Assembly (NCBI GenBank): GCA_965228475.1
Contig: OZ245817.1
Span: 2,880,001 to 2,944,000 of the forward strand
Length of the DNA: 64,000 bases
Direction of reading: 5' to 3'
Source of the DNA: Myxococcota bacterium
Lineage (GTDB): Bacteria; Myxococcota_A; UBA9160; JAFDDA01
Shown here piece after piece: positions 1 to 64,000 of the stretch. How positions within the stretch are numbered: position 1 is the stretch's first letter; each line of letters starts with the position of its first letter. Both the position numbers and the translations under genes were made by a program. The notes under the pieces were generated by a model. The model made no database searches. It was not told where the DNA came from and saw only the letters and a program-made list of their open reading frames with translations.

Positions 1-336
1 GAACTGCTCTCGCCCTACCCGCGCGTGACGGATTGGCTCGCGCGCGTCGCCGCCTTCGGGCACGGCAAGCCGGAACCCATCGACGTCGCTGAGGCCATCG
101 AGACCGCGCGCACGCACGCCCCGGTCCCCTTCGAGGGCGAGCCGGTCTTCCCCGACGGCATGGAGGAAGGCACGCCCGTCGTGATCCTGCACGACGAGTA
201 CGGCTCCGGGACCGTCACGGGCGAGCTCGCCGCCTCAGGCCTCCACGAGATCGCCGTACGCCGGCGGACGGAACGGGCCGGCGAGGTCGTCGTGCACTTC
301 CCGCGCGACGACTTCACGGTCATCGCCACGGGCTAA
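1..336 (+). CDS. Glutathione S-transferase family protein, C-terminal part (5' truncated by window edge)
   Basis: Frame is open from base 1 (ELLSPYPRVTDWLARVAAFGHG...). The C-terminus GEVVVHFPR matches the full-length GST paralogue at 5888-6817 (GAVHVHFPR). Confidence 0.75.
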   Translation, partial: ELLSPYPRVTDWLARVAAFGHGKPEPIDVAEAIETARTHAPVPFEGEPVFPDGMEEGTPVVILHDEYGSGTVTGELAASGLHEIAVRRRTERAGEVVVHFPRDDFTVIATG

Positions 337-1385
337 GCGTCGACGACGCGCTCCTCGACGAACTCCCGGAGCGTCGTCAGCGCCTCGGGGAGGTAGGGCA
401 GGAAGCCCATGTGGCTGCACGGGTACCAGGAGATGCCCGGCTCGCCCCAGTCGCGCCAGAGATCTTCGACGAGCTCGGGCCGGAAGAACAGATCGTCGCT
501 TCCTGCGAACAGATGGATCCGTTCCTGCGGGATCACCGGGCGCAGGCGTCCCCAGCCGATGCGCTCCATCCACTTTCCGACGTCCTCGGGTTCCCAGCCG
601 AAGCCGCGCAGGTCTTCCCGCATCGCGCCGAGTACCGGGGCATCCTCGACCACGGCGCCGAGGTCCATGTGCGCGATGAACGGCGCCGCGAAGGCGAAGC
701 CGGGTTCGAGGCACGCCAGCGTGGCCGCGATCGAACCCCCGAGGCTCAGCCCGCAGATGCCGACGGGCGTGGGGCTCTCGGCGCGCATCCACGCGAGCAG
801 CGTACGGGCATCGATCACCGTCTGGCGCAGGGATTCGAAGCTCTGGACGAGGTCCGCGGTCCAGAAGAGTTCGCCGTCGAACCGGGAGCCGCGCGGCTTG
901 CGCGAGCCGTGATACGGAGGCTGGAGCTGGACGATCTCCATGTCGAGCCGCCGCGCCATCCCGGCAATGAGGGTCACTTCCTCGAGCAGGGTCTCGGGCT
1001 GCATGTAGCCGTGGATGTAGAGGAGGCGCGGGCGTCCGCGCGCGGCCGGCGTTCGCACGCGCCGCGCCGTGACGGTCTGGATCCGCCGCCGGCGCGCGTG
1101 GTAGTGGCGGCGGAACGCGGGCTCGAGCGGATCGTGCTCCGAGGGAAAGGAGAGCTGCTCGCTCTCGATCCCCGGCACGCGCCAGCGGGGGTTCCAACGG
1201 ACGGCGGGCACGCCCCTCGGCTCCGGGAAGAGCTCTTCGACGCTCCTGCCCTCGTAGACCCCGAGCCGGTCGAGGGTGTTTCGCGCCGTCGGCCGAAAGA
1301 GCTGCGCGATTCGGGCGAGGCCACCGGTGATGGCGTCGAGATGAAACCCGCTGCGGGCCTCTTCAGCGTCGGAGTCGGGGGGCAT
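333..1385 (-). CDS. Alpha/beta hydrolase family protein
   Basis: IHGY oxyanion-like motif, GLSLGG nucleophile elbow, late Asp (GSDD) and His (SHMG). Confidence 0.75.
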   Translation of the reverse strand: MPPDSDAEEARSGFHLDAITGGLARIAQLFRPTARNTLDRLGVYEGRSVEELFPEPRGVPAVRWNPRWRVPGIESEQLSFPSEHDPLEPAFRRHYHARRRRIQTVTARRVRTPAARGRPRLLYIHGYMQPETLLEEVTLIAGMARRLDMEIVQLQPPYHGSRKPRGSRFDGELFWTADLVQSFESLRQTVIDARTLLAWMRAESPTPVGICGLSLGGSIAATLACLEPGFAFAAPFIAHMDLGAVVEDAPVLGAMREDLRGFGWEPEDVGKWMERIGWGRLRPVIPQERIHLFAGSDDLFFRPELVEDLWRDWGEPGISWYPCSHMGFLPYLPEALTTLREFVEERVVDA

Positions 1386-1440
1386 GGCGTGGGCAGCCTA
1401 CCATGCGCGCGACCGCCGCGGCCGACCCGTCCCGCCTCCG

Positions 1441-2613
1441 CTAGGCCCGGTCGGCGCAGCGGACCGCGGCGCCACCGATGCGGGCGATGCGCGTGTCGCC
1501 GAAGGGCGTCCCGACGCCACTGTTCACGGTCAGCGCCACGGCCAGCTCCCGCTGCGGATCGGCCCAGCCCCCGGATCCACCGAAGCCGAAGTGGCCGAAA
1601 CCCTGGGGCACCCGGCCACGGAACGCGAACACCCGGTGGTAGCCGAGCCGCCAGCGCATGGAGATGGGGATCACCCGCCCGGCCCCGCGGTTCTGCTCCT
1701 CCGCGGCGCGTCGCAGCGTCTCCGGGGAGAGCAGGCGTACGCCGTCGAGCTCCCCGCCCCGGGCGAGGCAGGCATACATCCGCGCCAGCGACCGCGCCGT
1801 GAACATGCCGTTGGCCGCCGGGATGGAGGCGGCGCGGAACTCGGGCGCGTTGAAGTCGAGGTCCTCCATGCTCGGAGCCATCAAGGCCGCGATGCTCTCG
1901 CTCGGGTCGTACCGGAAACCCAGCCGGGAGAGACGGCGGCTCCACCGATCCGCCCGCGCGAGGACCTTCTCCGTGTTGCGGCGGCGACGCTCGACGGGTC
2001 CATCCACGAGGCCGGACATGAGCGTCGCGCAGCGATGCTGCTGATCCGCCGGCACGCCGCAGTACAGACCGTCCAGCCCGAGCGGCCGCGCGATCTCACT
2101 CTCGAGCAGCTCGGCAAAGGGCTTCATGCCGGCAACGCGCCGCACGATCTCACCGACGAGCCAGCCGTAGGTGAGCGCGTGGTAGCCGTGCGCCTCGCCC
2201 GGGGCGTGACGGGGCGAGGCCTTCGCGATCCGTGCGGTGACGTGATCCCAGTCGAGCATCTCGCTGCCGTGCTCGACCATGTCCTGGATCCCGTAGAGCC
2301 CGGCCTCGTGGCACATCACCTGGCGAACGGTGACCCGCTCCTTGCCGGCTTCGGCGAACTCGGGCCAGTAGTCCGAGACGGGCGCGTCGTAGTCGATCAA
2401 CCCGCGGTCCGCGAAGACGTGGAGGAGGGTGGAAGCCACGCCCTTCGTGGTGGAGAAGGAGATACTGAGCGTGTCTTCCTCCCAGGGCGAGCCCGCGGCG
2501 TCCCGCGTGCCGCCCCAGATGTCGACGACCTTCTCGCCGCGGTAGTAGACGCAGGCGGCCGCCCCACCCTGTCGCCCCTCGCGGGGCAGGATGCGACGGA
2601 GATGCAGGGCCAC
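1441..2613 (-). CDS. Serine hydrolase, beta-lactamase/class C esterase family (true start uncertain)
   Basis: SxxK (FSTTK), YHALTYGW, LGLDG, FGHFGFGGS motifs. Coding-like sequence (GTVHPAFAE) continues upstream of the GTG at 2613; see findings. Confidence 0.85.
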   Translation of the reverse strand: MALHLRRILPREGRQGGAAACVYYRGEKVVDIWGGTRDAAGSPWEEDTLSISFSTTKGVASTLLHVFADRGLIDYDAPVSDYWPEFAEAGKERVTVRQVMCHEAGLYGIQDMVEHGSEMLDWDHVTARIAKASPRHAPGEAHGYHALTYGWLVGEIVRRVAGMKPFAELLESEIARPLGLDGLYCGVPADQQHRCATLMSGLVDGPVERRRRNTEKVLARADRWSRRLSRLGFRYDPSESIAALMAPSMEDLDFNAPEFRAASIPAANGMFTARSLARMYACLARGGELDGVRLLSPETLRRAAEEQNRGAGRVIPISMRWRLGYHRVFAFRGRVPQGFGHFGFGGSGGWADPQRELAVALTVNSGVGTPFGDTRIARIGGAAVRCADRA

Positions 2614-2704
2614 CTCGGCGAAGGCGGGATGGACGGTTCCGCATGAGCGACCTCCGCGGGCAGCTTACCGAATGCTCTCCGGCGAACCGTGGGCGGCCTT
2701 CCCT

Positions 2705-3589
2705 TCAGTCGAGCTGCGCGCTCGGGCCCGCGTCGGAGGCTCGGGCGTCGCCCTTGCGGATCATCGCCCGGGACCCCTCGTCCATCCAGCGCCCGCACAT
2801 CGCGAAGACCCCCGCGCCGTCGGTGTCGACGATCGCCCCGTTCAGCCAGCGCGCGGCGGGCGAGCAGAGCAGGACGATGGGCGGCGCTGCGTCCTCGGGC
2901 CTCGCCGCGGTCCGCAGCGGGTGGCTGCGCGACTCGTAGCCGGTCGCGGTAGCGAAGAGCGCGTCACCGAGCATCGTGCGCATGGAGTCGCTCATGATCG
3001 TGCCGGGATTGACCCCGAGCACGGTGATGCCGCGCTGTCCGACTTCGCAGGCGAGGTAGCGGATCATGGCCTCCATCGCGGCCTTCGCACCGGCGAGGAT
3101 GCCATGGGCAGGGATGAGGGTGCGGGTATCCGCGCCGGAGACGCCGATGATCGTCCCGCCGCCGACGGCTTCCATCATGGGGACCGCATTCTGGACGGCG
3201 CGCAGGAAGCCGATGGTCGAGATCGCGTAGGTCTTCTCGAGATGGTGCGGCTTCGCCTCCATCAGCGGCTTGAACGCCGTGGCCGCGGCGTTGAGGACGA
3301 GGATGTCCAAGCGACCCGGGGTCTGCCGCGCGGCCTCGAACAACGCGTCGATGCTCTCGACGTCGCCCATGTCGAGCTCGTGCACGAAGGTCTGCCGCCC
3401 CATCGAGCGGATCTCCTGCGCGACCTCGTCCGCCGCCTCCCGCTGCTTCCGGTAGGTGACGATCACGTCGGCCCCTGCGCCGGCGAGGTCGAGCGCCGTG
3501 GCGCGTCCGAGGCCACGCGATGCTCCGGTGACCAGCGCCGTCTTTCCCGAGAGGTCCGGCAGATCCCGGTCCGGTCGTTCCGTATCCAT
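2705..3589 (-). CDS. SDR family oxidoreductase, FabL/enoyl-reductase-like
   Basis: TGASRGLG Rossmann motif, LVLNAA, VNPG. ATG at 3589 chosen over the longer ORF-track start. Confidence 0.85.
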   Translation of the reverse strand: MDTERPDRDLPDLSGKTALVTGASRGLGRATALDLAGAGADVIVTYRKQREAADEVAQEIRSMGRQTFVHELDMGDVESIDALFEAARQTPGRLDILVLNAAATAFKPLMEAKPHHLEKTYAISTIGFLRAVQNAVPMMEAVGGGTIIGVSGADTRTLIPAHGILAGAKAAMEAMIRYLACEVGQRGITVLGVNPGTIMSDSMRTMLGDALFATATGYESRSHPLRTAARPEDAAPPIVLLCSPAARWLNGAIVDTDGAGVFAMCGRWMDEGSRAMIRKGDARASDAGPSAQLD

Positions 3590-3687
3590 GCAATCACTCC
3601 GGCATTCCGGAAGCGAGACGCTCCCTCTTCTCACACTCTAGGCGATCGGTTCCGTGGAGAGTCCGGGGGAAGCGGCCGGCCGGGGTT

Positions 3688-3731
3688 TTGACAGGACGGG
3701 GGCCGGCTCTAGTCTCCAGACATGCCTGTCT
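3688..3731 (+). promoter_or_regulatory. Sigma70-like promoter with overlapping palindromic operator upstream of pdxH
   Basis: TTGACA (3688-3693), 16 nt spacer, TAGTCT (3710-3715), then inverted repeat AGACA-tgcc-TGTCT (3718-3731). Confidence 0.5.
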
Positions 3732-3750
3732 CATCTTGCGCGGCCGACCC

Positions 3751-4428
3751 ATGAGCACGAAGGCCTCCGAGTGGCCTCACCTCCCGGACCCCCTCCCCCG
3801 GGACCCGTTGCCCTGGGTCGCGAAGTGGTTCGAAGAGGCGCGGGGCGCGGAGCGTTTCCGAAATCCCGACGCCATGGCCCTGGCCACCTGCGACGCGGCG
3901 GGACGCCCCCAGGTCCGCATGGTGCTCTGCCGGGGCTTCGACCCGGCTCGCGGGAGCCTGCGTTTCTACACCCTGCGTGACAGTCCGAAAGGGCAGCAGC
4001 TCGATGCCTCCGGCCGCGCGAGTGGCGTCTTCTACTGGGACGGCTGGGGCCGCCAGCTGCGCATCGAAGGCCGCGTGGCTCGTACCAGCGACGCCGACTC
4101 CGACGCCTACTTCGCGAGCCGCCACCCGCTCTCCCAGATCTCGGCCTGGGCGAGCGAGCAGAGCCGGCCCATCCCCTCACGGCAAGCGCTGATCGAGCGC
4201 CACGAGGCGTTCGCGAAACGTTTCGGTGTGTCCCCGACGGATGGAGTGGCGGAACGCGACGGCCACGATCCCGTCCCCCGGCCGCCGAACTGGGGCGGCT
4301 ACGAGATCCTCGCGGACCGGATCGAGTTCTGGCTCGAGGGCGAGGCCCGGATGCACGAACGCGCCGCCTTCACGCGCAACGCCGGCGCGACGGACGCCAC
4401 CTGGCGGGCCGAGCGCCTCCAACCGTGA
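3751..4428 (+). CDS. pdxH: Pyridoxamine 5'-phosphate oxidase
   Basis: PDAMALAT, RMVL, FYT..DSPKG, RQLRIEG, YFASR, SAWASEQS, PPNWGGY, IEFW..R.HER. Confidence 0.92.
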   Translation: MSTKASEWPHLPDPLPRDPLPWVAKWFEEARGAERFRNPDAMALATCDAAGRPQVRMVLCRGFDPARGSLRFYTLRDSPKGQQLDASGRASGVFYWDGWGRQLRIEGRVARTSDADSDAYFASRHPLSQISAWASEQSRPIPSRQALIERHEAFAKRFGVSPTDGVAERDGHDPVPRPPNWGGYEILADRIEFWLEGEARMHERAAFTRNAGATDATWRAERLQP

Positions 4429-4865
4429 GCGACGCCCCGGATCTTCTCCTGCTCGTCCACGTCGCTGCGACCTGGTACATGGTGGGCCTCTGCTGGCTGA
4501 TCCAAAGGGTCCAGTATCCGCTGATGGCTTCGGTCGGACGCGAGTCCTTCGTGGCGTACGAGCAGGGCCACACGGACCGGATCCGCGCCGTCGTGGTTCC
4601 TGTCATGCTCGTCGAGGTCGCCACGGCCCTGACACTCTTCTTTCGGGGTGGCAGCCCGGCCGAGCGGATCGAGTTCCAGGTCGGCCTGGCCCTGCTCGCA
4701 GCGATCTGGCTCTCGGCCTTCCTGATCCAGGTCCCCCTCCACGCGAAGCTCACGACGGCCTTCGACGCGCGCGCCCACGCCGAACTCGTCCGCAGCAACT
4801 GGATTCGCACCCTCGCCTGGAGCGCCCGCGGTCTGCTGCTCCTGCACCTCCTTTGGGCCGGTTGA
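4425..4865 (+). CDS. Small integral membrane protein of unknown function
   Basis: GTGA overlap with pdxH stop, about four hydrophobic segments, QVPLH...NWIRT motif. Confidence 0.7.
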   Translation: MSDAPDLLLLVHVAATWYMVGLCWLIQRVQYPLMASVGRESFVAYEQGHTDRIRAVVVPVMLVEVATALTLFFRGGSPAERIEFQVGLALLAAIWLSAFLIQVPLHAKLTTAFDARAHAELVRSNWIRTLAWSARGLLLLHLLWAG

Positions 4866-4949
4866 ACCGTTCCGATCGGGCGGGGGCCCGCCCGGGGCCG
4901 CCGGTGCTCGCCGCCCCCGCATCCCGGTCGCGAGTGATACGCTCGCCGG

Positions 4950-5891
4950 ATGGAATTCATCGAAACCCCCGACGAGCGCTTCCTAGGCCTGAAGGACTAT
5001 CCCTTCGAGCCCCACTACCACACGATCGAGCCCGAAGGCCTGCGCATGCACTACGTGGACGAGGGCCCGCGCGACGCCGCGCCGGTGCTGATGCTCCACG
5101 GGGAGCCGTCGTGGTCCTATCTCTACCGCTTCATGATCCCGCCCTGCGCCGCGGCCGGGCACCGCGTCATCGCGCCGGACCTCGTCGGCTTCGGGCGCTC
5201 CTCGAAGCCCACGCGCCTCGAGGACTACACCTACGAGCGTCACTGCGACTGGCTGCGCTCCTTCATCGAAGCCCTCGACCTGCGTGAGATCACGCTCTTC
5301 TGCCAGGACTGGGGTTCGCTCCTCGGGCTGCGCCTCGCCGCCGAGCTCGAGGGCCGCTTCGCGCGGGTGATGGTCGGCAACGGCGGGCTCCCGGACGGAA
5401 AGCCGCCGGGGGGTACCGGGCTTCGCGCGCTCCCGAACGTCGCTGCGTTCCTGGCGTGGCGCACATTCGCGCGTTTCTCACCGCGCCTTCCCGTCGCGCG
5501 CATCCTCCAGTTCGGCACCGGGCGCGAACTCGACGCGGAGGAGCTGCGCGCCTACGACGCCCCCTTCCCCGACGACCGCTTCAAGGCCGGCGCACGGGCC
5601 TTCCCGCTGCTCGTCCCGATCACACCTGGCGACCCCGCCGTTCCGGCGAACCAGCGCGCCTGGCAGATCCTCGAGCGGTGGGAGAAGCCCTTCCTCACCA
5701 CCTTCAGCAGCGGTGACCCGATCACCCGCGGGATGGATCGGGCGCTCCAGCGCCGGATCCCCGGAACGAAGGGCCAGCCTCACCGCACCGTCCGCGGCGG
5801 CCACTTCCTCCAGGAGGACTCCGGCCCCGAGCTCGCCAAGATCCTCACCGAGTGGGTCGCCGCGACCCCTGCCGAGGGAGCCATCGGATGA
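4950..5891 (+). CDS. Haloalkane dehalogenase (HLD-I / DhmA-like)
   Basis: TPDERF, MHYVDEG, LHGEPSWSYLYR, APDLVGFGRS, QDWG (Asp nucleophile plus Trp), GHFLQED. Confidence 0.92.
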   Translation: MEFIETPDERFLGLKDYPFEPHYHTIEPEGLRMHYVDEGPRDAAPVLMLHGEPSWSYLYRFMIPPCAAAGHRVIAPDLVGFGRSSKPTRLEDYTYERHCDWLRSFIEALDLREITLFCQDWGSLLGLRLAAELEGRFARVMVGNGGLPDGKPPGGTGLRALPNVAAFLAWRTFARFSPRLPVARILQFGTGRELDAEELRAYDAPFPDDRFKAGARAFPLLVPITPGDPAVPANQRAWQILERWEKPFLTTFSSGDPITRGMDRALQRRIPGTKGQPHRTVRGGHFLQEDSGPELAKILTEWVAATPAEGAIG

Positions 5892-6817
5892 GCGAGACCC
5901 TGATCCTCCATCACTACGACGCCTCGCCCTACGCCGAGAAGATCCGCCTGATGTTCGGTGCGAAAGGCCTGCGCTGGCAGTCGGTCCTGTCCCCGCCCCA
6001 GCCACCGCGCCCGAACGTGGACCCCCTCTCCGGCGGCTACCGGCGCATCCCGATCGCCCAGATTGGGGCAGACGTCTTCTGCGACACCTACGTGATCGCC
6101 CAGGAGGTGGCCCGGCTGGCCGACGCGCCGGAACTCGACCCCGCACTCGCGAGCGGTGACGCCGCCGAGATCCTCGAACGGGCCGAGGGCGACGTCTTCT
6201 TCGCGGCGATCGGCAGCGTCGCGCCGGCGACCCTGCTCGGAACGCTCCTGCGCACGGTCGGGCCTTTCGGGCTCGTGCGCTTCGCCCTCGACCGCGCGCG
6301 CATGATGCAGACGGCGAACGTCCGGCCCGCCCAGGGCGAAGCCGCCCGGAAGATCATGAAGGAGTTCCTGGCGGACCTCGAGCAGCGTCTCGCGTCCGGC
6401 GCGACCTTCCTGACCGGCGACGGCCCGACGATCGCGGACTTCGCCGCGTTCCATCCGCTCTGGCTCCACGTCCGCAGCCGCCGCGAGCCGCTCGACGAGC
6501 GCTACGCGCGGATCGTTCGCTGGTACGAGCGCATGGAAGACCTCGGCCACGGCACGCGCGAGGAACTCCCTCCCGAACGAGCTCTCGAAGCCGCGCGGTC
6601 CGGCAAGCCGCGCCCGCTCCCGGCGGCCGCCGGCGAAGCCGACCCTCGGGTCGGCCGCCGCGTCCGCGTGGCGCCGAGCGACTACGGGAACGTCCCGGTC
6701 GAGGGGGTTCTCGCGGCGGCCACGCCGGACCGACTGATCCTCGCCCGCGAGAGTGAAGCCGCCGGGGCCGTCCACGTCCACTTTCCGCGGCGCGGGTTCT
6801 CGATCGAAGAGGCCTGA
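5888..6817 (+). CDS. Glutathione S-transferase family protein
   Basis: LHHYDASPYAEKIR, GGYRRIP, QIGADVFCDT, PTIADF. ATGA overlap with the upstream gene. Confidence 0.88.
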   Translation: MSETLILHHYDASPYAEKIRLMFGAKGLRWQSVLSPPQPPRPNVDPLSGGYRRIPIAQIGADVFCDTYVIAQEVARLADAPELDPALASGDAAEILERAEGDVFFAAIGSVAPATLLGTLLRTVGPFGLVRFALDRARMMQTANVRPAQGEAARKIMKEFLADLEQRLASGATFLTGDGPTIADFAAFHPLWLHVRSRREPLDERYARIVRWYERMEDLGHGTREELPPERALEAARSGKPRPLPAAAGEADPRVGRRVRVAPSDYGNVPVEGVLAAATPDRLILARESEAAGAVHVHFPRRGFSIEEA

Positions 6818-6831
6818 GCCGGGACGCCCGA

Positions 6832-7869
6832 TCAGCGGAGGCTGGAGAGTCCGGGCCACCAGAGGTAGTGGAAGCCGGGCTGCTCGAGCATCGCGCCGAG
6901 CGCCGCGGGCAGCGGCGCGCCGGAAGCCGCGGGCGCCGGCGTCGCAGACTTCATGTAGACGTTGCGGCGCCGCTGGTTCGGACGGTGGTAGGAGACGACC
7001 CGGACCTCCGGCACGCCGATCTCCTTCTCGAGCAGCGCGATCGCATCGTTCAGGTTTCCGATGCGGTCGACCAGTCCGTTCTCGAGCGCCTGCGGTGCAC
7101 TGTAGACCCGGCCGTCCGCCAGGGCGTCGACGCGTTCCGGGCCGAGCGCCGGGCGCCCGCGCACGACCACCTCACGGAACCGCGCGTGCAGGTCGTCGAC
7201 GATCGCCTGAAGCTGGGCCCTCTCCTCCGTCGTGAGCGGCCGAAGCGGAGAGCCCATGTCCTTGAGCTCGCCGCCGGTGATCGTCTGGTTCTCGATTCCG
7301 AGCTTGTCCATCAGGCCGGCGACGTTCACGCCGCCGAAGATGACGCCGATCGAGCCGAGCACGCTGGTCGGATGCGCCTGCACGGTGTCTGCGGACATCG
7401 CCACGTAGTAGCCGCCCGAGGCCGCGAGCTGGAGCATCTGCGCCACCACCGGCGCGCCCCGCTCCTCCTTGAAGCGCACGATCTCGCTGTAGATCTGCTC
7501 GGAGCCGGTCGCGGTCCCTCCCGGGCTGTCGATGCGCAGAAGCAGGCCGCGGACCTCGTCGTCCTCGCGCGCGCGATCGAGGGCCTCCCTGACGCGGGCG
7601 ACCATGCTGGGCGCTTCCCGATCGAACAGACCCGACGAAGAGGGTTCACCGCTGATCACCCCGTCGATCTCGACGAGCAGGACCTTGGGCCCGGCGTCGC
7701 CTTCGACCGTGGATTCCCGAAGTGGCGCGTTGGCGCCCCCGGACAGCAGGTCGACGGTGATGCACCCGGTCGCCCCGAGCGCCATCAGCGACAGGGCGAA
7801 TGCACGAATCCAGGAAAGGAGGGGCCGCGCACGGCGCGGCGCGTGCCAGCTAGAGATAGACATCGACAT
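6832..7869 (-). CDS. sppA: Signal peptide peptidase SppA (short, S49 family), probable lipoprotein
   Basis: LRIDSPGG, AASGGYYVA, GSIGV, DGRVYSA.QA...GLVD. Lipobox-like ATGC after a hydrophobic stretch. Confidence 0.88.
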   Translation of the reverse strand: MSMSISSWHAPRRARPLLSWIRAFALSLMALGATGCITVDLLSGGANAPLRESTVEGDAGPKVLLVEIDGVISGEPSSSGLFDREAPSMVARVREALDRAREDDEVRGLLLRIDSPGGTATGSEQIYSEIVRFKEERGAPVVAQMLQLAASGGYYVAMSADTVQAHPTSVLGSIGVIFGGVNVAGLMDKLGIENQTITGGELKDMGSPLRPLTTEERAQLQAIVDDLHARFREVVVRGRPALGPERVDALADGRVYSAPQALENGLVDRIGNLNDAIALLEKEIGVPEVRVVSYHRPNQRRRNVYMKSATPAPAASGAPLPAALGAMLEQPGFHYLWWPGLSSLR

Positions 7870-7913
7870 GGTCAGGAGGATATCCCCTCTCGTCGCTCTC
7901 CGAAGGAGCACGC

Positions 7914-9872
7914 TCAGAGACCGTCCGCGAGATCCTCGAAGGCCCGGAAGCCGGTCTCTTCGCGAAACACGCAGAAGTGTCCGTCGTAGTCGACACTGGG
8001 GGTGCAGCGTTCGAGGCGGCCTTCGCGGCTGGCATCGGCGATCCAGCCGGGGCCGTCGTCGGGGACCTTGCTGTCCCCATCGCCTTGGAAGACGACGATC
8101 GGCACGGGGTGACTCGCCGCTACGGGCAGCGGATCGCCCCCGTCGAGAATCAACTGGAACGGGAAGCCCAGGGGGTGGAAGCGATCGATCCCGTCGAGGG
8201 CCTGGGGCGGCACTCCGAACAGTGCGCCTAGCACCTTGGGAGGCGTCGGGTCGTCGGGAAGCGGCACCCCCGAGAGCAGGAAGATCGTCTCCGCAATGCC
8301 CTCGAGCTCGAACAGGTCCGAGGCAAGGACCGAATGGAGCTGGAAACCGGACGTTCCGTTGATCAGGGCGCGCCGCGGCCCACTCCCGCCGTGGAGGGCC
8401 AGGGCCACGCCGCCGATCTGCGCTCCGATCGAGTGGCCGAACACGCCCAGCCGATGCGGATCGAGCCCGGCCCCCTCCCCGACCGCTGCCAGCACGTCCG
8501 GGAGTCCTTCGCGTGCGAAGCGCACCAGGACGTGTTGGTCGACCGCGCCCTGCTGCATGGCGGCGCGGAAGGCCGGAAGGTTGGGCACGTTCACCACGGC
8601 CAGATTCGTCTCGTAGCCTTCGTCGACGAGGGGATGCCGTCTGCCGAACAGGGGCTGGTCCGAGCTCAGCAACACCGTGCCGCGTTCGGCGAGTCTCCGC
8701 CGGATCTCCGGAATGTCGTTGCCGGGGCTCTTGCGCTGCACCGCCTCGTAGGCGTCCCCGCCGGAACCGTGCCCCCAGAGCACGATGCGCTCCGGCGAGA
8801 CGGCTCTCGGGACCTGGACGACGACGCGCATTGGCTCCGGCATTCCGGTCGAGAGCAGCCCCCCGTCGTCCGCGAACCGGATCCATCCATCGGTGCGATC
8901 GGTATCGGAGAGGATGCCGAGCCCGGGGCTCTGGTACGGACGGCCCTCGGGCGCCTGGAAGACGACGGTGTGCAGGGTGATCTGGAAGACCCGCATCGGA
9001 CCAGCGAGTACGTCGATCTCCTGGGCCGCGCCGCCGCTCACGCGACCGAGGTAGGTCACCTCCTCCCCTCCGTCGACGAAGCGCACCGTCTCGACCGTCG
9101 CCGCTCGCCCGGAGGGTGTCACCCCCTGCGCATAGCCGACGGAGGCCACCTCCCGAGGCGGCTCGAGGGGCTGGAGCGCTTCGGGAAACGCCTCGATGAC
9201 GGCATCCGTGGCACGTCTCAGCTCGAGGAGCTCCGACACCGGATCCTGGACCGTGAAGACCGTCGCGATCCCGGCCCGCCTGGCCAGCCGCCACGGCAAC
9301 TCCGCCGGAGGCTCCCAGCCCTCCGCCGGCCGCACCGCCTGGTGCGAAACGACGCACGCGTAGCGTTCACCGGGCCGGAGCGGGTGACGCTCGTCCGGCG
9401 TCACGATCAGCAGGCCGTCCCTCAAGTACGGATCGCCGAGCGCGTCCGCGCGATAGCGGACGCGGACCGGCACCCGATGCCCCGAATCGAGTGACACCAG
9501 CCGCACCGCGTCCCAGCGGCGGCTCTCGTAGGCCGAAGCCAGATCGGGCTCGCCATCGACGCGGAAGTAGATCGGGGTCATGGCGGAGAAGCCCCGGACG
9601 CTGCCCGCCACCTGGCCGAGCCAGCCTCCGAGGAACAGATCGCCCAGCGCCGGACCCGAGCGCGGAAACCCTTCGAGCGAGACGAGGCCGTCGCCTCCTC
9701 GAAGCTCGTCGGCGGGATACGGCCGATCGAGCAGGTGCCCACTGCGGTCGGGTGCGACGAGCGCGGTCGGCCGCGCGCTGCCGCTCGGCGGACACGCCTC
9801 GGGCGCGAAGCCGAGCCACGCGAGGAGGAGGAAGAAGATCGAGAAGTGGCTCTGGAAGGTGACGGCGTACAT
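7914..9872 (-). CDS. Secreted hypothetical protein with C-terminal alpha/beta hydrolase domain
   Basis: N-terminal hydrophobic segment, WGHGSGG, GHSIG nucleophile elbow, late Asp and GHF His. Confidence 0.65.
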   Translation of the reverse strand: MYAVTFQSHFSIFFLLLAWLGFAPEACPPSGSARPTALVAPDRSGHLLDRPYPADELRGGDGLVSLEGFPRSGPALGDLFLGGWLGQVAGSVRGFSAMTPIYFRVDGEPDLASAYESRRWDAVRLVSLDSGHRVPVRVRYRADALGDPYLRDGLLIVTPDERHPLRPGERYACVVSHQAVRPAEGWEPPAELPWRLARRAGIATVFTVQDPVSELLELRRATDAVIEAFPEALQPLEPPREVASVGYAQGVTPSGRAATVETVRFVDGGEEVTYLGRVSGGAAQEIDVLAGPMRVFQITLHTVVFQAPEGRPYQSPGLGILSDTDRTDGWIRFADDGGLLSTGMPEPMRVVVQVPRAVSPERIVLWGHGSGGDAYEAVQRKSPGNDIPEIRRRLAERGTVLLSSDQPLFGRRHPLVDEGYETNLAVVNVPNLPAFRAAMQQGAVDQHVLVRFAREGLPDVLAAVGEGAGLDPHRLGVFGHSIGAQIGGVALALHGGSGPRRALINGTSGFQLHSVLASDLFELEGIAETIFLLSGVPLPDDPTPPKVLGALFGVPPQALDGIDRFHPLGFPFQLILDGGDPLPVAASHPVPIVVFQGDGDSKVPDDGPGWIADASREGRLERCTPSVDYDGHFCVFREETGFRAFEDLADGL

Positions 9873-10078
9873 CGAGAGATCCGGTGCTGCAGCGGCGGAG
9901 AGGAACGAACCGGGCGCGGCGCTTCGACGCCTCAGCCGAAGGGCATCATTTCATGCGAGCCAGCCGGAGACAATGGCGCAGTGCGCGCCGGGCCTCGCTT
10001 CAAGCCGGTTGCGGCCCGGGCGGGACTCGCCGAACCTGCCCCGAGCGGTGCCCTTCGCAGCCTTGGGAGCAGCTGGCC

Positions 10079-11308
10079 ATGCAGCCCGGAACCGACGACG
10101 ACCGACCCAACGGTCGCTACGACATGGGTAGCTCGGGCGACCAGCGCCGCATTCGCTCGCTGGCGGACGAGTACCTGGCCTCCGGCGCCACGAGCGAAGA
10201 GCTCATCGAACGCGGGCGGCAACCGGGCACCCCGATCGACGTCGCCCTGGCCCTCCGGCTCGCCCGCTCGAAGCGCTACATCCGCGAGATCCGCTGGGAC
10301 GGCGAGCTCGCGGTCGTCATGGCGATGTGGGGTGAACGGCGGCGGCTTCGGCCTCGCGGGCCGGAGAACCCGACGGGAGAGGATTCACTCCACGCGAAGC
10401 TCGACCAGCTCGAGTGGCTCTTCCGCGACTCGGCCGTGCGCTGGAGCCTGCTTCCGGTCGACGATGGCGACCCGGAGGACAGCGCCTCGGTCGCCCGGGA
10501 ACGAGCCGCGGACCACCCGCTCGGAGACCGCGTCCGCGTGCTGCGCCTGGCGGACGCGCTGCCCGCGACCAACGGACCGCTCGCCACGCTTGCGGACGTG
10601 GACCAGTCGCGGAAGGGAGGCGCGATCGTGCTCGGCGCAGCCACCGCTCTCGAGCGGGGGGCCGACGCGATCCTGATCACGGATGCGGACAACTCGGTGC
10701 ACCTCGGACAGGCGGGGCTCCTGCTCGAACCGTTCGTCCGCCGAGGCAGCGACGTCGTCGTCGGCGACCGCAAGCACCCCGATGCCGTCCTCGTGAAGGC
10801 GGAAGCCCGCTGGGGCCCGGGCATCGTGGTCCTCCGGCACATGCAGCGCATGGTGGGGCGCGCCCTCTTCGGACGTGGGCTGCGCGACACCCAGGCCGCC
10901 TTCAAGCTCTACGGGCGCCGGGCGCTCGAGCCGGTGCTTGCAGCCCCCTCGACCTTCGGTTTCTCCTTCGACTCGGACTGGCTGCTCGCGGCCCTGGGCG
11001 CCGGAGCCGAGATCGAACGAATTCCTTTCGTCTTCACCGACTCCTTCGAGGAGTCCGCATCGATCGTGCAGGGCCCGATGACGACCTGGGAGTCCCTGCT
11101 CCAGGGCCTCGTCGCCGCCGCCCGGGCGCGCGGCGCCGACCACGACGAAGAGATGGCCACCGTCGTCGACGACTTCGGCCAGGCCGCCACCCTGGAAAAG
11201 GTCGTCGCCCGGGTCCCCGAAGCGCTCGTCGGCGTCTCGGACGCGGAGCTCGGCCAGCGCTCGACGATGACGCCGTCTGAACTTCGAACCTGGCTGGAGA
11301 CCCTGTGA
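10079..11308 (+). CDS. Glycosyltransferase family 2-like protein (start may be 10124)
   Basis: VDDG, SRKGGA, DAD (DxD), DTQAAFKLY, FSFD motifs resembling polyprenyl-phosphate glycosyltransferases. Confidence 0.7.
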   Translation: MQPGTDDDRPNGRYDMGSSGDQRRIRSLADEYLASGATSEELIERGRQPGTPIDVALALRLARSKRYIREIRWDGELAVVMAMWGERRRLRPRGPENPTGEDSLHAKLDQLEWLFRDSAVRWSLLPVDDGDPEDSASVARERAADHPLGDRVRVLRLADALPATNGPLATLADVDQSRKGGAIVLGAATALERGADAILITDADNSVHLGQAGLLLEPFVRRGSDVVVGDRKHPDAVLVKAEARWGPGIVVLRHMQRMVGRALFGRGLRDTQAAFKLYGRRALEPVLAAPSTFGFSFDSDWLLAALGAGAEIERIPFVFTDSFEESASIVQGPMTTWESLLQGLVAAARARGADHDEEMATVVDDFGQAATLEKVVARVPEALVGVSDAELGQRSTMTPSELRTWLETL

Positions 11309-12906
11309 GCGACACGACGGAGCGCTATGACGTGATCGTCATCGGTGCGGGCGTGAGTGGCATGTATGCGCTGCACCACTTCCGCGAGATGGGCCTGTCC
11401 GTGCGTGTGTACGACGGAGCGAGCGACGTCGGAGGGACGTGGTGGTACAACCGCTACCCGGGCGCGCGCGTCGACGGCCCGGGCAGCCCCTTCTACTGCT
11501 ACACCTTCTCCGACGAACTGATGAAAGAATGGGACTGGGCCGAGACCCAGTCCACGCAGGCCGACGTGCTGGCCTATCTCGAACACGTCGCCGACAAGTT
11601 CGATCTGCGCCGCGACATCCAGTTCGAGACCTGGGTCGAGGACGCGCGCTTCGACGAGACCGCGCGGCGCTGGACCGTCGAGACCCACGCGGGCACCCGG
11701 GCTTCGGCCCCGTTCCTGATCTGCGCGGTCGGCGCCCTCTCCACGGCGAACCGGCCCGACATCCCGGGGATCGAAGACTTCGCGGGCGAGTGTCACCACA
11801 CGGGGCGCTGGCCCCACGACCCGGTCTCCTTCGCCGGCAAACGCGTCGCCGTGATCGGCACCGGCTCTTCGGGGATCCAGGCGATTCCCGAGATCGCGCG
11901 TGAAGCGGCGCACCTGACCGTGCTGCAGCGCACGGCGCAGTTCTCCGCTCCGGCTGGAAACCAGCCCATCACGCCGGAAGAGATGTCCGAGGCCCGGCGG
12001 GACTGGGAAGTCATCCGCGCCCGGATGCTCGCGCACCCCGGCGGCTTCCCGTTCGAGCCCAACCCCCGCTCGGCCCTCGACGAGACGCCCGAGCAGCGCC
12101 GCGAACGGTACGAAGCACTCTGGCAGCGCGGCGGGTTCCGATTCTTCCTCGACGGCTACGCGGACATCCCGATCCACGAGGAGGCCAACGCCTCGCTCTC
12201 GGATTTCGTACGCGACAAGATCCTGGAGATCGTGAAGGACCCGGAGACGGCCCGGAAGCTCCTCCCGGACCACTTCATCATGACCAAGCGGCCGATCCTC
12301 GACAACGGCTACTTCGAGACCTTCAACCGCGAGAACGTCAGCCTCGTCGACCTGCGCGAGGACCCCATCGAGCGTTTCACCCCCACGAGCGTCATCACGC
12401 GAACGGGCGAGCACCCCATCGACATGCTCGTCCTCGCGACCGGCTTCGACGCCATCAGCGGCTCCATGCTTCGCCTGAACCCCATGGGGCGCGGTGGCGC
12501 CCGGCTCGAAGAGCGATGGAAGGACCGATTCCACAACTACCTGGGGCTCACCATCGCGGGCTTCCCCAACCTGTTCGTGATCCACGGCCCGGGCTCGCCC
12601 GGCGTCTTCTACAACATGCCCCTCGGAGCCGAACGACAGATGGAGTGGATCGGCAACCTCGTCCGGCACCTCCAGAAGCACGGACTCGCCGCCGCCGAAC
12701 CCACGAAGGAAAGCGAAGAGTCCTGGGCGAGTGAGGTCGACGCCATCGCGAATGCCACGCTCTTTCCGAGGACCGATTCCTGGTGGACCGGCGCGAACAT
12801 CCCGGGCAAGCCCCGGTATTTCTCGGCGTACCTCGTCGGCATGCTCTACTACCAACGGATCGCCGAGGTCGCCGCCGCGGATTACCCCGGCTTCGTCTTC
12901 GAGTGA
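11305..12906 (+). CDS. Baeyer-Villiger monooxygenase (cyclohexanone/steroid monooxygenase-like)
   Basis: GAGVSG, GGTWWYNRYPGARVD, type I BVMO fingerprint FAGECHHTGRWP, GTGSSG, ATGFD, SWWTGANIPGKP. Confidence 0.93.
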   Translation: MSDTTERYDVIVIGAGVSGMYALHHFREMGLSVRVYDGASDVGGTWWYNRYPGARVDGPGSPFYCYTFSDELMKEWDWAETQSTQADVLAYLEHVADKFDLRRDIQFETWVEDARFDETARRWTVETHAGTRASAPFLICAVGALSTANRPDIPGIEDFAGECHHTGRWPHDPVSFAGKRVAVIGTGSSGIQAIPEIAREAAHLTVLQRTAQFSAPAGNQPITPEEMSEARRDWEVIRARMLAHPGGFPFEPNPRSALDETPEQRRERYEALWQRGGFRFFLDGYADIPIHEEANASLSDFVRDKILEIVKDPETARKLLPDHFIMTKRPILDNGYFETFNRENVSLVDLREDPIERFTPTSVITRTGEHPIDMLVLATGFDAISGSMLRLNPMGRGGARLEERWKDRFHNYLGLTIAGFPNLFVIHGPGSPGVFYNMPLGAERQMEWIGNLVRHLQKHGLAAAEPTKESEESWASEVDAIANATLFPRTDSWWTGANIPGKPRYFSAYLVGMLYYQRIAEVAAADYPGFVFE

Positions 12907-12925
12907 GCGGCGAGAGAGGCCAGGC

Positions 12926-13753
12926 GTGAGCAAGCAAGCGAAGTATCTCGGCATGCGGCCCGGCGACCTCGACGGAAAGCCCTATGCCCGCCACTGGAAC
13001 CCCGACATGGGGCCGATGCAGGAACCGGCCCGCCGCGCCCTCTTGCACGGACCCGAAGCCTCGGAGCTCGGCTTCCCGTTCAGCGAAGTGCACCGGCTCC
13101 TCGAGCCCGGCGATCTGCCCCTCGAGAATGGCTACACGCGCCTTCCCAACGGTCAGGTCTTCGTCGCGGCGCTGACGAAGATGCCGGGTGTCACGAGCGC
13201 GATGATCGACTGGTGGTTCGGCTGGCACTACATGGAGTCCCAGCGGTACAAGCTCTGGCACCCCCGCGCGCACCTGTCGAACGGCGCCGAGAAGATGATC
13301 GGAGACGAGCCCGGCCTCTCCGACCGCGAGAAGTACCTGAACAACCCGAACTACGTGACCGAGTACGTCGGCTCGGAGCGGCTCGACATCGTGATCACCT
13401 TCCGCGACGCCGGCGAGCTCTTCGACGTCGCCCGATTCGAGGAATCCCGGACGGGCACGATCGTCTGCGGGACCGTCAGCCACCCCACCCTGCCGGTGGC
13501 GGTCGCGCGCCTCGTCCACCAGATCCGCGCGACCGACGACGGCTGCGAGATGCGAAGCCGCTTCTGGATGGGCGACGTCGAGCTGAAAGGAGCGGCGCGC
13601 TTCCTGAAGCCCGTGGCCAATGCCGGCTTCGTCACGCGCCGCGCCGTCTCCCTCTCCCAGGGTCGCGACCTCCTCGCGCACTGTGCGGCCGAGATGAACC
13701 ACCTGGCGAGCTTTCTCCCGGCGCTCTACGCGGACTACCACCCCGGGGCGTAG
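12926..13753 (+). CDS. PhlG-family (DAPG hydrolase-like) C-C hydrolase
   Basis: LENGY, MPGVT..MIDWWFGWH, RYKLWHP.AH, EYVG, EMRSRFW, HC..EM.HL metal-binding motif. Confidence 0.82.
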   Translation: MSKQAKYLGMRPGDLDGKPYARHWNPDMGPMQEPARRALLHGPEASELGFPFSEVHRLLEPGDLPLENGYTRLPNGQVFVAALTKMPGVTSAMIDWWFGWHYMESQRYKLWHPRAHLSNGAEKMIGDEPGLSDREKYLNNPNYVTEYVGSERLDIVITFRDAGELFDVARFEESRTGTIVCGTVSHPTLPVAVARLVHQIRATDDGCEMRSRFWMGDVELKGAARFLKPVANAGFVTRRAVSLSQGRDLLAHCAAEMNHLASFLPALYADYHPGA

Positions 13754-13757
13754 CGTG

Positions 13758-13775
13758 TAGAATGAACACGTTCAT
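13758..13775 (+). promoter_or_regulatory. Candidate -10 element and TetR operator
   Basis: TAGAAT (13758-13763) overlapping the inverted repeat ATGAAC-ac-GTTCAT (13762-13775), just upstream of a TetR gene. Confidence 0.55.
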
Positions 13776-13799
13776 CGAATAGCCCGCCCCGAGGAAACC

Positions 13800-14405
13800 G
13801 TGCCGAGGAAGCCGGCGACTCCCGAACAACGCATGGAACTCCGACGCCGCCTCCGGCAGGCCGCGGAGGAGGTGTACGTCGAGAAGGGACTCCAGGGCGT
13901 CTCGGCTCGCGCCATCGCGAAGCGCGCGGGCGTCTCCCCGGGAACGCTCTACCTCCACTTCGAGAACCTCGAAGACCTGATGCGGTCGCTCTGGACCGAG
14001 CCGGTCGCCCGGGCCAACGAACGTCTCGAGCGGATTGCGAAGTCCCGTCGCGATCCGCTCCGGCGGATCCGCGCACTGCTCGAAGCGTACGTCGCCTTCG
14101 CGCGCGAGAACCCCATGGTGTACCGGCGGGTGATCCTCTTCGTGCGTCCGGAGACCCAGCCCTCCCCCGAGCGGCGGCCGCTGTCCGAGTTTCCGATCCA
14201 CGCCCTGCTCTGTGAGGCGATTCGCGAAGGTCAGGAGCGCGGCCAGATCCGCGCCGGCAACCCGCGCCAGATGGCCCAGGTGCTCTGGGCGTCGCTTCAC
14301 GGCGCTCTGGGCCTGCCCATCAACGTCGACGGGGCCGCCTTCGATCCGCCGGAGAAGCTCGCGCGCGCGACGATCCGGCTCCTCCTCCGGGCCATCGAGG
14401 CCTGA
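13800..14405 (+). CDS. TetR/AcrR family regulator
   Basis: SARAIAKRAGVSPGTLYLHF HTH; C-terminal WASLHG. Confidence 0.9.
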   Translation: MPRKPATPEQRMELRRRLRQAAEEVYVEKGLQGVSARAIAKRAGVSPGTLYLHFENLEDLMRSLWTEPVARANERLERIAKSRRDPLRRIRALLEAYVAFARENPMVYRRVILFVRPETQPSPERRPLSEFPIHALLCEAIREGQERGQIRAGNPRQMAQVLWASLHGALGLPINVDGAAFDPPEKLARATIRLLLRAIEA

Positions 14406-14416
14406 CGTCGTCGGGT

Positions 14417-15610
14417 CTAGCTCGCCGGTCGCAGCTCGTTCAGCGCGGCGCCGTTCTCGTAGAGGATCTTCGCCTGGTCGCCGAGCGAGAGGCCGTCGAG
14501 TTCCGCCTCGCCGAGGATGTCCATGGGCTGCTCCATCCCCTCCATGTGGGGCCAGTCGGAGCCGTAGATCACCCGGTCGGCCCCCATGTGCTCCACGACG
14601 TCCGTGATCTTGTCCTCCCAGAACGGGTTGATCCAGACGTTGCGCCGGAAGAGCTCGGCCGGATCTTCCTTGTAGTACCAGGGCATTCGCTGCTTCGAGT
14701 GTTCGAGCTTCACGAACAGATCGCCGAGGAAGCCCGAGCCGTTCTCGACCGAGCAGATCCGCAGGTTCGGGAACCGCTCGAACATCCGGTCGAAGGCAAA
14801 GGTGAGCAGGTAGTCGTAGATCGCACGTTCGGGAATCAGCCCCGCGACGGTCGGCTTCAGTCCTCCGCCGAGGGAGTCGATCGCCGAGTTCCCACCGTAG
14901 CCGTTCGACGTGTACCCGGTGCTCCCGACGTGGGCCACCACCGTGATGCCGGCCTCGTTCACGCGTGACCAGAACGGGTCGAAGCGCTCGTCGGTGTGCG
15001 GGAACCAGCCGTCGCGCGTCAGGATCGGCGACGGGCGCATGACGATCAGGCGCGCATCGTGCTCGAGGGCCCAGTCGAGCTCGCGGCAGGCCCAGTCGAC
15101 GTCGGCCAGGGTCAGATAGGGCGCGCTGAAGAGCTTGTCCTTGTAGCTGAGGCCCCAGTCCTCCTCGAGCCACCGGTTGAAACCCTCGGTCAGCACGCAG
15201 AGTGCCTCGATGTCCCGCGACATGGCCTGCTCGTACAGCACCCCTGCGGTCGGGAACAACCAGGCGCCGGCCAGGCCCTGCGCCTCGGCGCGAGCGACGC
15301 GCGCGTCCCGATCCATGTACTCGGGCGGCATCGGCTCGAGGGCCGAGCGGATGAGTTCGAGGAAGCTCTTCCCTTCCGGATTGCCCTGGTAGTACTCGCG
15401 CAGTACGCCCGGCTTCGAGATCGGGTTGAAGGTCGGGTTGCCGACGGCGTGGTTGAGCTTGCCGGCGACGAGATGGCGGCGCTTCCCGTCCATCTCGACC
15501 CACTGCACGCACCGCTTCTGCATGCGCTTGGGGACGTGGCGCATGAAGGCGTCTTCCGCCTCGTAGTAGTGGTTGTCGCAGTCGAAGAGAGGGCCGTCGT
15601 AGCGCTCCAT
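14417..15610 (-). CDS. Amidohydrolase family protein (Amidohydro_2)
   Basis: DCDNHYYE, FNRWL, VVAH, VENG, YGSDWPH.EG. Confidence 0.88.
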   Translation of the reverse strand: MERYDGPLFDCDNHYYEAEDAFMRHVPKRMQKRCVQWVEMDGKRRHLVAGKLNHAVGNPTFNPISKPGVLREYYQGNPEGKSFLELIRSALEPMPPEYMDRDARVARAEAQGLAGAWLFPTAGVLYEQAMSRDIEALCVLTEGFNRWLEEDWGLSYKDKLFSAPYLTLADVDWACRELDWALEHDARLIVMRPSPILTRDGWFPHTDERFDPFWSRVNEAGITVVAHVGSTGYTSNGYGGNSAIDSLGGGLKPTVAGLIPERAIYDYLLTFAFDRMFERFPNLRICSVENGSGFLGDLFVKLEHSKQRMPWYYKEDPAELFRRNVWINPFWEDKITDVVEHMGADRVIYGSDWPHMEGMEQPMDILGEAELDGLSLGDQAKILYENGAALNELRPAS

Positions 15611-15632
15611 GGGGGACTCCTTGATGGTCGGC

Positions 15633-16442
15633 CTAGCGGCCGCGGAACTCGGGTTTGCGCCGCTCGAGGAAGGAACGGATGCCCTCCTTCACGTCCTCGG
15701 AACGGCTCGCGATCCTCTGGTTGCGCGCTTCGAAATCGAGCAGGCTCTCGAAGGGCCGGTTCGCGCTTTCGTAGACCGCGGCCTTCGCGAAGCCGTAGGC
15801 CACGGTCGGTCCGTGGGCGAGCCGCTCGGCGAACTCGCGGGTCGCGTCGGCCAGCGCATCGGCAGCGACGACCCGGTTGACCAGGCCGAGCTCGAGGGCT
15901 TCGGCGGCGTCGATGATGTCGCCGGTGAACAGGAGCTCGAGTGCCTTGGCCGTCCCGACGAGTTCGCGCAGGAGGTGCGACGCACCCCCGTCGGGCGCAA
16001 GGCCGATCCGCGAGAAGACCACGCCGAAGCGCGCGACCTCCGAGACGATCCGCAGGTCGGCCGCGAGCGCCAGGCTGCAACCGATCCCGACGGCGTCGCC
16101 GTTGACGCTGGCGAGTACCGGTTTGGGGAGCGTGCGAAGGCGGAGGATGCACCGGTTGCCGCGGTCGAGGATGTCGCCCCCTGCGTCGCCCGGGAAGCTC
16201 GGCGCAGCCGTACGGCGGCGTTCCTCCTTGGAGACCGGCTTCAGGTCGGCGCCCGCCGAGAATCCCCGGCCGGCGCCGGCCAGCACCACGACGCGGACCT
16301 CCGGATCCCCCTCGATCTCGAGGAGGATCCGCTCCATGTCGAGAAACATCGCGTTCGTCAGCGCGTTGCGGGCGGCGGGACGATTCAGCGTGAACGTCGC
16401 GATACCACCGTACTTCTCGAAGAGGAGCGCATCGTCCGCCAT
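15633..16442 (-). CDS. Enoyl-CoA hydratase/isomerase
   Basis: LNRP..RNAL, FSAGADL, KPVLASVNGDAVG.G, EGIRSFLERRKPEF.GR. Confidence 0.92.
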   Translation of the reverse strand: MADDALLFEKYGGIATFTLNRPAARNALTNAMFLDMERILLEIEGDPEVRVVVLAGAGRGFSAGADLKPVSKEERRRTAAPSFPGDAGGDILDRGNRCILRLRTLPKPVLASVNGDAVGIGCSLALAADLRIVSEVARFGVVFSRIGLAPDGGASHLLRELVGTAKALELLFTGDIIDAAEALELGLVNRVVAADALADATREFAERLAHGPTVAYGFAKAAVYESANRPFESLLDFEARNQRIASRSEDVKEGIRSFLERRKPEFRGR

Positions 16443-16445
16443 CGG

Positions 16446-17210
16446 CTAGCGGCCCTCCACGCGATGCACCATCGACCAGACCAGGCCCGGTGCGAAGCGG
16501 CGCATCACCTGGGCGAGCTTCGTCTGGGCCGTCGGGAAGCAGAAGGGCTTGCCCTTCGCGAGGTCCCGCTCGATGGCATCGAGCACCTGCCCGGGCGGAA
16601 TCGGCTTGCCCATCTCGAGCACCTTCGGCTTCGAGACGGCCTGGTCGAGCAGCGGCGTCGCCACCGGCGGCGGGCAGACGGCGATGATGCGAACCCCTTT
16701 GCCGAGGTTCTCGTGGTGGAGCACCTCGCTGAACGCCACCACCGCGAACTTCGCCGCGTTGTAGGCGCCGAAGTGCATCGTCGGGCCCCAGCCCGCGATC
16801 GATGCGAAGTTGATCAGGTCCCCGCGCCCCCGTTCGAGCATCCCGGGGAGGATGGCCTTGGCCACGTGCACGACGCCGTCGTAGTCGACGCGCATGATGC
16901 GGGTGATCGTCTCCGTGTCCTGCTCCATCAGGATCCCGGTGGGCATGATGGCCGCCGCATTGTAGACCCGGTCGATGGGCCCGAGCCGATCCTCCACCTC
17001 CTTCACCGTCGCGAGGACCGCCTGGTTGTCGGTCACGTCGAGACGCCACGTGTGAATGGCCTCGCGCCCCTCGGCCGTCTCGGCGAGTCCGGCCTCGTTG
17101 ACGTCGACGGCGGCGACCTTCGCGCCGGCATCCGCCATGCGCTGGGCGGCCAGCCGCCCCATGCCGCTCCCGCCTCCGGTCACGAACACCACCTGGTCTG
17201 CGAAGGGCAT
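16446..17210 (-). CDS. SDR family oxidoreductase
   Basis: TGGGSGMG, NAAAI, YNAAK (YxxxK). Confidence 0.9.
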   Translation of the reverse strand: MPFADQVVFVTGGGSGMGRLAAQRMADAGAKVAAVDVNEAGLAETAEGREAIHTWRLDVTDNQAVLATVKEVEDRLGPIDRVYNAAAIMPTGILMEQDTETITRIMRVDYDGVVHVAKAILPGMLERGRGDLINFASIAGWGPTMHFGAYNAAKFAVVAFSEVLHHENLGKGVRIIAVCPPPVATPLLDQAVSKPKVLEMGKPIPPGQVLDAIERDLAKGKPFCFPTAQTKLAQVMRRFAPGLVWSMVHRVEGR

Positions 17211-17240
17211 CGTGTCTCCTCTCTTCGAGAACGCCTGCCG

Positions 17241-18494
17241 TCAGGCGAGATGCAGCGGCAACCGCGTGATGCCGCCGATGAAGTTGGATTCGAGCCGCTC
17301 GGCCGGCCCCGCGAGCCGGATGGCCGGGAAGCGGCGCAGGAACTCTTCGAGGGTCACGCGCATCTCGAGCCGGGCGATGTGGCTCCCCATGCAGAAGTGC
17401 GTGCCGATGCCGAAGGCCAGGTGCGGGTTCGGGCGCCGCGTGATGTCGAAGGTCTCGGGGCTTTCGAAGACCTCCGGGTCGCGGTTGGCCGCGCCGTAGT
17501 ACATGACGACCTTGTCGCCTTTGCGGATCTTCCGCCCCCCGAGCTCCGTGTCCCGGGTCGCCGTCCGGCGAAACTGCATCACCGGCGAGACCCAGCGCAG
17601 CATCTCCTCGATGGCCTGGGGCAGGAGGGACGGATCCCGGCGCAGGAGCGCCAGCTGCTCGGGATGTTCGCAGAGCGCCTGGATGCCCCCGGAGAGCGCG
17701 TTCCGCGTGGTCTCGTTGCCGGCCACGATCAAGAGGAAGAAGTTCACCTGAAGCATCCGGCGCGTGAGCGGTGCTCCCTGGAACTCCCCGGTGACGAGAC
17801 TCGAGAACGGGTCGTCGAGGGGCCGCTTGCGGCGCTCCCGTTCGAGGAGGGTCGATTGCAGAAAGATCTGGGCCAGCGCGAAGCGCACGCGCAGCCGGTT
17901 CCAGAGCCCGGGCTCGCCGAAGCGCATCGTCTGGTTCGTCCAGCGATAGAAGCGGGCCGTGTACTCGTCGGGTACGCCGAGGAAGTTCGTGAGGATCCGC
18001 AGCGAGATCGGCGCGGAGACGGCGTCCACGAAGTCGCACTCGGTCCGGCCCTCGAGGCGGTCGAGGGTCTCGCACACGACCTTCCGCATGTGGGCTTCGG
18101 TCTCGCGCACGACGGCCGGCTTGAACTTCACGTTCATGAGGTTCCGCAGCTCGGTGTGGCCGGGCGGGTCCATCTGGATGAGCTGGTCGTAGGCCAGCTC
18201 GCGCAGCCGCGGCGGCAGGTCGTTCAGCGCGGAGGTTCCGACCTCGGAGGAGAAGAGCTCCGGGTCTTTCGAGACCTGCACGACGTCCTCGTAGCGCGTG
18301 AGCGCCCAGTAGCCCGGCCAGGGAAGGAAGCCGAAGAGCTCGCGCTCCGGCTGCCAGTGAACCGGGTCTTCTTCCCGCAGGACGCGGTAGTACTCGTGGG
18401 GGATGCCGTCGAGGAAGGTCCGCGGGTCCGAGAGGTCGACGTCGCCGGGGCGGAGTCCGGTCACGAGCGGCTGCTTCAGGGCCGGGGCGCTCAT
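17241..18494 (-). CDS. Cytochrome P450 (CYP125/CYP142-like)
   Basis: MDPPGH, AGNETT I-helix, EEMLR (ExxR), AANRD, FGIGTHFCMG heme Cys. Confidence 0.93.
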   Translation of the reverse strand: MSAPALKQPLVTGLRPGDVDLSDPRTFLDGIPHEYYRVLREEDPVHWQPERELFGFLPWPGYWALTRYEDVVQVSKDPELFSSEVGTSALNDLPPRLRELAYDQLIQMDPPGHTELRNLMNVKFKPAVVRETEAHMRKVVCETLDRLEGRTECDFVDAVSAPISLRILTNFLGVPDEYTARFYRWTNQTMRFGEPGLWNRLRVRFALAQIFLQSTLLERERRKRPLDDPFSSLVTGEFQGAPLTRRMLQVNFFLLIVAGNETTRNALSGGIQALCEHPEQLALLRRDPSLLPQAIEEMLRWVSPVMQFRRTATRDTELGGRKIRKGDKVVMYYGAANRDPEVFESPETFDITRRPNPHLAFGIGTHFCMGSHIARLEMRVTLEEFLRRFPAIRLAGPAERLESNFIGGITRLPLHLA

Positions 18495-19222
18495 CGGTCC
18501 GAATCGATCCAGGCGACGGGCTGCTTGAGCTCTTCGGGGGCGTTCCGCTCGCGATAGCGCGCGGCGGCAGCCAACGACCGGGCGATGATCGCGCGGGCCT
18601 CCTCGGGCTCACCGTTCTCGATGGCGCTGACGACTCTCGCGTAGCTGCGAACGGCCGATGCGCGCTCCCGCTCTCCCCAATCGCCGCTGCCCTCGGACAT
18701 CCGGTGCAGGGCGTCCACCAGCACCGCGAGCACCGGGTTCGCCGAAGCGGTGCCGAGCAGGCTCATGAAGCGGCGGGCTTCTTCGATGAAGAACTCGGGG
18801 TCTGCGGCGCCCTCGCGCAGGCGTGAGACGCTCTCCTTCAAGGCGGCGACGTCTTCGGCGCTCGCGCGCTCCGCCGCCTCGGCCGCCAGGACGGGGTAGA
18901 TGGAACGGCGTGCGTCCACGACGGAACGGAAGGTCGCGCCCGCGAACTGAAGGTGGAGTGAGAGCACGCTCGCCAGGTGGTCGGCACCCGGGACGCTCAC
19001 GACGGGGCCGCCCCCCGGTCCGGCCTTGATGCGGAGCGCGCCCTGGAGCTCCAGGAAGCGAAGCGCTTCGCGAACGGTGGCCCGCGCGACACCGAGGCCC
19101 TCGACCATGCGGTGCTCGGAGGCGAGCTTCGTGCCCGGCCGCAGGCGCCGCCGCCGGATCTCTCCGACGAGCTTGCGCGCAACGCGGATGGCCGCGCGTT
19201 CCTGGGTCGCCTTCGAGCGCAT
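18491..19222 (-). CDS. GntR/FadR family regulator
   Basis: PGTKLASE...LGVARATVREALRFLE..G...GPGGG winged HTH; FCD-like C-terminus. Confidence 0.88.
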   Translation of the reverse strand: MRSKATQERAAIRVARKLVGEIRRRRLRPGTKLASEHRMVEGLGVARATVREALRFLELQGALRIKAGPGGGPVVSVPGADHLASVLSLHLQFAGATFRSVVDARRSIYPVLAAEAAERASAEDVAALKESVSRLREGAADPEFFIEEARRFMSLLGTASANPVLAVLVDALHRMSEGSGDWGERERASAVRSYARVVSAIENGEPEEARAIIARSLAAAARYRERNAPEELKQPVAWIDSDR

Positions 19223-19261
19223 GCGATCGGCGCCTCCGAGAGCTCCGGTTGACCGAGGCTT

Positions 19262-19277
19262 AACTAGTATCATAGTA
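19262..19277. promoter_or_regulatory. Candidate GntR/FadR operator, copy 1
   Basis: AACTAGTATCATAGTA in a divergent intergenic region; first 12 bp identical to the copy at 25558. Confidence 0.6.
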
Positions 19278-19311
19278 TCGCTCGGCCAGGAACCCCACCC
19301 CGCGAGGGCCC

Positions 19312-21477
19312 ATGTCGATCGCACTGACCGAAGAGCACCGGGAGCTCGCCCGCGTGGCGCGCTCGTTCCTCGAGGCCCACGCCGCCCGGGCCGCCTCGCG
19401 AGCCCAGCTCGAGGCCCCGAGCGATCGCCTGCCCGAGTTCTGGAAGGAGATGGCGGAACTCGGCTGGATGGGCCTGCACGTGGACGAGGCCTTCGGCGGC
19501 CAGGGTTTCGGCATCGCGGAGCTCTCGATCGTTCTGGAGGCGCTCGGTCACGCGGCGGCGCCCGGGCCCTTCCTGCCGACCGCCCTCGCCGCGGCGCTCG
19601 TCGCCGAGGCCGGCAGCGACGCCGCGCGCCGCGCGACGCTCCCGGCCCTCGCGGACGGCTCGCTGGTCGGGGGCGTCGGCCTCGGCGGCGATCTCGCCCT
19701 CGGTGGCGACGGCGGGCTCTCGGGCTCGGCCGGGCTCGTGCTCGGCGCCGAGATCGCGGGCCTCCTCGTCGTCTGCGTAGGCGACGACGTCGCCCTGCTC
19801 GCCCCCGACCTGCCCGGCGTGAGCATCGCGCCCCGCAAGAACATCGATCCGACCCGCCGGGTGGCCGCGGTCACGTGCGAGGGCGTAGAGGTCGCCCCCG
19901 AGAACCTCCTCCTCCGCGGGGCCCGCCCTGCCCTCGAACGTCTGGCCCGCACCCTCGCCGCCGCCGAGGCCGCGGGCGGTGCGCGCGCCTGCACCGAGAT
20001 GGCGACGGCGTACGCGAAGGAGCGCCGCCAGTTCGGCCGCCCGATCGGCACCTTCGGCCCGGTCAAGCACCACTGCGCGAACATGCTCGTGGCCACCGAG
20101 CAGGCGACCGCCGGCGCCTGGGGCGCGGCGCGCGGGGACCTCGACGACGCCCAGGCCGAACTCGCCGCAGCCGTCGCCTGCGCCCTCGCCCTGCCCGCCT
20201 TCGCCTTCTGTGCCGAGCGCAACGTCCAGGTGCACGCCGGCATCGGCTACACCTGGGAGCACGACGCCCACCTCTACGTTCGGCGCGCCCTCGCGCTCGA
20301 CGCCCTCTTCGGCCCCGTCGACGCGGCGCGCGAGGACGTCGCGCGGCAGATGGCCGCCGGCGCACGGACCAAGGCGACGATCGAACTCCCGGCCGAAGCC
20401 GAGACCCACCGCGCGGAGGTCCGCGACTTCGTCGAGCAGTACCGCTCGCTCCCGAAAGAGCAGACGCGGCAGGCGCTCTGCGACAGCGGCTACCTCGTGC
20501 CCCACTGGCCGAAGCCCTGGGGGCGCAATGCGGGCCCCGTCGAGCAGCTCGTGATCGAGGAGGAGTTCGAAGGGATCCGCCGCCCGGACCTCTCGGTGAG
20601 CGCCTGGAACACGCTGACCATCGCCCAGCACGGCAACCCCGATCAGCTCGAACGCTTCGTACGGCCGAGCCTCGAGGGCGCGATCGAGTTCTGCCAGCTC
20701 TTCAGCGAGCCGGCCGCGGGCTCGGACGCGGCCGCGGTGCAGACCCGCGGCGTGAAGGTCGAGGGCGGCTGGCGCGTCTCGGGCCAGAAGGTCTGGACGA
20801 GTCTCGCCCACCGCTGCACCCACGGATTCGCCACGGTGCGGACCGACCCGGACGCTCCGAAGCACCAGGGCATCACCATGATGGTGATCGATCTGCGCGC
20901 CGAGGGCGTCGACGTGCGCCCCCTGCGCCAGCTGACCGGACACTCGCACTTCAACGAGGTCTTCCTCGACGACGTCTTCGTCCCGGACGCCGACGTCGTC
21001 GGCCCCGTCGACCAGGGCTGGACGGTCGCCCGCAGCACGCTCGGTAACGAACGGATCTCCCTCGGTGGTGGCACGGAGGGCGGCATGGAGGGCGGTCCCG
21101 ACCTCCTCGCGCTGCTCGAGCAGCACGCCGCCGGAGACCGGGGCCTCGCCCGTGAGGTCGGCACCGCCCTGGCCGAGACGCAATCGATCGTGCTGATGAA
21201 CCTGCGCGGCGTGATCCGTGCCGTGGAAGGCTCGGAGCCCGGCGCCGAAGCCAACGTCACGAAGCTCCTGGGCTCGGAGCTCGCCCAGCGCAAGGCCGAG
21301 CTCATGGTGAAGCTCGTCGGCCCGGGCGCCGCCGTGCGCGACGGCGAGGACCGGCGGGTGGCCACCTGGCGGATGGCGACCCTCGGCGCCACGATCGGCG
21401 GCGGCACGTCGGAGATCCTGCGCAACCAGATCGCCGAGCGGCTGCTCGGCCTTCCGCGCGACCCCCTGATCCAGTAG
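19312..21477 (+). CDS. Two-domain (fused) acyl-CoA dehydrogenase, FadE34/ChsE3-like
   Basis: 721 aa with two ACAD modules: RRQFGRPIG.F..VKH, GIGYTWEHD, then FCQLFSEP.AGSD, GQKVWTS, FNEVF, TIGGGTSEI.RN.IAER.LGLPRDP. Confidence 0.9.
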   Translation: MSIALTEEHRELARVARSFLEAHAARAASRAQLEAPSDRLPEFWKEMAELGWMGLHVDEAFGGQGFGIAELSIVLEALGHAAAPGPFLPTALAAALVAEAGSDAARRATLPALADGSLVGGVGLGGDLALGGDGGLSGSAGLVLGAEIAGLLVVCVGDDVALLAPDLPGVSIAPRKNIDPTRRVAAVTCEGVEVAPENLLLRGARPALERLARTLAAAEAAGGARACTEMATAYAKERRQFGRPIGTFGPVKHHCANMLVATEQATAGAWGAARGDLDDAQAELAAAVACALALPAFAFCAERNVQVHAGIGYTWEHDAHLYVRRALALDALFGPVDAAREDVARQMAAGARTKATIELPAEAETHRAEVRDFVEQYRSLPKEQTRQALCDSGYLVPHWPKPWGRNAGPVEQLVIEEEFEGIRRPDLSVSAWNTLTIAQHGNPDQLERFVRPSLEGAIEFCQLFSEPAAGSDAAAVQTRGVKVEGGWRVSGQKVWTSLAHRCTHGFATVRTDPDAPKHQGITMMVIDLRAEGVDVRPLRQLTGHSHFNEVFLDDVFVPDADVVGPVDQGWTVARSTLGNERISLGGGTEGGMEGGPDLLALLEQHAAGDRGLAREVGTALAETQSIVLMNLRGVIRAVEGSEPGAEANVTKLLGSELAQRKAELMVKLVGPGAAVRDGEDRRVATWRMATLGATIGGGTSEILRNQIAERLLGLPRDPLIQ

Positions 21478-21485
21478 GCCGGGGG

Positions 21486-22382
21486 TCAGCGCTCCTCTCG
21501 CGCCTTCCGCACCGCTTCGCTTCGGCCCTCGGGCTCGTCCACCCGCGCGTAGCCCTCACCGAAGGGTTCGTCGCGCCGGCGCAGGGTTTCTCGCAGACCG
21601 TGGTCGCGCACGTCGCGACCGTACTGCCGAACGGCCGGCGCGCGGTGGGCGCGCGCGTCGTTCTCGCCCGCCAGGCGCTGGAGGGTCTGGGCTCCCATCA
21701 GCTCGAGCGCGAGGTTCGTGATGCGCTTGTTCGCCGAGAGCAGATCCGGGTCGATCAGCGCGAAGCGATCGGCCAGCCCCTCGACCTCGTCCTCCAGGGC
21801 TTCGGCGGGGACGGCCTTCAGCGCGAGGCCGATCTTGGCGGCGTCGGCGCCGGTGACGGAGTCCCCCGTCAGCTGCAGGCGCTTCGCCCACTGCGGTCCG
21901 CAGTGGTACATCCAGAGATTGTTCGGCAGGGCGCCCATCGCGCGCGCGGCCGGAAAACCGATGCGCGCATCCTCCGCAACGACCACCAGGTCGCAGGCCA
22001 TGGCCAGGTCGGTCCCACCCGCGAGGCAGTTCCCGTGGACCTGGGCGATCACGGGCTTGTGGATCTCCCACAGGGCACGGATGCGGCGGTTGTTCTGCTC
22101 GATCAGCCAGGCGTCGTCGTCGTGGGTCCGGCCGGTGCGATGCCCGTCGCGGGGTTTCTCGGTGAGCGCGGTGAGGTCGTAGCCCGAACAGAACGAAGGG
22201 CCCTGCCCTCTCAGGATCACGCCGTGCACCGCGAGATCCGAGTCCGCTTCCCAGAGTGCGTGTTCGAGCTCCTCGAGCAGCCGGGGGGTCATCGCATTGT
22301 GTTTGTCGGGCCGCGCAAGCGTGATGCGCGCCCGGCCCTCTCCCACCTCGTAGTGGATCTCGCGGTAGTCGCCGGTCTCCAT
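21486..22382 (-). CDS. Crotonase/enoyl-CoA hydratase family protein
   Basis: RPDKHNA, FCSGYDL, KPVIAQVHGNCLAGG. Confidence 0.9.
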   Translation of the reverse strand: METGDYREIHYEVGEGRARITLARPDKHNAMTPRLLEELEHALWEADSDLAVHGVILRGQGPSFCSGYDLTALTEKPRDGHRTGRTHDDDAWLIEQNNRRIRALWEIHKPVIAQVHGNCLAGGTDLAMACDLVVVAEDARIGFPAARAMGALPNNLWMYHCGPQWAKRLQLTGDSVTGADAAKIGLALKAVPAEALEDEVEGLADRFALIDPDLLSANKRITNLALELMGAQTLQRLAGENDARAHRAPAVRQYGRDVRDHGLRETLRRRDEPFGEGYARVDEPEGRSEAVRKAREER

Positions 22383-22396
22383 GGATCGTCCGTCCC

Positions 22397-23191
22397 CTAG
22401 CGCCCGGTGAACTCGGGCTTGCGTTTCTCGAAGATGGCCTTCACGGCCTCGCGGCCGTCCTCGCTGCGCAGGGCCTGCCTCGCGAGGTCGAGCTCCATCC
22501 GCAGGTGATCTTCCAGGTCCTCGATCAAGCCGGCCCGCGCCACCAGACGCTTGGTCTGCCGGGCGGCGAGCGGCGCGACCTCGGCGAGCCTGCCGCAGTA
22601 GGCACGAAACGCGTCCGCGAACCGGCTCTCGGGCACGACTTCACCCACCAGTCCGAGCGCGAGGGCCGTCTCCGCGTCGTTCATCCTGGGCTCGAGGAGA
22701 AAGCGCATCGCGCGCTCGCGCCCGATCGCCTCGGGAAGCGTGAAGGAGAGCCCGCAATCCGGGGAAGCGCCGGCGCGCGCGTAGCCCGGATGGAAGCGTG
22801 CAGCCGCGCTGGCGATCCGCATGTCCGCGCACATCGCGAGGGAGAGACCCGCGCCGATCGCGATGCCGTTGACGCCGGCGACGACGGGCTTCTCGCAGTC
22901 GATGCGCAGGCCCCGCACGAGGCGGACGACCTGCTCGGTTCCGTCCCGGTCCGACGAGGCGTCGGGCGCCGGTTGCGGCGAGAGATCCGCCCCGGAACAG
23001 AAGGCATCACCGGCACCGGTGAGGCCGACGACACGGACCGCGGCGTCCTCGGCGGCCGCCACGATGCCTTCGACGATCGCATCGATGAGCTCGGCCGAGA
23101 GCGCGTTCTTCCTCGCGGGCCGGTTCATCGTCAGGATCCGCACGTGCCCGAGGTTCTCTTCGAGCAGCACCGCTTCCGTGGAATCGCTCAT
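22397..23191 (-). CDS. Enoyl-CoA hydratase/isomerase
   Basis: NRPARKNAL, FCSGADL, KPVVAGVNG.AIGAG, EKRKPEFTGR. ATG overlaps the upstream stop. Confidence 0.9.
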   Translation of the reverse strand: MSDSTEAVLLEENLGHVRILTMNRPARKNALSAELIDAIVEGIVAAAEDAAVRVVGLTGAGDAFCSGADLSPQPAPDASSDRDGTEQVVRLVRGLRIDCEKPVVAGVNGIAIGAGLSLAMCADMRIASAAARFHPGYARAGASPDCGLSFTLPEAIGRERAMRFLLEPRMNDAETALALGLVGEVVPESRFADAFRAYCGRLAEVAPLAARQTKRLVARAGLIEDLEDHLRMELDLARQALRSEDGREAVKAIFEKRKPEFTGR

Positions 23192-24240
23192 GCACCCTCC
23201 CGATCGCGACACCCCGTGAGTTCCGACATCAGCTCCATCGCCTCGGGCTGGAGGTTCGCGAGGATCAAGCCCGTCGCACCGGAGCGCTCCCACTCCGGGT
23301 AGCGCTCGCGGATGCGCTGGACGGGGCCCACCAGGGACGACTCGTCGCAGTACTCGTCGGGGACGGCATCGATGGCCTCGCGCTTGCGTCCGGCGAGGTA
23401 GAGCTCCTGGATCTTCGCTGCCGCTTCCGGGTAGCCCCGGCGAACCATCATGTCGTTGTGGAAGTTCTTGTCGCGGTGCCCCATGCCACCGACGTAGAGC
23501 GCAATGCCCGGCTTCATGCGCGCGAGGCTGCCCCGGACGTCGTCCGTGACGCGGACGGAGACCATGGGTTGGATCTCGAAGTCCGGGAAGCCCTTCCCCG
23601 TACCCGCACGCCGGAAGCCCGCCTCGAGCCACGGACGGTAGAGCTCCATCATGCCGGGCACGAAGGCGAGCGGAAACCAGCCGTCGGCGATCTCGGCCGT
23701 GAGCCGCACGTTGCTCTCGCTCCCGGTGCCGAGCCAGATCGGGATGTCCGGGTTCATGTGGAGGATCGACTTCAGCGGCTTGCCGATCCCCAGGGAACCC
23801 TCGCCGGTGTAGGGCAGTGAGATCTCCCTGCCCTCGTGGGACACCGGCTCCTCTCGCTCGAAGATCTTGCGCATGATCGAGACGTAGTCGCGGATGCGCC
23901 AGTACGGCCGCCCCCAGGGCTGCCCGTACCAGCCTTCGACGATCTGTGGCCCGCTCACGCCGAGCCCGGCGATGAAGCGGTTGCCGCCGGCGAGCGCGTC
24001 GATGGTCGCCGCCTGCATCGCCGCCATGGCCGGCGTGCGCCCGGCCAGCTGCATGATCGCCGTGCCGAGCCGGATGCGCTCCGTCACCGCGGCCAGATAC
24101 GCGAGCGGCGAGGTGGCATCGGAGCCGTACGCCTCGGCCGTCCAGACCGAATCGAACCCGAGCGCCTCGGCGCGCATCACGAGCTCGACCGGGAGCGCCA
24201 GCTCGGCCCCCGAGTACCCGAGCATCAGACCGAGCTTCAC
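23188..24240 (-). CDS. LLM class oxidoreductase, probably F420-dependent
   Basis: GFDSVWTAEAYGSD, RLGTAIMQ..GRTP, GLGVSGPQIVEGWYG, ADGW, LYVGGMG...NFH. Confidence 0.88.
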   Translation of the reverse strand: MKLGLMLGYSGAELALPVELVMRAEALGFDSVWTAEAYGSDATSPLAYLAAVTERIRLGTAIMQLAGRTPAMAAMQAATIDALAGGNRFIAGLGVSGPQIVEGWYGQPWGRPYWRIRDYVSIMRKIFEREEPVSHEGREISLPYTGEGSLGIGKPLKSILHMNPDIPIWLGTGSESNVRLTAEIADGWFPLAFVPGMMELYRPWLEAGFRRAGTGKGFPDFEIQPMVSVRVTDDVRGSLARMKPGIALYVGGMGHRDKNFHNDMMVRRGYPEAAAKIQELYLAGRKREAIDAVPDEYCDESSLVGPVQRIRERYPEWERSGATGLILANLQPEAMELMSELTGCRDREGA

Positions 24241-25505
24241 GGCCGCGCCTCGCCGCTCACCCGATAGCGCAGCGGCAGCTTCTTCAAACCCACTACGAAG
24301 CTCGAATGGATCCGCTCCGGCTCACCGGCCAGTTCGACCGAATCGAGGCGCCGCACCAGCTCGGCGAGAAGCGCCCGCTGGGAGCGGCGCGCCAGGTGGG
24401 CACCCAGACAGAAGTGCTGACCGATCCCGAACGCCAGGTGCGGGTTCGGGTGACGATCGACGCGGAAGCTCGAGGGATCCTCGAAGACGGCCTCGTCGCG
24501 GTTCGCCGAACCGTAGAAGAGCACGAGGTTGTCCCCCTTGCGAAGCTTCTGGCCGCGGAAGTCGGCGTCGTGGCCGACGACACGCTTCATGTAGTTCACC
24601 GGCGAGACGTAGCGCAGGATCTCCTCGACTGCGCTCGGAACCAGTTCCGGGCGTCGCTTCAGCTTCTCGAACTCCTCGGGATGCTCGGCCAGGGCGTGGA
24701 GCCCACCGACCAGCGCGTTCTTCGTCGTGTCGTGGCCCGCCGTGAAGACGATCAAGAAGTAGCCGAGGGTTTCGAGCGGTGGCATCGGCTCGCCGTTCAC
24801 ACGGCCGTTCGCGAGCACGGTCGCCAGATCGTCGCGTGGGTTCGCCCGTCGGTCCGCGATGATTTCGTTGAAGAGCTTCAGGAAGTCGACGGCAAGGCCC
24901 TTCGCCGCGGCCAGGCGATCCTCCCCCTCGCGCTGGAGATCCGGATCGTCCGAGGCGAAGAGCTGATTGGTCAGTTCGAGAAGCTCGGGCTCCCGCTCCC
25001 GCGGCAGACCGAGGATCGTCGAGAGGATACGCAGCGGGTGCTGCGCCGCGATCTCGTTCGCGAACTCGCACTCCCCCTCCCCTCCAGCCGCGCGCTCGAC
25101 CAGCCGGTCCACGAGCCCGCGGGCGCTCTCCTTCGCGATCGGATCCACGCGCTCGATGGCCCGGGGCGTGAACCAGGACGAGGCGACCTTCCGGTAGTCG
25201 CGGTGCTCGGGCGGGTCCATGACGAGAATCGCGCGCAGGTTCCCGAGCCCGGACTCGGCCTCGAGAATCGTCCGCTGCTGTCTGCTCTCGAGCACGATGC
25301 CCTTGCGGTTCCAGAAGAGGTCCGGCCGCTTCGAGATCTCGCAAATGTCACGGTGGCGTACCACGGCGTGAAAAGCGTCGTAGCCCTCGGGCTCGAAGCG
25401 TTGCAAGCGATCACGCTGGCGAAGCCGCGCCCAGGCGCCGTGAGGAGTCCCCCGCGCGGCGTAGGCGCGCGGCGCGATGAGGTCCCGGCCATCGATCTCG
25501 GTCAC
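24237..25505 (-). CDS. Cytochrome P450
   Basis: MDPPEH, AGHDTT, EEILR, SANRDE, FGIGQHFCLG. Confidence 0.93.
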   Translation of the reverse strand: MTEIDGRDLIAPRAYAARGTPHGAWARLRQRDRLQRFEPEGYDAFHAVVRHRDICEISKRPDLFWNRKGIVLESRQQRTILEAESGLGNLRAILVMDPPEHRDYRKVASSWFTPRAIERVDPIAKESARGLVDRLVERAAGGEGECEFANEIAAQHPLRILSTILGLPREREPELLELTNQLFASDDPDLQREGEDRLAAAKGLAVDFLKLFNEIIADRRANPRDDLATVLANGRVNGEPMPPLETLGYFLIVFTAGHDTTKNALVGGLHALAEHPEEFEKLKRRPELVPSAVEEILRYVSPVNYMKRVVGHDADFRGQKLRKGDNLVLFYGSANRDEAVFEDPSSFRVDRHPNPHLAFGIGQHFCLGAHLARRSQRALLAELVRRLDSVELAGEPERIHSSFVVGLKKLPLRYRVSGEARP

Positions 25506-25557
25506 GTGGACTCCGCTCGTTCGGGGCGGTGCTTTCTTCTTCCCAGCCCGCGAAGGA

Positions 25558-25573
25558 AACTAGTATCATGGTT
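25558..25573. promoter_or_regulatory. Candidate GntR/FadR operator, copy 2
   Basis: AACTAGTATCATGGTT between the divergent P450 and acyl-CoA synthetase genes. Confidence 0.6.
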
Positions 25574-25608
25574 TTCGGGATCCGCAAAGCAGGTCCCAGG
25601 AGGGCCGC

Positions 25609-27177
25609 TTGTACCCCGGACAGCACGCGAAGACCCATCCGGACAAGCCGGCCGCCATCCACGGGCGCAGCGGAGAGGTGCTGACCTACGGCGAGCTCGA
25701 CGCCCGCTCGAACCGCCTGGCCCAGCTCTTCTGGGCCGAAGGTCTGCGCCGCGGCGACCACGTGGCGGTCTTCCTCGAGAATCACCTCCGCTACTTCGAG
25801 GTGTTCTGGGCCACCTTCCGTTCGGGCCTCTACCTCACCACCGTCAACCGCTACCTGACCGGGCCCGAGGCGGCGTACATCGTGGACGATTGCGAGGCGC
25901 GGGTGCTGATCTCCTCGCGGGCGCTCCACGACGTGTCGGCCGAGATCCCCGCTGCGGCACCACGCTGCCGGCGCTTCCTCGTCGTCGACGGACTACCCGA
26001 CGGCGCCTCGGGCCCCTTCGAACCCTACGAGGACGCGATCGAAGCGCATCCCGCGGACCCGCTCGCCGAAGAGCCGCTCGGCGAGTTCATGCTCTACAGC
26101 TCGGGCACCACGGGTCGGCCCAAGGGAATCACGCGCCCCCTACCGGAGCGGTCGGTCTCGAAAGGCCTGGCGATGAACGCCGTGCTGAAGGGCCTCTTCC
26201 ACGTCGACGCGAGTGCGGTCTACCTCTCGCCCGCGCCGATGTACCACTCCGCACCGATCGGGTTCTCGTCGGCGACGCAGTCCCTCGGCGGCACGGTGGT
26301 CATGATGGATCGCTTCGATCCCCTTCGCGCGCTCGAAGCCATGGAGAGGTACGCCATCACCCACAGCCAGTGGGTTCCGACGATGTTCTCGCGCATGCTG
26401 AAGCTCCCCGAGGAGGAGCGCGCCCGCTTCGACCTCTCGGCGCACCGCGTTGCGATCCACGCTGCGGCCCCCTGCCCTCGCAAGGTGAAGGAGCAGATGT
26501 TCGCCTGGTGGGGGCCGATCCTGCACGAGTACTACGGCGGCACCGAGCTGAACGGCCTGACCTACGTGGGCCCCGAGGACTGGCTCGCCCACCCGGGCAC
26601 CGTCGGCCGGGCCGTCATGGGGACGCTCCGCATCTGCGACGAGAGCGGCGAGGAGCAGCCGGCCGGAGAGCCGGGCATCGTCTACTTCGAACGGGACAAG
26701 CCGCCCTTCCGCTATCACAACGATTCGGAGAAGACGCGCAGCGCGCAGCACCCGAAGCACCCGGGCTGGACCGCCCTCGGCGACGTCGGCTACGTCGACG
26801 AGGAGGGTTTCCTCTACCTCACCGACCGCGCGACCTTCATGATCATCTCCGGCGGCGTCAACATCTACCCGCAGGAGATCGAGAACGAGCTGATCCTGCA
26901 TCCGAAGGTCGAAGACGTCGCGGTGATCGGCGTTCCGCACGAGGAGTTCGGGGAGGAAGTGAAGGCCGTCGTGCAGCCCGTGGCCGGCGTCGAGGGCGAC
27001 GAGGCCCTGGCCGAGGAGCTCCTCGCCTTCGCGCGCAAGCACCTCGCGGCCTACAAGTGCCCCCGCTCCATCGACTTCGAGCGCGAGCTTCCACGCCTTC
27101 CCACCGGAAAGCTCTACAAACGCCTGCTCAAGGACCGCTACTGGGGGCGTGGCGAGTCGAAGATCGTGCAAGAATGA
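25609..27177 (+). CDS. Acyl-CoA synthetase (AMP-binding, FadD4-like)
   Basis: YSSGTTGRPKG, YYGGTE, GDVGY.D, SGGVNIYPQEIE, PTGKL. TTG start after a GGAGG-like RBS. Confidence 0.92.
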   Translation: MYPGQHAKTHPDKPAAIHGRSGEVLTYGELDARSNRLAQLFWAEGLRRGDHVAVFLENHLRYFEVFWATFRSGLYLTTVNRYLTGPEAAYIVDDCEARVLISSRALHDVSAEIPAAAPRCRRFLVVDGLPDGASGPFEPYEDAIEAHPADPLAEEPLGEFMLYSSGTTGRPKGITRPLPERSVSKGLAMNAVLKGLFHVDASAVYLSPAPMYHSAPIGFSSATQSLGGTVVMMDRFDPLRALEAMERYAITHSQWVPTMFSRMLKLPEEERARFDLSAHRVAIHAAAPCPRKVKEQMFAWWGPILHEYYGGTELNGLTYVGPEDWLAHPGTVGRAVMGTLRICDESGEEQPAGEPGIVYFERDKPPFRYHNDSEKTRSAQHPKHPGWTALGDVGYVDEEGFLYLTDRATFMIISGGVNIYPQEIENELILHPKVEDVAVIGVPHEEFGEEVKAVVQPVAGVEGDEALAEELLAFARKHLAAYKCPRSIDFERELPRLPTGKLYKRLLKDRYWGRGESKIVQE

Positions 27178-27194
27178 ACGCGCAAGCCGCGATG

Positions 27195-27833
27195 TCAGGC
27201 AGTGCCCACGAGGTACGCGCGAACGAGGTCGGTGAGTTCCTCGGCGAGGCGCTCGCCGAAGTCTTCCTCGCTGACCGTGGCCCCCACGCCCTCGACCGAC
27301 GCCACGACCACGAATGCGGCGAGTTCGAGATCGGCGACGCGGAGCTCGGCCCGGTGCTCGGCGAGGAGGTCGCGTATGAACCCCACGCTGGCCGCGCGCG
27401 CTGCGGCGAGCTTCGTCCGGAACGTCGCGTTCGGCACCTGCTCGAGAGAGCGGTAGAAGCTCGGACCGTGTCGCATGGCCGCCATGGCGGCCCGCACGAC
27501 CTGCCCGAGCTTCGCGTCGATCGAGGCCCGCGCCGGCAGCGGCTCGCTCGCGATCGCACCGACGAGGCGTTCGAGTTCGCGGTCGATCAGGGCTTCGTAG
27601 ACCTCGGCCTTGTTGGCGAAGTACTCGTAGACGGTTCCGACGCTGACCCCGGCCTCCTCGGCGATCCGGTTCGTCGTGGCGGCGGCGTAGCCTCGCTGCG
27701 TCAGAACCCGAGCCGACGCCTCCAGAACGACGTCCACGGTCTCCCGCGCGCGACGCTGTTTCGCTTTTCTTCTCGGACGGTTAGGGCCCGCCAGACGAGC
27801 CCCCTCCGAAGATCGGAAACCCGAGTTGAGCAA
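27195..27833 (-). CDS. TetR/AcrR family regulator (start uncertain)
   Basis: Q.RARETVD..LEA, TTNRIAEEAGVSVGTVYEYFANK. Confidence 0.88.
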   Translation of the reverse strand: MLNSGFRSSEGARLAGPNRPRRKAKQRRARETVDVVLEASARVLTQRGYAAATTNRIAEEAGVSVGTVYEYFANKAEVYEALIDRELERLVGAIASEPLPARASIDAKLGQVVRAAMAAMRHGPSFYRSLEQVPNATFRTKLAAARAASVGFIRDLLAEHRAELRVADLELAAFVVVASVEGVGATVSEEDFGERLAEELTDLVRAYLVGTA

Positions 27834-27842
27834 AGTTGAGCA
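27824..27842. promoter_or_regulatory. Direct repeat in the tetR/coq4-like divergent region, possible regulator site
   Basis: AGTTGAGCA twice with a 10 bp period (27824-27832 and 27834-27842) in an AT-rich patch. Confidence 0.4.
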
Positions 27843-27915
27843 TTTCTTCAATTTAGGCGCATCGCCCCAACCTCTCAAGGAGGCGCCCAGTGGGGCGCGT
27901 GAGGGAGATCCCGCC

Positions 27916-28638
27916 ATGGACCCGACCCAGGCCCGCTACTCGGGGGAGCCGACCCGCAACCCCTTCCGCTACGCGCGCGCCGCGTGGCGACTCATCCGCA
28001 ACGACCCTGCCGAGACCACGGACGAGGCCGCCATCATCGAGATCGGATTCGCCCGTTCCCGATTCGGCCGGCGCTTCGCGCGCTGGGAGCAGACCCTCGC
28101 GCACCTGAAGCGCGACCCGCGCACGGCGGCGGCGATGGAGGCACGCCGGGTCTTCGAACCGATCGACCTCGCCGCCCTCGAGCGGCTGCCGGCGGGCACG
28201 CTCGGCCGCGTCTTCGCGGAACACTGCCGAACGCGCGAGATCGACCCGAACCTCATCCACGTCCCGCCCGACGACGAGGTCGGCTGGTTCCTGAATCACC
28301 TCTACCGAACCCACGACGTCTGGCACGTCGTGACCGGCTGGGGAAACGACCTCCCCGGCGAAGTGGGCCTCGGCGCCTTCTACGCCGCGCAGCTCGGCTC
28401 CCCGCCGTTCTTCGGGTACATGTCGGCGCTGATCTTCTTGAACGTGATCTCGCGCCGAGCGGATCTCGACGGGGTCTTCGCCGCTTTCAGTGCCGGCTAT
28501 CGGATGGGAAAGACCTGCGAGCCGCTTTTCGGCGTCGCGTGGGACGAGCTGTGGGATGGGCCGATGAGCGACATCCGTGCCCGGTTCACGACCGACCGGT
28601 CGCAGGTCGTCGGCGAGGGGATCCTGCATGCCGCCTGA
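27916..28638 (+). CDS. Coq4 family protein
   Basis: LERLPAGTLG and the Coq4 metal motif HDxxH...E (THDVWHVVTGW...GEVGL.AF..AQ). Confidence 0.82.
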   Translation: MDPTQARYSGEPTRNPFRYARAAWRLIRNDPAETTDEAAIIEIGFARSRFGRRFARWEQTLAHLKRDPRTAAAMEARRVFEPIDLAALERLPAGTLGRVFAEHCRTREIDPNLIHVPPDDEVGWFLNHLYRTHDVWHVVTGWGNDLPGEVGLGAFYAAQLGSPPFFGYMSALIFLNVISRRADLDGVFAAFSAGYRMGKTCEPLFGVAWDELWDGPMSDIRARFTTDRSQVVGEGILHAA

Positions 28639-29512
28639 GCTCGCGACGCTCCCGGAAGCCCCCGAACCGGCGCCGATGGCAAGAGAGGCCGTGGTTCCGC
28701 GCCGTTTCATCGGCCCGCCCGACTCGGCGTGGAATCCGACGCTCTCCCTGATGCTCGGGTGCGTCCTCGGTTTCCTCGCCATGGCCTTCGCGATGCGGGG
28801 CGCTCACCTGCCCGCGTGGATCGCCATCGCAGGGCTCGCCGTCTCCTACTACGTCGTCTTCACCGTCCTGCACGACGCCATGCACGGCGTCGCTCACCGG
28901 AACCGCACCGTCAACGCGTGGCTCGGCCGGGTCGCGGGCTTCGCGTTGATGCTGCCGTACCCGCTCTTCCGCGCGGCGCACCTGGCCCACCACACCCACA
29001 CGAACGACCCCGAGCGCGACCCGGACATCATGGTCGCCTACCGCCCGGCGTGGCTCCGGCCGGTGTGGTTCCTCCTGACGCCCGCCCACTACCGGCGAAT
29101 CGTCTATGGCACGGGGCCCCTGCGAGACGCGGCCGCGCGCCGCGAAGCCTTCGCCACCGAAGCGCTGCTCCTCGCGAGCATGGGCGCCGCCGTGGCGCTC
29201 GGGCACGGCATGACGCTCCTGCAGCTCTGGGTGATCCCCGCCGTCCTGGCCATCCTCTGGCTCGCCCTCGCCTTCGATCTGCTGCCGCACCACCCTCACA
29301 CGACCCGCGAGCGCTACTACGACACGCGCGCCTACCCCGGGCGCTTCCTGAACGCCGTACTGCTCGGCCAGAACTACCACCTGGTCCATCACCTCTGGAC
29401 GACGATCCCGTGGTACCGCTACCGCCACGCCTACCGAGAGGTCGAGGCCGACCTCCTCTCGCGCGGCGCCCCGATCGGATGGGGACGCCTCGCAGAGCGG
29501 CCGCCCGGTTGA
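28628..29512 (+). CDS. Membrane fatty acid desaturase / carotenoid hydroxylase-like di-iron enzyme
   Basis: His boxes HDAMH, HLAHH, PHHP and NYHLVHH; TNDPERDPD; hydrophobic segments. Confidence 0.88.
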   Translation: MPPELATLPEAPEPAPMAREAVVPRRFIGPPDSAWNPTLSLMLGCVLGFLAMAFAMRGAHLPAWIAIAGLAVSYYVVFTVLHDAMHGVAHRNRTVNAWLGRVAGFALMLPYPLFRAAHLAHHTHTNDPERDPDIMVAYRPAWLRPVWFLLTPAHYRRIVYGTGPLRDAAARREAFATEALLLASMGAAVALGHGMTLLQLWVIPAVLAILWLALAFDLLPHHPHTTRERYYDTRAYPGRFLNAVLLGQNYHLVHHLWTTIPWYRYRHAYREVEADLLSRGAPIGWGRLAERPPG

Positions 29513-29517
29513 GAGAC

Positions 29518-30828
29518 GTGCTGAACTCCCCCCGGATTCCGTTGTGGGCGGCGGCCCTCCTGCTCGCGAGCGGCGTTGCTTCCGCGGCGGAGGATGCCCT
29601 GCCGGGCAATGCGCCCCTTCGCGAGGGGGAGGTCATCTCCTTCGACGCCATCGACCGGCTCGAACCCCACCTGCCGCCCGAACTGTGGCCCTACCGGGAG
29701 TTCGTCTTCTACGAGGGAATGCAGCTCGAGATCGGACCGCCCTTCCGCGAGTACGGCCCGCCGCCCGTCTATCGGGAGGCGACCGAGACGAACCGCGGCA
29801 AGGCGCGCATCGGCCCCGACGGGAGCCTCGAGAACTACGCCGCCGGCCAGCCTTTCCCCATGGAGGAGATCGACTGCGAGGGCGACCCCCAGGCCGGCGA
29901 GAAGATCATCTGGAACTTCGACTACCGCTGGCAGGGCGCCGGAACGGCCGGCCACGGCTACTACTCCTATTGGGATCGTGGGGAAGAACTGCCCCTGTAC
30001 TACGAAGGATGGGCCCGCCAGGTCTGGCTCGCCCACCGGCCCGAGCCTCAGTACGCCGGGAACGGAGGCGATCTCTTTCGCGGCGAAAAGCGCAAGCTCG
30101 CCTACGGCGTCGAGGTCTGGGCGCCCTTCGACGCCAAGGGCATCTCGCTCCTCAGCTACCGCTACAAGTCGGCCGACGGCCCGCTCGCGGACGCGAAGAA
30201 CGACGATACCTGGGTCTACGTCCCGGCCCTGCGGCGCGTGAGGCGCATCTCGACGGCCCAGCGCACCGACGCCGTCTCCGGCACGGACTTCACGTTCGAC
30301 GACTTCTCGGGCTTCTTCGGAATCCCCCCGCAATACGAATGGAGCTGCCTCGGCCGGGTGGACGTCCTCGCCACGGTGAACTCGAAGGTCAAGGCCTACC
30401 CCTACACGAAGGATCACAACTTCGGGCCCTACGGCCTGTCCTTCGCCAACGATCGCTGGGAGATGCGGCGCGCCTTCAAGATCCGTTTCGTCCCCAAGAA
30501 CGACGACCACCCGTACGCCTACAAGACGCTCTACATCGATCGGGACACCGCAGAGATGCTCTACTCCTTTGCCTACGACCGGAAGGAGGAGCTCTGGAAG
30601 ATCATCTACCACAACAAGCGCTGGAGTGAGGACGGCCACGAGTTCTACGAGGGCTGGAAGGACGTCCCGAAACCCATGGACAGCGTCTCGATCGCCGACG
30701 TCGTCTTGAACGTCCAGACGGGAACGGGCAACCGGATCGAGTTCTGGGACGCCCACGGCACGCCGCTCAAGAGCAAGGGAAAGACCCGGCGCTTCATCGA
30801 CATCGGCCGCCTGAACCAGGGGCGCTGA
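29518..30828 (+). CDS. DUF1329 family periplasmic protein (start 29509 or 29518)
   Basis: Signal peptide; AGQPFP, DPQAG.KI.WN, DDTWVYVPALRRVRRIS, YDRK.ELWK. Confidence 0.82.
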   Translation: MLNSPRIPLWAAALLLASGVASAAEDALPGNAPLREGEVISFDAIDRLEPHLPPELWPYREFVFYEGMQLEIGPPFREYGPPPVYREATETNRGKARIGPDGSLENYAAGQPFPMEEIDCEGDPQAGEKIIWNFDYRWQGAGTAGHGYYSYWDRGEELPLYYEGWARQVWLAHRPEPQYAGNGGDLFRGEKRKLAYGVEVWAPFDAKGISLLSYRYKSADGPLADAKNDDTWVYVPALRRVRRISTAQRTDAVSGTDFTFDDFSGFFGIPPQYEWSCLGRVDVLATVNSKVKAYPYTKDHNFGPYGLSFANDRWEMRRAFKIRFVPKNDDHPYAYKTLYIDRDTAEMLYSFAYDRKEELWKIIYHNKRWSEDGHEFYEGWKDVPKPMDSVSIADVVLNVQTGTGNRIEFWDAHGTPLKSKGKTRRFIDIGRLNQGR

Positions 30829-30832
30829 GCCG

Positions 30833-33778
30833 GTGCGTCGCGCTCCCCTCCTGCTCGCCGCGGTCCTCGCCCTCCTGTCCGCCAGCGCCGCGGCGGATTC
30901 CCGCCCCAAGCTGGTCTCGCCGGATGCGGGGCGATTCCGGGTCGGCGGATACGTCGAACAGCAGCTCCGGGCCCTGGCGGACGGCTTCGACATGGACCGG
31001 GGCTACCTGAGCCAATGGGCGTGGGTGCTCGACGTCGAGCCGGAGTTCGAGATCGCGCCCGACGGCTGGGGACCCTTCGACAGTCTCTCCGCCTTCGCCC
31101 GCATCGAGGCGCGCTACGAGTGCGTCTTCACGGGCTGCGGCAGCACGACCTGGCAGCACTTCGGCAACCGCGCGCGCCGGGCCCCCGCGCGCAACTGGGC
31201 CGATGCCGAGACCGAGCGCTTCGTCGGCGGCATCGGGCTTGCGGGCGTCGGCGTGGGACAGCGCGACGTCCACACCAACGCGCTGAAGCTCCTCGATGCC
31301 ACCTTCACACCGCGCTTCGAGCGCTTCTTCGACGTCGGGATCCCGCGCTCGACGGTACGCTCGGCGCTCGGCCCCCTCGGCGACGACCGCTTCGCCTTCA
31401 AGCGCATCGACGGGCCCCGCGAGGGTCTCGCCCTCCCCCTCGGGCCGTGGAACCCCTCGTCGGAGATCGAATCCGTCTCCCCTCTCGCCGGCCGACCGTC
31501 GTCGACGCTCGCCCTGCCCCTGCGGCCCTCCACCGGCGACCTCTACACGCCGAGCGCCGCGCTACTTCGCCGGATCGACGAGTTCGACGACTTCGACCAG
31601 AACTTCCGGCAGAGCGATCTCGAGTGGAACCACGGGGCGAGCCAGGACGAGTACGAGTTGAAGGAGGCGTACATCGACGCCGAGCTGTTCGACGGCCGGC
31701 TCTGGATCCGGGCGGGCAAGCAGAACGTCGTCTGGGGGAAGACCGAGCTCTTCCGCACCACCGACCAGATGAACCCGATCGACATCGGGCTCGCCTCACT
31801 CCCGAGCCTCGAGGAGAGCCGCGTAGCGCTCTGGGCGTTCCGGGCGACCTGGTCGGCCTACGAGATCGGCCCTCTCGAAGACGTGCGGCTCGAAGTGGCG
31901 GTGAACCTCGACGACTTCGAACCCATCGACACCGGACGGTGCGGGGAACCCTATACCGTGTGGCTCATCTGCGCGAAGTCGACGGGACTCTGGGCACACG
32001 GCGCACTCGGAGCGGGCATTGCCGGCGAGATCAAACCCCCGGACCCCTGGGACGACATCGCCGGCCTCGAGTTCGGCGCGCGCATCGAGTTCCGATGGGG
32101 GCGGTTCAGCGTCGCCATCACGGACTTCTACGGCTTCGACGACGTCCCCGCGATCGAGCTCTTCAACGAGTACGAGCGCAAGGTCGACCCGCAGACCGGG
32201 CGGCCCCTCGCCGGCGACGGTTCCCGTCTCACGGCCTCGAACGCACTCCTGGGTGCTGCGGCCAACCGGCAGGGATTCGACGTCGGCTGCGCCGCGAGCC
32301 AGGGCTTTGGCCAACGCGCCCTGCTCGCCCTCGTCGGCGGGAGCGGCATCGTCCCGGACATCAGCGACCGCTGCCTCGGTGACGTCGTGAACCTGCGCGA
32401 CCCGGTCACGCTGATCACGAACCTGCTCGGCCCACCGATCGGCATCGTGGGCGAGGTCCCGAACGTGATCGGGGCCGTTCTCGCTGGCCAGACCGCCGGC
32501 AACCTCATCCTCGAGGGCGCCCTGAACGGACTCGATGCAGCCCTGATCTCCTTCGTCGGCATGACCCTCCCCCAGCGCCTGGCGCCGCTCAACCGGGACG
32601 CCGCGAGCGACGGCGCCCTCGGCGGCGGCCTCTTCGGCACGAACTGCCCGGGCGGCGCGATCGGCCTGGTGCTCTGCCCCGCGCTCTCGGACGACAACCT
32701 GAGCTTCTACCTGAGCGACGCCCAGGAAGCCCTGCTCGGCTGCGGGCCCTTCTACGGGACGGACTGCGACGTCCAAGGCATCGACTTCTTCCACACCGAA
32801 GCGAGCGTCCTGCTCCAGGCGGTACCCGGCTTCGAGGACAACCCGGTCGCCACGCGCTTCGTCGACGGGCGGCTCGTGATGCTCCCCGGCTCGCGCGGCC
32901 CGGGCGACCCGGGCTACGACGTGCGGGTCGACGGAACCCCCCCGGCCGGTTTCCGGAGCGAGATGGCCGCGGTCTCCTTCAACGCGATGCAGGCCATTGC
33001 CGTCCTCGGCATCGCCGAGGGCGACACCGCCTGCAACCTGCTCGACGTCTCCACCTGCGCGGCCGTGCGCGCCTTCGTCGCCCTGACCGGCTCCCAGCGG
33101 CCAGAGCTCCGTTCCGGCGGCAACGGCGCCTACGGACGCCGCGACTTCACCTGGCACGGCGGCGGCCAGGCGCTGATCCGCTACGACCGGCGGAACGTCT
33201 TCGGGGTCTCCTTCGATTTCCCGGAGGACCGCACGAAGAGCAACTGGAGCTTCGAATTCACCTGGGTCGAAGACCAGACCTTCGCGAGCAACACGTCCGA
33301 AGACCTGCTCCAGAAGGCCGACGTGCTGAATCTCACGATCTCCGCCGACCGGCCGACCTTCGTGAACTTCCTCAATGCCAACCGGACGATCTTCCTGAAC
33401 TCCCAGGTCTTCTTCCGCTACATCCCCGACCACGACTCGAGCTTCGACACGAACGGGCCACTCTCGATCCTTGCCACGCTTGCCATCGTGACGGGCTACT
33501 ACCAGGACCGGCTGCTGCCCGCCCTCGTCCTCGTGCACGACTTCTGGTCGGCCTCGGGCGGCGCGATCTTCCAGACCACCTACCGGATCAACGAGGCCTT
33601 CTCGATCACGGCGGGGCTCCTCGCCTTCTACGGGAAGCCCGAGAACAACCGCATCCCGCGCCACCCGATCCAGCTCTTCGACACCCAGACCGAGTTCGAC
33701 GTCGGGACCCGCTTCGACGGTCTCTCGGCGATCTCGGAGCGGGACGAGATCTTCCTGACGCTCCGCTATACGTTCTGA
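30833..33778 (+). CDS. DUF1302 family outer-membrane protein with large Cys-containing insertions
   Basis: Signal peptide; ELKEAYID, RAGKQNVVWGKTELFRTTD.NP.D; C-terminal aromatic beta-strand LRYTF; adjacent to DUF1329. Confidence 0.72.
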   Translation: MRRAPLLLAAVLALLSASAAADSRPKLVSPDAGRFRVGGYVEQQLRALADGFDMDRGYLSQWAWVLDVEPEFEIAPDGWGPFDSLSAFARIEARYECVFTGCGSTTWQHFGNRARRAPARNWADAETERFVGGIGLAGVGVGQRDVHTNALKLLDATFTPRFERFFDVGIPRSTVRSALGPLGDDRFAFKRIDGPREGLALPLGPWNPSSEIESVSPLAGRPSSTLALPLRPSTGDLYTPSAALLRRIDEFDDFDQNFRQSDLEWNHGASQDEYELKEAYIDAELFDGRLWIRAGKQNVVWGKTELFRTTDQMNPIDIGLASLPSLEESRVALWAFRATWSAYEIGPLEDVRLEVAVNLDDFEPIDTGRCGEPYTVWLICAKSTGLWAHGALGAGIAGEIKPPDPWDDIAGLEFGARIEFRWGRFSVAITDFYGFDDVPAIELFNEYERKVDPQTGRPLAGDGSRLTASNALLGAAANRQGFDVGCAASQGFGQRALLALVGGSGIVPDISDRCLGDVVNLRDPVTLITNLLGPPIGIVGEVPNVIGAVLAGQTAGNLILEGALNGLDAALISFVGMTLPQRLAPLNRDAASDGALGGGLFGTNCPGGAIGLVLCPALSDDNLSFYLSDAQEALLGCGPFYGTDCDVQGIDFFHTEASVLLQAVPGFEDNPVATRFVDGRLVMLPGSRGPGDPGYDVRVDGTPPAGFRSEMAAVSFNAMQAIAVLGIAEGDTACNLLDVSTCAAVRAFVALTGSQRPELRSGGNGAYGRRDFTWHGGGQALIRYDRRNVFGVSFDFPEDRTKSNWSFEFTWVEDQTFASNTSEDLLQKADVLNLTISADRPTFVNFLNANRTIFLNSQVFFRYIPDHDSSFDTNGPLSILATLAIVTGYYQDRLLPALVLVHDFWSASGGAIFQTTYRINEAFSITAGLLAFYGKPENNRIPRHPIQLFDTQTEFDVGTRFDGLSAISERDEIFLTLRYTF

Positions 33779-33799
33779 CTCGGAACGGAGGGCCCAAGG

Positions 33800-34783
33800 A
33801 TGAGCGTCAACGAAGCAGAGCCATCGGATCCTCGCCTCGAACCCCGCCTGCGCCCGCTGCTGGCCATCTTCGGCCGGCTGCGGGACGACCCGGACGCCAA
33901 CATGGCCACGCTCCGCGAGCAGGGCGCGAGGCTGAACCGCGCGGCCGGCTGGCTGCTCGTCCGGCACGGGCCCCGCGACGTCGAGACCTCGGAGGTCTCG
34001 GCTCCGGTCGACGGCGGAGAGATCCGCATCCGCATCTACCGTCCGCGTTCGACCGCCGGCCAGCGCCTTCCGCTCTACGTCTTCCTGCACGGCGGTGGCT
34101 GGTGCGTCGGCAACCTCGACGAACGCGACCCCCGGTGCCGGACCATCGCGGCCGAAGCCCGCTGCGTCGTCGCCTCGGTCGACTACCGGCTGGCGCCCGA
34201 GAACCGCTACCCCGTTCCCCTCGAGGACTGCTACGCCGCGCTCTGCTGGCTCGCCGGAAACGGCGACCGTTTCGAGATCGATCCAACGCGGATCGCGATC
34301 GGTGGGGAATCCGCGGGCGGGAACCTCGCCGCTGCGGTGTGCCTTCTCGCGCGGAATCGGTCGGGCCCGGCGCTGTGCCACCAATGGCTGGACGTCCCGT
34401 CGGTGGATGCGACGTGTACGCAGGAAGGGTTCGCCAACGTCGAGGACGGCTACATGCTCGACACCGCGATGATCGACCGCTTCCTCGCGTGCTACCTCGA
34501 CGACGCCCAGGATCGCAGGGACCCCCTCGTCTCGCCGCTGTTCGCGGCGGACCACTCGGGCCTCCCGCCGGCCTTCATCACCACCTGCGAGTTCGACCAC
34601 CTGCGCGGAGACGGCGCCGCCTACGCCGAGGTCTTGACCAAGGCCGGCGTCGCCGCGGAGCACGCTCGCCTGGCGGGCCACATCCACGCCTCCTTCGCGC
34701 TCACCCGCCTGCTTCCGTCGGCGCGCGCGCACGAAGAGCGAGCGATCGAGGCGCTCGCAGCGGCCTTCCGCCGCGCCGCCTGA
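33800..34783 (+). CDS. Alpha/beta hydrolase, HSL (family IV) esterase
   Basis: HGGGW, VDYRLAPE, GESAGG, FD.LR, H. Confidence 0.92.
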   Translation: MSVNEAEPSDPRLEPRLRPLLAIFGRLRDDPDANMATLREQGARLNRAAGWLLVRHGPRDVETSEVSAPVDGGEIRIRIYRPRSTAGQRLPLYVFLHGGGWCVGNLDERDPRCRTIAAEARCVVASVDYRLAPENRYPVPLEDCYAALCWLAGNGDRFEIDPTRIAIGGESAGGNLAAAVCLLARNRSGPALCHQWLDVPSVDATCTQEGFANVEDGYMLDTAMIDRFLACYLDDAQDRRDPLVSPLFAADHSGLPPAFITTCEFDHLRGDGAAYAEVLTKAGVAAEHARLAGHIHASFALTRLLPSARAHEERAIEALAAAFRRAA

Positions 34784-34787
34784 CGGC

Positions 34788-34991
34788 TCAGTCGATCGGG
34801 CGGTCCCAATCGGCCGGGTGGTCGAGCTCCGGGTCCGGCTCGGCGTCTCCACCGAGCTGCCGCTCGAGCATCTTCTTGGCAAGACCATCGAGGCCCGTGG
34901 TCCGGGTCGTCATGGCCCGCCGCGCCAGCCGGGTCAACAGCTCGACCTTCAGCTCGCGCACGCGCTGATCCCGCTCGCTGCGAATCGTCAT
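34788..34991 (-). CDS. Small hypothetical protein (67 aa), coupled to the upstream oxidoreductase
   Basis: ATGA overlap with the stop at 34988; helical-looking sequence MTIRSERDQRVRELKVELL...; fills the gap to the convergent esterase. Confidence 0.6.
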   Translation of the reverse strand: MTIRSERDQRVRELKVELLTRLARRAMTTRTTGLDGLAKKMLERQLGGDAEPDPELDHPADWDRPID

Positions 34992-37213
34992 TGCGCCCCC
35001 AGGGTCGTCGCGGACATGCCCTCGGGCGGGTCGCAAGGCACGAGCCTTCCCGGGTAGCCCTTGAAGTGCGGGATCCCCTGCTCGCGGTCGAGCAGCTCGT
35101 CGGTGTCGACGGTGAGGACGGCATCCGAGGAAACGAAGGCACCGGCGAGATCGAGATTCCCGCGGGTTTCCGGGTACCACCAGCCGTGCGGGACCCGCAC
35201 GTGGCCCGGCCGCATCCCGGCCTGCACGCTGACCTTGGCGTGGACGTGGCCGTGCTCGGTTTCGAGCCGCGCCCACGCGCCGTCGACGAGCCCCTCGCGC
35301 GCGGCGTCCTCGGGATGGACGTAGAAGTGCGGAGCCGGCTGGCGTCGGCGCAAGACGCCGACGTTGCGCTGCCCGGTCTGGAAGAACGGGTCCTCGCGCA
35401 CCCCCGAGAACACGAGGTAGGGGTACTCCGCGGTCGGCGCCGGCGCGGGCCGGTGATAGGGAAGCGGGTCGAAGCCGAGGTCCGCGAGGATCGAAGAAGA
35501 GAGCTCGACCTTGCCCGACGGCGTCGCGAAGCCCTTCTTGCGGTACTTGCGGAACTTCGGGACCGGCAGGTCCATCACGGTCGTCTCGCGGAACTCCTTC
35601 CAGGTGCGCCCGGAGGGCTCGAGCCGATGGTCGTGGAGCGCCTCGGCCGTCTCCCAGGGGAAATGCGCGCCGAGGCCCATCCGGTGGGCGAGATCCGTCC
35701 AGAACCGGAAGGTCGAGCTCGCCTCCTCGGGCGCCTCCGCAACGGCCTCCGAGAGGGCCAGGCGGTCGCTCCAGGCCCAGGTGTCGGCGATGTGGTTGCG
35801 TTCGCTGAATACGTCGCCCGGCAGCACGTAGTCGGCGAGCATCGCCGTCGGCGTCATGAAGATCTCGTGGGCGACGATCAGGTCCTGGTTCATCAGCGCG
35901 CGGCGGATCTGATGCTGGTTCGGGTACGAGAGCAGCGTGTTGTTGCCGAGCGTGAAGAAGGCCTTCACCGGGTACGGGTCCCCGTCCGCCATCGCGCGGA
36001 AGACCTCGGTCGGGTTGGCCATGTGGCAGCCCATGACCTGGTCGACCCACGGCTCGCCCCAGACGCGCTCGAGGTGGGGCTTCAGGATCTCCGCCGTCCG
36101 GTAGGTGTAGACCGGGTGCTTCTCGTAGCCGAGCTGCTTCTTGCGCTGCTCGGGCGAGATCACGTCGTGGAGCTGGAGCTCCGCCTCGCTGCGCCAATCG
36201 TCACGAAGCCCGTGCAGGAGCTCGCCGCCCACGACGTCGAGGTTCCCGGTGATCGCACGAAGGATCGATTGCAGGCGGATCCCCGAGGTCGAGTCGAGCT
36301 GCTGGTCGGTGATCGGGGTCCAGGGAATGACGGCGCCGTCGGCATTCGCGTAGATGCGCGCGGCCTCGGCGATCTTCTCCGCGTCGACGCCGGTGATCTC
36401 GGCGACCCGCTCGAGGGGGTACTCGTCGACGCGCTCGGCGAGCTCCTTGAAGCCGACGCACCAATCGCGGACGAAGTCCTTGTCGTAGAGCCCCTCGTCG
36501 ATGATCACCTTGGTCATGCCGAGCAGCAGCGCGGCGTCCGTTCCGGCGCGGATCTGCAGGTGGAGCGTCGCGCGCTCGGCCTGCTCCGAGACCCGGGGGT
36601 CGACGACGATCGTCTTGGCGCCGCGCTTCCGGGCCGCTTCGATCATGTTGTAGATCGGCGTCCAGGAGTGCTTGCGCGGATTGTGGCCGAGCAGGAGGAT
36701 GCAGTTCGAGGCGGCGATGTCGGGGAACGGCATCCAGCCGTAGGTCAGGCGGTTCACCGCGGCGGTGTTGCCCGCGCAGAGCGCCACGCCCGAAATCCAG
36801 TTGGGCGCGCCGAGCAGGTTCATGAGCCGCCGATCGAGGCCGTAGGTGGTCTGGGTGTTCCAGCCCGAGGTCGAGACGGCGAAGGCCTCCGCGCCGTGGG
36901 CATCGATCACGCCGCGGAGGCGCTCGGCGATCTCGTCCATCGCCTGCTCGTAGGAGATCTCCTCCCAGCGGTCCTCACCGCGGGCGCCGACGCGCTTCAG
37001 CGGCACGCGCAGGCGGTCGGCATGGTTGTGGACGTGCGGCGCGGCCGTCCCCTTGTAACAGACGTTCTTCGCGAGCACGGGCGAGTCGTGGGCTCGCATC
37101 CGCTCGAGCCGTCCATCGACGGACTCGGCGCGCAGCTGGCAGCCGATGTCGCAGATCGAGCAGACGGTGTAGCCGGTTCGCCGCTCGGAGCCGTTGGCGT
37201 GCGGTGCGGTCAT
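34988..37213 (-). CDS. Mo/W bis-PGD enzyme, acetylene hydratase-like
   Basis: CSICDIGC...CYKG [4Fe-4S] motif with Asp next to Cys, NW.S...CAGN, IPW...DQ, MANPT, ADYVLPGD, ATPSGKVEL, VRED, PHGWW, LD.EQG.P; collinear with acetylene hydratase as I recall it. Confidence 0.85.
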   Translation of the reverse strand: MTAPHANGSERRTGYTVCSICDIGCQLRAESVDGRLERMRAHDSPVLAKNVCYKGTAAPHVHNHADRLRVPLKRVGARGEDRWEEISYEQAMDEIAERLRGVIDAHGAEAFAVSTSGWNTQTTYGLDRRLMNLLGAPNWISGVALCAGNTAAVNRLTYGWMPFPDIAASNCILLLGHNPRKHSWTPIYNMIEAARKRGAKTIVVDPRVSEQAERATLHLQIRAGTDAALLLGMTKVIIDEGLYDKDFVRDWCVGFKELAERVDEYPLERVAEITGVDAEKIAEAARIYANADGAVIPWTPITDQQLDSTSGIRLQSILRAITGNLDVVGGELLHGLRDDWRSEAELQLHDVISPEQRKKQLGYEKHPVYTYRTAEILKPHLERVWGEPWVDQVMGCHMANPTEVFRAMADGDPYPVKAFFTLGNNTLLSYPNQHQIRRALMNQDLIVAHEIFMTPTAMLADYVLPGDVFSERNHIADTWAWSDRLALSEAVAEAPEEASSTFRFWTDLAHRMGLGAHFPWETAEALHDHRLEPSGRTWKEFRETTVMDLPVPKFRKYRKKGFATPSGKVELSSSILADLGFDPLPYHRPAPAPTAEYPYLVFSGVREDPFFQTGQRNVGVLRRRQPAPHFYVHPEDAAREGLVDGAWARLETEHGHVHAKVSVQAGMRPGHVRVPHGWWYPETRGNLDLAGAFVSSDAVLTVDTDELLDREQGIPHFKGYPGRLVPCDPPEGMSATTLGAQ

Positions 37214-37809
37214 CGCGGGGTCTCCCCTTCTCGCCCGATCCGGGCGTCGTGTTCGTGAGCCAGGCGCAGGAGCTGCTCGAGGACGCGCGCCTCGTGTCCC
37301 ACCGGGCCGCCGCTCGTCGCGCGGCCGAGCGCGAGGCCGAGCATCGTCTCCCGCGCCAGCAGGACGAAGGTTTGCGCGGGCTCGTCGACCAGCACATCCG
37401 GGCGCGTCTCGGGGGAGACGAGCTTCGCGAAGCGTTCGACCACCGGCCCGATCGAGGCCCCGAGCGCCGGATCGTTCGCCGCCGCGAGCCAGGCCTCGAT
37501 CACGACCTTGAAATCGATCGTCGTCATCGTCTCCCAGGTCGTGGTCACGAGATCCGTGACGCTGGCGGGCGACGGCCGGGCCGCCGCCGCGGCCGAGAGC
37601 GCGGCGTAGCGATGCTCGAGGGCGGCGGCGAAGAGCCCCGGCAGCCCCTGGAAGTGGTGGACGAAGGCGCCGCGGGTCAGGCCGGCCCGGCCGCAGACGG
37701 CCACCGAGGTGACGCCTCCCCAGCCGCTTTCGACCAGAAGCTCGAGGGTCGCCCGAATGAGGGCTTCTCTCGTGCCCGCAGAACGCTCGGCCTGGGTTCG
37801 TCTCGCCAT
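37210..37809 (-). CDS. TetR/AcrR family regulator
   Basis: RRTQAERS..TREALI.AT, RAGLTRGAFVHHF; stop overlaps the oxidoreductase start. Confidence 0.88.
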   Translation of the reverse strand: MARRTQAERSAGTREALIRATLELLVESGWGGVTSVAVCGRAGLTRGAFVHHFQGLPGLFAAALEHRYAALSAAAAARPSPASVTDLVTTTWETMTTIDFKVVIEAWLAAANDPALGASIGPVVERFAKLVSPETRPDVLVDEPAQTFVLLARETMLGLALGRATSGGPVGHEARVLEQLLRLAHEHDARIGREGETPR

Positions 37810-37830
37810 GGAGGGAACCCTAGCATAATT

Positions 37831-37844
37831 ATTCATCGATGTAT
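37831..37844. promoter_or_regulatory. Candidate TetR operator
   Basis: Imperfect palindrome ATTCATCGATGTAT in an AT-rich divergent intergenic region. Confidence 0.45.
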
Positions 37845-37873
37845 GTATCTTTCTACCCTGCTATCGTGAGGCC

Positions 37874-38569
37874 GTGCCCGGCGGCTTCGCGCGGCTGAGG
37901 GGCGAACACGCCCTCGCCGTCTACATCGATCTCAAGAGTCCCTACGCCTACCTCGCGATCGACCCGACGCGGGCCATGGCCGCGCGCCTCGGCGTACCGA
38001 TCGACTGGCGCCCCTTCACCCTCGACATCCCGAGCTATCTCGGCTCCGCCAAGCTCGCCAAGGGCGGCCGCAAGGTCGAGAAGGCGGAGCGCAGTGCGAC
38101 CCAGTGGTCGGGCGTGAAGTACGCCTACATGGACGCCCGCCGCTACGCGAACCTCACCGGCAAGACGGTGCGCGGCACGGTGAAGATCTGGGATTCGAAC
38201 CTCGCCGGGATCGCCATGCTCTGGGCGAAGCGGCACGGCGCCGAAGCGCTCGACCGCGTGCTCGACGCGGCCTACCCGGTGTTCTGGCGCCGCGAGCTCG
38301 ACATCGAAGACCTCGCCGTCCTCGAGGGCGTGCTCACCGCGGCGCGCGTTCCGCTCGACGGTTTCCGCCCCTACGTCGAGGGCGAAGGCCGCACGGAGCA
38401 CGACGCCCTGAACGAGGCCGCGTTCGATGCGGGGGTCTACGGCGTACCGACCTACCTCGCCGGGGACGAGGCCTGGTTCGGCCGGGAGCACCTTCCGCGG
38501 GTGTCCTGGCTCCTGGCGGGCCGTCCGGGGCCCCCGCCCGACGTCGCCAATCGGAGCTTCGCCCCGTGA
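37874..38569 (+). CDS. DsbA-fold HCCA isomerase / kappa-GST-like protein
   Basis: YIDLKSPYAYLA, W.PF.LD, GVYGVPTY....WFGREHLP. Confidence 0.82.
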   Translation: MPGGFARLRGEHALAVYIDLKSPYAYLAIDPTRAMAARLGVPIDWRPFTLDIPSYLGSAKLAKGGRKVEKAERSATQWSGVKYAYMDARRYANLTGKTVRGTVKIWDSNLAGIAMLWAKRHGAEALDRVLDAAYPVFWRRELDIEDLAVLEGVLTAARVPLDGFRPYVEGEGRTEHDALNEAAFDAGVYGVPTYLAGDEAWFGREHLPRVSWLLAGRPGPPPDVANRSFAP

Positions 38570-39210
38570 GCTTCGGGGATCGCATCGACGCGTCCACGCT
38601 GACCGTGCTGCTCGACGTGCGCCAGCCGCTCGCGTACCTGGCGCTCGGGCCCGCGGCGGCTTTCGGCGACGAGCGCGGCGTCGCGATCAACTGGCTCCCC
38701 TTCGCGGTACCGCCGCTTCGCGCGCCGAGCGAGCCCGGCCCGGACGACGACCGCAGCACCCGCCACCGCCGAAACCGAGCGCGAATGATCGCGCGGGAGA
38801 TCGAGACCTACGCCGCAGCGCAGGGGCTCACGCTACGCGAGTACTACCGGGACGGCGGAGCGACCGCCGTCGAGCTCGGTTGGCTCTGGATGCGTGAGCA
38901 CGCACCGCGGCAGCTCGTTCCCTTCCTCTCGGAGGTGTTCCGGGCCTACTGGGCCGTCGAGCTCGACCCGGAGGACATCGCTGCCGTCGCGCGCGTGGTC
39001 GGCGCGGAAGGCGGCGACGCCGACGCCTTCGCCGCATGGGCCGCCGAAGACGGGCCGGAGCACACGCGCCGCCTTCGGGAAGCGCTGCGCGAGCGCGGCG
39101 TCAGCGGAGCACCGAGCTACCTCGTCGAGGGCGAATACTTTCAGGGGAGGCAGCACCTCCCGATGATCGGCTGGATCCTCGACGGCCGGAACGGCCCGGG
39201 ACCGATCTGA
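38566..39210 (+). CDS. DsbA-fold HCCA isomerase-like protein, second paralogue
   Basis: LLDVRQPLAYLA, WLPF, GVSGAPSY....FQGRQHLP; GTGA overlap. Confidence 0.78.
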   Translation: MSFGDRIDASTLTVLLDVRQPLAYLALGPAAAFGDERGVAINWLPFAVPPLRAPSEPGPDDDRSTRHRRNRARMIAREIETYAAAQGLTLREYYRDGGATAVELGWLWMREHAPRQLVPFLSEVFRAYWAVELDPEDIAAVARVVGAEGGDADAFAAWAAEDGPEHTRRLREALRERGVSGAPSYLVEGEYFQGRQHLPMIGWILDGRNGPGPI

Positions 39211-39316
39211 TCGACCGGGGATATAGGCCCTTCGCGAAGTTCCCACCGGGCCGCCATCCGGGGCGATCGCGAGTCGCGCGAGCTCGTGGGCTTCGTGCGC
39301 CGGCCACACCAGAGGC

Positions 39317-40381
39317 TCACCCCCAGGAGAGAACCGCCGCCCGCTGCGGCGGGACGCCGCCGGCCACCACCCGCCCGTACGCGGCCTCGATGGCCTCCGG
39401 CCCGGCACCCGGCTCGATCTCCAACCAACCCGCCGCCCAGGCCGCGAAGGGATGCCAGGCGTCCGCGAACCTTCGGTGATAGGCCTCGAGCCCCTCCTCG
39501 GCGGCACGCTCCTCGGCCAGGTTCGGGATGAAGAAGAACCGGGGCGAAGGCCCAGGCATCGGGAGCGGCTCCGCGGACGGCGCGCGATGCGTGGCACCGA
39601 GCAGGACGGAGTCGACGAGCCTGTCACCGAGGGCCACGTGGGCCGCGGAAGTCGCGGCGGCGTTCCCCGCGATGTCGACGTAGGCGGTGCGACTCGGGGC
39701 GTCGATGGAGCCGAGCGAGTCGTACGTCAGGACCTCGGAGTACGTGGCGAGGCCCTCGACGAACCCGCGGTGGGTTTCCGAGGTGATGCCGATGCACCGC
39801 GTCGGTGAGCCCAGCCGAGAAATCGACCCCGCGAGCGACAGTGCCGTCTTGCTCGAAGCACTCGAGACGTAGACCGCATCGACGGCACCCGCGAGTTCTT
39901 GCGCGAGCATCCAGCCCGTCATGAAGAGCGCCCACAGGACGGGCTGGACTTCGCTGCCCTCCGCCGTCGAGACGGGGTCGCCCGCGCACCGGTAGTAGCG
40001 GTTGTACCAGGGGTGGAGCGCCTCGCGGTGCGGGCTCGCATCCGAGAAGCAGAGTGGAGTCAACGAGCTCGGGGTGACCACGAGATGAGACGCCAGCGGC
40101 AGGAAGCCGAACACGCGCTCCCCCACCTCGAGCTCGGTCGCGCTTGCTGCGACGCGCCCGAACCCCCAGACGGGTACGCACCCCCACCCGTCTTCCGCCG
40201 GGAAGTAGGCCCAGTATCCCAGGGCGTCTCCCATGGCCGCGTAGCTCACGTTGTTCGCCGTCAGTCCGAAGCGCTCGACCTCGATCAAGGCCTGCCCCTC
40301 CCCGATCGGGGGCGGCGCGTTTCGGGAGCGCCTCTGCGTCTTGCCGAGCTCGGACTTGCTGACCCAGATCTCCTCGAACAC
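39317..40381 (-). CDS. DUF2855 family protein
   Basis: FGLTANNVSYA..G..LGYW.YFP, VPVWGFG, G.RVFGFLP, SSASSKTA, FFF.P. Confidence 0.82.
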   Translation of the reverse strand: MFEEIWVSKSELGKTQRRSRNAPPPIGEGQALIEVERFGLTANNVSYAAMGDALGYWAYFPAEDGWGCVPVWGFGRVAASATELEVGERVFGFLPLASHLVVTPSSLTPLCFSDASPHREALHPWYNRYYRCAGDPVSTAEGSEVQPVLWALFMTGWMLAQELAGAVDAVYVSSASSKTALSLAGSISRLGSPTRCIGITSETHRGFVEGLATYSEVLTYDSLGSIDAPSRTAYVDIAGNAAATSAAHVALGDRLVDSVLLGATHRAPSAEPLPMPGPSPRFFFIPNLAEERAAEEGLEAYHRRFADAWHPFAAWAAGWLEIEPGAGPEAIEAAYGRVVAGGVPPQRAAVLSWG

Positions 40382-40491
40382 GGCGACCCCTCCCTATCTC
40401 GCGAGACCCGCGGGCCCGGTCCGGCAAGATCCTCACGCGGCTATCGGATGGATGTAGAGTACCCGTCCAACTAGCAGGAAGGAGAGCGATC

Positions 40492-41049
40492 GTGACGGCC
40501 GACGAAAGATGGGGGCCGCTCGCGGCCTTGGCGGGGAAGTGGGAAGGGTCCGAGGGGCTCGACGTCGCGTTCTGCCACGCGGAGAACAAGGTGCTCGAGA
40601 CTCCCTTTCGGGAGGAGATCACGTTCGAGCCCTTCGGGCCGGTGGACAACGGATCCCAGCAGATGTTCGGCCTGGACTACCGCATGACGGCATGGCCGAA
40701 CGGAGAGGCCGAGCCCTTCCACATGGAGATCGGGTACTGGCTGTGGGAGCCGAAGGCCCAGGAGGTCTATCGCTGCTTCATGGTGCCGCGGACGACGACG
40801 CTGCTCGCGATGGGAAGTGCGGCGGCGGACAGCACCGCGTTCCGGCTCGAGGCGCGGAACGGTGAAACCACGAACGGCATCTTGTCGAATCCCTACCTGC
40901 AGAAGGCGGCGCGTTGCACGCGCTACTGGGTCGACGTGCGCATCGAGGGCGACGCGTTCTCCTACGAAGAGACCACCGAACTCCAGATGACGGGGCGCGA
41001 CGAACCGCTGGCCCATACGGATCGGAACCGGCTCACGCGCGTCGGCTAG
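40492..41049 (+). CDS. Nitrobindin/FABP-like heme-binding beta-barrel (DUF1794)
   Basis: WGPLAALAG.WEG..G.D, FH.E.GYWLWE, HTDRN.L C-terminal His. Confidence 0.8.
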   Translation: MTADERWGPLAALAGKWEGSEGLDVAFCHAENKVLETPFREEITFEPFGPVDNGSQQMFGLDYRMTAWPNGEAEPFHMEIGYWLWEPKAQEVYRCFMVPRTTTLLAMGSAAADSTAFRLEARNGETTNGILSNPYLQKAARCTRYWVDVRIEGDAFSYEETTELQMTGRDEPLAHTDRNRLTRVG

Positions 41050-42326
41050 CCGGCGTCGGACCGGCGGGCCCATTCCTCGAGGACGTCGCCCGCGCGTTCG
41101 AGGTAGCCCTCGCCCCGGACGAGTTCGCGATAGCCCGGGACGGCGCCCACCCACTTGCCCAACCGGACGTTCGGCGCATCGGTGAGGTACAGGGTGGCGA
41201 GTCCCATCAACGCGGGGCCGTCCATCCCCGCGGTGGTGACCCCCACCTGACCGACCAGACCGTGCGTTCGCCTCAGGTGCTCGAAGAGCTGGAGCTGGGC
41301 ACGCCGCATGTCGGCCCCTTGGAAGAGCGGGTCCTTCCAGAAGAGCGTGAGATCCACGGCGCCCGCCGGGACCGGCCCGTCGAGGGCGTCGCCCACGAAG
41401 ATCGGCGTCAGTCCGGCCGCGCCCGATCGCGCCGCGAGCTCGAGCAGCTCCTCCTCCGACGAGTTGCGCCACTTCTGATAGGCGCTGTGACGAACCCAGA
41501 CGAGGACCTTGCCGCGGAGCAGAGCGTCCCCCATCGCGCGATCGGCCCAGTCGACGATCCGCCGAGGGACCGGCCCGTCGCCGAGGAACGCGGCCCGGAG
41601 CTTCCGCTGCGAAGCGCGCGGATCGGCGCGGAAGGCCTGCGCCACGATCGCGGGGAGCTGTTTGTTCGCACGAGGGCGCGACCGTGGCGGGACCAGCCGC
41701 CCCCGGAGCCCGGCATCGTGGAGGAAGCGCTCCGCCTGGTGTGTCTGCGGTTGGTCGGGCTCGATCTGGATCGCGACGCCCGCGAGCACCGCCGCAGCTC
41801 CCAGATACCAACCCTCACCGAAGGAGAACCCCGGATCGGCGTGGAAGGTGTACGCGTCGTTGCGTTGGTCGACGATGCGTCGTGCATCTCGCGCCGCAGT
41901 CTCCGCCGCGCGCGAGGACTCCCACACAGCGGAGTCGTCCAACCGGGATACCAACTCCTTGGCTTGCCTTGCAGCCGCCTCGGCACCGGCCACGATGGCG
42001 TCGACCCGTCGCCAACCGTCGTCGCAGGCTTCCCGGGTCGGCGCGCGCTGAGCGCTCATCGAGAGCTGCCCCGCCCCGTAGCGGGCGTCAGCAGCACGAG
42101 CAGCGAGCGAGCGCACCAGGGTGCCGCGCGCGCATGCAATCGCCTCGGGCGTCGCGTCGGCTTTCGCAAGGGCGGCCCGCGCCAGCTCGATCGCCTGCAC
42201 GATCAGGCTTCGGTGGCTCTCGCGCCCGCCGGGCAACCCGACCCTGCGCAGCGCCTCCGCGAGAAGGTCCGCCGCACGACGCCCCAAGGCGTGCGCGTCG
42301 CCGGGGACGCGACTCGGAGAAGTCAT
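41046..42326 (-). CDS. Hypothetical protein (426 aa)
   Basis: Long ORF filling the space between two genes; helical N-terminal half and globular C-terminal half; no family recognised. Confidence 0.55.
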   Translation of the reverse strand: MTSPSRVPGDAHALGRRAADLLAEALRRVGLPGGRESHRSLIVQAIELARAALAKADATPEAIACARGTLVRSLAARAADARYGAGQLSMSAQRAPTREACDDGWRRVDAIVAGAEAAARQAKELVSRLDDSAVWESSRAAETAARDARRIVDQRNDAYTFHADPGFSFGEGWYLGAAAVLAGVAIQIEPDQPQTHQAERFLHDAGLRGRLVPPRSRPRANKQLPAIVAQAFRADPRASQRKLRAAFLGDGPVPRRIVDWADRAMGDALLRGKVLVWVRHSAYQKWRNSSEEELLELAARSGAAGLTPIFVGDALDGPVPAGAVDLTLFWKDPLFQGADMRRAQLQLFEHLRRTHGLVGQVGVTTAGMDGPALMGLATLYLTDAPNVRLGKWVGAVPGYRELVRGEGYLERAGDVLEEWARRSDAG

Positions 42327-42385
42327 CTCGCCCAAGCGAGTGGATGGCCAAGCATGAACCGAGCATAGCGGCGGGCGCCGCCGAC

Positions 42386-43483
42386 CTAACGCGTGGCGTC
42401 CTGGAACTCGAGGCCGACCCAGCGGACCTTCGGTGCGATGTACGCCACCCAGGCCCCGAGCGCGACGGCGACCGGCAGGGTCGGCAGCGCCCAGAACGCG
42501 AGCGCCCAGGCCCCGACGAAGCCGACGAGCTTCGCCATCGCCCACGGAATGAGCTCGGGGCGGATGAAGCCACGCGGGCGGAGGAACGAGCCGTTCGCCA
42601 CGAGCAGCGCGGCGAAGATCGGCCACGGAAAGCCCCTCGAATCGAGCGCCGGGGCGTCGTCGTGGGCCGCGTCGCCCGCGCCGGGCCCGGCGGCGAGCGC
42701 TTCTTCGACCCGCCCCCACACGTGCTCGGGCGTCGGACGCTCGAGCGCACCACCGACGTTCTTGTGGGTCGGCACGCTCCGCCAGCGGTAAAGGACGCGG
42801 CCTTCGCCGGACAGGGCGAGCACGCCCGGCTGGAAATAACCCTTCGGGTGCTGGGGCGCGTCCTTGCCGTAGTCCGCGGCGCTCCGCTCGAGGAACCCGA
42901 GGCGCCGGTTCACGAAGATCTCGAGCCACCCCCGCTCGTTGCAGACCGCGGAGATCTCCTGGTGCGGATCCCCGACGCACTCGAAGGGAAGATCCCATTC
43001 GCGCCGGGCGCGGTCGGCCAGGGCCTGCGGCTCACTGGTGACGGCGTAGACCTCGCCGCCCGCTGCGCGGATCGCTTCGACCGTTCCCGACTTCGCATAG
43101 CTTCGCAACTCGAAGCGACAGGGCGGTCACCAGAAGCCGCGATAGAACAGCACGACGCTGAAGGGGTGGCGGAGCGCAACGTCATCGAGCCACGCGCGCC
43201 GCGGACCGGGCGGCGGGTCGAGCTCGGCGACGCCGGCGGCCTCGGACGCGGCCCCGTCCCCGAGCCATTCGACCTGCGCCCCGTCGACGCGGAAGGTCTC
43301 TTGCCGGCACGTCCCTTCGCCGCACAGGACGAGGCGGAGATCCCGCTCGGCGCCCGGGGCAGCGGGCGGATCGACGATGCCCGTCACCTCGAACTCACCC
43401 GCGCCCCGTGCGTTGAACCAGGCCAGGGCCGCCTGGACGTCGCGCGCGAGGGGTTCGGGGATGCTGTCGAGAACCGTCGTCAC
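42386..43483 (-). CDS. Selenocysteine-containing AhpC/TSA (peroxiredoxin-like) protein, 365 aa, Sec at residue 119
   Basis: ORFs 43127-43483 and 42386-43108 are in frame: VVLFYRGFW-TGA-PPCRFEL gives UxxC. Downstream AhpC-like motifs AVTSEP, VGDP, QPGVLAL, RP; SECIS-like hairpin. Confidence 0.85.
43100..43116 (-). promoter_or_regulatory. Bacterial SECIS-like hairpin
   Basis: Ten nt after the UGA: GCUUCG-AGUUG-CGAAGC, a 6 bp perfect stem with G at loop position 2. Confidence 0.7.
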
Positions 43484-43511
43484 GAACGAGACCGTAGCCC
43501 AGCTCTCCCGG

Positions 43512-44492
43512 CTAGAGCCTGCCCGAGGCTCCCGGGCCAGCGCCCGCCGCGAGGTACCCGCCGTCGATCCACGCGGTCAGGACCTCCACGTACTCCTCGC
43601 CCGCGTCCTCGTGGGAGAAGTGCCCGGCGTCCTCGAACACGACGAGTCGGCTCGAAGGGAGGCGTTCGTGAAGGCGCTCGGCGTTCTCGGGAAGGACGAA
43701 GGCATCCGCGCCGCCCCAGGTGATCAGGACGGGCGTCTCGGTCTCGGGGAGCATCTCTCCGAGCGCGGTGAGTTCCCGTTCATAGGAGGCCAGGAAGGCG
43801 AGACCGAGGCGATGCGAAGCCGGATTGTGCGTGATGGCGTAGTACTCGGCGCGCGCGGCGGCCGAGGGCTCGGCGCTCGCGTAGCCCGTCTCCGTGGCGA
43901 TCTCGTAGGTCTGGCGCATGGCCGTTCCCGTGACCACGTTGCCCACGAGCCAGCGGTAGGCCCCCGAGCGGACCAGGCGGTCGAGCCCCGGGCCCATGGC
44001 CGGCGGGTAGTACCCCGGCCCGTTGAACACGTTCGCGCTCTGCACCCGGTCGCCGTGCTTCGCGGCAAGCCAGAGCGCGACCGGCGCCCCGACGTCGGGA
44101 CCCGCGACGTGGAAGGGGCCGATCCCGAACTCGTCCGCCATGCGAAGCACGACCTCCCCCGCCGCGGACGGAGACATCCTTTCTTCGGACCCCTCCGACA
44201 GGCCGAAGCCCGGCAGGTCGAGGGCCAGCAGGTCGTATCGCGCGGAGAGCGCCGGCCAGGCGGCGTCCCAGGCGCGGATCGATTGCGGGTAGGGCCCGAG
44301 CAGGACCAGGGAGGGCGCGCCGTCTCGCGTGCTTCGGCGGTACCGGATCTCCAATCCGTCGACGGTCGCCGTCGTCGCGGCCGCCCTCGCCTCTTCCCAG
44401 GACGGCCCGCCCTGTTCCTCTTTCGGGTTCGCACAGCCCAGAACGAGCACCGCCAGCAGCGGCGCGGATACCAGTGTGGCCTTCGTATTCAT
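43512..44492 (-). CDS. Alpha/beta hydrolase (Asp nucleophile, epoxide hydrolase-like), probable lipoprotein
   Basis: Lipobox VLGC, DLPGFGLS, GPDVG, WGGAD, AGHFSHED. Confidence 0.82.
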   Translation of the reverse strand: MNTKATLVSAPLLAVLVLGCANPKEEQGGPSWEEARAAATTATVDGLEIRYRRSTRDGAPSLVLLGPYPQSIRAWDAAWPALSARYDLLALDLPGFGLSEGSEERMSPSAAGEVVLRMADEFGIGPFHVAGPDVGAPVALWLAAKHGDRVQSANVFNGPGYYPPAMGPGLDRLVRSGAYRWLVGNVVTGTAMRQTYEIATETGYASAEPSAAARAEYYAITHNPASHRLGLAFLASYERELTALGEMLPETETPVLITWGGADAFVLPENAERLHERLPSSRLVVFEDAGHFSHEDAGEEYVEVLTAWIDGGYLAAGAGPGASGRL

Positions 44493-44510
44493 CGGAGCCC
44501 TCCTCGATTT

Positions 44511-44533
44511 GTTAGTCTTGATTATAGACTTAC
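44511..44533. promoter_or_regulatory. Candidate HxlR operator
   Basis: GTTAGTCT-N7-AGACTTAC, 8 bp arms with one mismatch, between the divergent hydrolase and HxlR genes. Confidence 0.5.
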
Positions 44534-44668
44534 TCGACCGAGGAGTGCAACCAACCTCCCTGAGCGTGTTTCGCTAGGCTTCAGAGCGCCTGGACCGAGG
44601 CCTGCAGATCCGCCACGCACGCGCTGTCGGTCTGGTTCCGAGACTCTCAGGACGGAAGGAAGCCAGCC

Positions 44669-45172
44669 ATGAAATGGAACGAGGTCGGCACCCAGGTCTG
44701 CTCGCTCGCGCGCAGCCTGTCCGTCGTCGGCGACCCCTGGACCCTCCTCTTCCTCCGGGAGGCCTTCGCCGGGACCACGAAGTTCGAGGATTTCCTCTCC
44801 GGGACGGGCGCGAGCCGGGCCATCGCCACGGAGCGCCTCGGTGGACTCGTCGCGCACGGGGTCCTCGAGCGGCGCGAGTACCTCGATGCGCCGCGGCGGT
44901 TCGAGTACCGGCTGACGCCGATGGGGCTCGAGCTCCTGCCCGTGGTGCTCTCGCTCGTGAAGTGGGGCGACGAGTGGCTCAGCGACGGCGGCCCGCCACC
45001 GGTAGAGCTCACCCACTCCGCGTGCGGCGGATCGGCCGGATACGAACTGCGCTGCAAGTCGTGCGGCGACCCCCTCGGCAATGAAGTCGCAGCGACCTAC
45101 CGGCCCGGAACCTGGGCCACCGGCCGAAAGACGACGAAGAAGCGCCTCCGGCCAGCCCGCGCCTCGCGCTAG
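44669..45172 (+). CDS. HxlR family winged-helix regulator
   Basis: CSLARSLSVVGDPWTLL.LRE, EYRLT..G.EL.PV...L..WGD; C-terminal H..CG...C..CG. Confidence 0.9.
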   Translation: MKWNEVGTQVCSLARSLSVVGDPWTLLFLREAFAGTTKFEDFLSGTGASRAIATERLGGLVAHGVLERREYLDAPRRFEYRLTPMGLELLPVVLSLVKWGDEWLSDGGPPPVELTHSACGGSAGYELRCKSCGDPLGNEVAATYRPGTWATGRKTTKKRLRPARASR

Positions 45173-45178
45173 CCCCGG

Positions 45179-46942
45179 CTAGCGGCCCGCGTCGATCGGA
45201 ATCACCGGCACCAGCAGGTGGGAGTCGTACGGACCGCCCGCGTGGAGGACGTGGGTGCCGCGGTTGATCGTCTTCTCGTGCGCCAGGGCGGGGTGAGCGT
45301 AGATGTCGCGACCCTGGACCACGACCTCGAGCACCTCGCCCGGCCCGAAGCGCGTACTGCTGGGGAGGATCTCGATCTCGACGGGCACGATCTCGCCATC
45401 GCCGAGCGGAAGGCTGCGCTCGTGCGCAAGGACGGGCTGGGCCGGCGTCGACCGGCCTGGGTCGAGCTCCCGCTGGGAGACGCGCAGCCAGCCAAGCGCG
45501 ACCGGCCCGCGCGAGTAGCCGGCCTTGGCGTAGAAGGTCTGCTCCTCGCCGCGCGCGTCGTACTTCTTCACGGCGACGAAGAGGTCCATGTCCCGGGCGC
45601 CCTCGGCCTCGACCCAGAGCTTGAGCTTCATGTTCCCGGTGATCTCGGTCTCCTCCTCGAAGGCCGTGCGAAAGACCGCCCTGCCCTCCCGCGCGCCGTA
45701 GCGGACGGCAGCGGCCGCCTCTGCCCGACGCGGCCCGAGCGACCCGGCGGTGGCGTCGAGATGGAGCGGTGTGTAGACGGTGGAAGGCAGCGGCCAATCG
45801 GCCTCCCCACGCACGGCGTACTCGTCGCGCGCGTTGCGAACCTCGAGCCGCACGCGGGGCCGGGCGTCGAACCCGTTCGCCTCGCCCTTCAGGAAGTGAT
45901 CGAAGAAGGCGGTCTGCATCTCGAGCGCCTCTTCGCTGTAGTAGACCGCCCACTTCGGTCGGCCGTGCGTGAAGAGCCATTTCTGCTCCGAAGCGATGCG
46001 CTTGAAACCTTCGAAGGAGCCGCGCGTGTGCATGCCGTGATCGGACCAGCTCGCGCAGATCAACGCGGGGACGGTGATCTCCTCGAGCGCGATGCCCGAG
46101 GGCGGCATGAAGCGCTCCTGGAGACGTTTCATGAGCATCGGCCGGACGCCGGCGAAGGACACCACCGAGGCGGGCGGAAGGTTCGCCTCGTTGGCTTTGC
46201 TGCGCACGCGGGTCAGCCAGAACTCGGTGAAGGCGGTCTCGGGGATGCCGCCATGGAAGAGCACCTCGCGGAAGTTGTCGCTCTGGCCTTCCCAGGGCGT
46301 GATCGCCTTGAGGTGTTCCGGCGCCCCGCTGCCCGCGACCCACTGCGCGATGGCGAGGTAGGACACGCCGGTCAGGCCGACGTTGCCGTTGCTCCAGTCC
46401 TGCGTCCCCGCCCAGGTGATGGCGTCGTGGAAGTCGTGCCGATCCTGCAGGCTGAGCACGGTCGCGACGCCGCCGGACTTCCCGTAGCCGCGCGCGTCGA
46501 GGGTGACCACGGCGTAGCCCTGCTGCACCCAGTAGGCCGGATCGGGGCCCTCCCAGGGCGTCCAGGGGCTGATCGCGAAGCGGCCCATGTCGAAGTCCGG
46601 CTTCAGCGCGTTACGCAGGTGGTCCGGGTAGCGCCGCGGCCCGTCGTCTTTGTGGTAGGCGGTGATCGTCATGACCACCGGGTACCGCCCGGGCGCCGTC
46701 GGGCGGAAGACGTTCGCCGAAAGGCGCGTCCCGTCGCGGGTCGTCACCGCGACGTCGCGTTCGATCGCGATCTCCTTCTCGAGCGCCGAGACGTCGAGAA
46801 CGCGGATCGGACTCCCGGGCGAGGCGAGCAGGTCCGAGATGTCCGAAGGCGGGTGAAGGGCCGGCCCGGTTCCGAAGACCAGGTAGAGGCCGAGTGCGGC
46901 CGCGCCCGCGACCAGCGCCAACCCCCATCTCATCCAACCCAT
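45179..46942 (-). CDS. CocE/NonD family hydrolase with N-terminal signal or anchor
   Basis: RDGTRLSANVFRP, DARGYGKS.G, WSNGNVG..GVSYLA, WSDHG.H, PepX-like C-terminal domain. Confidence 0.9.
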   Translation of the reverse strand: MGWMRWGLALVAGAAALGLYLVFGTGPALHPPSDISDLLASPGSPIRVLDVSALEKEIAIERDVAVTTRDGTRLSANVFRPTAPGRYPVVMTITAYHKDDGPRRYPDHLRNALKPDFDMGRFAISPWTPWEGPDPAYWVQQGYAVVTLDARGYGKSGGVATVLSLQDRHDFHDAITWAGTQDWSNGNVGLTGVSYLAIAQWVAGSGAPEHLKAITPWEGQSDNFREVLFHGGIPETAFTEFWLTRVRSKANEANLPPASVVSFAGVRPMLMKRLQERFMPPSGIALEEITVPALICASWSDHGMHTRGSFEGFKRIASEQKWLFTHGRPKWAVYYSEEALEMQTAFFDHFLKGEANGFDARPRVRLEVRNARDEYAVRGEADWPLPSTVYTPLHLDATAGSLGPRRAEAAAAVRYGAREGRAVFRTAFEEETEITGNMKLKLWVEAEGARDMDLFVAVKKYDARGEEQTFYAKAGYSRGPVALGWLRVSQRELDPGRSTPAQPVLAHERSLPLGDGEIVPVEIEILPSSTRFGPGEVLEVVVQGRDIYAHPALAHEKTINRGTHVLHAGGPYDSHLLVPVIPIDAGR

Positions 46943-46985
46943 GGTCCGCCCTCCTTCGCTGCGCCCTTGCGTGCGTACCGTTATC

Positions 46986-47001
46986 CGATACAACTGTATC
47001 G
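46986..47001. promoter_or_regulatory. Candidate IclR operator
   Basis: Perfect 7 bp arms CGATACA-ac-TGTATCG between the divergent CocE and IclR genes. Confidence 0.6.
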
Positions 47002-47028
47002 TATCATGGAACATGAGGAGCCGCCGCC

Positions 47029-47781
47029 ATTCCCGTCGCCACCCCGGAAAAGGCCCGTCGTGGCACCGGAATCCGCTCCATTGCCCGGGCCGCCGACGTG
47101 CTCCGCTCCCTCAAGGGCAGCGAGGGTCTCAGCCTCGGAGAGATCGCCGGACGGGTCGGTCTGCCGCGCTCGACGGTCCAGCGCCTCGTCGACGCCCTGA
47201 TCGCGGAGGGGCTGGTCGTGGCCTCCGCCGCCGAGGGCGGCCTGCGGCTGGGCCCGGAGATCCAGGCGCTCGCGGCGGCCGACCGGTCCGCCGTGCTCGA
47301 CGTGGTCCGCCCCTTCCTCGAGACGCTGTCCGCGAAGACGGGCGAGACCGTCGATCTCTCCGCCTTCCACGCAGATCACATGCTCTTCGTCGACCAGGTC
47401 GTGGGCACGCACCGGCTGCGCGCCGTCTCCGCCGTCGGCGAGCGCTTCCCGATGACGACGACGGCCAACGGCAAGGCCGCCCTCGCCCTGCTCGACGACG
47501 GGACCCTCGACGCCATCGCGACCCGCCAGCTCGCCGGGCGCAGGAAGGCGCTCCCCTCGTTTCGCGCGGAGATCGATCGCATCCGAAGCAGCGGCTACGC
47601 GCTCGATCTCGACGAACACAGCGAGGGGATCTCGGCCGTCGGTGCGGCCTTCCGCGCACCGACCGGGATGCTCTACGCGATCTCCATTCCGGTTCCCTCG
47701 GAGCGATTCGCTCGGAGCCGGGAAGGACTCGTCGAAGCGCTGCTGGGCACGATGGCTTCGCTTCGGGCAACGCTCGGCTGA
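47029..47781 (+). CDS. IclR family regulator (probable ATT start at 47029)
   Basis: GIRSIARAADVL, GLPRSTVQRLV, TGETVDL, TANGKA, GYALD.DEH..GISAV. GAGGAG RBS 8 nt before an in-frame ATT. Confidence 0.88.
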   Translation: MPVATPEKARRGTGIRSIARAADVLRSLKGSEGLSLGEIAGRVGLPRSTVQRLVDALIAEGLVVASAAEGGLRLGPEIQALAAADRSAVLDVVRPFLETLSAKTGETVDLSAFHADHMLFVDQVVGTHRLRAVSAVGERFPMTTTANGKAALALLDDGTLDAIATRQLAGRRKALPSFRAEIDRIRSSGYALDLDEHSEGISAVGAAFRAPTGMLYAISIPVPSERFARSREGLVEALLGTMASLRATLG

Positions 47782-47818
47782 GCTTCGCGGCCCCGCCCAC
47801 GCGCCAGCATCGGGAGCC

Positions 47819-48706
47819 TCAGCGCGGCGTCGCCATGATCGCGTCGATCAGCGTGATCAGCCGATGGATCGCGGGCCCGAGCGTCCAGACGAGGATTCCC
47901 GGCAGGAAGCCCGAGACCAGGGGAAACACGAGCTTCTCGGGCAGGGCTTCGGCGCGTGCGAGGGCGCGCTCGCGGGCCCGGCGCGCCAGGTCGTCCGCGA
48001 TGTTCCGCACGATCTCGACCAGACCGGCCCCGGCCTCCTCCGCCTGGATCCACGCCGAGACGAAGCTCCGGATCGCGTCGACTTCCGTCCGGGTGGCCTG
48101 CCGCCGCATCGCCGTCGAGCGGTTTTCGCCCGCGCGGATCTCGTTCTGGACCCGCGCGAACTCCCGAACGAGGGGCCGGTCCGGCGTGGCCGAGACGTAG
48201 CGTTCGAGCGCGGCTTCGAACCCCATCCCCGACTCGGCCAGCGTCGCCAGCGTCTCGAGGGCGGGCGGCAGGTCCCGCTCGAGGGAAGCCACGCGCTCGC
48301 GACGGGCGGCCCTCACGCGAAGCGCCGGCACCGAAGCGATGCCCAACGCGACGAGGACCGGCGCGAAGGCGACGAAGTAGGACAGCGCCGTCCCGAAGAC
48401 GGGGATCGTCCGGGCCTGCCACTGGAGCCCGGTCGCCATCGCACTCGCTCCCCAGGCCCAGGCGATCGCCACGCCCAGGAACAGGGCGATGCCCTGCCGA
48501 ACCGAGAAACGGCGGACGGCGTCCTCGCCCTCGTAGCCGGCCAGGGCGAGCCAGTGCGCGAGGCGCGAGCTCCGGGGCGTCGAGACATCCTTCTCCCAGA
48601 GCCGGGCTTCCGCCCCGCGGCTCCGCTCGGTCCACCACGCGAGGCCCGCGGCGCCGACGATCAGCAGCAGCCCGAACAGCAGGGTGAGGAAGTCCAGGGC
48701 CGACAT
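47819..48706 (-). CDS. tadC: Tad inner-membrane platform protein TadC (T2SS F family)
   Basis: LP.ALE.LA...ESGMGFEAAL, E.RAG..R..A, EKLVFPLV..FLP. Confidence 0.82.
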   Translation of the reverse strand: MSALDFLTLLFGLLLIVGAAGLAWWTERSRGAEARLWEKDVSTPRSSRLAHWLALAGYEGEDAVRRFSVRQGIALFLGVAIAWAWGASAMATGLQWQARTIPVFGTALSYFVAFAPVLVALGIASVPALRVRAARRERVASLERDLPPALETLATLAESGMGFEAALERYVSATPDRPLVREFARVQNEIRAGENRSTAMRRQATRTEVDAIRSFVSAWIQAEEAGAGLVEIVRNIADDLARRARERALARAEALPEKLVFPLVSGFLPGILVWTLGPAIHRLITLIDAIMATPR

Positions 48707-49557
48707 CAGACGGTGATCCTGGAGATGCGCCACATCCAGAGGAGTGAGAGCGCCTGCACGAGCAGGGTTCCGCCGACGAGCCCCTCCCCGACCCCGCTCG
48801 CCAGGAACGAAGCGATGCCGGGCGGATCGTTCAGCCAGACGACCACGGCGATCGCCAGGTTCGCGGCCATGAGCACGAGGACGGAGCCTCGGGTCGGCGC
48901 CGCCTGGGATTCGATGCGCCGCAGGACGTCGGCCCGGTCGCGTACCGAGCGCGAGACCACCGCGAGGCTCCGCGAGAGCTGGCCGCCGGCGTGCCACTGG
49001 ATCGCGAGGCAGAGCGCGAGCAAGCGGAACGATTCGAGGGGGACTTCCTGTGTCAGGCGAGCCGTGGCCTCGGAGGGGTTCTCTCCGGTGGCCAGGCGAC
49101 CCGTCATGTCGGAGAGCAGGCGGCGCAAGGGTTCGCGCGCGTCGCGTGCCGCTCGCTGGAACGCATCGAGCGGGCTGGCACCGGACCGGAGGGCCGAGGT
49201 GACGAGGTCGAGCGCGTCGGCCAGACCCTCTTCGAGTGCGAGCGCGGCCCGGTCGACGCGCGCGCGGTGGGCGATGAACGCGAGCGCCCCCACCACGGCG
49301 CCCAACCCCAGACCGACCACCACCTGAGCCAGGGCGACGACGGCGATGGCCCCGGCGCCGGCCCCGACGAGCAACCCGACCTGGATGCTGCGCTGACCGG
49401 CGAGCGAGCCGGCGACGGGTTCGGGCGAATCGGCGTCGTCGGGACGGCTGTGCAGCCGCTGCGCCGCCCGGGAGCGCTGCTGCCAGGCGCGGGCAGCCGC
49501 TCCCGAGACCGCCAGAACCCCCGCGAAGGTGAGTGCTGCGAGCCCTGCACTACTCAT
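48706..49557 (-). CDS. tadB: Tad inner-membrane platform protein TadB (T2SS F family)
   Basis: LADALDLVTSALRSG.S, GGQL..SL......VRDR; directly upstream of tadC. Confidence 0.82.
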   Translation of the reverse strand: MSSAGLAALTFAGVLAVSGAAARAWQQRSRAAQRLHSRPDDADSPEPVAGSLAGQRSIQVGLLVGAGAGAIAVVALAQVVVGLGLGAVVGALAFIAHRARVDRAALALEEGLADALDLVTSALRSGASPLDAFQRAARDAREPLRRLLSDMTGRLATGENPSEATARLTQEVPLESFRLLALCLAIQWHAGGQLSRSLAVVSRSVRDRADVLRRIESQAAPTRGSVLVLMAANLAIAVVVWLNDPPGIASFLASGVGEGLVGGTLLVQALSLLWMWRISRITV

Positions 49558-49583
49558 CCGACCCACCTCCGCCCGAACGCAAG

Positions 49584-49615
49584 AGGCGCGGCCCCTCTTC
49601 CGAGGAGCCGCGCCT
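49584..49615 (-). terminator. Strong stem-loop between the PEP-CTERM gene and tadB (terminator, attenuator or stabiliser)
   Basis: 14 bp arms with one mismatch (AGGCGCGGCCCCTC / GAGGAGCCGCGCCT) and a 4 nt loop; no clean U-tract. Confidence 0.45.
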
Positions 49616-49668
49616 GATGAAGGGCGACTGCCCGCCGCGACGGTTCGACCGGCACGGCAGGCCCCTGG

Positions 49669-50451
49669 CTAGTCGCGCTTGCGGCCGAGCGCCGCGAGGC
49701 CCGCGAAGCCGGAGAGCAGCAGCAGCAGGCTGCCCGGCTCGGGCACGAGGTTGCTCTCGACCCAGCCCTCGGCGAGTTCGAGCGCCTCTTCGAGGTCCTC
49801 TTCGTTCGCCGGCGTGAGGGTGGCGAAGAGGATGAAGAGCGAGTTCGACGGGTCGACGAAGCCGTCCGCCTGGAACACGGCCTCGACCAGGTAGATGCCC
49901 TCGGTCGCGAAGTCGGGCGTGACCGTGGCATCGCCGAGCAGCGTGAAGTCGTGGTGCTCGTGGAGCAGACCGTTGGCCGCCGTCGTGCCGAGTTCGATCC
50001 CGGTCACGGCCGCCGAGCCGTCCAGCACGGACGTGCCGCCGAAGTGCGCGATCTCGAGGACCTCGCCGTCCGGAGTCGCGCCGAAGTCCACCGCGCCGAC
50101 GCCATCCCAGTACGAAAGGCTCCGGCCCTCGTAGCCCAGGATGATGTCGAGCTCGACGTCGGTGCTGCCGGGGATGTTGTCCGCGCCGAGCGGCAGCTGC
50201 AGGGGAGCCACCGTGTCGCTGAACGAGTTCCAGCCGGGCTCGTCGCCCGAGAAGGAGCCGTCGAGCTCCGGGTCGAAGAGCTCCCCTTCGAAGATGTTCG
50301 CATCGACGAACAAGAGATCGTCGAAGTCCATGCCTCCGACGACGAGCTCGCCGCCCTGCTGGTAGACGTTCGCATCGACGTGCTGGGCCTGTGCCGATTC
50401 CGTCCCAAGGAACAACAGCGAGGCCGCCAGAGCCAAATTCAAGATCCGCAT
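49669..50451 (-). CDS. PEP-CTERM surface protein with His-motif putative metal-binding domain
   Basis: Signal peptide ending AQA then QHVD; internal LSYWDG.GAV, HEHH, GIYLV; canonical VPEPGSLLLLLSGFAGLAALGRKR tail. Confidence 0.85.
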   Translation of the reverse strand: MRILNLALAASLLFLGTESAQAQHVDANVYQQGGELVVGGMDFDDLLFVDANIFEGELFDPELDGSFSGDEPGWNSFSDTVAPLQLPLGADNIPGSTDVELDIILGYEGRSLSYWDGVGAVDFGATPDGEVLEIAHFGGTSVLDGSAAVTGIELGTTAANGLLHEHHDFTLLGDATVTPDFATEGIYLVEAVFQADGFVDPSNSLFILFATLTPANEEDLEEALELAEGWVESNLVPEPGSLLLLLSGFAGLAALGRKRD

Positions 50452-50525
50452 GATCGTGTTTTCTCCTTTTCGGTTCGGGGCCGGCCGATGGACGTACCGC
50501 CACGATGCCCCTTCCCGAAAACTCC

Positions 50526-50551
50526 AGTGCCGCTCGGGCGCCGACGGTTCC
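50526..50551 (-). promoter_or_regulatory. Candidate ECF sigma promoter, copy 1
   Basis: GGAACC-N14-GGCACT on the minus strand upstream of the PEP-CTERM gene. Confidence 0.6.
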
Positions 50552-50563
50552 ATGGCACGCCGA

Positions 50564-51682
50564 TCAGGCGAGCAGCCGGCGCCTCCTGGCGGCGGCAAGC
50601 AGCGGCAGGAGGACCGCGATCTCCGTTCCGAGGCCGCAGCCCGAGCTCGCCTCGACGTCTCCGTCGGCGCTCGCGCACTGCGGGTCGTTCGGGAAGTCGA
50701 TCAGGCCGTCGTTGTCGTTGTCGATCCCGTCGGCGCACTGGAAGGCCTCGGAGGGATCGTTGAGTCCCTTGCAGCCCGGGTCGTCGGGGTGGTCCGCGAG
50801 GCCGTCGCCGTCGTTGTCGATCCCGTCGTCGCAGGCGAGCGCGAGGGAGTACTCGGATTCGTCCGAGGCGCCGTCGCAGCCCGGGTCGTCGAAGCCCAGG
50901 CCCAGGTTCCCACCGTCATGGTCGGCGCGGCCGTCGCCATCGTTGTCGTAGCCGTCCTGGCAATCCGGCACGTCGAGGTTGGCCTCGACCCACGCGACGG
51001 CGGTGTCCAGGGTCGACTGGAACTCGTTGTACGCGAAGACCATCCAGAAGCGCGGGGAAGGCGCGACTGCGTCCGCGGCGAGCACCGGGTCGATGGACGC
51101 CTCGAGGGCAACGAGGTAGATGCCGCTCGCTGCGCCGCCGGTCGGCCGCAGGTGGTAGTCGATGTGGCGGTGGATGCCTCCGGTGGAGGGCTCCGTCGCG
51201 ATCAGGAAACCGGAGACCGGTGCCGTTCCTCCGTCCGCGATGGCCAGGTTGGCGCCACGGGAAATCTCGACGGTCTCACTCCCTGGGACCGGCCCCCAGC
51301 TGACGGCGCCGTCGCCGTCCCAGTAGGAGAGGTTCCGCCCCGTCAGGGGCTCCACCACGATGTCGAAGTAGAGATCAGCGTCGTCCGGCAGGCCGACCAT
51401 CCCCGGCGGGGAGTCGTTCGAAGTGTGGCCCGGCGCGTCCGTCCACAGCCCGCCCTGGCCCGAGTTGAAGTTGAACGTGTCCGAGAAGACGCGGACGTCG
51501 GGAACGAGCTGCAAGAGGTCGAAATCGGTGGCGCCCGTCTTCACGTGGCCGTCATCGATCCCGTAGAGCATGTCGAGGTGCTGGGCGTTCGAGGGCCCTG
51601 CCGTGAAAGCGAACCCCGCCAGGATTGCGGCCCCAAGCTGGACCTTCGCGATCCGCAACCGATTCGACGCCCGGTTCGACAC
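50564..51682 (-). CDS. Surface protein paralogous to the PEP-CTERM protein, with three Cys/Asp repeats and a CGLG-TM-Arg tail
   Basis: GGAGGGAGG RBS before GTG 51682; signal ending SNA then QHLD; LSYWDGDGAV, HRH, GIYLV; tail SSGCGLGTEIAVLLPLLAAARRRR. Confidence 0.82.
   Translation of the reverse strand: MSNRASNRLRIAKVQLGAAILAGFAFTAGPSNAQHLDMLYGIDDGHVKTGATDFDLLQLVPDVRVFSDTFNFNSGQGGLWTDAPGHTSNDSPPGMVGLPDDADLYFDIVVEPLTGRNLSYWDGDGAVSWGPVPGSETVEISRGANLAIADGGTAPVSGFLIATEPSTGGIHRHIDYHLRPTGGAASGIYLVALEASIDPVLAADAVAPSPRFWMVFAYNEFQSTLDTAVAWVEANLDVPDCQDGYDNDGDGRADHDGGNLGLGFDDPGCDGASDESEYSLALACDDGIDNDGDGLADHPDDPGCKGLNDPSEAFQCADGIDNDNDGLIDFPNDPQCASADGDVEASSGCGLGTEIAVLLPLLAAARRRRLLA
50675..50962 (-). repeat. 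Three intragenic CxDGxDNDxDGxxD...DPxC repeats
   Basis: CQDGYDNDGDGRAD..DPGC, CDDGIDNDGDGLAD..DPGC, CADGIDNDNDGLID..DPQC; Asp spacing resembles Ca-binding loops. Confidence 0.85.
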
Positions 51683-51704
51683 CCAGTACCTCCCTCCGCG
51701 CTCG

Positions 51705-51722
51705 TGTGCGCACTTGTGCACA
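51705..51722. promoter_or_regulatory. Palindromic/tandem element in the divergent control region
   Basis: TGTGCGCA-ct-TGTGCACA, both an imperfect inverted repeat and a 10 bp-period direct repeat. Confidence 0.35.
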
Positions 51723-51739
51723 GGTCCGTGCGGTGAGGT

Positions 51740-51765
51740 AGTGCCGGCCGGCCCCGAAGGGTTCC
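51740..51765 (-). promoter_or_regulatory. Candidate ECF sigma promoter, copy 2
   Basis: GGAACC-N14-GGCACT on the minus strand upstream of the CGLG-anchored gene; both hexamers and the spacing are identical to copy 1. Confidence 0.6.
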
Positions 51766-51839
51766 CGTCGATCCCCGCTTTTCTCGTCAGAACGAGGCCC
51801 CCTAGACCGATCGGAACGCATCGAGTAGGGTCGGCGCTC

Positions 51840-52163
51840 ATGGGCCTCCGTCGAACCAGCACGTGGATCCTGATCGCGAGCTTCATTGCGTCCGTGCATC
51901 TGATGCCGGGCGTTCACGAGCTCTCGCACGACGGACATCCCGCGCACGCGGAAGCGAGTGACAACGCGGAGACCTCTGCCGCCGAGGCGGAGTGCGATTT
52001 CTGCGCGCTCTTGTCCGGTGCCCGGCTCGGACTCACGGGAGCCTCGAGCCACGCGGATCGCACCGTCCCTGCTCCGACCCGCCTCGAGGCTCTTCCGGAA
52101 AGCCCGCACTTCGCTGCGCGCTTCGATTCGCCCGCCTCGCCGAGAGCCCCGCCCGCCGCCTAG
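51840..52163 (+). CDS. DUF2946-like leader peptide (signal segment, His patch, CxxC, C-terminal RAPP)
   Basis: 107 aa: hydrophobic N-terminus, HELSHDGHPAH, CDFC, ...PRAPPAA-stop. Confidence 0.82.
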   Translation: MGLRRTSTWILIASFIASVHLMPGVHELSHDGHPAHAEASDNAETSAAEAECDFCALLSGARLGLTGASSHADRTVPAPTRLEALPESPHFAARFDSPASPRAPPAA

Positions 52164-52178
52164 TACCTGGGCTGTGGC

Positions 52179-52198
52179 AGGGACGCACCTGCGTCCCT
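52179..52198 (+). promoter_or_regulatory. Perfect inverted repeat between the RAPP ORF and the ECF gene
   Basis: AGGGACGCA-cc-TGCGTCCCT, beginning 15 nt after the RAPP ORF stop. Confidence 0.55.
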
Positions 52199-52231
52199 TG
52201 GTTCCGACTTCGAACCTGCGGGCGAACCGCC

Positions 52232-52837
52232 ATGAAAACATCGACCTGTCGAGACGGGGGCGCACTCCGCTCCCATTCAGGTTCCGTGCACCGCCGAGAG
52301 GCCGACCGCCTCGAGTCCGTGCGCGATCATCTCAGTGAACTCCGTTCCGTCGCCACGCGCGTGCTGGGCTGTCGGGACGCGGCCGAGGATGCCGTTCAGG
52401 AGGCCCTCGTCACGCTGTGGGGCCTGCGCGATTCGCCGCCGAACCAGCGCGCGTGGCTCGTCCGGACCGTCCTGCATCGGAGCCTTCACGCGCGCCGCAC
52501 CGCGATGCGCAGGCGGAAGTGGGAGACGCGCGCGGGCGAGGAGCTGACCCGTTGGTGCGCCCTCTGCGCCCCCGGCGACGAGCTCGAGCGGCGGGAGCTG
52601 AGGCGCACGCTCGACCGCGCCCTCGAGGGCCTCTCGGAGGAGCACCGCACGGTGCTCGCGCTGCGCGAGATCGAAGACCTCGACTACGAGGAGATCTCCC
52701 GCGCGCTGGAGGTCCCGGTCGGAACGGTGCGATCCCGGCTGAACCGGGCCCGGGCCGCCTTCCGGTCGCAGCTGCAGAGCCAGGCGTCGGCCCTGGGGCA
52801 CGAGGCGCCGCAACCCGCCCGCCAGGGGATGCGATGA
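52232..52837 (+). CDS. ECF sigma factor (start uncertain) with CxxC in the sigma2-sigma4 linker
   Basis: AAEDAVQEAL..LW, RAWL; R.VL.LRE.EDLDYEEIS.AL.VP.GTVRSRLNRAR; linker WCALCAP. Confidence 0.9.
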   Translation: MKTSTCRDGGALRSHSGSVHRREADRLESVRDHLSELRSVATRVLGCRDAAEDAVQEALVTLWGLRDSPPNQRAWLVRTVLHRSLHARRTAMRRRKWETRAGEELTRWCALCAPGDELERRELRRTLDRALEGLSEEHRTVLALREIEDLDYEEISRALEVPVGTVRSRLNRARAAFRSQLQSQASALGHEAPQPARQGMR

Positions 52838-54777
52838 GCTGCGCCGCACGCATGGCGGCGCTGATCCTGGCGCTCGGGCTGGTTCCCGGTGTCGCCGCCG
52901 CGGCCAAGGGCGACCGCTCGGTCCGCATCGGCACCCATGCTCGCGTGCTTCTCGAGCAGGCGGTGACGCGCGTCTCCGTGGCGGACCCGTCGATCGTCGA
53001 CGTCCAGATCCTGAACGCGCGGGAGCTCCTGGTGCTGGGGCGCCGCGTCGGCCAGACCAACGTGATCCTCTGGCTCGACGACGGCTCCGTCGACGACCGG
53101 CTCTGGACGGTCCACCGCGACCTCTCCTTGCTGAACTCCGTGCTGCGCGACATCCACCGCGGCGTGCGCGCCGAGAGCGCCGCCGATCGCGACGCGATCG
53201 TGCTGCGCGGCCGCGTGCCGAACGTCCGCTTCTCGCGCGCCGCCGAGGAGGCCGCGCTGCGCTTCTTCTCGGGCGGCGCCACGCAGACCGAGGGCGGGCT
53301 CGTCGTCCAGGTGCCCGGTGGCGGAGCGCCGGAGCCCTCGGGTGGGGCCTCGGCCCAGGAAGGCGAAGGGGCGGCCGAGCCGGCCGTCCGCGCGGCGACG
53401 AGCCGCCGAACCACCGGCCAGACCGTGCGCGTTCTCAACCTGATCCGCGTTCAGGAGCTCCCCGAGACCCTCGAGGAACGGATCCTCTCGGCCACCCGCC
53501 CGATCGGAGGCGAAGAGGTGCGGGTGCGCCGGATCGCCCGGGGCGACGCACCCGACGACCGTGCGGACAGCTTCATCCTGGAAGGACACGTCCAGAACCA
53601 GGTCACCCTCGTCCGCGTCCTGACCGTCGCCGCGCAGGTGCTCGGCGGCGGGGCCGGCACGACGGACATCCGCACGATTGCCGACGAGGCCGGTTCCCTG
53701 CGACAGGGCGGCGGCGGGGGCGGCAGCGGCGGAAACGTCGCCGCCGTGGTCTCGACCGCGGGCAGCCGCTCGGGAGGCGCCGGGGGGTCGAGCAGCGTGC
53801 GAACCAATCCGGCCCGGGCGCCCGCGCTGACCGCGGCCGGCGGCCGGATCCTCTCGTTCCTGGAAGTGCGCGACCTCCCGCAGGTCCGGATCGAGGCGCG
53901 CCTCTACGAGGTCAGCCGGGCGCGGCTCCGGGACTGGGATCCGAGTGCGAACCTGCTGCTCGGCGATTTCTCGCAGGGCGCGCTCCTGCCCTCTCCTCTC
54001 GCCGCCCTCTCCCAGGGCGCCGGAGCCGCGAGCGTGGGCACCGGGAGCTCGACCGTCCAGAACGTGCTCTCCCTGATCGGCGGCGGCCTCGCAAACAGCT
54101 TCCAGGTCCAGAGCGGCATCGTCGCACTCGACCTGCTCTTCTCCCTCCTCGAAGAGGAAGGGATCGCGCGCAGCCTCGCCACGCCGTCGCTCACGGTGCT
54201 CTCGGGCGAAACGGCGAACCTGAACGTCGGAGGCCAGATCCCGATCGCCACGACGATCGAGACCCAGACGAGCGCCGCCAGCGGCACGCTCTTCAGCTCC
54301 ACGGTCTTCGCCGACTTCGGCGTCAACCTGAGCGTGGTGCCCCGGGTGGGCGAGAACGACTTCGTGACCCTCGACGTCACGCCGAGCATCTCGGCGCCGG
54401 ACCTCACGTTGACCTCGAACATCTCGAACGCCACGGGCGCGACCCAGACGACGACCGCCTTCGAGACGCGCAGCCTCAGCACGAGCGCGCGCCTCCTCGA
54501 CGGCCACGCCCTGGTCCTCGCGGGGCTGCTCCAGCAGAACGCCTCCGAGGACGCGCGTTTCACCCCGGGGCTCCACCGCGTTCCGGGCCTCGGCTGGCTG
54601 GCACGCAGCCAGGGGCGCCAGCGGGACGACCTCGAACTGGTGATCGTGATCAGCCCGAACATCGTGCGCGACCCGGCCCCGCGGGTTGCGCTCTGGGAGT
54701 TCGCCTCGACGGCGGAGCTCTTGCGAGACGACCTACCGGCGATCCCGGCCCCGCGGCCGGCGCCGGTGATTCCCTGA
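52834..54777 (+). CDS. cpaC: Tad secretin RcpA/CpaC
   Basis: Signal peptide; VSVADPSIVDV..ELLVLG..VGQTNVILW; QV.IEAR.YEV, LA.PSL.VLSGETA...VGG.IP, FGV.L.V.P, VPGLGWL, ELVI.I.P.IV. Confidence 0.88.
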   Translation: MSCAARMAALILALGLVPGVAAAAKGDRSVRIGTHARVLLEQAVTRVSVADPSIVDVQILNARELLVLGRRVGQTNVILWLDDGSVDDRLWTVHRDLSLLNSVLRDIHRGVRAESAADRDAIVLRGRVPNVRFSRAAEEAALRFFSGGATQTEGGLVVQVPGGGAPEPSGGASAQEGEGAAEPAVRAATSRRTTGQTVRVLNLIRVQELPETLEERILSATRPIGGEEVRVRRIARGDAPDDRADSFILEGHVQNQVTLVRVLTVAAQVLGGGAGTTDIRTIADEAGSLRQGGGGGGSGGNVAAVVSTAGSRSGGAGGSSSVRTNPARAPALTAAGGRILSFLEVRDLPQVRIEARLYEVSRARLRDWDPSANLLLGDFSQGALLPSPLAALSQGAGAASVGTGSSTVQNVLSLIGGGLANSFQVQSGIVALDLLFSLLEEEGIARSLATPSLTVLSGETANLNVGGQIPIATTIETQTSAASGTLFSSTVFADFGVNLSVVPRVGENDFVTLDVTPSISAPDLTLTSNISNATGATQTTTAFETRSLSTSARLLDGHALVLAGLLQQNASEDARFTPGLHRVPGLGWLARSQGRQRDDLELVIVISPNIVRDPAPRVALWEFASTAELLRDDLPAIPAPRPAPVIP

Positions 54778-54792
54778 CGAGAAGTGAAGACC

Positions 54793-54812
54793 GCCCGGTG
54801 AGCGCACCGGGC
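54793..54812 (+). other. Perfect hairpin in the 5' UTR of the pilin gene
   Basis: GCCCGGTG-agcg-CACCGGGC just before a strong AAGGAGG RBS. Confidence 0.5.
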
Positions 54813-54829
54813 ACCAAGGAGGAAGAAGG

Positions 54830-55246
54830 ATGCGATTGAAGAAGCGCGGACTGCGGGACGAGCGAGGTGCCGCCCTGGCCGAGTACGGACTGCTGCTCGC
54901 CGGCGTCGCGATGGTCTGCATGCTGGCCGTCTCGGTGCTCGGCACGAAGGTCGGCGGCCTGATCGGCTCGGTGGCGACGATGATCCCGGGAACCACCATC
55001 GACCTCGATGCCCCGGTGCTCGTGGGCACGCTGCTCGAGACCCAGGCCACGGACATCAACGGCGACCAGATCAAGGAGATCAACATGCCGCTCGACTCCG
55101 TGGTCGACCGCAACTCGGCCACCGTGCGCGAAGAGGGCCTCTCGCCTCGCCTCGGCCAGGGCATGGGACTCGACCCGCACGCCACCTCCCACGCGGTCCA
55201 GGTGGGATCGGGCCAGAACCCCTTCCACGCCGGCGGCGGGAACTAG
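54830..55246 (+). CDS. flp: Flp/type IV (Tad) pilin with long C-terminal extension
   Basis: Leader ending RDERG then AALAEYGLL (Glu5/Tyr6 Flp motif), hydrophobic helix; 138 aa; strong RBS. Confidence 0.8.
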   Translation: MRLKKRGLRDERGAALAEYGLLLAGVAMVCMLAVSVLGTKVGGLIGSVATMIPGTTIDLDAPVLVGTLLETQATDINGDQIKEINMPLDSVVDRNSATVREEGLSPRLGQGMGLDPHATSHAVQVGSGQNPFHAGGGN

Positions 55247-55265
55247 CGGAGCCGAGAGCGGGAAC

Positions 55266-56228
55266 GTGGATCGGCGTCGACGCAGAGAAGGCGGGGGCGT
55301 GCTGCTCGAGTTCGCCCTCGTGATGGGCGTGCTCTGGATGCTGGTGGCCGGGACCATCGAGCTCGGTCGCATGGTCGCGGCCGGCCACCTCATCCAGGGC
55401 GCCGCCCGTTCCGTGGCGCGAAGCATGGCGCTCGAGCCAACGGGTGCGAACACGTCCTTCGCGATGGCGATCCAGAACTTCTTCGACCCCGACTACCTCG
55501 TGATCGACATGGCCGCGTGCAGGGCCTTGGACATCACACCCGAGCAGCTCGCTCGCGGTGACGAGGCCGAGGAGTTCGACGGACTCCCGCTCCTGAACCG
55601 CCTGCTCTTTCCGCTGATGATTCGGGAAGACCGGGACGTCGATGGCGAAGAACGCAGCTTCCTGCGCTATCCGGGGACGCTCGTTCGACACCTCTCCGCG
55701 CCGCCGGCCAAGCCCTGCGCCACCGCCTACACGGTGGCCGTCCCCGAGCTCCGCTCGGAAGGCGGCTCGACGCGGGTGTGTTGGCACCGGGTGGTCGAAG
55801 AGCTCGTGAGTGGCGGGACGGACGGGACTCGTTTCGCGCTGTCCTGTGCGGGCGAACCCTGCGGGATGGCCGGCGTCCAGGTTCGCTTCCCGTTCCAATC
55901 GGCCGCATTCCCCGCATGGCGGGAGACCGGAGAGATCCTCCCCGACGGCCGGCCGCAACAGCGCGTCGCCGCCTGGAACGAAGGCGCGCCCGGCGAGCCC
56001 ATCTCCGCCAGCGGAGGCAGCGAAGGCTGTTCGGATCTCTCCGGGAAGTTCGACAACACCGCGCGCGTCGGGATCCTCGGCATCGAGGACGGCCGCGTCG
56101 ACGCCTACGGCGGCCCGCTCGGCCTGGGCGCCCTCCGCGTCCTCCCCGAGATCGCCTCGGGGCCGAGCCGCGCCTATCGCAAGGTGCTCGCCGGGAGCGC
56201 CCTCTACCCCCGCGAAGGATTCCTCTGA
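55266..56228 (+). CDS. TadE-family pseudopilin with large Cys-containing domain
   Basis: RRRREGG then GVLLEFALV...IELGR...AAR..AR TadE motif. Confidence 0.78.
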   Translation: MDRRRRREGGGVLLEFALVMGVLWMLVAGTIELGRMVAAGHLIQGAARSVARSMALEPTGANTSFAMAIQNFFDPDYLVIDMAACRALDITPEQLARGDEAEEFDGLPLLNRLLFPLMIREDRDVDGEERSFLRYPGTLVRHLSAPPAKPCATAYTVAVPELRSEGGSTRVCWHRVVEELVSGGTDGTRFALSCAGEPCGMAGVQVRFPFQSAAFPAWRETGEILPDGRPQQRVAAWNEGAPGEPISASGGSEGCSDLSGKFDNTARVGILGIEDGRVDAYGGPLGLGALRVLPEIASGPSRAYRKVLAGSALYPREGFL

Positions 56229-57094
56229 TGCGACGACGATCGAGCACGTTTTCCGACTGGCCCTTCCGGCTCGGCCTCGTGGCGTTTGCCGCGCTCGGCG
56301 CCGCCCTCGTGTACGTCGTGGCCGAGCGTTCGAACGACGACTCCGATCGGCTGGCCGGCCCGCCGCCGGGGACCACCGCCGTCCCGGTCCTCGCCCGCCC
56401 GCTTCCCGCGTTCACCGCGATCGAGCTCGAGCATCTGATCGATCCGGCCACGGGCGGGTTCGCCGCGATCTACCTCCCGACGGATTCCCTCTTCGACTCC
56501 ACGCTCACGGAGCCCCAGGCCCTGCTCGGCCGCGTGCTGGCCAACGACAAGCGGGCCGGCCTCGTGTTCTCGGAGAACGACTTCATGCCTCGCGGCACGC
56601 GGCCCGGCCTGGTCGCCGGCATCCCGGCCGGGAAGCGCGCCGTTCGCCTCGAGGCGAGTCGCGTCTCGGGCCTGGTCGGTCTCCGCCGGGGCGATCGGCT
56701 CGATCTCATGGTGAGCGGCCGGAGCCGGAACGCCGCGGCGCGCCCGGGCCAGCTCCTCGGCCGCCGCAGCCGCGCCGTGGTCCAGAACGGCATGATCGTC
56801 GAGCCCGCGCGGGCGCGCCGGTCGGCGGCCGACGGCAAGATCATCGAGGAGGTCGTGATCGCGATCGATCCTTCGGAGGTCGCCGGCCTGACGGCCGCGC
56901 TCGACGACGGACTGCGCATCGACACCCTGCCCCGCTCCGGCCAGGGAGGCGCCACCCAGGAAGAGGACGCCTACGGCGGCCGCGCCCACGAGGAGATTGC
57001 CGAGATCGACCTCATCCGCGGAACGCGCCGCACCGTCGAGACCACCACCGGCGGGCCGCGCCCTCCGGCCGTCGCCAGCGGCCCTCCTCTCTGA
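56228..57094 (+). CDS. cpaB: CpaB/RcpC-like pilus assembly protein
   Basis: N-terminal TM, SAF-like VPVLARPLPAF, IPAGKRAV.L, GLRRGDRLDL. Confidence 0.78.
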   Translation: MRRRSSTFSDWPFRLGLVAFAALGAALVYVVAERSNDDSDRLAGPPPGTTAVPVLARPLPAFTAIELEHLIDPATGGFAAIYLPTDSLFDSTLTEPQALLGRVLANDKRAGLVFSENDFMPRGTRPGLVAGIPAGKRAVRLEASRVSGLVGLRRGDRLDLMVSGRSRNAAARPGQLLGRRSRAVVQNGMIVEPARARRSAADGKIIEEVVIAIDPSEVAGLTAALDDGLRIDTLPRSGQGGATQEEDAYGGRAHEEIAEIDLIRGTRRTVETTTGGPRPPAVASGPPL

Positions 57095-57097
57095 CCC

Positions 57098-58189
57098 ATG
57101 CTGGCCTGGTTCTCGCTCCTCCTGTTCGCCCTGATGGGCGTCTCGGCCCTCGCGCTCGACCTGGGCGTGGCGCGCCTGGCCCAGACGCGCCTCGAGACCG
57201 CGGCCGAGTTCGCGGCCCTCGGGCGCACCCACGGCATGACGGAGGCGGAGCTGCGCGCACTCGCCGGCGAGGTGCTGGCGGAAGGGGTCACGCCCGCGAG
57301 CCGGGTTCGCCTCGGCCCGATCGGCCCCCTCGACCCGGCCGACGCGGGCTGCCCGGGCAACCTGCCGGCGGAGGCCGGAACCCCCGCGGTCCTCGCGCGG
57401 CGCATCCCCCTGCTCTTCGGCCACGGCAGCATGGTGGCCTTCGCCTCCCCGACCGGCCTCACCGACATCCTCGCGATTCGGAACGATCCCACCATCGAAG
57501 ATCCGGCCGACCGCAACCCGACACCGGTCCTCCCCGATGCATCGCTTCCACCGGACGTCCTCGCCCTGCGCGAACAGGGCCTGTGCGTCGACGGTCGCGG
57601 CCAGGCGGAGCTCGTCCCGGCCCTCGCCGTCGCGGGCGTCACCCAGCGCACGCTGCCCGGCGGGCTGCGAGGGCTGGCGGTTGCCATCAACAGCGACCTG
57701 TGGCTCAGCCGAGAGGCCACCCTCGAGACGGAGTGCACCGCGGACCGCCAAGCAGGCCCGTGGTTCGAGGTCCAGGCAATTCCGGGCGGATGCGACTCGG
57801 GAGTCGAAGCATGTTCGATCCCCGTCGGAGACGAAGCCTTCCACATCGGGGCGACGGTGGAAGGCGATCCCCGCAACCTCGCAGCGGCCCCGGAACCGCT
57901 GGAACCCGACCTGCATCAGCGGGTCATCGCACCGCTCAGCCGCGGCGGGGTGACCGAGGGCTTCGTCGCGCTCTGTGCGCGTCTCAAGGACGCCCGGATC
58001 TACGTCTCACCTCGCTGGAACGACGCTCCGACCCGGTTCACCTCCTACACGGCCGAGGTCCGGCGCGATCCGATGGTTCTGAGCCGGCTGACCACCGATC
58101 CCACCGATCTCGAACCGCACCCGCTCGACGGCAACCTCCGCCCTCTCGTCCAATCCGCGCGCCTGACACTCCCGGAGGCCGGCTCGTGA
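57098..58189 (+). CDS. TadG-like protein
   Basis: ALALDLG......RLETAAEFAAL, matching the Tad domain pattern D.G....LQ.AAD.AAL. Confidence 0.68.
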   Translation: MLAWFSLLLFALMGVSALALDLGVARLAQTRLETAAEFAALGRTHGMTEAELRALAGEVLAEGVTPASRVRLGPIGPLDPADAGCPGNLPAEAGTPAVLARRIPLLFGHGSMVAFASPTGLTDILAIRNDPTIEDPADRNPTPVLPDASLPPDVLALREQGLCVDGRGQAELVPALAVAGVTQRTLPGGLRGLAVAINSDLWLSREATLETECTADRQAGPWFEVQAIPGGCDSGVEACSIPVGDEAFHIGATVEGDPRNLAAAPEPLEPDLHQRVIAPLSRGGVTEGFVALCARLKDARIYVSPRWNDAPTRFTSYTAEVRRDPMVLSRLTTDPTDLEPHPLDGNLRPLVQSARLTLPEAGS

Positions 58190-59367
58190 GTTCGGGGCGC
58201 ATCGAGATCCTCGTCGTCGGCACCGACGCCTCGCTGCTCGACGAGCTCGACCAGGCCGCGACCGGCACCGAGGAGGTCCAGCCCTCGATCCGCTTCGCCG
58301 AAGGCCCGCGCGACGCTCTCGCGACGGCGCGACGGCGGCGCGTGGACCTCGTCTGCATCGAACTCGGGAGCGATCCCAAGCCGGTGCGCGAACTCGCCGC
58401 AGAACTCCGCGCCATCGACCCGGGCGTGGCGCTCCTCGGGCTCCACGCGGGCGGCGAGGAGCACGCCGAGAGCCCGGTTCTCATCGAGGCGGTGCGCTCG
58501 CGTTTCGTCGACGTGCTGCGGCGCCCGATCTCCGGAACGGAGCTTCGCCCGATCCTGCGTGACCTCGGCGAGACGACGACCGAGCGACGCCGGGCCGAGG
58601 GCACCCTCGTGGCCTTCCACAGCACGAAGGGTGGCGTCGGCAAGTCGACCCTCGCGATCAACACCGCCTGCGCCCTCGCCGAGAGCCGGCCCGGCCGGGT
58701 GCTGCTCGTCGATGCCTCGCTCCAGCTCGGGGTCTGCGCGGCCGCACTCGATCTCGCCCCGGAGACGAGCCTCGCCGACGCCGCCCGCGAATGCGAACGG
58801 CTCGACGCCGGCCTGCTGCGCGGCCTGACCGCGCGGCACGAAAGCGGGCTCCACCTCCTGGCCGCGCCGCGGGATGCCGTCGAGGCCGCCGAGGTCGACG
58901 AAGCGGCACTCTCGCGCGTCCTCGGTACGGCCCGCCAGTGCTTCGACGTCGTGATCGTGGACACGCTGCCCATGGTCGACGAGCTGATGATCGCGATCCT
59001 CGATCAGGCCGAACGGATCTTCCTGGTGAACCAGGCCACGGTGCCCGACGTGATCGGCGCGAGCCGCCTGCTCGACGTCCTGCGCCGCCTCGAGATCGAC
59101 CCGGAACGCTGGCGCATCGTGGTGAACCGCACGATGCCGCGCTTCCCGGGCGCCCTCGGCACCCGCGAGATCGAAGCCCGCCTCGACATGCCCGTCGGCT
59201 ACGAGGTGCCCTTCGACCGCCGCGTGCTGAGCGCCCTCAACCTCGGCGAACCCTACGTCCTGCGCGCGAGCCAGCGCCGCGGCTGGGGCCGCGCGGTGGC
59301 GGGAATCGTCGCGGACGTCGAGCGCGCCCTCGAGATGGTGCGCTCCGAGCGGGGCGCGGACCGATGA
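58186..59367 (+). CDS. cpaE: CpaE/TadZ (receiver-like domain plus MinD/ParA ATPase)
   Basis: KGGVGKST deviant Walker A, VLLVD..LQ.G, SGLHLLAAP, FDVVIVD, A.N.G.P. Confidence 0.88.
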   Translation: MSSGRIEILVVGTDASLLDELDQAATGTEEVQPSIRFAEGPRDALATARRRRVDLVCIELGSDPKPVRELAAELRAIDPGVALLGLHAGGEEHAESPVLIEAVRSRFVDVLRRPISGTELRPILRDLGETTTERRRAEGTLVAFHSTKGGVGKSTLAINTACALAESRPGRVLLVDASLQLGVCAAALDLAPETSLADAARECERLDAGLLRGLTARHESGLHLLAAPRDAVEAAEVDEAALSRVLGTARQCFDVVIVDTLPMVDELMIAILDQAERIFLVNQATVPDVIGASRLLDVLRRLEIDPERWRIVVNRTMPRFPGALGTREIEARLDMPVGYEVPFDRRVLSALNLGEPYVLRASQRRGWGRAVAGIVADVERALEMVRSERGADR

Positions 59368-59383
59368 GCAGACGGAGGATGCC

Positions 59384-60778
59384 GTGACGGGCGACCCGCG
59401 AGAAGAGAGCGCGCGCAGCCGCCTCACCCGCGCGCGCCGGGACGTCGTCTCGACGCGCGTCTCGAGCGCCGCGGCCCGCCGCCGGGCCGCTCCGGAGCCC
59501 CCCGCCGCCAACGCGGCCGCGAGCCTGCGGGCCTCCCTGCACGCGCGCCTCCTCGACGAGCTCGCGGAACGCAACCTCCTCCACGCCGACGACGAGGCCA
59601 TCCGGACCGCGGCGCGCGAGCTGATCGAGCGCGCGCGGGCCGAGGGCGACCTCCCGGTGAATCACGAAGAGGAGCGGGATCTCGTCCGAAGCCTCACGGA
59701 AGAAGCCATCGGGCTCGGACCGCTCGCGCCCTTCGTCTCCGACCCCGCCGTCACGGACATCCTCGTGAACGGGCCGCACAAGGTCTGGGTCGAGCGCTTC
59801 GGCCGGCTCGAGCCCGTCCACGCGCCGTTCCAGGACGAGGCGCACCTCCTCCGGATCATCGAGCGGATCGCGGGCCGCGTCGGGCGGCGGATCGACGCCG
59901 CCTCCCCGATGGTGGATCTCCGCCTCCCCGATGGAAGCCGCGTCCACGCGACGCTTCCGCCGGTGACCCCCGACGGCCCGACGCTCTCGATCCGCCGCTT
60001 CGGCGCGCGGCGCCTCGAGGCCGCCGATCTCGTCAAGACGGGGAGCTTCTCGCCGACGATGTCCGACGCCCTCGAGGCCTTCGTGCTCGGCCGGCGCAAC
60101 ATCCTCATCTCGGGCGGCACCGGGGCGGGCAAGTCGACCCTGCTCGGCGTCCTCGCCGCGCACATCCCGGCCTCGGAGCGGGTCATCACCATCGAGGACA
60201 CGCTCGAGCTCCAGCTCGACCACCCGCACTGGGTGCGCATGGAGTCGCGCCCGGCCAACGTCGAAGGCCGCGGCGAGCTCACCGCGCGCGACCTCGTCCG
60301 CAACAGCCTGCGGATGCGTCCGGACCGCGTGATCGTCGGCGAGGTTCGCGGCGCCGAAGCGCTCGACATGCTCCAGGCCATGAACACGGGCCACGAGGGA
60401 AGTCTCGGGACGATCCACGCCAACTCGCCGCGCGACGCGCTCGCGCGGCTCGAAACGATGGTGCTGATGGCCGGGATGGACCTGCCCTCGCGCGCGATCC
60501 GCGAGCAGATGGTCTCCGCGATCGACCTGATCGTCCACGTGAGCCGGGACGAGGACGGCGTCCGCCGGGTCGGGTCGATCTGCGAGGTCGTGGGGCTCGA
60601 GGGCACCGTCCCTCAGCTTCAGGACCTCTTCGTCTTCCGGCGCAGCGGCCACCGCGAAGGCCGCGTCCTCGGGCGACACACCGCCAGCGGAATCGTTCCC
60701 CGTTTCGGGGACGAGATCCGCCGCCGCGGCATCGCACTTCCGAACGAATGGTTCCAACCCTCCGAGGTTTCCTCATGA
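59384..60778 (+). CDS. cpaF: CpaF/TadA pilus assembly ATPase
   Basis: GLGPL, DILVNG, PMVD.RLPDGSRV, SGGTGAGKST, TIEDTLEL, LRMRPDR.IVGEVRG.EA, MNTGHEGS.GTIHANS. Confidence 0.95.
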   Translation: MTGDPREESARSRLTRARRDVVSTRVSSAAARRRAAPEPPAANAAASLRASLHARLLDELAERNLLHADDEAIRTAARELIERARAEGDLPVNHEEERDLVRSLTEEAIGLGPLAPFVSDPAVTDILVNGPHKVWVERFGRLEPVHAPFQDEAHLLRIIERIAGRVGRRIDAASPMVDLRLPDGSRVHATLPPVTPDGPTLSIRRFGARRLEAADLVKTGSFSPTMSDALEAFVLGRRNILISGGTGAGKSTLLGVLAAHIPASERVITIEDTLELQLDHPHWVRMESRPANVEGRGELTARDLVRNSLRMRPDRVIVGEVRGAEALDMLQAMNTGHEGSLGTIHANSPRDALARLETMVLMAGMDLPSRAIREQMVSAIDLIVHVSRDEDGVRRVGSICEVVGLEGTVPQLQDLFVFRRSGHREGRVLGRHTASGIVPRFGDEIRRRGIALPNEWFQPSEVSS

Positions 60779-61491
60779 GCTTCTCCACGCCGCGCCGACT
60801 GCTCGCGCTCGCCCTGCCCCTCGGCCTGCTCGTCGCGGGCGGCTGCGCCCGGACGCCGGGCCCGCCTTCGGACCCCAACGTGCGTCTCTCCCAAATCATG
60901 GAGGCCTGGCACGACCAGCGCGCCGCCGGCGTGACGTGCCAGGACGGCTACGAGCCCGGGCGCCCGGTGGTCGACTGCCGGCGGCTGATGAAGGCCCTCG
61001 AGGGGCTCGCCCTCGAGTTCCCGCGCCACCCCGGCGTCCTGTTCGCGGCGGCCACGCTGGCGCGCGAGGAAGGCGCGCCCGAGAAAGCGCAGGGCTACCT
61101 CGCCGCCCTGTTCACGGTGCGCCCCACGCACCCCGCCGCCGCGATCCTGCGCGCACGGATTGCAATGGACCAGGGCAATCTCCCCCAGGCCGAGCGCACC
61201 CTGAGCCACCAGATCCTGCTGGCACCGGACCACGCGGGCCTGCGGGAGGCGTTCGCCTCCGTCGCGTACCTGAAGGGCGACTGGAAGGCATCGGAAGAGC
61301 GCCTGCGGGCGGCCGAGCAGCTCGGCGCTCCGGATTGGCGCGTGGCCTACCACCGCGGCCTCATCGCCGAGGCGCGGGGCCAGCTCGACGAAGCGGCCGC
61401 GCACTACCGGCGCTCGCTCGACGCCTCGCCGGGGTTCGAGCGCGCGCAGATGCGGCTCGCGGGGCTCGCCGTCCGGCCGCGCGTGGACTAG
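60775..61491 (+). CDS. TPR lipoprotein, TadD/pilotin-like
   Basis: Lipobox AGGC, several TPR-like helical repeats, last gene of the Tad arm, ATGA overlap. Confidence 0.72.
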   Translation: MSFSTPRRLLALALPLGLLVAGGCARTPGPPSDPNVRLSQIMEAWHDQRAAGVTCQDGYEPGRPVVDCRRLMKALEGLALEFPRHPGVLFAAATLAREEGAPEKAQGYLAALFTVRPTHPAAAILRARIAMDQGNLPQAERTLSHQILLAPDHAGLREAFASVAYLKGDWKASEERLRAAEQLGAPDWRVAYHRGLIAEARGQLDEAAAHYRRSLDASPGFERAQMRLAGLAVRPRVD

Positions 61492-61578
61492 TCGCGCCAG
61501 CGCAGGCGGGCCACACGGAATCGCGCTCCCCCCGGACGTCCGGTCCGGTACCCTCCGGCGAATTCACGGGAGGGATCC

Positions 61579-61884
61579 ATGAAGCGCTTCTCGCTCCTCA
61601 TCACGGCCGTCGCCGCACTGGCCCTCGGCTGCGCGACCGGCGGCGGCCACGCCGACGACCACGAGCACCACCACGGCAACGACGGCCACGCCAACGCCCA
61701 CGAGCACCATCACGGCGACGACGGCCACGCCAGCGAACACGAACACCACCACGGCAACGACGGGCATTCGAGCGAGCACCAGCACCACCACGGCGACGAC
61801 GGCCACGCCAACGAGCACGAACACCACCACCACGGCGACGCCTCCGAGCGCGAAGACTCCGATCACCACCACCACGCCGAGTAG
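61579..61884 (+). CDS. His-rich repeat lipoprotein (30 His in 84 mature residues)
   Basis: GGGAGG RBS, MKR plus hydrophobic core plus lipobox ALGC, then five 13-aa His repeats. Confidence 0.85.
   Translation: MKRFSLLITAVAALALGCATGGGHADDHEHHHGNDGHANAHEHHHGDDGHASEHEHHHGNDGHSSEHQHHHGDDGHANEHEHHHHGDASEREDSDHHHHAE
61645..61839 (+). repeat. Five imperfect 39 bp tandem repeats encoding GHxxxHEHHHG(N/D)D
   Basis: Units start at 61645, 61684, 61723, 61762 and 61801. Confidence 0.9.
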
Positions 61885-61977
61885 GGGCCGCCTGCCATGG
61901 CCCGTTCCGGCCCCGCCCATGTTCGTGGCGGGGTCTGGTAGCCTTCTGGGTGCCGCAACCGAAAAGGAGCCGCCGCC

Positions 61978-62865
61978 ATGGCCACCGCAGCGCACCCGAC
62001 CGACGGAATCGACGTCCAGCGCCTCACGGGCTCTCTCGGGGCGGAGGTCCGGGGGATCGACCTGCGCAGCGCAGGTGCCGCCGAGGCCGAGACCATCCTC
62101 GAGCTCGTTGCCCAGCACCTGGTCCTGTTCTTCCCCGACCAGCACCTGACGCCCGACGAGCACATCGCCTTCGGCCGGCTGTTCGGGAAGCTCGAGGGTC
62201 ACCCGAACCTCTCGCTCGATGCCGAGCGCCCGGAGTTCTTCGAGCTGCGCGCCGAAGGCGGATCCGGGGCGATCGCCGACGAGTGGCACAGCGACCTCAC
62301 CTGCCAGGCCGAGCCCTCGATCTTCGCGATCCTGCACATGAAGAAGTGCCCGCCCTTCGGCGGCGACACGCTCTGGGCCAACATGTACAAGGCCTACGAA
62401 GCGCTCTCCCCGCCGATGAAGGACCTCTGCGAGAGCCTCACGGCGATGCACGACGCGAGCCCCCACTACACGCCGGAGCGTCGCGCCGTCCACCCCGTCG
62501 TTCGCGTGCACCCCGTGACCGGCCGCCGCTCGCTGTTCGTGAACGAACACTTCACCCGGCGCATCGTCGAGCTGAGTCACCCCGAGAGCGAAGCGCTGCT
62601 GCGCTTCCTCACCGGTTGGGCCACGAACGACCGTTTCACCGTCCGCTACCGCTGGAGCGAGGGCACGATCGCCATGTGGGACAACCGGTGCACGCAGCAC
62701 CACGTGCTCGACGACTTCGAGGGCGAGCGGGTCATCCAGCGCGTCACCGTCATGGGCGACCGGCCCGAGGCCGCCACGCCGCCGCGCTACGAGCCCTTCG
62801 GCGGAAGCTTCAGCGCCGCCAGCTGGCGCGACAAGCCGCTCAAGGACTTCCTGCGCAAGGGCTGA
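61978..62865 (+). CDS. TauD/TfdA family Fe(II)/2-oxoglutarate dioxygenase
   Basis: LGAEVRGIDL, WHSD (HxD), GGDTLWAN, HPVVRVHP.TGR, WDNRCTQH, R...R. Confidence 0.92.
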   Translation: MATAAHPTDGIDVQRLTGSLGAEVRGIDLRSAGAAEAETILELVAQHLVLFFPDQHLTPDEHIAFGRLFGKLEGHPNLSLDAERPEFFELRAEGGSGAIADEWHSDLTCQAEPSIFAILHMKKCPPFGGDTLWANMYKAYEALSPPMKDLCESLTAMHDASPHYTPERRAVHPVVRVHPVTGRRSLFVNEHFTRRIVELSHPESEALLRFLTGWATNDRFTVRYRWSEGTIAMWDNRCTQHHVLDDFEGERVIQRVTVMGDRPEAATPPRYEPFGGSFSAASWRDKPLKDFLRKG

Positions 62866-62926
62866 CCCTCCGACGGCAGCTATGCTCCCCTGCCCGCCGC
62901 ACGCCGGCGGAGCAGGAGGAGCGGAC

Positions 62927-63838
62927 ATGGCCGACCGGACGGTCTCGGAGATCTTCGACCCCACGCGCTGGGAGGCCGTCCCCGGCTTCGACTTCGAGGA
63001 CATCACCTACCACCGTGCCGTCGACCAGGGCACGGTTCGCATCGCCTTCGACCGCCCCGAGGTACGGAACGCCTTCCGCCCGCGCACCGTCGACGAGCTC
63101 GACCGCGCCCTCGACCACGCGCGGATGACGACCGACGTCGGCTGCGTCCTGTTGACCGGGAACGGCCCCTCGCCCAAGGACGGCGTCTGGGCCTTCTGCA
63201 GCGGCGGCGACCAGCGCATCCGCGGCCGGGACGGCTACAAGTACGCCGAGGGCGAGACGGCCGAGACGATCGAGCCCGGCCGGGCGGGCCGCCTCCACAT
63301 CCTCGAGGTCCAGCGCCTGATCCGCTTCATGCCGAAGGTCGTGATCGCCGTGGTGCCGGGCTTCGCCGTCGGCGGCGGCCACAGCCTCCACGTCACCTGC
63401 GACCTCACCCTCGCGAGCGCCGAGCACGCCGTCTTCAAGCAGACGGACACGGACGTCGCGAGCTTCGACGGGGGCTTCGGTTCCGCCTATCTCGCCAAGC
63501 AGATCGGCCAGAAGTTCGCCCGGGAGATCTTCTTCCTCGGCCAGGGCTACTCCGCCGAGCAAGCGCACCACATGGGGATGGTGAACCGCGTCGTCCCCCA
63601 CGCCGAGCTCGAACGCGTCGCCCTCGAGTGGGCCCGCGAGATCAACACCAAGAGCCCGACGGCCCAGCGCATGGCCAAGTTCGCGATGAACCTCGTCGAC
63701 GACGGCCTCGTCGGCCAGCAGGTCTTCGCGGGCGAGGCCACCCGGCTGGCCTACATGACGGACGAGGCCGAGGAAGGGCGCGACGCCTTCCTCGAGAAGC
63801 GGGATCGGGACTTCTCGAAGTTCCCCTGGCACTTCTGA
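62927..63838 (+). CDS. menB: 1,4-dihydroxy-2-naphthoyl-CoA synthase
   Basis: FDRPEVRNAFRP.T, AFCSGGDQRIRG, RLHILEVQRLIR.MPK, VGGGHSLHVTCDLT, SFDGGFGS, EGRDAFLEKR. Confidence 0.95.
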   Translation: MADRTVSEIFDPTRWEAVPGFDFEDITYHRAVDQGTVRIAFDRPEVRNAFRPRTVDELDRALDHARMTTDVGCVLLTGNGPSPKDGVWAFCSGGDQRIRGRDGYKYAEGETAETIEPGRAGRLHILEVQRLIRFMPKVVIAVVPGFAVGGGHSLHVTCDLTLASAEHAVFKQTDTDVASFDGGFGSAYLAKQIGQKFAREIFFLGQGYSAEQAHHMGMVNRVVPHAELERVALEWAREINTKSPTAQRMAKFAMNLVDDGLVGQQVFAGEATRLAYMTDEAEEGRDAFLEKRDRDFSKFPWHF

Positions 63839-64000
63839 GGCCGGGTCGGCCCCTCGGGGGCCGGTGGCCGGCCGATCCCGCCCAAGCTTTCGGATTCACG
63901 GGGGTTTCGCCGATCGCGGGGCCGGAGCGGATCGGATAAACTGCAGCGCGCGTTCGACTCGCCCCGAGTTCCGGACGCAGCCCGAAGGAAACCACCGGGG

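Follow-up and report, generated by a model that had tools for sequence, protein, structure and literature searches.

The locus

The genes described here lie on the minus strand of the 64-kb window, by which we mean the whole stretch of DNA that was analysed (64,000 nucleotides). The following features were assigned, AH standing for acetylene hydratase.

34988..37213, minus strand: gene for an AH-like bis-MGD/[4Fe-4S] enzyme, P0001 (ORF and translation, Pfam, match to 2e7z_A, structure model)
37210..37836, minus strand: TetR-family repressor gene, first of a two-gene operon (PF00440, E 1.9e-6)
37829..37846, minus strand: operator-like palindrome ACATACATCGATGAATAA, 18 nt, with 3 mismatches to the family consensus ACATACATCGATGTATGT
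37828..37855, minus strand: Sigma-70-like promoter (TAGAAA, 16 nt, AATAAT) in a patch of AT-rich DNA ahead of the TetR gene

The P0001 ORF begins with ATG on the minus strand, is preceded by a Shine-Dalgarno-like AAGGGGAG and stays in frame through 741 aa. Its GC3 of 0.85 is similar to that of the adjoining genes. Pfam matches to PF04879 (26.7 bits, cut-off 22.7), PF00384 (126.7 bits) and PF01568 (66.9 bits) were obtained, and the protein has a three-part architecture of an Fe4S4 domain, a molybdopterin domain and an MGD-binding domain. The Fe-S motif begins at residue 18, too close to the N-terminus for a signal peptide to precede it. None of the NCBIfam models listed reaches its cut-off against P0001, with the formate dehydrogenase alpha model TIGR01591 giving 301 bits (cut-off 666) and the thiosulfate reductase PhsA model NF012032 giving 267 bits (cut-off 694). 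The ESM Atlas matches are generic molybdopterin-oxidoreductase clusters only, and relatives are publicly annotated as 'molybdopterin-dependent oxidoreductase' or 'anaerobic selenocysteine-containing dehydrogenase'.

P0001 aligns with acetylene hydratase over its whole catalytic apparatus

A phmmer search of all PDB chains returned AH, chain 2e7z_A, as the best solved relative of P0001 (E 5.2e-192, 643 bits), the alignment spanning P0001 residues 15-719 and chain residues 3-718. The second PDB entry, the thiosulfate/polysulfide reductase 2vpw, scored 205 bits. The structure model of P0001 superimposes on 2E7Z with TM 0.93/0.95 and an rmsd of 1.7 Å at 44% identity, while other structures gave TM values of at most 0.81. 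Given the match to 2e7z_A, the seven motifs picked out in the initial annotation are not chance resemblances, and all seven are present in the translation: CSICDIGC (aa 18-25), CYKG (52-55), NWISGVALCAGN (138-149), HSW (182-184), IPW (296-298), DTW (477-479) and VRED (605-608).

Residues are given below with their AH counterparts from the alignment to 2e7z_A; the PDB chain numbering of 2E7Z equals the literature numbering minus 3, and the AH N-terminus is MASKKHVV-CQSCD-INC (supplement, PMC7028382). The Fe-S cysteines C18, C21, C25 and C52 correspond to AH Cys9, 12, 16 and 46, the N-terminal four-Cys [4Fe-4S] motif named in PMC12096430. D22 corresponds to Asp13, I23 to Ile14 and K54 to Lys48; C146, within NWISGVALCAGN, corresponds to the metal ligand Cys141, within NWTSAMYMCIGN of AH; W184, W298 and W479 correspond to Trp179, 293 and 472, R606 to Arg606 and F611 to Phe611. 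The AH residues named in the initial annotation (Asp13, Lys48, Cys141, Trp179/293/472 and Arg606) therefore all have the counterparts claimed for them. In the available part of the 2025 review, Asp13 is described as specific to the AH subfamily, D13A being inactive and D13E active (PMC12096430). The scores and the Asp signature together support the assignment of P0001, as judged from its sequence, to the AH subfamily of the DMSO-reductase family.

The substrate pocket is altered at defined positions. AH Ile142 is replaced by Ala (A147), as the initial annotation had it, and AH Ile113 is replaced by Trp (W118), in an ungapped stretch flanked by conserved anchors. The hydrophobic ring that ends the substrate funnel of AH is reportedly made up of Ile14, Ile113, Ile142, Trp179, Trp293 and Trp472, according to the 2007 structure paper. 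Ile113, Ile142 and the three Trp are also named among the active-site surroundings of AH (PMC7970554). Four of the six ring residues are identical in P0001 (I23, W184, W298 and W479), and all six are still hydrophobic. The loop preceding the metal-ligand Cys differs at four positions, being A137/M138/Y139/M140 in AH and G142/V143/A144/L145 in P0001, a change that the initial annotation did not record. Because two of the six ring residues and the four residues of the 137-140 loop differ, the pocket is probably reshaped relative to that of AH.

From the sequences, the replacement of Ile113 by Trp together with that of Ile142 by Ala looks like a paired bulky/small swap in the P0001 family, Trp118 being present in 120/120 close relatives and Ala147 in 119/120. 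The combined residue volumes are about 316 Å3 for Trp plus Ala and 333 Å3 for Ile plus Ile. The larger pocket suggested earlier, for which Trp118 had been overlooked, is thus not supported, as the Trp may offset the Ala. Model confidence is lowest at this swap, with pLDDT below 50 for residues 119-121.

These family-wide changes (Trp at 113, Ala at 142, smaller residues at 137-140) bear on the identity of the substrate. It is possible, though on the unlikely side, that the same metal-water and Asp hydration chemistry serves a physiological substrate other than acetylene. Candidates would be substituted terminal alkynes, among them propyne, propargyl alcohol, propiolate and natural-product alkynes, and other small compounds with a triple bond, for instance nitriles, isonitriles or cyanide. 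The pocket changes would favour such a substrate, whereas the remaining ring residues are the same as in AH and the Trp/Ala pair may, on the volumes above, preserve the size of the pocket.

The enzyme belongs to a large and strongly conserved family

The initial annotation reads as though the gene were a peculiarity of one genome; it is instead one member of a large family, with relatives in 363 species-representative genomes, the best 80 of which are 66-87% identical to P0001 and come from several phyla. The hosts include marine and freshwater Myxococcota, Acidimicrobiia and Gammaproteobacteria, and the cultured carriers include Ilumatobacter fluminis, Sneathiella marina, Dermatobacter hominis and a Nonomuraea. 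Many of the hosts are apparently oxygen-using bacteria, and the named genera are ones that we take to be aerobes. A literature search on acetylene hydratase (I142A, Bradyrhizobium, Rhodococcus opacus, seawater) returned titles and abstract openings in which the P0001 clade does not appear, and relatives of AH are described as not biochemically characterised in the available part of the 2025 review (PMC12096430).

All 120 close relatives examined keep Asp13, Lys48, Cys141, Trp179, Trp293, Arg606, Phe611 and the four cluster cysteines, and the Trp472 counterpart is kept in 117/120. At least 118 of the 120 are invariant at 292 of the 741 positions, which implies strong selection. It is hardly credible, therefore, that P0001 is a decaying or functionless copy: no point in support of this was found, the conservation just described, at 66-87% identity across phyla, contradicts it, and the intact 741-aa frame, the Shine-Dalgarno-like AAGGGGAG ahead of the start and the neighbour-like GC3 also argue against it.

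Outside the family the Asp signature is rare. Among 50%-cluster representatives (1.84 billion searched), none of the 150 listed scored above 636 bits against P0001, as compared with 643 for AH, and Asp occupies the Asp13 position in only 3 of 44 full-length neighbouring representatives. In the family tree the Asp-bearing clade has a support of 99; AH itself is not among the tree sequences, and the placement of P0001 beside AH rests on the scores and the signature. A related clade holds a 919-aa form (P0380) fused to flavodoxin-like/FMN-reductase domains, so the Asp-bearing group does include a case of electron input. A search for longer, fused forms of P0001 found none, which is weak evidence.

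A repressor is the only conserved neighbour

The TetR gene reported beside P0001 is real. Its longest ORF begins at 37836, the likely true start being an ATG at 37809 that would give a protein of about 199 aa, as in relatives, and its stop overlaps the P0001 start in ATGA. No ORF could be matched to the 'small ORF' said to be the other neighbour; on the far side, the gene that comes next is a DSBA-like ORF of 231 aa, read from the opposite strand. This divergent gene was considered as a part of the system and rejected, having no counterpart in 80 related loci.

The sole conserved neighbour of the AH-like gene is a repressor directly upstream, of the TetR type in 26/76 loci and of the MarR type in 16/76, as counted by a profile search of stop-to-stop ORFs. 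In the 26 TetR-type loci the repressor is on the same strand as the AH-like gene, and the TetR orthologues directly upstream of it in related loci are 56-77% identical. The palindrome at 37829..37846 is the best match to ACATACATCGATGTATGT in the whole 64-kb window. An operator-like site with at most 5 mismatches is found in 23 of the 24 TetR-type loci with upstream DNA, whereas no match with fewer than 6 mismatches occurs in 964 control segments of 180 nt. The palindrome spans the spacer and the -10 hexamer of the predicted Sigma-70-like promoter, which is the only promoter-like match in 34600-38000 (0.1 expected from shuffles). The MarR-type loci carry GGGTATATACCC-like repeats. Pelobacter sp. 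SFB93 is likewise reported to have a marR gene upstream of its AH gene (PMC7858054).

Across the 80 related loci, the AH-like gene has no conserved Fe-S, cytochrome or membrane-anchor partner next to it. Since no electron-transfer partner is conserved there, a stand-alone, non-redox hydratase of the AH subfamily, as initially proposed, is the best reading of P0001, which the genomic evidence predicts to be a cytoplasmic single-subunit enzyme working without such a partner. A redox role for P0001, such as that of a reductive dehydroxylase or another oxidoreductase supplied with electrons by a soluble carrier whose gene lies elsewhere in the genome, appears improbable. Nearly all enzymes of the DMSO-reductase family are redox enzymes, the public annotations say oxidoreductase or dehydrogenase, the closest characterised relatives other than AH are catechol dehydroxylases, a fused flavodoxin-like form is known in the neighbouring clade and a ferredoxin gene follows the homologue of R. 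opacus. Set against this are the lack of a partner conserved across the 80 loci, NCBIfam oxidoreductase scores that are far under cut-off among the models listed (301 against 666 and 267 against 694) and the Asp13 signature, which is missing from the characterised dehydroxylases.

No aldehyde dehydrogenase or other acetaldehyde-processing gene was found among the scanned ORFs of the window, nor any aldehyde-processing neighbour conserved in the related loci. The initial annotation was right about this absence within the window; its argument from this for a substrate other than acetylene carries little weight, because the available part of PMC7858054, which lists a marR gene, transporters and proteins that bind Fe-S in the surroundings of the Pelobacter AH genes, names no aldehyde-processing gene there either. 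Molybdenum-cofactor genes were likewise absent from the scanned ORFs, and an Rfam scan of the 64-kb window returned no RNA family, and hence no Moco riboswitch there.

The window does contain two P450s, an FMO/Baeyer-Villiger-like enzyme, a luciferase-like monooxygenase and TauD, together with a fatty-acid desaturase, and the 'oxygenase-rich genome' of the initial annotation holds at this 64-kb scale. No catabolic partner is conserved in the related loci, where crude ORF calling, with some starts over-extended, gave generic neighbour clusters in no fixed position (SDR, FMO-like, P450, PhyH, Rieske, acyl-CoA enzymes and others). A substrate other than acetylene would agree with these surroundings in two respects: a repressor-plus-enzyme module without catabolic follow-up genes resembles inducible detoxification more than a growth pathway, and oxygenases for xenobiotics and lipids abound in the wider neighbourhoods.

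Proposed function

Our preferred reading, held with moderate confidence, is that P0001 is a cytoplasmic, single-subunit Mo- or W-bis-MGD enzyme that hydrates acetylene or a very small terminal alkyne in an AH-like, non-redox reaction under TetR control. We infer the reaction and its substrate, the choice of Mo or W and the repressor mechanism as follows. P0001 would hold one [4Fe-4S] cluster and a molybdenum- or tungsten-bis-MGD. D22, the Asp beside the second cluster cysteine, would activate a metal-bound water, with the acetylene or very small terminal alkyne sitting within the hydrophobic ring. The activated water would add across the triple bond to give an enol, and this would tautomerise to an aldehyde with zero net redox change. 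TetR would probably sit on the palindrome that overlaps its own promoter until a ligand arrives, so that P0001 would be made on demand.

Acetylenic compounds are mechanism-based inactivators of monooxygenases and P450s. A tentative and rather doubtful extension of the preferred reading is that the P0001 clade is an oxygen-compatible, probably Mo-using acetylene/alkyne hydratase of aerobes, a mobile repressor-plus-enzyme module that clears acetylenic compounds from oxygenase-dependent cells. An enzyme of this kind has been inferred from physiology and, to our knowledge, never identified. If the aerobic reading were true, alkyne hydration would be common among aerobes, given the spread over Myxococcota, Acidimicrobiia and Gammaproteobacteria.

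According to the available part of the 2025 review, no non-redox enzyme other than AH is known in the family; AH has been characterised from one strict anaerobe and is oxygen-sensitive and obligately tungsten-dependent (PMC12096430). As a counterpoint to the AH-like reading, this high oxygen sensitivity and W-dependence stand beside P0001 hosts that carry oxygenases and, for the named genera, are taken to be aerobes. PMC7858054 states that an acetylene-transforming enzyme has yet to be characterised from any aerobe. The P0001 clade, with the whole catalytic apparatus kept in oxygenase-full hosts, offers a direct test of AH chemistry in aerobes and of its metal and substrate; the Trp113/Ala142 pair, fixed in the family, amounts to a natural experiment on the pocket, and the conserved repressors and operators provide a handle toward the physiological inducer.

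Comparison with known systems

P0001 has the length class and three-domain fold of AH from Syntrophotalea (Pelobacter) acetylenica (2E7Z; UniProt AHY_PELAE according to PMC7028382), and the two are alike in the 4-Cys motif, the Asp after the second Cys, Lys48, Cys141, Trp179/293/472, Arg606 and Phe611, and in being single subunits without a signal peptide. Unlike AH, P0001 has Trp at 113, Ala at 142 and G-V-A-L in place of A-M-Y-M in the 137-140 loop; genes of its family are coupled to a TetR or MarR repressor, and its hosts are oxygenase-rich whereas the source of AH is a strict anaerobe.

An AH-like protein is also encoded on plasmid pRop44186_a (NZ_CP082159.1) of Rhodococcus opacus DSM 44186, an aerobe that we take to be an acetylene degrader; a literature search on this strain and acetylene hydratase found no paper. 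The protein lies in the Asp-bearing clade, as P0001 does, and keeps Asp13, Cys141, Trp179/293/472 and Phe611. It is 41% identical to P0001 and groups with representative P0121, outside the P0001 family, and unlike P0001 it carries Lys at the Arg606 position and Leu at position 142. Around its gene are ferritin-like, fdxA and moeZ genes with transposases on either side, and neither a TetR nor a MarR gene.

The sister of the P0001 family in the tree (support 99) is a Coriobacteriia AH-like group (P0124; Gordonibacter, Adlercreutzia, Raoultibacter) from gut or anaerobic bacteria. Like P0001 it keeps Asp13, Lys48, Cys141, Trp179, Trp293 and Arg606, at 40-42% identity to P0001, and differs in having Tyr/Phe at position 472, Tyr at position 611 and Met at position 142. 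For an enrichment fed with acetylene, the proposed hydratase is encoded by a Coriobacteriales gene with 46% identity to AH (PMC7858054, table S5).

The closest characterised relatives of AH are given as the bis-MGD enzymes Cldh, Dodh (Gordonibacter) and Dadh (Eggerthella) (PMC7028382). Cldh and Dodh are 24-26% identical to AH, within a range of 19-26% for the catechol dehydroxylases overall, and their cluster motif has C-H where AH has C-D (PMC7028382 supplements). Compared by way of AH, Cldh and Dodh combine redox chemistry with a C-H motif, whereas P0001 has C-D and is 44% identical to AH.

The AH-like gene and its product

The gene encoding the acetylene hydratase (AH)-like protein, hereafter the query, was found with exactly the extent assigned in the initial annotation:

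34988-37213, minus strand: AH-like gene, single ORF of 741 aa, start ATG

G+C content is ~70% from end to end of the window, the GC3 of the ORF is 0.85, and its G+C by codon position resembles that of the adjoining genes. All seven motifs quoted earlier were recovered in the translation, and Pfam identified the bis-MGD molybdo/tungsto-enzyme domain trio (PF04879, PF00384 and PF01568). Among the matches listed, no curated NCBIfam model reached its cut-off, the top one being formate dehydrogenase alpha (301 bits versus a cut-off of 666).

Over all PDB sequences, the top match was AH of Syntrophotalea acetylenica (2e7z_A; E = 5.2e-192, 643 bits, query 15-719 against chain 3-718); the second-best entry scored 205 bits. 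An AlphaFold2 model built with 44 relatives as input (mean pLDDT 91.4, pTM 0.92) superposed on 2E7Z with TM-scores of 0.93/0.95, an rmsd of 1.7 Å and 44% identity, and the remaining structures gave TM-scores of at most 0.81. Literature numbering of AH equals PDB chain numbering plus 3, the N-terminus in the PMC7028382 supplement being MASKKHVV-CQSCD-INC. Alignment with this offset equates the Fe-S cluster cysteines C18/C21/C25/C52 with AH Cys9/12/16/46, D22 with Asp13, I23 with Ile14, K54 with Lys48, C146 with Cys141, A147 with Ile142, W184/W298/W479 with Trp179/293/472, R606 with Arg606 and F611 with Phe611; thus, the residue mapping of the initial annotation was correct. Two features had been overlooked: Trp118, which aligns gap-free between conserved anchors with Ile113, and the loop ahead of the metal-ligand Cys, which is G-V-A-L in the query and A-M-Y-M in AH. 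PMC7970554 lists Trp179/293/472, Ile113, Ile142, Ala137, Met138 and Phe611 among the surroundings of the AH active site.

Conservation, spread and the pocket signature

A word-indexed search gave 1880 proteins with E ≤ 1e-50 among 8000 scored. The 120 matches listed, 69-100% identical to the query, include proteins from Myxococcota and Actinomycetota MAGs, Ilumatobacter fluminis, a Nonomuraea, Dermatobacter hominis, Sneathiella marina and Candidatus Azotimanducaceae. With one genome per species searched, a relative is encoded on 363 stretches; the best 80 (L001-L080, 66-87% identity) carry titles from Myxococcota, Acidimicrobiia/Ilumatobacteraceae, Alphaproteobacteria, Acidobacteriota and others, with many Gammaproteobacteria (Halieaceae, Pseudomonadales, OM182, K189A, Azotimanducaceae). 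At one Acidimicrobiales locus (L039, 7398-7955), the match is limited to the C-terminal half of the gene (query residues 387-738); with an integrase-core (rve) ORF immediately ahead of it, an insertion element may have broken the gene.

The four cluster cysteines, D22, K54, C146, W184, W298, R606 and F611 are present in all 120 query-family proteins, W479 in 117 and I23 in 115; 292 of the 741 positions are identical in at least 118. Since W118 occurs in 120/120 and A147 in 119/120, the Trp113/Ala142 pair (AH numbering) is a fixed signature of the clade and not a peculiarity of the query gene. Relative to AH, one pocket residue is bigger (Ile113 to Trp) and the other smaller (Ile142 to Ala). 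The larger pocket proposed in the initial annotation does not follow, because the summed volumes of Trp plus Ala and of the Ile pair are similar by tabulated residue volumes. Nor can the model decide pocket size, because its only internal residues with pLDDT below 50, 119-121 (nt ~36851-36859), adjoin Trp118.

Placement among relatives

An exhaustive search covering 1.84 billion 50%-cluster representatives ranked P0121 (636 bits) and P0122 (633 bits), both 44% identical to the query, first among full-length matches, followed by P0124 (508 bits). These score 646, 607 and 612 bits against AH, about as near to it as the query (643 bits). Judged by score, AH is at least as near the query as any representative listed. 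Among the 44 full-length representatives within P0121-P0170, Asp at position 13 is confined to these three; the rest carry His, Pro, Ser, Gln, Tyr or other residues there and lack the Trp ring.

A quick maximum-likelihood tree of 36 rows, AH not among them, was computed under LG+G4, with eight non-Asp representatives as root and SH-aLRT as the only support measure. It gave an Asp-bearing clade with support 99. The query family is tight (support 100), with a long stem (0.49) and short internal branches; a Coriobacteriia group is its sister (99), and P0121 groups with a Rhodococcus opacus protein (99). By pairwise phmmer scores, AH is roughly equidistant from these groups. P0380, a 919-aa AH-like protein of a neighbouring Asp-bearing clade, has precomputed flavodoxin-like/FMN-reductase domains (PF02525, PF03358), which may supply electrons internally for activation or catalysis.

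Regulator, operator and neighbourhood

Immediately upstream of the AH-like gene, in the same orientation, is a TetR gene whose stop overlaps the AH-like start in ATGA; translation of the TetR gene likely starts not at 37836 but at the ATG at 37809. The surroundings are:

Flanking the TetR/AH-like pair: convergent esterase gene, DUF1302 protein gene, divergent DSBA-like gene
30833-33778: ORF of 981 aa, with a short DUF1302 match confined to residues 269-341
37874-38569 and ~38677-39210, plus strand: tandem DSBA-like thioredoxin-domain matches, divergent from the TetR operon
37829-37846: palindrome with 3 mismatches to the consensus ACATACATCGATGTATGT, best match across 64 kb

The flanking genes have no consistent counterpart across related loci: the 981-aa ORF has none in the 80 loci, and the DSBA-like pair is not conserved beside the enzyme gene elsewhere. 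Pfam scanning of 44 of 76 upstream ORFs gave 15 TetR, 12 MarR, 10 of other families and 7 of no family. Profiles built from these regulators were also run on ORFs, delimited from stop to stop, in the DNA ahead of the enzyme gene; the 76 loci with at least 500 nt upstream divided into 26 with a query-type TetR immediately ahead in the same orientation, 16 of MarR type and 34 with neither.

Upstream of the TetR genes is an 18-nt palindrome (consensus ACATACATCGATGTATGT), found at ≤5 mismatches in 23 of the 24 TetR-type loci with upstream DNA; none of 964 control segments had fewer than 6. The window copy covers the spacer and -10 hexamer of a predicted sigma-70-like promoter, the only one found in 34600-38000 (0.1 expected). 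In MarR-type loci, one or two GGGTATATACCC-like palindromes were seen by eye shortly before the MarR start (L010, L011, L028, L030-L033, L043, L047, L049, L050, L058, L063, L065 and L068; none was seen at L057), and this putative operator is unlike ACATACATCGATGTATGT.

Recurrent neighbour ORFs, from ORF clustering, are generic and unfixed in position (SDR, FMO-like, P450, PhyH, Rieske and acyl-CoA enzymes), and the 23 recurrent clusters scanned contain no Fe-S, cytochrome or anchor subunit. From this gene content, the conserved unit is a 'ligand-sensing repressor plus one enzyme', held together across phyla. A redox reaction served by a distant partner is improbable. We favour, with some reserve, an enzyme made on demand that hydrates acetylene, or else a very small alkyne, in the non-redox manner of AH; its reaction, metal and inducer are what we infer here. 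The absence of nearby acetaldehyde-processing genes, from which the initial annotation had argued for a substrate other than acetylene, was borne out, with no aldehyde dehydrogenase (and no Mo-cofactor gene) among the window ORFs scanned. The main rival to acetylene or a very small alkyne as substrate, considerably less probable, is a different small unsaturated compound.

Other window features were:

11305-12906, 17241-18494, 23188-24240, 24237-25505, 28577-29512 and 61978-62865: many oxygen-dependent enzymes (FMO/Baeyer-Villiger-like, two cytochromes P450, luciferase-like monooxygenase, fatty-acid desaturase, TauD-family dioxygenase)
12731-13753: PhiG-like DAPG hydrolase domain
47819-61491: Tad/type-IV-pilus-like secretion cluster (two T2SSF, secretin, TadE-like, T2SSE ATPase, TPR protein)

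Comparison with known systems

AH-like genes were reportedly surveyed earlier by Akob et al. (2018). A 2025 review (PMC12096430) already mentions relatives of AH that retain Cys141 and Asp13, and states that they have not been biochemically characterised. Searches of titles and abstract openings found no description of a clade with the fixed Trp113/Ala142 signature, of its spread in oxygenase-rich bacteria or of its repressor/operator modules. Because cultured carriers exist, the clade is well suited to experiment.

The closest characterised AH relatives named in PMC7028382 are catechol dehydroxylases. According to its supplements, these are only 19-26% identical to AH, and the cluster motif of Cldh and Dodh is C-H, in contrast to C-D in AH and the query; these enzymes fall outside the Asp signature.

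R. opacus DSM 44186 is presumably one of the acetylene-degrading isolates. According to PMC7858054 (including supplementary table S5), R. opacus has the best AH-like matches among the aerobic acetylene users compared. A protein search of plasmids located a 786-aa homologue on a 745-kb plasmid of DSM 44186 (NZ_CP082159.1). There (L081, 9028-15906), ferritin-like, ferredoxin fdxA and moeZ genes come after the AH-like gene, which is bordered by IS630, IS5, other transposases and integrases, so that the region looks like a mobile island. The homologue is 41% identical to the query; it retains Asp13, Cys141, Phe611 and all three Trp of AH, with Lys replacing Arg606 and Leu replacing Ile142. The query family and the R. 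opacus protein are different branches, the query being nearer AH by score (643 versus 580 bits against 2E7Z).

Follow-up and report, generated by a model that had tools for sequence, protein, structure and literature searches.

Prx-like thiol:disulfide oxidoreductases, also named Prx-like protein or Prx-like 1, were described as a selenoprotein family in two studies (PMC1088965, 2005; PMC2398784, 2008). The family is defined by a pfam00578 domain combined with a UxxC or UxxU motif (PMC9312934), and a 2026 review lists it as "Predicted with high confidence", that is, as predicted rather than verified (PMC13188914). In Table 2 of the GOS study it appears as "Prx-like 1, pfam00578, UxxC" with 225 selenoproteins, and the "#Prx-like 1" block of supplement file 3 of that study holds 20 occurrences of FYRGFWUPPC, some of them in sequences that show an N-terminal domain or a hydrophobic tail (PMC2398784). 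The supplement of the Sargasso study contains a relative from the same subfamily, AACY01098150, which is labelled "Prx-like" and was assigned a start lying downstream of the N-terminal domain; the family description given there calls the motif thioredoxin-like (PMC1088965). In the passages, titles and abstracts of the Prx-like literature, we found neither a three-part architecture nor a membrane anchor nor a near-exclusive use of selenocysteine (Sec), and the word "transmembrane" does not occur in the main text of the GOS study (PMC2398784).

We analyzed a stretch of 64,000 nucleotides from a Myxococcota bacterium (assembly GCA_965228475.1, contig OZ245817.1, positions 2,880,001 to 2,944,000 of the forward strand), called the window below, in which an earlier note had proposed a hidden selenoprotein. 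We consider it very probable that the region is one gene and that its product, 365 residues long, is a selenoprotein belonging to the family of Prx-like thiol:disulfide oxidoreductases (Prx-like 1, UxxC). This family was already known from the metagenome work of 2005 to 2008, and the gene of the window is a further member of it rather than a new category. The novelty implied by the word "hidden" was therefore overstated, since the supplements of 2005 and 2008 already hold the subfamily in their selenoprotein sets, as Prx-like and Prx-like 1.

Results

A single reading frame encodes a protein of three parts

Translation of the window gave, on the minus strand from 43483 to 42386, one frame of 365 codons with a single internal stop. 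This stop is a TGA at codon 119 (43129..43127, minus strand), in the context F-Y-R-G-F-W-U-P-P-C. The 118-amino-acid (43483..43127) and 240-amino-acid (43108..42386) open reading frames (ORFs) in the table 11 ORF list are halves of this same frame. The position of the gene start agrees with the M-T-T-V..E-T-I-P N termini of the homologues, and the genome harbors a single copy of the gene. The earlier note had joined the two ORFs through the UGA and placed a hairpin 10 nt beyond it, and all of its coordinates and letters proved correct upon translation. The features of the locus are as follows.

42386..43483, minus strand: complete gene of the probable selenoprotein, with a GTG start at 43483, 365 codons and a TAG stop at 42388..42386
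43253..43483, minus strand: N-terminal family-specific domain, residues 1-77 (predicted model and alignment; Pfam match absent)
43127..43129, minus strand: in-frame UGA, Sec at residue 119 on comparative evidence (TGA in 80/80 related loci; Cys in P0003 and P0039; contigs X1-X3)
43118..43129, minus strand: U-P-P-C redox motif (U119..C122), preceded by W118 (translation; motif-level alignments with weak E-values)
43100..43116, minus strand: SECIS hairpin with a 6-bp stem and an AGUUG loop (folding and covariation)
42692..43192, minus strand: AhpC/TSA (peroxiredoxin/thioredoxin-fold) domain, residues 98-264 (PF00578, Foldseek and model)
42404..42628, minus strand: C-terminal hydrophobic region, residues 286-360, presumed membrane anchor (model, hydropathy and family conservation)

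An AlphaFold2 model of the 365-residue protein, for which 41 family sequences served as input, reached a mean pLDDT of 89.2 and a pTM of 0.77. In this model, an N-terminal unit is followed by a disordered linker (residues 78-86), a thioredoxin/peroxiredoxin fold (approximately residues 98-264) and helices at 287-297, 311-332 and 335-360. The protein thus consists of three parts, namely, an N-terminal family-specific domain, an AhpC/TSA domain with the Sec, and a C-terminal hydrophobic helical hairpin. This is in good agreement with the earlier note, which had expected an unrecognized N-terminal domain with a CxxxxC (no Pfam match was found, and the Cys pair is invariant), an AhpC/TSA-like domain (PF00578 scored above its cut-off) and C-terminal hydrophobic helices (present in both the model and the hydropathy profile).

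The N-terminal domain carries an invariant cysteine pair

According to the model, the N-terminal unit is built of one helix (residues 10-26) and a four-stranded sheet (strands within residues 32-75). The invariant cysteines C54 (43324..43322) and C59 (43309..43307), which form the CxxxxC, lie at a beta-hairpin. No Pfam family matched the N-terminal domain. When modeled alone, the domain had a pLDDT of 79.3 and showed a cystatin-like arrangement (best Z 7.7, to 3ima_D, with an rmsd of 2.6 over 69 aligned residues). As unmatched models typically score 7 to 8, this match is at background level, and no function can therefore be derived from it for the domain.

A profile of the N-terminal domain searched against 1.84 billion representatives returned 168 matches, most of them N-terminal pieces of family members with at most 140 amino acids and one of 392 amino acids. 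The short matches have the size that would be expected from truncation at the UGA. Judged from the match list, none of these 168 matches displayed a clear second architecture for the domain. A few long matches with several matching stretches, covering positions 45-73, look like repeat matches. More speculatively, the N-terminal Cys pair may constitute a second redox or metal site.

The C-terminal hairpin is a presumed membrane anchor

The C terminus was modeled as a short helix (residues 287-297) followed by a helical hairpin (311-332/335-360). Kyte-Doolittle averages over 19-residue windows reached values of at least 1.4 only at centers 320-344, so that hydropathy is high solely around residues 311-353, and this hydrophobic region is conserved across the family alignment. 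No signal-like hydrophobic segment was detected at the N terminus by hydropathy, and the flank of the hairpin is basic (3 K/R versus 1 D/E in residues 298-312). On the strength of the hydropathy and the predicted model, we presume that the hairpin is a membrane anchor. A C-terminal hairpin with basic flanks, together with the absence of an N-terminal hydrophobic segment, suggests that the redox domains face the cytoplasm at the inner membrane. With such a location the substrate would likely be membrane associated, e.g., an oxidized lipid or a membrane protein thiol.

The redox center resembles the attacking site of thioredoxins

For residues 108-178, PF00578 (AhpC-TSA) scored 32.1 bits, above its cut-off of 26, and no other Pfam family was found in the 365-residue protein at E up to 1. 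Foldseek retrieved AhpC, BCP and PrxQ structures (E of approximately 1e-5, TM on the target of 0.6-0.69) at an identity of 10-19%, and a search of the PDB with the family sequence profile gave no match at E up to 0.01. U119 is located directly before helix 120-131 in the model. In motif-level alignments, which are weak (E 0.25-1.8), U119 falls on the first Cys of the thioredoxin-type W-C-x-x-C of 3kcm and 3vfi. In a likewise weak alignment with 1we0 (same E range), C122 falls on the peroxidatic Cys of AhpC and U119 on the Ser/Thr three residues earlier. The Sec is thus found at the T/S position of the peroxiredoxin signature T/S-x-x-C/U, as far as this weak alignment indicates, and not at its peroxidatic Cys/Sec. 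Taken together, the alignment of U119 and C122 points to a thioredoxin-like UxxC center and not to a peroxiredoxin TxxU.

A scan of species-representative genomes gave 162 relatives, and the best 80 of these 162 loci were inspected at the aligned codon. W-U-P-P-C is present in 78 of the 80; the two others read U-T-P-C (L029) and U-P-P-R (L045), the latter having no resolving Cys.

By analogy with the thioredoxin and peroxiredoxin families, the most likely UxxC chemistry would start with Sec119, at the position of the attacking Cys of thioredoxin, which would attack an oxidized substrate (a disulfide or a hydroperoxide). Cys122, at the peroxidatic position, would then resolve the intermediate as a selenenylsulfide, the pair cycling between the selenol/thiol and selenenylsulfide states, and a thioredoxin-type thiol donor would re-reduce it. 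Judging from hydropathy, the reaction would take place at the surface of the cytoplasmic membrane. As substrate, we prefer a disulfide over a hydroperoxide. Since L045 is devoid of the resolving Cys, the two-residue selenenylsulfide cycle would not be universal in the family.

The lack of this Cys in L045 would be better tolerated by a one-residue peroxidatic cycle, and the same gene, with the same Sec decoding, could encode a peroxidase in which Sec119 is the peroxidatic residue and which would reduce lipid hydroperoxides at the membrane in the manner of GPx4. Such an activity would fit the peroxiredoxin-like fold and the PF00578 match, and a membrane anchor would suit lipid hydroperoxides. 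However, the Sec occupies the Thr/Ser position of TxxC rather than the peroxidatic one, the motif is of the thioredoxin WCxxC type, and the published family description likewise speaks of a thioredoxin-like motif (PMC1088965). We regard a peroxidase as possible but rather unlikely, and we retain the thiol:disulfide oxidoreductase as the preferred reading.

The UGA codon is conserved among relatives from two phyla

All of the best 80 of the 162 relatives, which stem from Myxococcota and Gammaproteobacteria metagenome-assembled genomes, harbor TGA at the aligned codon. An open frame of at least 94 codons lies 5' of this TGA in 79 of the 80 loci, the exception being L098 with 24 codons, and in the family alignment this upstream frame codes for a conserved domain. 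When 401 genomes of the window's phylum were sampled, the gene was present in 27. By the count of stops, each of the 32 matches extending across residue 119, out of 36 listed, contains a TGA, and the remaining four, without TGA, are fragments that stop short of this residue.

Cys at the Sec position (FYRGFW-C-PPC) was found in two proteins, P0003 (389 amino acids) and P0039 (401 amino acids), which are the sole full-length proteins among the 120 best database matches. No Cys form was encountered among the 80 loci read by codon or, by stop count, in the 401-genome sample of the phylum. The earlier note had suggested a search for homologues with Cys aligned to the UGA and had named another residue at this position as evidence against Sec; two full-length Cys forms and TGA in 80/80 loci uphold its 365-residue selenoprotein and provide no refutation.

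These data also bear on whether the UGA is a true stop, in which case the region would contain two genes (118 and 240 amino acids) or the pseudogene of a former Cys gene. Gene callers do yield exactly such fragments of the 118/240-amino-acid type, and long open frames are common in the GC-rich DNA of the window. However, a codon conserved in 80/80 loci of two phyla, with protein-level conservation on both flanks, is unlike a pseudogene. Moreover, the 240-amino-acid ORF would begin inside the thioredoxin fold, just past the active site, and the fragments in the databases begin at differing residues and hence do not share a conserved start. Together with the Sec machinery and the covarying SECIS described below, this makes a true stop highly improbable, and we proceed with the UGA as a codon within a single gene.

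A covarying hairpin follows the UGA

In bacteria, SelB carrying Sec-tRNA(Sec) binds the SECIS hairpin. In the window, a 17-nt hairpin (GCUUCG-AGUUG-CGAAGC, 43116..43100, minus strand) is separated from the UGA by a spacer of 10 nt, CCGCCCUGUC. A 66-nt context of the window sequence folded no differently from its shuffles (z -0.28). For the stretch of 34 nt that starts at the UGA, the minimum free energy (MFE) structure was exactly the 17-nt hairpin (-9.7 kcal/mol, z -2.43), and this fold energy was matched by 3 of 200 shuffles.

The decisive support for the putative SECIS is comparative and does not come from single-sequence folding. In an alignment of 81 sequences (79 distinct), the 6-bp stem was paired in 97.5% of the cells, and slid controls were paired in 28-61% of the cells versus 95.6%. 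Two stem pairs showed compensatory changes: pair 22-34 was UA in 29 sequences, CG in 23, UG in 14, GC in 1 and unpaired in 12, and pair 23-33 was CG in 53, UA in 22, UG in 3 and GC in 1. The covariation of pair 23-33 is hard to explain by constraint on the protein, because column 33 corresponds to the third position, a synonymous one, of an Arg codon. None of 500 shuffles reached the covariation score, and RNAalifold independently predicted the same 6-bp stem. The aligned loops read AGUUG or AGUUA, and G27, U28 and U29 are invariant.

A G.G mismatch occurs at the third stem pair in 12 of the 79 distinct sequences, and in one of these 12 (L053) the MFE fold is in another register. No SECIS family match was obtained when positions 42900-43300 were scanned against Rfam at E up to 10. 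The sbcD RNA that was reported by Rfam is a chance match (13.8 bits versus a cut-off of 40).

By analogy with known bacterial selenoprotein genes, SelB with Sec-tRNA(Sec) would bind the hairpin at 43116..43100 and insert Sec at the UGA.

The genome encodes a complete Sec-decoding pathway

The genome, a single contig of 5.0 Mb, was searched for the Sec machinery. selA (530.4 bits), selB (310.9 bits, full length, model positions 2-580 of 581), selD (257.5 bits) and a tRNA-Sec (69.9 bits; anticodon TCA according to ARAGORN) all scored above their cut-offs. The bacterial Sec-decoding trait, that is, selA, selB, selD and tRNA-Sec within one genome, is thus present, and the prediction of selA, selB, selC and selD made in the earlier note was borne out.

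Further candidates for Sec decoding were found in the same genome. A paralogous Prx-like UxxC gene (L124) reads F-F-R-G-H-W-U-P-Y-C, and both its AGUUG loop and its distance from the UGA to the loop are identical to those of the gene of the window, which would fit a SECIS inherited within the family. Another gene, L122, is a Sec peroxiredoxin of the TxxU type. A search for Sec-type formate dehydrogenase (TIGR01553) gave eight weak matches in the genome, none above the cut-off and none with an internal stop.

Alternatively, a near-cognate or suppressor tRNA could insert Trp or Cys at the UGA in place of Sec, and a Cys would presumably function at position 119, as Cys forms exist. We consider this very improbable in view of the complete Sec pathway of the genome, of a hairpin whose geometry and loop are those of the second UxxC selenoprotein gene, and of the fact that TGA otherwise terminates frames in this genome (table 11). 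The machinery, the codon conservation, the Cys homologues and the SECIS agree as four independent lines, and by this comparative evidence the UGA at codon 119 is a Sec codon.

The chance that a TGC or TGT was turned into the TGA in assembly, as the earlier note had considered, or in sequencing is negligible, as 80/80 relatives harbor TGA and re-assembled Logan contigs of three runs from two studies (X1, X2 and X3) read TGA at 43127-43129 with no alternative letter, X2 running through the entire gene at a depth of 165.6 and with 0 differences. This check was made on contigs, the best-matching of which possibly comes from the source sample. Among the sequencing runs listed, no RNA run carried the gene.

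The neighborhood is not conserved, and databases hold the gene as fragments

The gene lies 28 nt downstream of an alpha/beta-hydrolase gene and is co-directional with it. We clustered the ORFs from 81 loci by blastp. The clusters present in most loci represented the gene's own two halves (81/81 and 80/81) and overlapping shadow ORFs, and no conserved neighbor or operon partner emerged, the commonest true neighbor being found in 7 of 81 loci. As the neighborhood is not conserved, the context gives no clue to function, which must come from the protein.

The splitting of the gene by standard pipelines, also foreseen in the earlier note, is what the databases display: 117 of the 120 best matches are fragments of 231-257 amino acids. 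These fragments (about 240 amino acids) are C-terminal pieces without the active site, and no curated NCBIfam model captures the 365-residue protein. The practical worth of our analysis hence lies in annotation, because the public collections searched hold the gene mostly as fragments.

Discussion

In a wider and more speculative interpretation, the subfamily would be almost obligately Sec dependent, and the UxxC, the Cys pair of the N-terminal domain and the C-terminal hairpin would together make up a redox relay complete in itself, on the cytoplasmic side of the membrane. We think this improbable as it stands, although not to be neglected. If true, marine Myxococcota and Halieaceae-type Gammaproteobacteria would have in this relay a bacterial counterpart of membrane-protecting selenoenzymes such as GPx4. 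The combination of a Sec redox center, a probable membrane anchor and the Cys-pair domain raises two questions: for which membrane-associated substrate aerobic marine bacteria would need selenium chemistry, and what role the N-terminal domain has.

Among known Sec enzymes, the iodothyronine deiodinases have a Prx-like fold, a U-P-P motif and an N-terminal anchor. They are Sec-containing membrane enzymes (PMC11592359). No Pfam deiodinase match was found at E up to 1, and no evidence for a halogenated substrate. The SelL-related redox proteins (NF040769) gave a weak match over the entire redox domain, aligning residues 107-236 to positions 25-157 of a 173-position profile; with 16.8 bits, where the cut-off is 120, the protein is not a member.

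The likeness to thioredoxins of the TlpA/ResA type resides in the motif, W-C-P-P-C-R aligning directly to the W-U-P-P-C-R of the protein in the window (motif level, E 0.25-1.8). TlpA and ResA have an N-terminal anchor or are exported. Unlike them, the protein described here is without an N-terminal hydrophobic segment and probably has a C-terminal anchor. With the AhpC and BCP/PrxQ peroxiredoxins it shares the fold and the Pfam family. However, peroxiredoxins harbor a TxxC, whereas here Sec replaces the Thr/Ser and a Cys is at the peroxidatic position, and the identity to solved peroxiredoxins is 10-19%.

The closest system remains Prx-like 1, with which the gene of the window has in common an AhpC-TSA domain, a UxxC with Sec first, a SECIS just 3' of it, and an occurrence in marine bacteria. 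Specifically, the AhpC-TSA domain was recognized by PF00578 (32.1 bits, cut-off 26), the UxxC with its in-frame UGA lies in W-U-P-P-C (residues 118-122), and a stem-loop of the bacterial SECIS type whose apical loop is small and includes a G is found just 3' of the UGA. Furthermore, Cys homologues at the Sec position exist (P0003 and P0039), and close relatives are part of the family authors' own set, in the form of the 20 FYRGFWUPPC occurrences of the "#Prx-like 1" block. At the family level, we see no difference between Prx-like 1 and the gene of the window; it is the undescribed three-part architecture that merits a note.

Gene neighborhood

The Prx-like 1 selenoprotein gene (window 42386..43483, minus strand) is flanked by the following genes:

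39317-40381, minus strand: DUF2855
40492-41049, plus strand: THAP4-like heme-binding beta-barrel protein
41046-42335, minus strand: ORF of about 429 aa, just downstream of the selenoprotein gene
43512-44492, minus strand: alpha/beta hydrolase
44669-45172, plus strand: HxlR-type regulator
45179-47014, minus strand: S15 X-Pro dipeptidyl-peptidase-like protein

The ORF just downstream matched no Pfam family at E values up to 0.001. At 650 aa, the longest version of this ORF (41046..42998) runs into the selenoprotein gene in a different frame; it probably extends too far.

Variants, paralogues, and related copies

Among the loci of the best 80 of 162 relatives, two harbored a variant motif and retained both the TGA and the hairpin: U-P-P-R at L045 (4379-4390), where arginine takes the place of the resolving cysteine, and U-T-P-C at L029 (4376-4387). 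At a third locus, L098, only 24 codons are open upstream of the TGA and the length of the match (4001-5084) is not divisible by three, which suggests that this relative's sequence is frameshifted or misassembled.

The species-representative scan and the phylum sample revealed at least two paralogues of the gene in several genomes. Two loci each came from DUBZ01, OZ252299, JAJDAP01, JBGCEJ01, CAZAUR01, and CAJWGN01, and genome G098 gave four matches. According to their MAG titles, the gene-bearing loci belong mostly to Myxococcota or Gammaproteobacteria. A few come from MAGs bearing the names Spirochaetaceae, Hyphomicrobiales, or Acidobacteriota, for which lateral transfer or mistakes in binning or labelling may account.

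The Logan contigs of two sequencing runs, X1 and X3, break at the gene's UGA-plus-SECIS segment. Window positions 43104-43147 are common to a 34-nt high-depth piece and a contig of about 92 kb, with four differences. Given these breaks and this shared segment, the conserved active-site/SECIS stretch seems to be present also in another locus or organism of the X1 and X3 samples.

SelD and predicted selenoproteins of the host genome

In the host genome (contig C1), the selD product is a 743-aa fusion (L001:283-2514; C1 about 3887471-3889702), with an N-terminal pyridine nucleotide-disulfide oxidoreductase domain (Pyr_redox_2, residues 11-303) preceding SelD (AIRS/AIRS_C, residues 445-727). The SelD match contains no internal stop.

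Four further AhpC-TSA matches on C1 have an in-frame TGA:

2806870-2807265
4748295-4748684
479999-480391
2793629-2793985

A search of this genome for a Sec-type formate dehydrogenase (TIGR01553) returned eight weak matches, none above the cut-off and none with an internal stop. Thiol-redox proteins seem to be the main clients of its Sec machinery. Closer inspection of two of the four AhpC-TSA matches showed L122 to be a Sec peroxiredoxin of the TxxU type (F-T-F-V-U) and L124 to be Prx-like (F-F-R-G-H-W-U-P-Y-C). In L124 the UGA is followed by a hairpin with an AGUUG loop, spaced as in the window's selenoprotein gene.

Follow-up and report, generated by a model that had tools for sequence, protein, structure and literature searches.

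A CruR-type leader peptide and an ECF sigma factor at a conserved Tad pilus locus of Myxococcota: a candidate metal-responsive system

Arrest leader peptides of the CruR/CutF type are known from Proteobacteria, where they control single transporters or enzymes. Tad pili, for their part, are known for roles in adhesion, DNA uptake and predation. In the main text and supplement text of PMC9426467, the CruR family is defined by a CXXC and a RAPP motif lying 45 residues apart within 1-2, and by an export signal. CruR itself (Bp2923 of Bordetella pertussis) is encoded by the first gene of its operon, is separated from the next gene by a long spacer and heads TonB-dependent receptors; sigma factor, secretin, pilus, Tad and Myxococc are not mentioned in these texts. 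CutF of Rhodobacter capsulatus is also an exported peptide that senses periplasmic copper while nascent; it acts on the next gene by way of ribosome stalling and an mRNA structure (PMC9973294; bioRxiv 10.1101/2025.02.05.636593); it carries a CxxxC motif and a PPP stall site, and its target is a multicopper oxidase. In Myxococcus xanthus, the ECF44 sigma factors CorE and CorE2 have no anti-sigma, an essential Cys motif (CxC) between sigma2 and sigma4.2, and a C-terminal Cys-rich domain (PMC4937300). The Kil apparatus of the same organism, a Tad derivative encoded in multiple transcription units, has FHA domains, an ATPase fused to FHA and a short secretin, with neither TadG nor TadD (PMC8460266). 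Our literature search found no description of a copper- or leader-controlled Tad system.

We analysed a stretch of 64,000 nucleotides of a Myxococcota genome (contig OZ245817.1 of assembly GCA_965228475.1, positions 2,880,001 to 2,944,000), referred to below as the window. It contains a locus at which, as we think rather probable from sequence comparison, a periplasmic sensor of copper or another metal acts through an ECF sigma factor on a Tad pilus together with a pair of surface proteins; which metal this is, in which direction the response goes and what the pilus does are inferred. Genes were called by GC3 frame analysis together with Pfam and NCBIfam scans, and every gene named in a preliminary description of positions 47819-61884 was found to be present (Table 1). 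They form two arms. The right arm, on the forward strand, runs from the leader through the ECF sigma, secretin, pilin, TadE-like, CpaB, TadG-like, CpaE and CpaF genes to a TPR lipoprotein and a His-rich lipoprotein; the left arm, on the reverse strand, holds protA, protB, tadB and tadC. Rfam gave zero matches at E <= 1 over 47500-62200. Between 50400 and 52400, a promoter scan showed no sigma-70-like site, and a terminator scan returned a single candidate, at chance level.

Table 1. Features of the locus, with window coordinates and the evidence for each assignment
Feature	Position	Strand	Basis
tadC, T2SSF platform protein	47819..48706	-	PF00482, 74.1 bits; orthologues adjoin tadB at other loci
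tadB, T2SSF platform protein	48706..49566	-	PF00482, 51.6 bits
protB, exported beta-sandwich protein with PEP-CTERM tail	49669..50451	-	TIGR02595, 19.0 bits (cut-off 16)
ECF-type promoter motif GGAAC-N14-CGGCAC, 5' of protB	50527..50551	-	exact match in protA-protB gap
protA, paralogue of protB	50564..51682	-	BLASTP against protB, E 6e-19
ECF-type promoter motif GGAAC-N14-CGGCAC, 5' of protA	51741..51765	-	exact, intergenic, sense to protA
CruR/DUF2946-type leader peptide	51840..52163	+	PF11162, 26.2 bits (cut-off 23.7)
GC-rich hairpin, 8 bp, between leader stop and ECF start	52179..52198	+	RNA folding
ECF sigma factor	52232..52837	+	PF04542, PF08281, TIGR02937 at 76.7 bits
Tad secretin, CpaC/RcpA type	52834..54777	+	PF00263, 129.8 bits; PF13629, 53.9 bits
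Long Flp-type pilin, 138 aa	54830..55246	+	PF04964, 23 bits, under cut-off 32.2
TadE-like minor pilin, 320 aa	55266..56228	+	PF07811, 37 bits
CpaB/RcpC	56228..57094	+	TIGR03177, 64.5 bits (cut-off 71); PF16976, 21.2 bits
TadG-like protein, N-terminal pseudopilin segment only	57098..58189	+	PF13400, 18.6 bits, under cut-off
CpaE/TadZ ParA-type ATPase	58186..59367	+	PF13614, 55.6 bits
CpaF/TadA ATPase	59384..60778	+	PF00437, 203 bits; TIGR03819, 367.6 bits
TPR lipoprotein, TadD pilotin position	60775..61491	+	TPR families; after cpaF, collinear at other loci
His-rich lipoprotein, 101 aa, exactly 30 His	61579..61884	+	His count

The leader, encoded 5' of the ECF sigma gene, consists of a putative export segment, a cluster of His residues, CxxC, a spacer, R(A/S)PP, 1-5 residues and the stop codon. 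The window copy, the sole ORF of its kind in its genome, has 7 His, 46 spacer residues, RAPP and a two-residue tail. CxxC, R(A/S)PP, the short tail and the stop recur in 25/25 leader copies, always with 45-48 residues between CxxC and RAPP (RSPP in a single leader, that of G407; RAPP in the other 24), despite a divergence that leaves only 18-39% identity between leaders. In an alignment of 24 leaders, H30, C52, C55, R102, P104 and P105 are invariant, and a second His after the membrane segment is nearly so. The hydrophobic segment preceding CxxC was located by a strict window rule in 19 of the 25 (one placement, in L065, being false) and by eye in the others, except for L074 and the ECF-type leader of L065, whose N-termini are missing. 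By the published definition, these sequence features place the leader in the CruR/DUF2946 family, as the preliminary description had proposed. The window copy passes PF11162, which scores above cut-off in 2/25 leaders, reaches E <= 1 in 18/25 and recognizes 0/6 of the secretin-type leaders. Like CruR, the leader opens its operon and is followed by a long spacer (68 nt from leader stop to ECF start). It differs from CruR in its Myxococcota host, in the ECF sigma or Tad secretin gene that lies downstream, in the low Pfam scores of most copies and in the His cluster past the membrane segment. A CutF subtype can be ruled out, since CxxxC and PPP are replaced by CxxC and RAPP.

In the window, the spacer folds into a strong hairpin (z = -4.07, computed over the 85 nt next to the stop), to which a regulatory role might be attributed. 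Over 24 leaders, however, the structure past the leader stop is of no consistent strength (mean z -1.06; 7/24 under -1.5), and a stem-loop masking the ECF start was rejected as a general feature. Nor did we see, as in CutF, a stem-loop clearly masking the Shine-Dalgarno sequence.

The ECF sigma factor is made of sigma2 and sigma4 regions only (TIGR02937 76.7 bits against 42.9), its stop codon is overlapped by the secretin ATG, and no anti-sigma gene lies next to it. The CxxC already pointed out in the preliminary description turned out to be invariant, being present in the linker of 20/20 orthologues. CorE and CorE2 offer a parallel in the absence of an anti-sigma, in the phylum and in the position of the Cys motif. 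Nevertheless, membership of ECF44 is ruled out: CxxC is similar but not identical to CxC, and there is no C-terminal Cys-rich domain, the C-termini being Cys-free in 16/20 orthologues and carrying a single Cys in four (L059, L066, L070 and L071). No orthologue was found in five secretin-less genomes, where the best match had 43% identity and 75 bits.

The Tad core is present, with the CpaF ATPase (PF00437), the TadB/TadC platform (PF00482 twice) and the secretin (PF00263 and PF13629). The pilin shows a G/xxxxEY-type site and a hydrophobic helix; 21/21 orthologues are 119-144 aa long, and the C-terminal extension is conserved. The TadG-like protein is conserved at its N-terminus alone in most loci. 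The TPR lipoprotein occupies the position of the TadD-type pilotin (role given in PMC10499894) and is therefore a structural part of the machine, which corrects the preliminary description. No prepilin peptidase (TadV/CpaA) is encoded within the locus; one gene of PF01478 is found outside it, at genome position 1269984. The locus shares with canonical Tad/Flp systems the secretin, CpaB, CpaE, CpaF, TadB, TadC, TadE/TadG-like proteins, TPR lipoprotein and, in its putative Flp-type pilin, the G/xxxxEY site, and departs from them in the long, extended pilin, the placement of tadBC on a separate arm, the lack of a prepilin peptidase gene, and the possession of its own leader and sigma factor and, usually, two PEP-CTERM proteins. 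Kil resembles the locus in being a Tad-derived machine of Myxococcota whose genes are divided among several transcription units, but a Kil-type killing apparatus is ruled out by the lack of any FHA match, by the TadG-like and TadD-like genes and by the 647-aa secretin.

A secretin orthologue was found in 26/193 genomes of one Myxococcota order, and the leader profile matches all 26. Synteny of the locus is kept in 23/23 genomes examined, distributed over six families of the order, which rules out a chance neighbourhood, an outcome that the preliminary description had named as fatal to its proposal. A search for related loci with an alignment of the 8 closer sequences led to one locus. What the comparison shows directly is gene content, synteny, leader features, the invariant Cys residues, and a promoter-like motif with its placement. 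There are variations on the theme: four genomes have two leaders, one 5' of ECF-tadBC and the other directly 5' of the secretin gene, and a Tad subtype, also in four genomes, has leader, ECF gene and promoter while protA and protB are absent genome-wide. Outside the secretin-positive group, 30 genomes had leader matches, and in 4/5 of those examined the leader stands 5' of a Plug-domain TonB receptor, as CruR does; homologous leaders also head ArsP permeases and His-rich periplasmic proteins.

The promoter-like motif, GGAAC-N14-CGGCAC, is newly described here. It occurs as 31 exact sites in 24 loci, all of them intergenic, where roughly 0.5 would be expected (a composition estimate scaled to about 330 kb). 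Seventeen sites are 5' of protB/protA, 7 of flp, 2 of leader-ECF (in G456 and G411) and 2 of tadB; 4 further sites upstream of flp have one mismatch. The window has none 5' of flp or of the leader. The protB site of G471 is at the same position as in the window, and in G263, where the protA/protB pair lies away from the locus, the motif is retained. The comparison supports the view that these two proteins accompany the system, and the motif is common to them and the pilin. Order-wide, a hand tally of GGAACYC-N12-CGGCAC (315 matches) gave 117 in the 26 secretin-positive genomes against 18 for the reversed-pattern control, and 198 in the 167 other genomes against 99, about 2-fold; per genome, the motif is 3.8-fold commoner where the locus sigma is present. 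Metal-related genes have motif sites upstream as well: CobW_C, MerC, a COG0523 operon, and ArsP_1 together with DUF1826.

ProtA and ProtB are 32% identical over 229 aa (E 6e-19). The ATG of protB at 50451 follows the Shine-Dalgarno sequence AAGGAGA, and protA starts with a GTG at 51682 behind GGAGGGAGG. Both had been described as PEP-CTERM surface proteins. Their paralogy is confirmed, and TIGR02595 recognizes the tail of ProtB, but no model recognized PEP-CTERM in the tail of the window ProtA, whose C-terminal part has three acidic Cys repeats of the DNDGDG type (NF033662, 40.4 bits, cut-off 41) followed by a Cys-containing hydrophobic tail; most ProtA orthologues have a PEP-type tail, judged by eye. 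In ProtB, H24, D26, D42 and H166 are conserved among 28 sequences. We considered an N-terminal histidine brace or ATCUN site for both proteins but rejected it, because the distance of the conserved His from the likely cleavage site, judged by eye, varies from one residue to several. The two proteins are members of an extensive PEP-CTERM family, so far uncharacterised, with 1645 representatives at E <= 0.001. The AF2 model of ProtB (pLDDT 85) matches best, in Foldseek, FimH-type lectin domains (TM 0.3-0.5, rmsd 6-10 Å) and, in a wide VIA-align search, fimbrial adhesin and pilin domains (best Z 6.7); these values are within the common beta-sandwich range and therefore allow no functional inference. 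The top ESM Atlas match, "Metallo-mystery pair system four-Cys motif protein", has a score of 0.80, below the level that shuffled proteins reach, and is thus a lead only.

From the comparison we infer ribosome arrest, the identity of the metal, the sigma factor that reads the motif and the function of the output. The leader would be exported during its synthesis; when the ribosome is at RAPP, CxxC and the His cluster, some 47-50 residues back, would be outside the membrane, and the binding of metal to them would set the duration of the arrest. The arrest would tune downstream expression, that of the ECF sigma gene or, at split loci, that of the secretin operon directly. The sigma factor, working without an anti-sigma, would then read GGAAC-N14-CGGCAC in front of the pilin, protA/protB and tadBC genes and sometimes of its own leader, the output being a Tad pilus of unusually long pilin and a pair of beta-sandwich surface proteins, sorted by exosortase and carrying a conserved cluster of His and Asp. 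Family precedent makes copper the likeliest metal. Against copper, CobW-type genes, found at motif sites, are more often linked to zinc. The sign cannot be read from the sequence, since copper elicits opposite responses from the two family members studied; because leaders of this kind stand before TonB receptors in sister genomes, we lean very slightly towards a CruR-like response, ON at low metal.

The leader could instead sense thiol-redox state or Sec/export load, with a CxxC disulfide or the pull of the translocon freeing the arrest and the Tad regulon answering oxidative or secretion stress. Other RAPP and RAGP arrest peptides do monitor secretion (SecM is mentioned in the text of PMC9426467), the CutF model invokes disulfide formation as a releasing force, and the sigma CxxC could itself be redox-active. 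We consider this unlikely, as the invariant His directly past the membrane segment, and the nearly invariant second one, suit metal binding better, the genes headed by homologous leaders are those of TonB receptors, ArsP permeases and His-rich periplasmic proteins, and other motif sites lie ahead of metal-handling genes. The link between sigma factor and motif is assigned purely by association, and another ECF factor, for instance one adjacent to CobW_C, might read the motif, in which case the locus sigma would have other targets and would not relay control by the leader to the pilin or protA/protB. Many ECF factors recognize GGAAC as their -35 element. Moreover, the CobW_C site of G000 has a second ECF gene next to it, another adjoins PEP-CTERM motif sites in G263, and some secretin-less genomes have 4-6 matches. 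These two neighbouring ECFs are unalike by eye, however, and the enrichment of the motif alongside the locus sigma, its presence 5' of leader-ECF, as fits an autoregulated ECF gene, and its movement with protA/protB away from the locus make this an improbable alternative.

As to what the output does, plain adhesion or aggregation, with metal as a mere cue for a biofilm or floc held by Tad pili and PEP-CTERM proteins, is quite plausible, if somewhat short of probable. Tad pili are adhesion organelles, the genome has two exosortase genes, and the best folds for ProtB, at only Z 6.7, are fimbrial adhesin and pilin domains. ProtB also resembles the flocculation protein PepA (NF033554; PMC9850573) in being exported, about 260 aa long and provided with a PEP-CTERM tail, the similarity being weak and extending over part or nearly the full length; ProtB scores 25.7 bits and 13/37 sampled relatives match with at most 31 bits, far under the 80-bit cut-off, so that ProtB is at most a distant PepA relative. 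Adhesion alone, however, leaves unexplained the conserved His/Asp cluster, the N-termini of several ProtB orthologues, which are acidic and rich in His, the His-rich neighbours of the locus in four genomes and the occurrence of other motif sites ahead of metal-handling genes. It would be a bolder step, and a doubtful one, to suppose that the Tad machine, the long pilin with its His residues and the His/Asp proteins constitute a system for capturing copper or another metal, that they replaced TonB receptors behind the leader, and that they are ON at low metal along with permeases and chaperones of the CobW type; bound metal or metal-bearing particles would reach the cell by way of a retractile pilus or of the surface proteins. 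Two related suggestions of the preliminary description found no support: import of metal through the secretin, and export of the His-motif proteins by the Tad apparatus. All the parts of a complete pilus machine are encoded at the locus, from pilin and minor pilins to platform, ATPase and pilotin.

The comparison suggests that in these bacteria the production of a surface fibre and of two surface proteins follows the supply of metal. If the proposed leader-to-sigma route is correct, a co-translational metal signal from across the membrane becomes a transcriptional programme for a whole organelle, which would be both a new regulatory wiring and a new input for Tad pili. The 25-nt motif, the 45-48 residue leader ruler, the invariant sigma CxxC and the PEP-CTERM family offer handles on it.

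The His-rich lipoprotein at the end of the right arm had been counted as part of the system. It is accessory and not conserved, a homologue recurring near the locus in only 1/22 other genomes examined (G098), and it is built of five HxHHHG-type repeats.

Since the window, which comes from an environmental Myxococcota, has a G+C content of about 70%, genes were called from third-position G+C and reading frame, and the predicted proteins were then scanned for domains. This recovered the two-arm gene set (leader, ECF sigma factor, Tad machinery and His-motif proteins) claimed in the preliminary description. The right arm encodes, in order, a DUF2946-like leader, the ECF sigma, the secretin, a long Flp-type pilin, a TadE-like protein, CpaB, a TadG-like protein, CpaE, CpaF, a TPR lipoprotein and a His-rich lipoprotein of 101 residues, exactly 30 of which are His. 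The left arm reads protA, protB, tadB, tadC. A search of the whole 5.0-Mb genome showed no copies besides the two surface proteins protA and protB, which are paralogous to each other (32% identity over 229 aa, E 6e-19). Because the stop codon of the ECF gene overlaps the start codon of the secretin gene, an anti-sigma gene cannot lie between them. Two exosortases and one prepilin peptidase, the latter unlinked to the Tad locus, are encoded in the genome. The flanking IclR, TauD-type and MenB-like genes had no tblastn counterpart in the loci retrieved from other genomes and, to judge by sequence comparison, do not travel with the Tad locus.

Coordinates of the features discussed (window positions unless stated; G, genomes of the same order; L, stretches fetched from such genomes, with their own coordinates)
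Feature	Position	Strand	Remark
IclR-type regulator	47098-47781	+	flanking gene
protB	49669-50451	-	His-motif surface protein
Motif before protB	50527-50551		exact match; Shine-Dalgarno and start codon downstream
protA	50564-51682	-	His-motif surface protein
Motif before protA	51741-51765		exact match; Shine-Dalgarno and start codon downstream
Leader	51840-52163	+	CxxC...RAPP peptide
ECF sigma	52232-52837	+	
Secretin	52834-54777	+	
TauD-family dioxygenase	61978-62865	+	flanking gene
MenB-like enoyl-CoA hydratase	62882-63838	+	flanking gene
Divergent motif pair	genome 2951092-2951176 = L080:7092-7176		between DUF6796 and CobW_C genes
Second ECF sigma	L080:5515-6213		beside the CobW_C/DUF6796 motif pair; FAD oxidoreductase also alongside
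His/Cys-rich protein, G407	L066:12209-12550	+	about 115 aa
His/Cys-rich protein, G455	L069:17149-17493	-	about 115 aa
Extra leader operon, G471	L164:578-2345		CxxC-RAPP leader, small His-rich periplasmic protein, DUF3299, ABC ATPase; adjoins tadB
Extra leader, G466	L166:3-332		CxxC-RAPP leader, then His-rich periplasmic protein; contig ends there
Motif-rich stretch, G263	L028 = G263:C9:81000-100900		

An orthologous secretin, full length and 45-75% identical, was found in 26 of the 193 genomes of the order, representing six families. The window's genus has one other genome (89% complete), and no orthologue turned up in it. In the 23 of these 26 genomes whose surroundings were inspected (the omitted three have short contigs), the order secretin-flp-tadE-cpaB-(tadG)-cpaE-cpaF-TPR is kept on every contig long enough to show it. 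This core order and the leader/ECF pair recur across the six families, so the neighbourhood is conserved. The proposal that metal-motif genes travel with Tad held for the leader, the ECF CxxC and, mostly, protA/protB; it failed for the 30-His lipoprotein, a homologue of which lies near the Tad locus only in G098 among the 23 loci. Placement of protA/protB was scored for 22 of the 23 genomes: the genes are adjacent in 16/23, the pair is on another contig in G263 and G483, and a profile search found the domain missing genome-wide in G407, G409, G411 and G466. The pilins of G407, G411 and G466, all whole, lack the conserved C-terminal His-containing motif common to all others, the G409 pilin, cut by the contig end, being left out of this comparison. 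Absence of protA/protB may co-vary with absence of the pilin motif, which we treat as a lead only, because related genomes do not count as independent cases. In G407 and G455 the neighbour of the Tad locus is a protein different from the 30-His lipoprotein, about 115 aa long and rich in His and Cys. It repeats DGHLHH-type motifs, matches no Pfam family and, by eye, has no signal peptide.

From the Tad loci, 25 leader copies were gathered and 24 were aligned. Their identity to the window copy is low, at 18-39%, and all 25 consist of CxxC, 45-48 intervening residues, RAPP (RSPP in G407), 1-5 residues and a stop. A His cluster stands ahead of CxxC and, except in two N-terminally truncated copies, a hydrophobic segment, recognised in some copies by eye, stands ahead of the His cluster; the invariant columns of the alignment are one His just past the membrane segment, both Cys and R-x-P-P. 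The family definition given for CruR (PMC9426467) likewise sets CXXC and RAPP 45 residues apart, within 1-2, together with an export signal, and a matching motif spacing is noted in the CutF report (PMC9973294). The Pfam DUF2946 cut-off is passed by two of the 25, window copy included, and the model matches none of six secretin-type leaders. RAPP near an ORF end is frequent by chance (117 ORFs of at least 50 aa in the window's genome); a single one of the 117 combines the CxxC ruler with a plausible protein sequence, and this ORF is also the genome's only DUF2946 match. The window's leader-ECF spacer holds a strong hairpin, a feature that is not general across leaders. Four genomes have two leaders, one ahead of ECF-tadB-tadC and the other directly ahead of the secretin, which suggests that the leader behaves as a movable cis cassette. 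The leader profile matches in all 26 secretin-positive genomes and in 30 others of the order, where a Plug-domain TonB-dependent receptor lies downstream of four of the five non-Tad leaders examined, the classical CruR arrangement. Close to the Tad locus of G471, G507 and G466, further leaders stand ahead of an ArsP_1-SPFH permease operon or of a His-rich periplasmic protein.

In each of the 20 ECF orthologues the sigma2-sigma4 linker contains a CxxC, with a conserved H-x3-H ahead of it. This CxxC recalls the CxC described as essential at the same place, between the sigma2 and sigma4 regions, in the CorE2 report (PMC4937300). An ECF44/CorE-type identity was rejected, since the C-terminal Cys-rich domain is missing in all 20. 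An orthologue of the sigma is missing in the five secretin-negative genomes checked.

A spaced-dyad search of upstream regions yielded the motif GGAAC-N14-CGGCAC (consensus gGGAACTC-N8-CG-NN-CGGCAC). The 31 exact copies in 24 loci are all intergenic; of the 28 with an assigned target, 17 precede the protB/protA arm, seven flp, two leader-ECF and two tadB, and flp has four further sites with one mismatch. No motif lies upstream of the window flp, which probably shares a transcript with the secretin. The unlinked protA/protB pair of G263 has retained the motif. Hand tallies of a stricter form gave 117 sites against 18 for the control in the 26 secretin-positive genomes, and 198 against 99 in the 167 others. 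We infer that the motif is read by the locus sigma. A nearly identical site, GGAACTC-GGGCGAGTC-GGGCGGCAC, recurs in secretin-less genomes (e.g. G449, G218, G445); it probably belongs, as a conserved site, to some other gene, and it inflates the background count.

The motif also occurs beyond the Tad loci. About 7 kb past the window end, a divergent exact pair separates a CobW_C protein from a DUF6796 membrane protein, and G471 has a syntenic pair between MerC and CobW_C. In G263 the motif precedes a divergent ArsP_1/DUF1826 pair; on the stretch L028 of this genome, a motif cluster precedes three further PEP-CTERM proteins, and the motif also heads an operon that includes a full-length COG0523 (CobW) GTPase. 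Close by on L028 are genes for a DksA/TraR-like zinc-finger protein, a further ECF sigma and a DUF6796 protein.

The most likely mechanism would lead from a pause in the leader, through the ECF sigma, to the motif promoters. The nascent leader would be threaded across the membrane during synthesis, and the ribosome would pause at RAPP, with CxxC and the His cluster then just outside the membrane. Metal occupancy of the leader would alter the rate of pause release, and this release would set the level of the ECF sigma or of the secretin operon, the sigma then firing GGAAC-N14-CGGCAC promoters. As to the sign of the response, the reports describe opposite copper effects reached by different mechanisms: for CruR (PMC9426467), copper releases the arrest, thereby permitting Rho termination, and represses, whereas for CutF (PMC9973294; bioRxiv 10.1101/2025.02.05.636593) copper prolongs the stall, opens a stem-loop and induces. 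Because related leaders head TonB receptors and the putative regulon has chaperone-like and permease genes, we lean slightly, by analogy, towards a Tad regulon that would be ON at low metal.

The protB protein is confidently predicted (pLDDT 85) to fold as a beta-sandwich, after which come a helix and the sorting tail, and fold searches returned generic matches only. Among 28 family members, H166 is present in 28, D26 and D42 in 27 and H24 in 25; position 164 in the protB family is, by eye, His or Asp, and several protB orthologues start with acidic, His-rich stretches. Searched against 1.84 billion proteins, the protA/protB family profile retrieved 1645 representatives (E <= 0.001). None of 37 sampled relatives reached an NCBIfam cut-off, and 13 of the 37 gave weak matches to the flocculation protein PepA. 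The C-terminal third of the window protA holds three acidic double-disulfide (DNDGDG-type) repeats, and the protein ends in a Cys-containing hydrophobic tail and four Arg, without a PEP motif, most orthologues having PEP-type tails; this tail may represent a swapped sorting signal.

No literature that connects DUF2946 leaders with a sigma factor or with a pilus was found; bioRxiv supplements and subscription journals lay outside the search, so an earlier description of the leader-sigma-pilus link may exist. The examined text and supplements of the CruR paper (PMC9426467) contain no mention of sigma factor, secretin, pilus, Tad or Myxococc. Among the public runs listed for window 49600-55300 are two marine-metagenome runs from a single sample, in which the fraction of sampled words present is 0.47 and 0.34; RNA runs are absent from the list.
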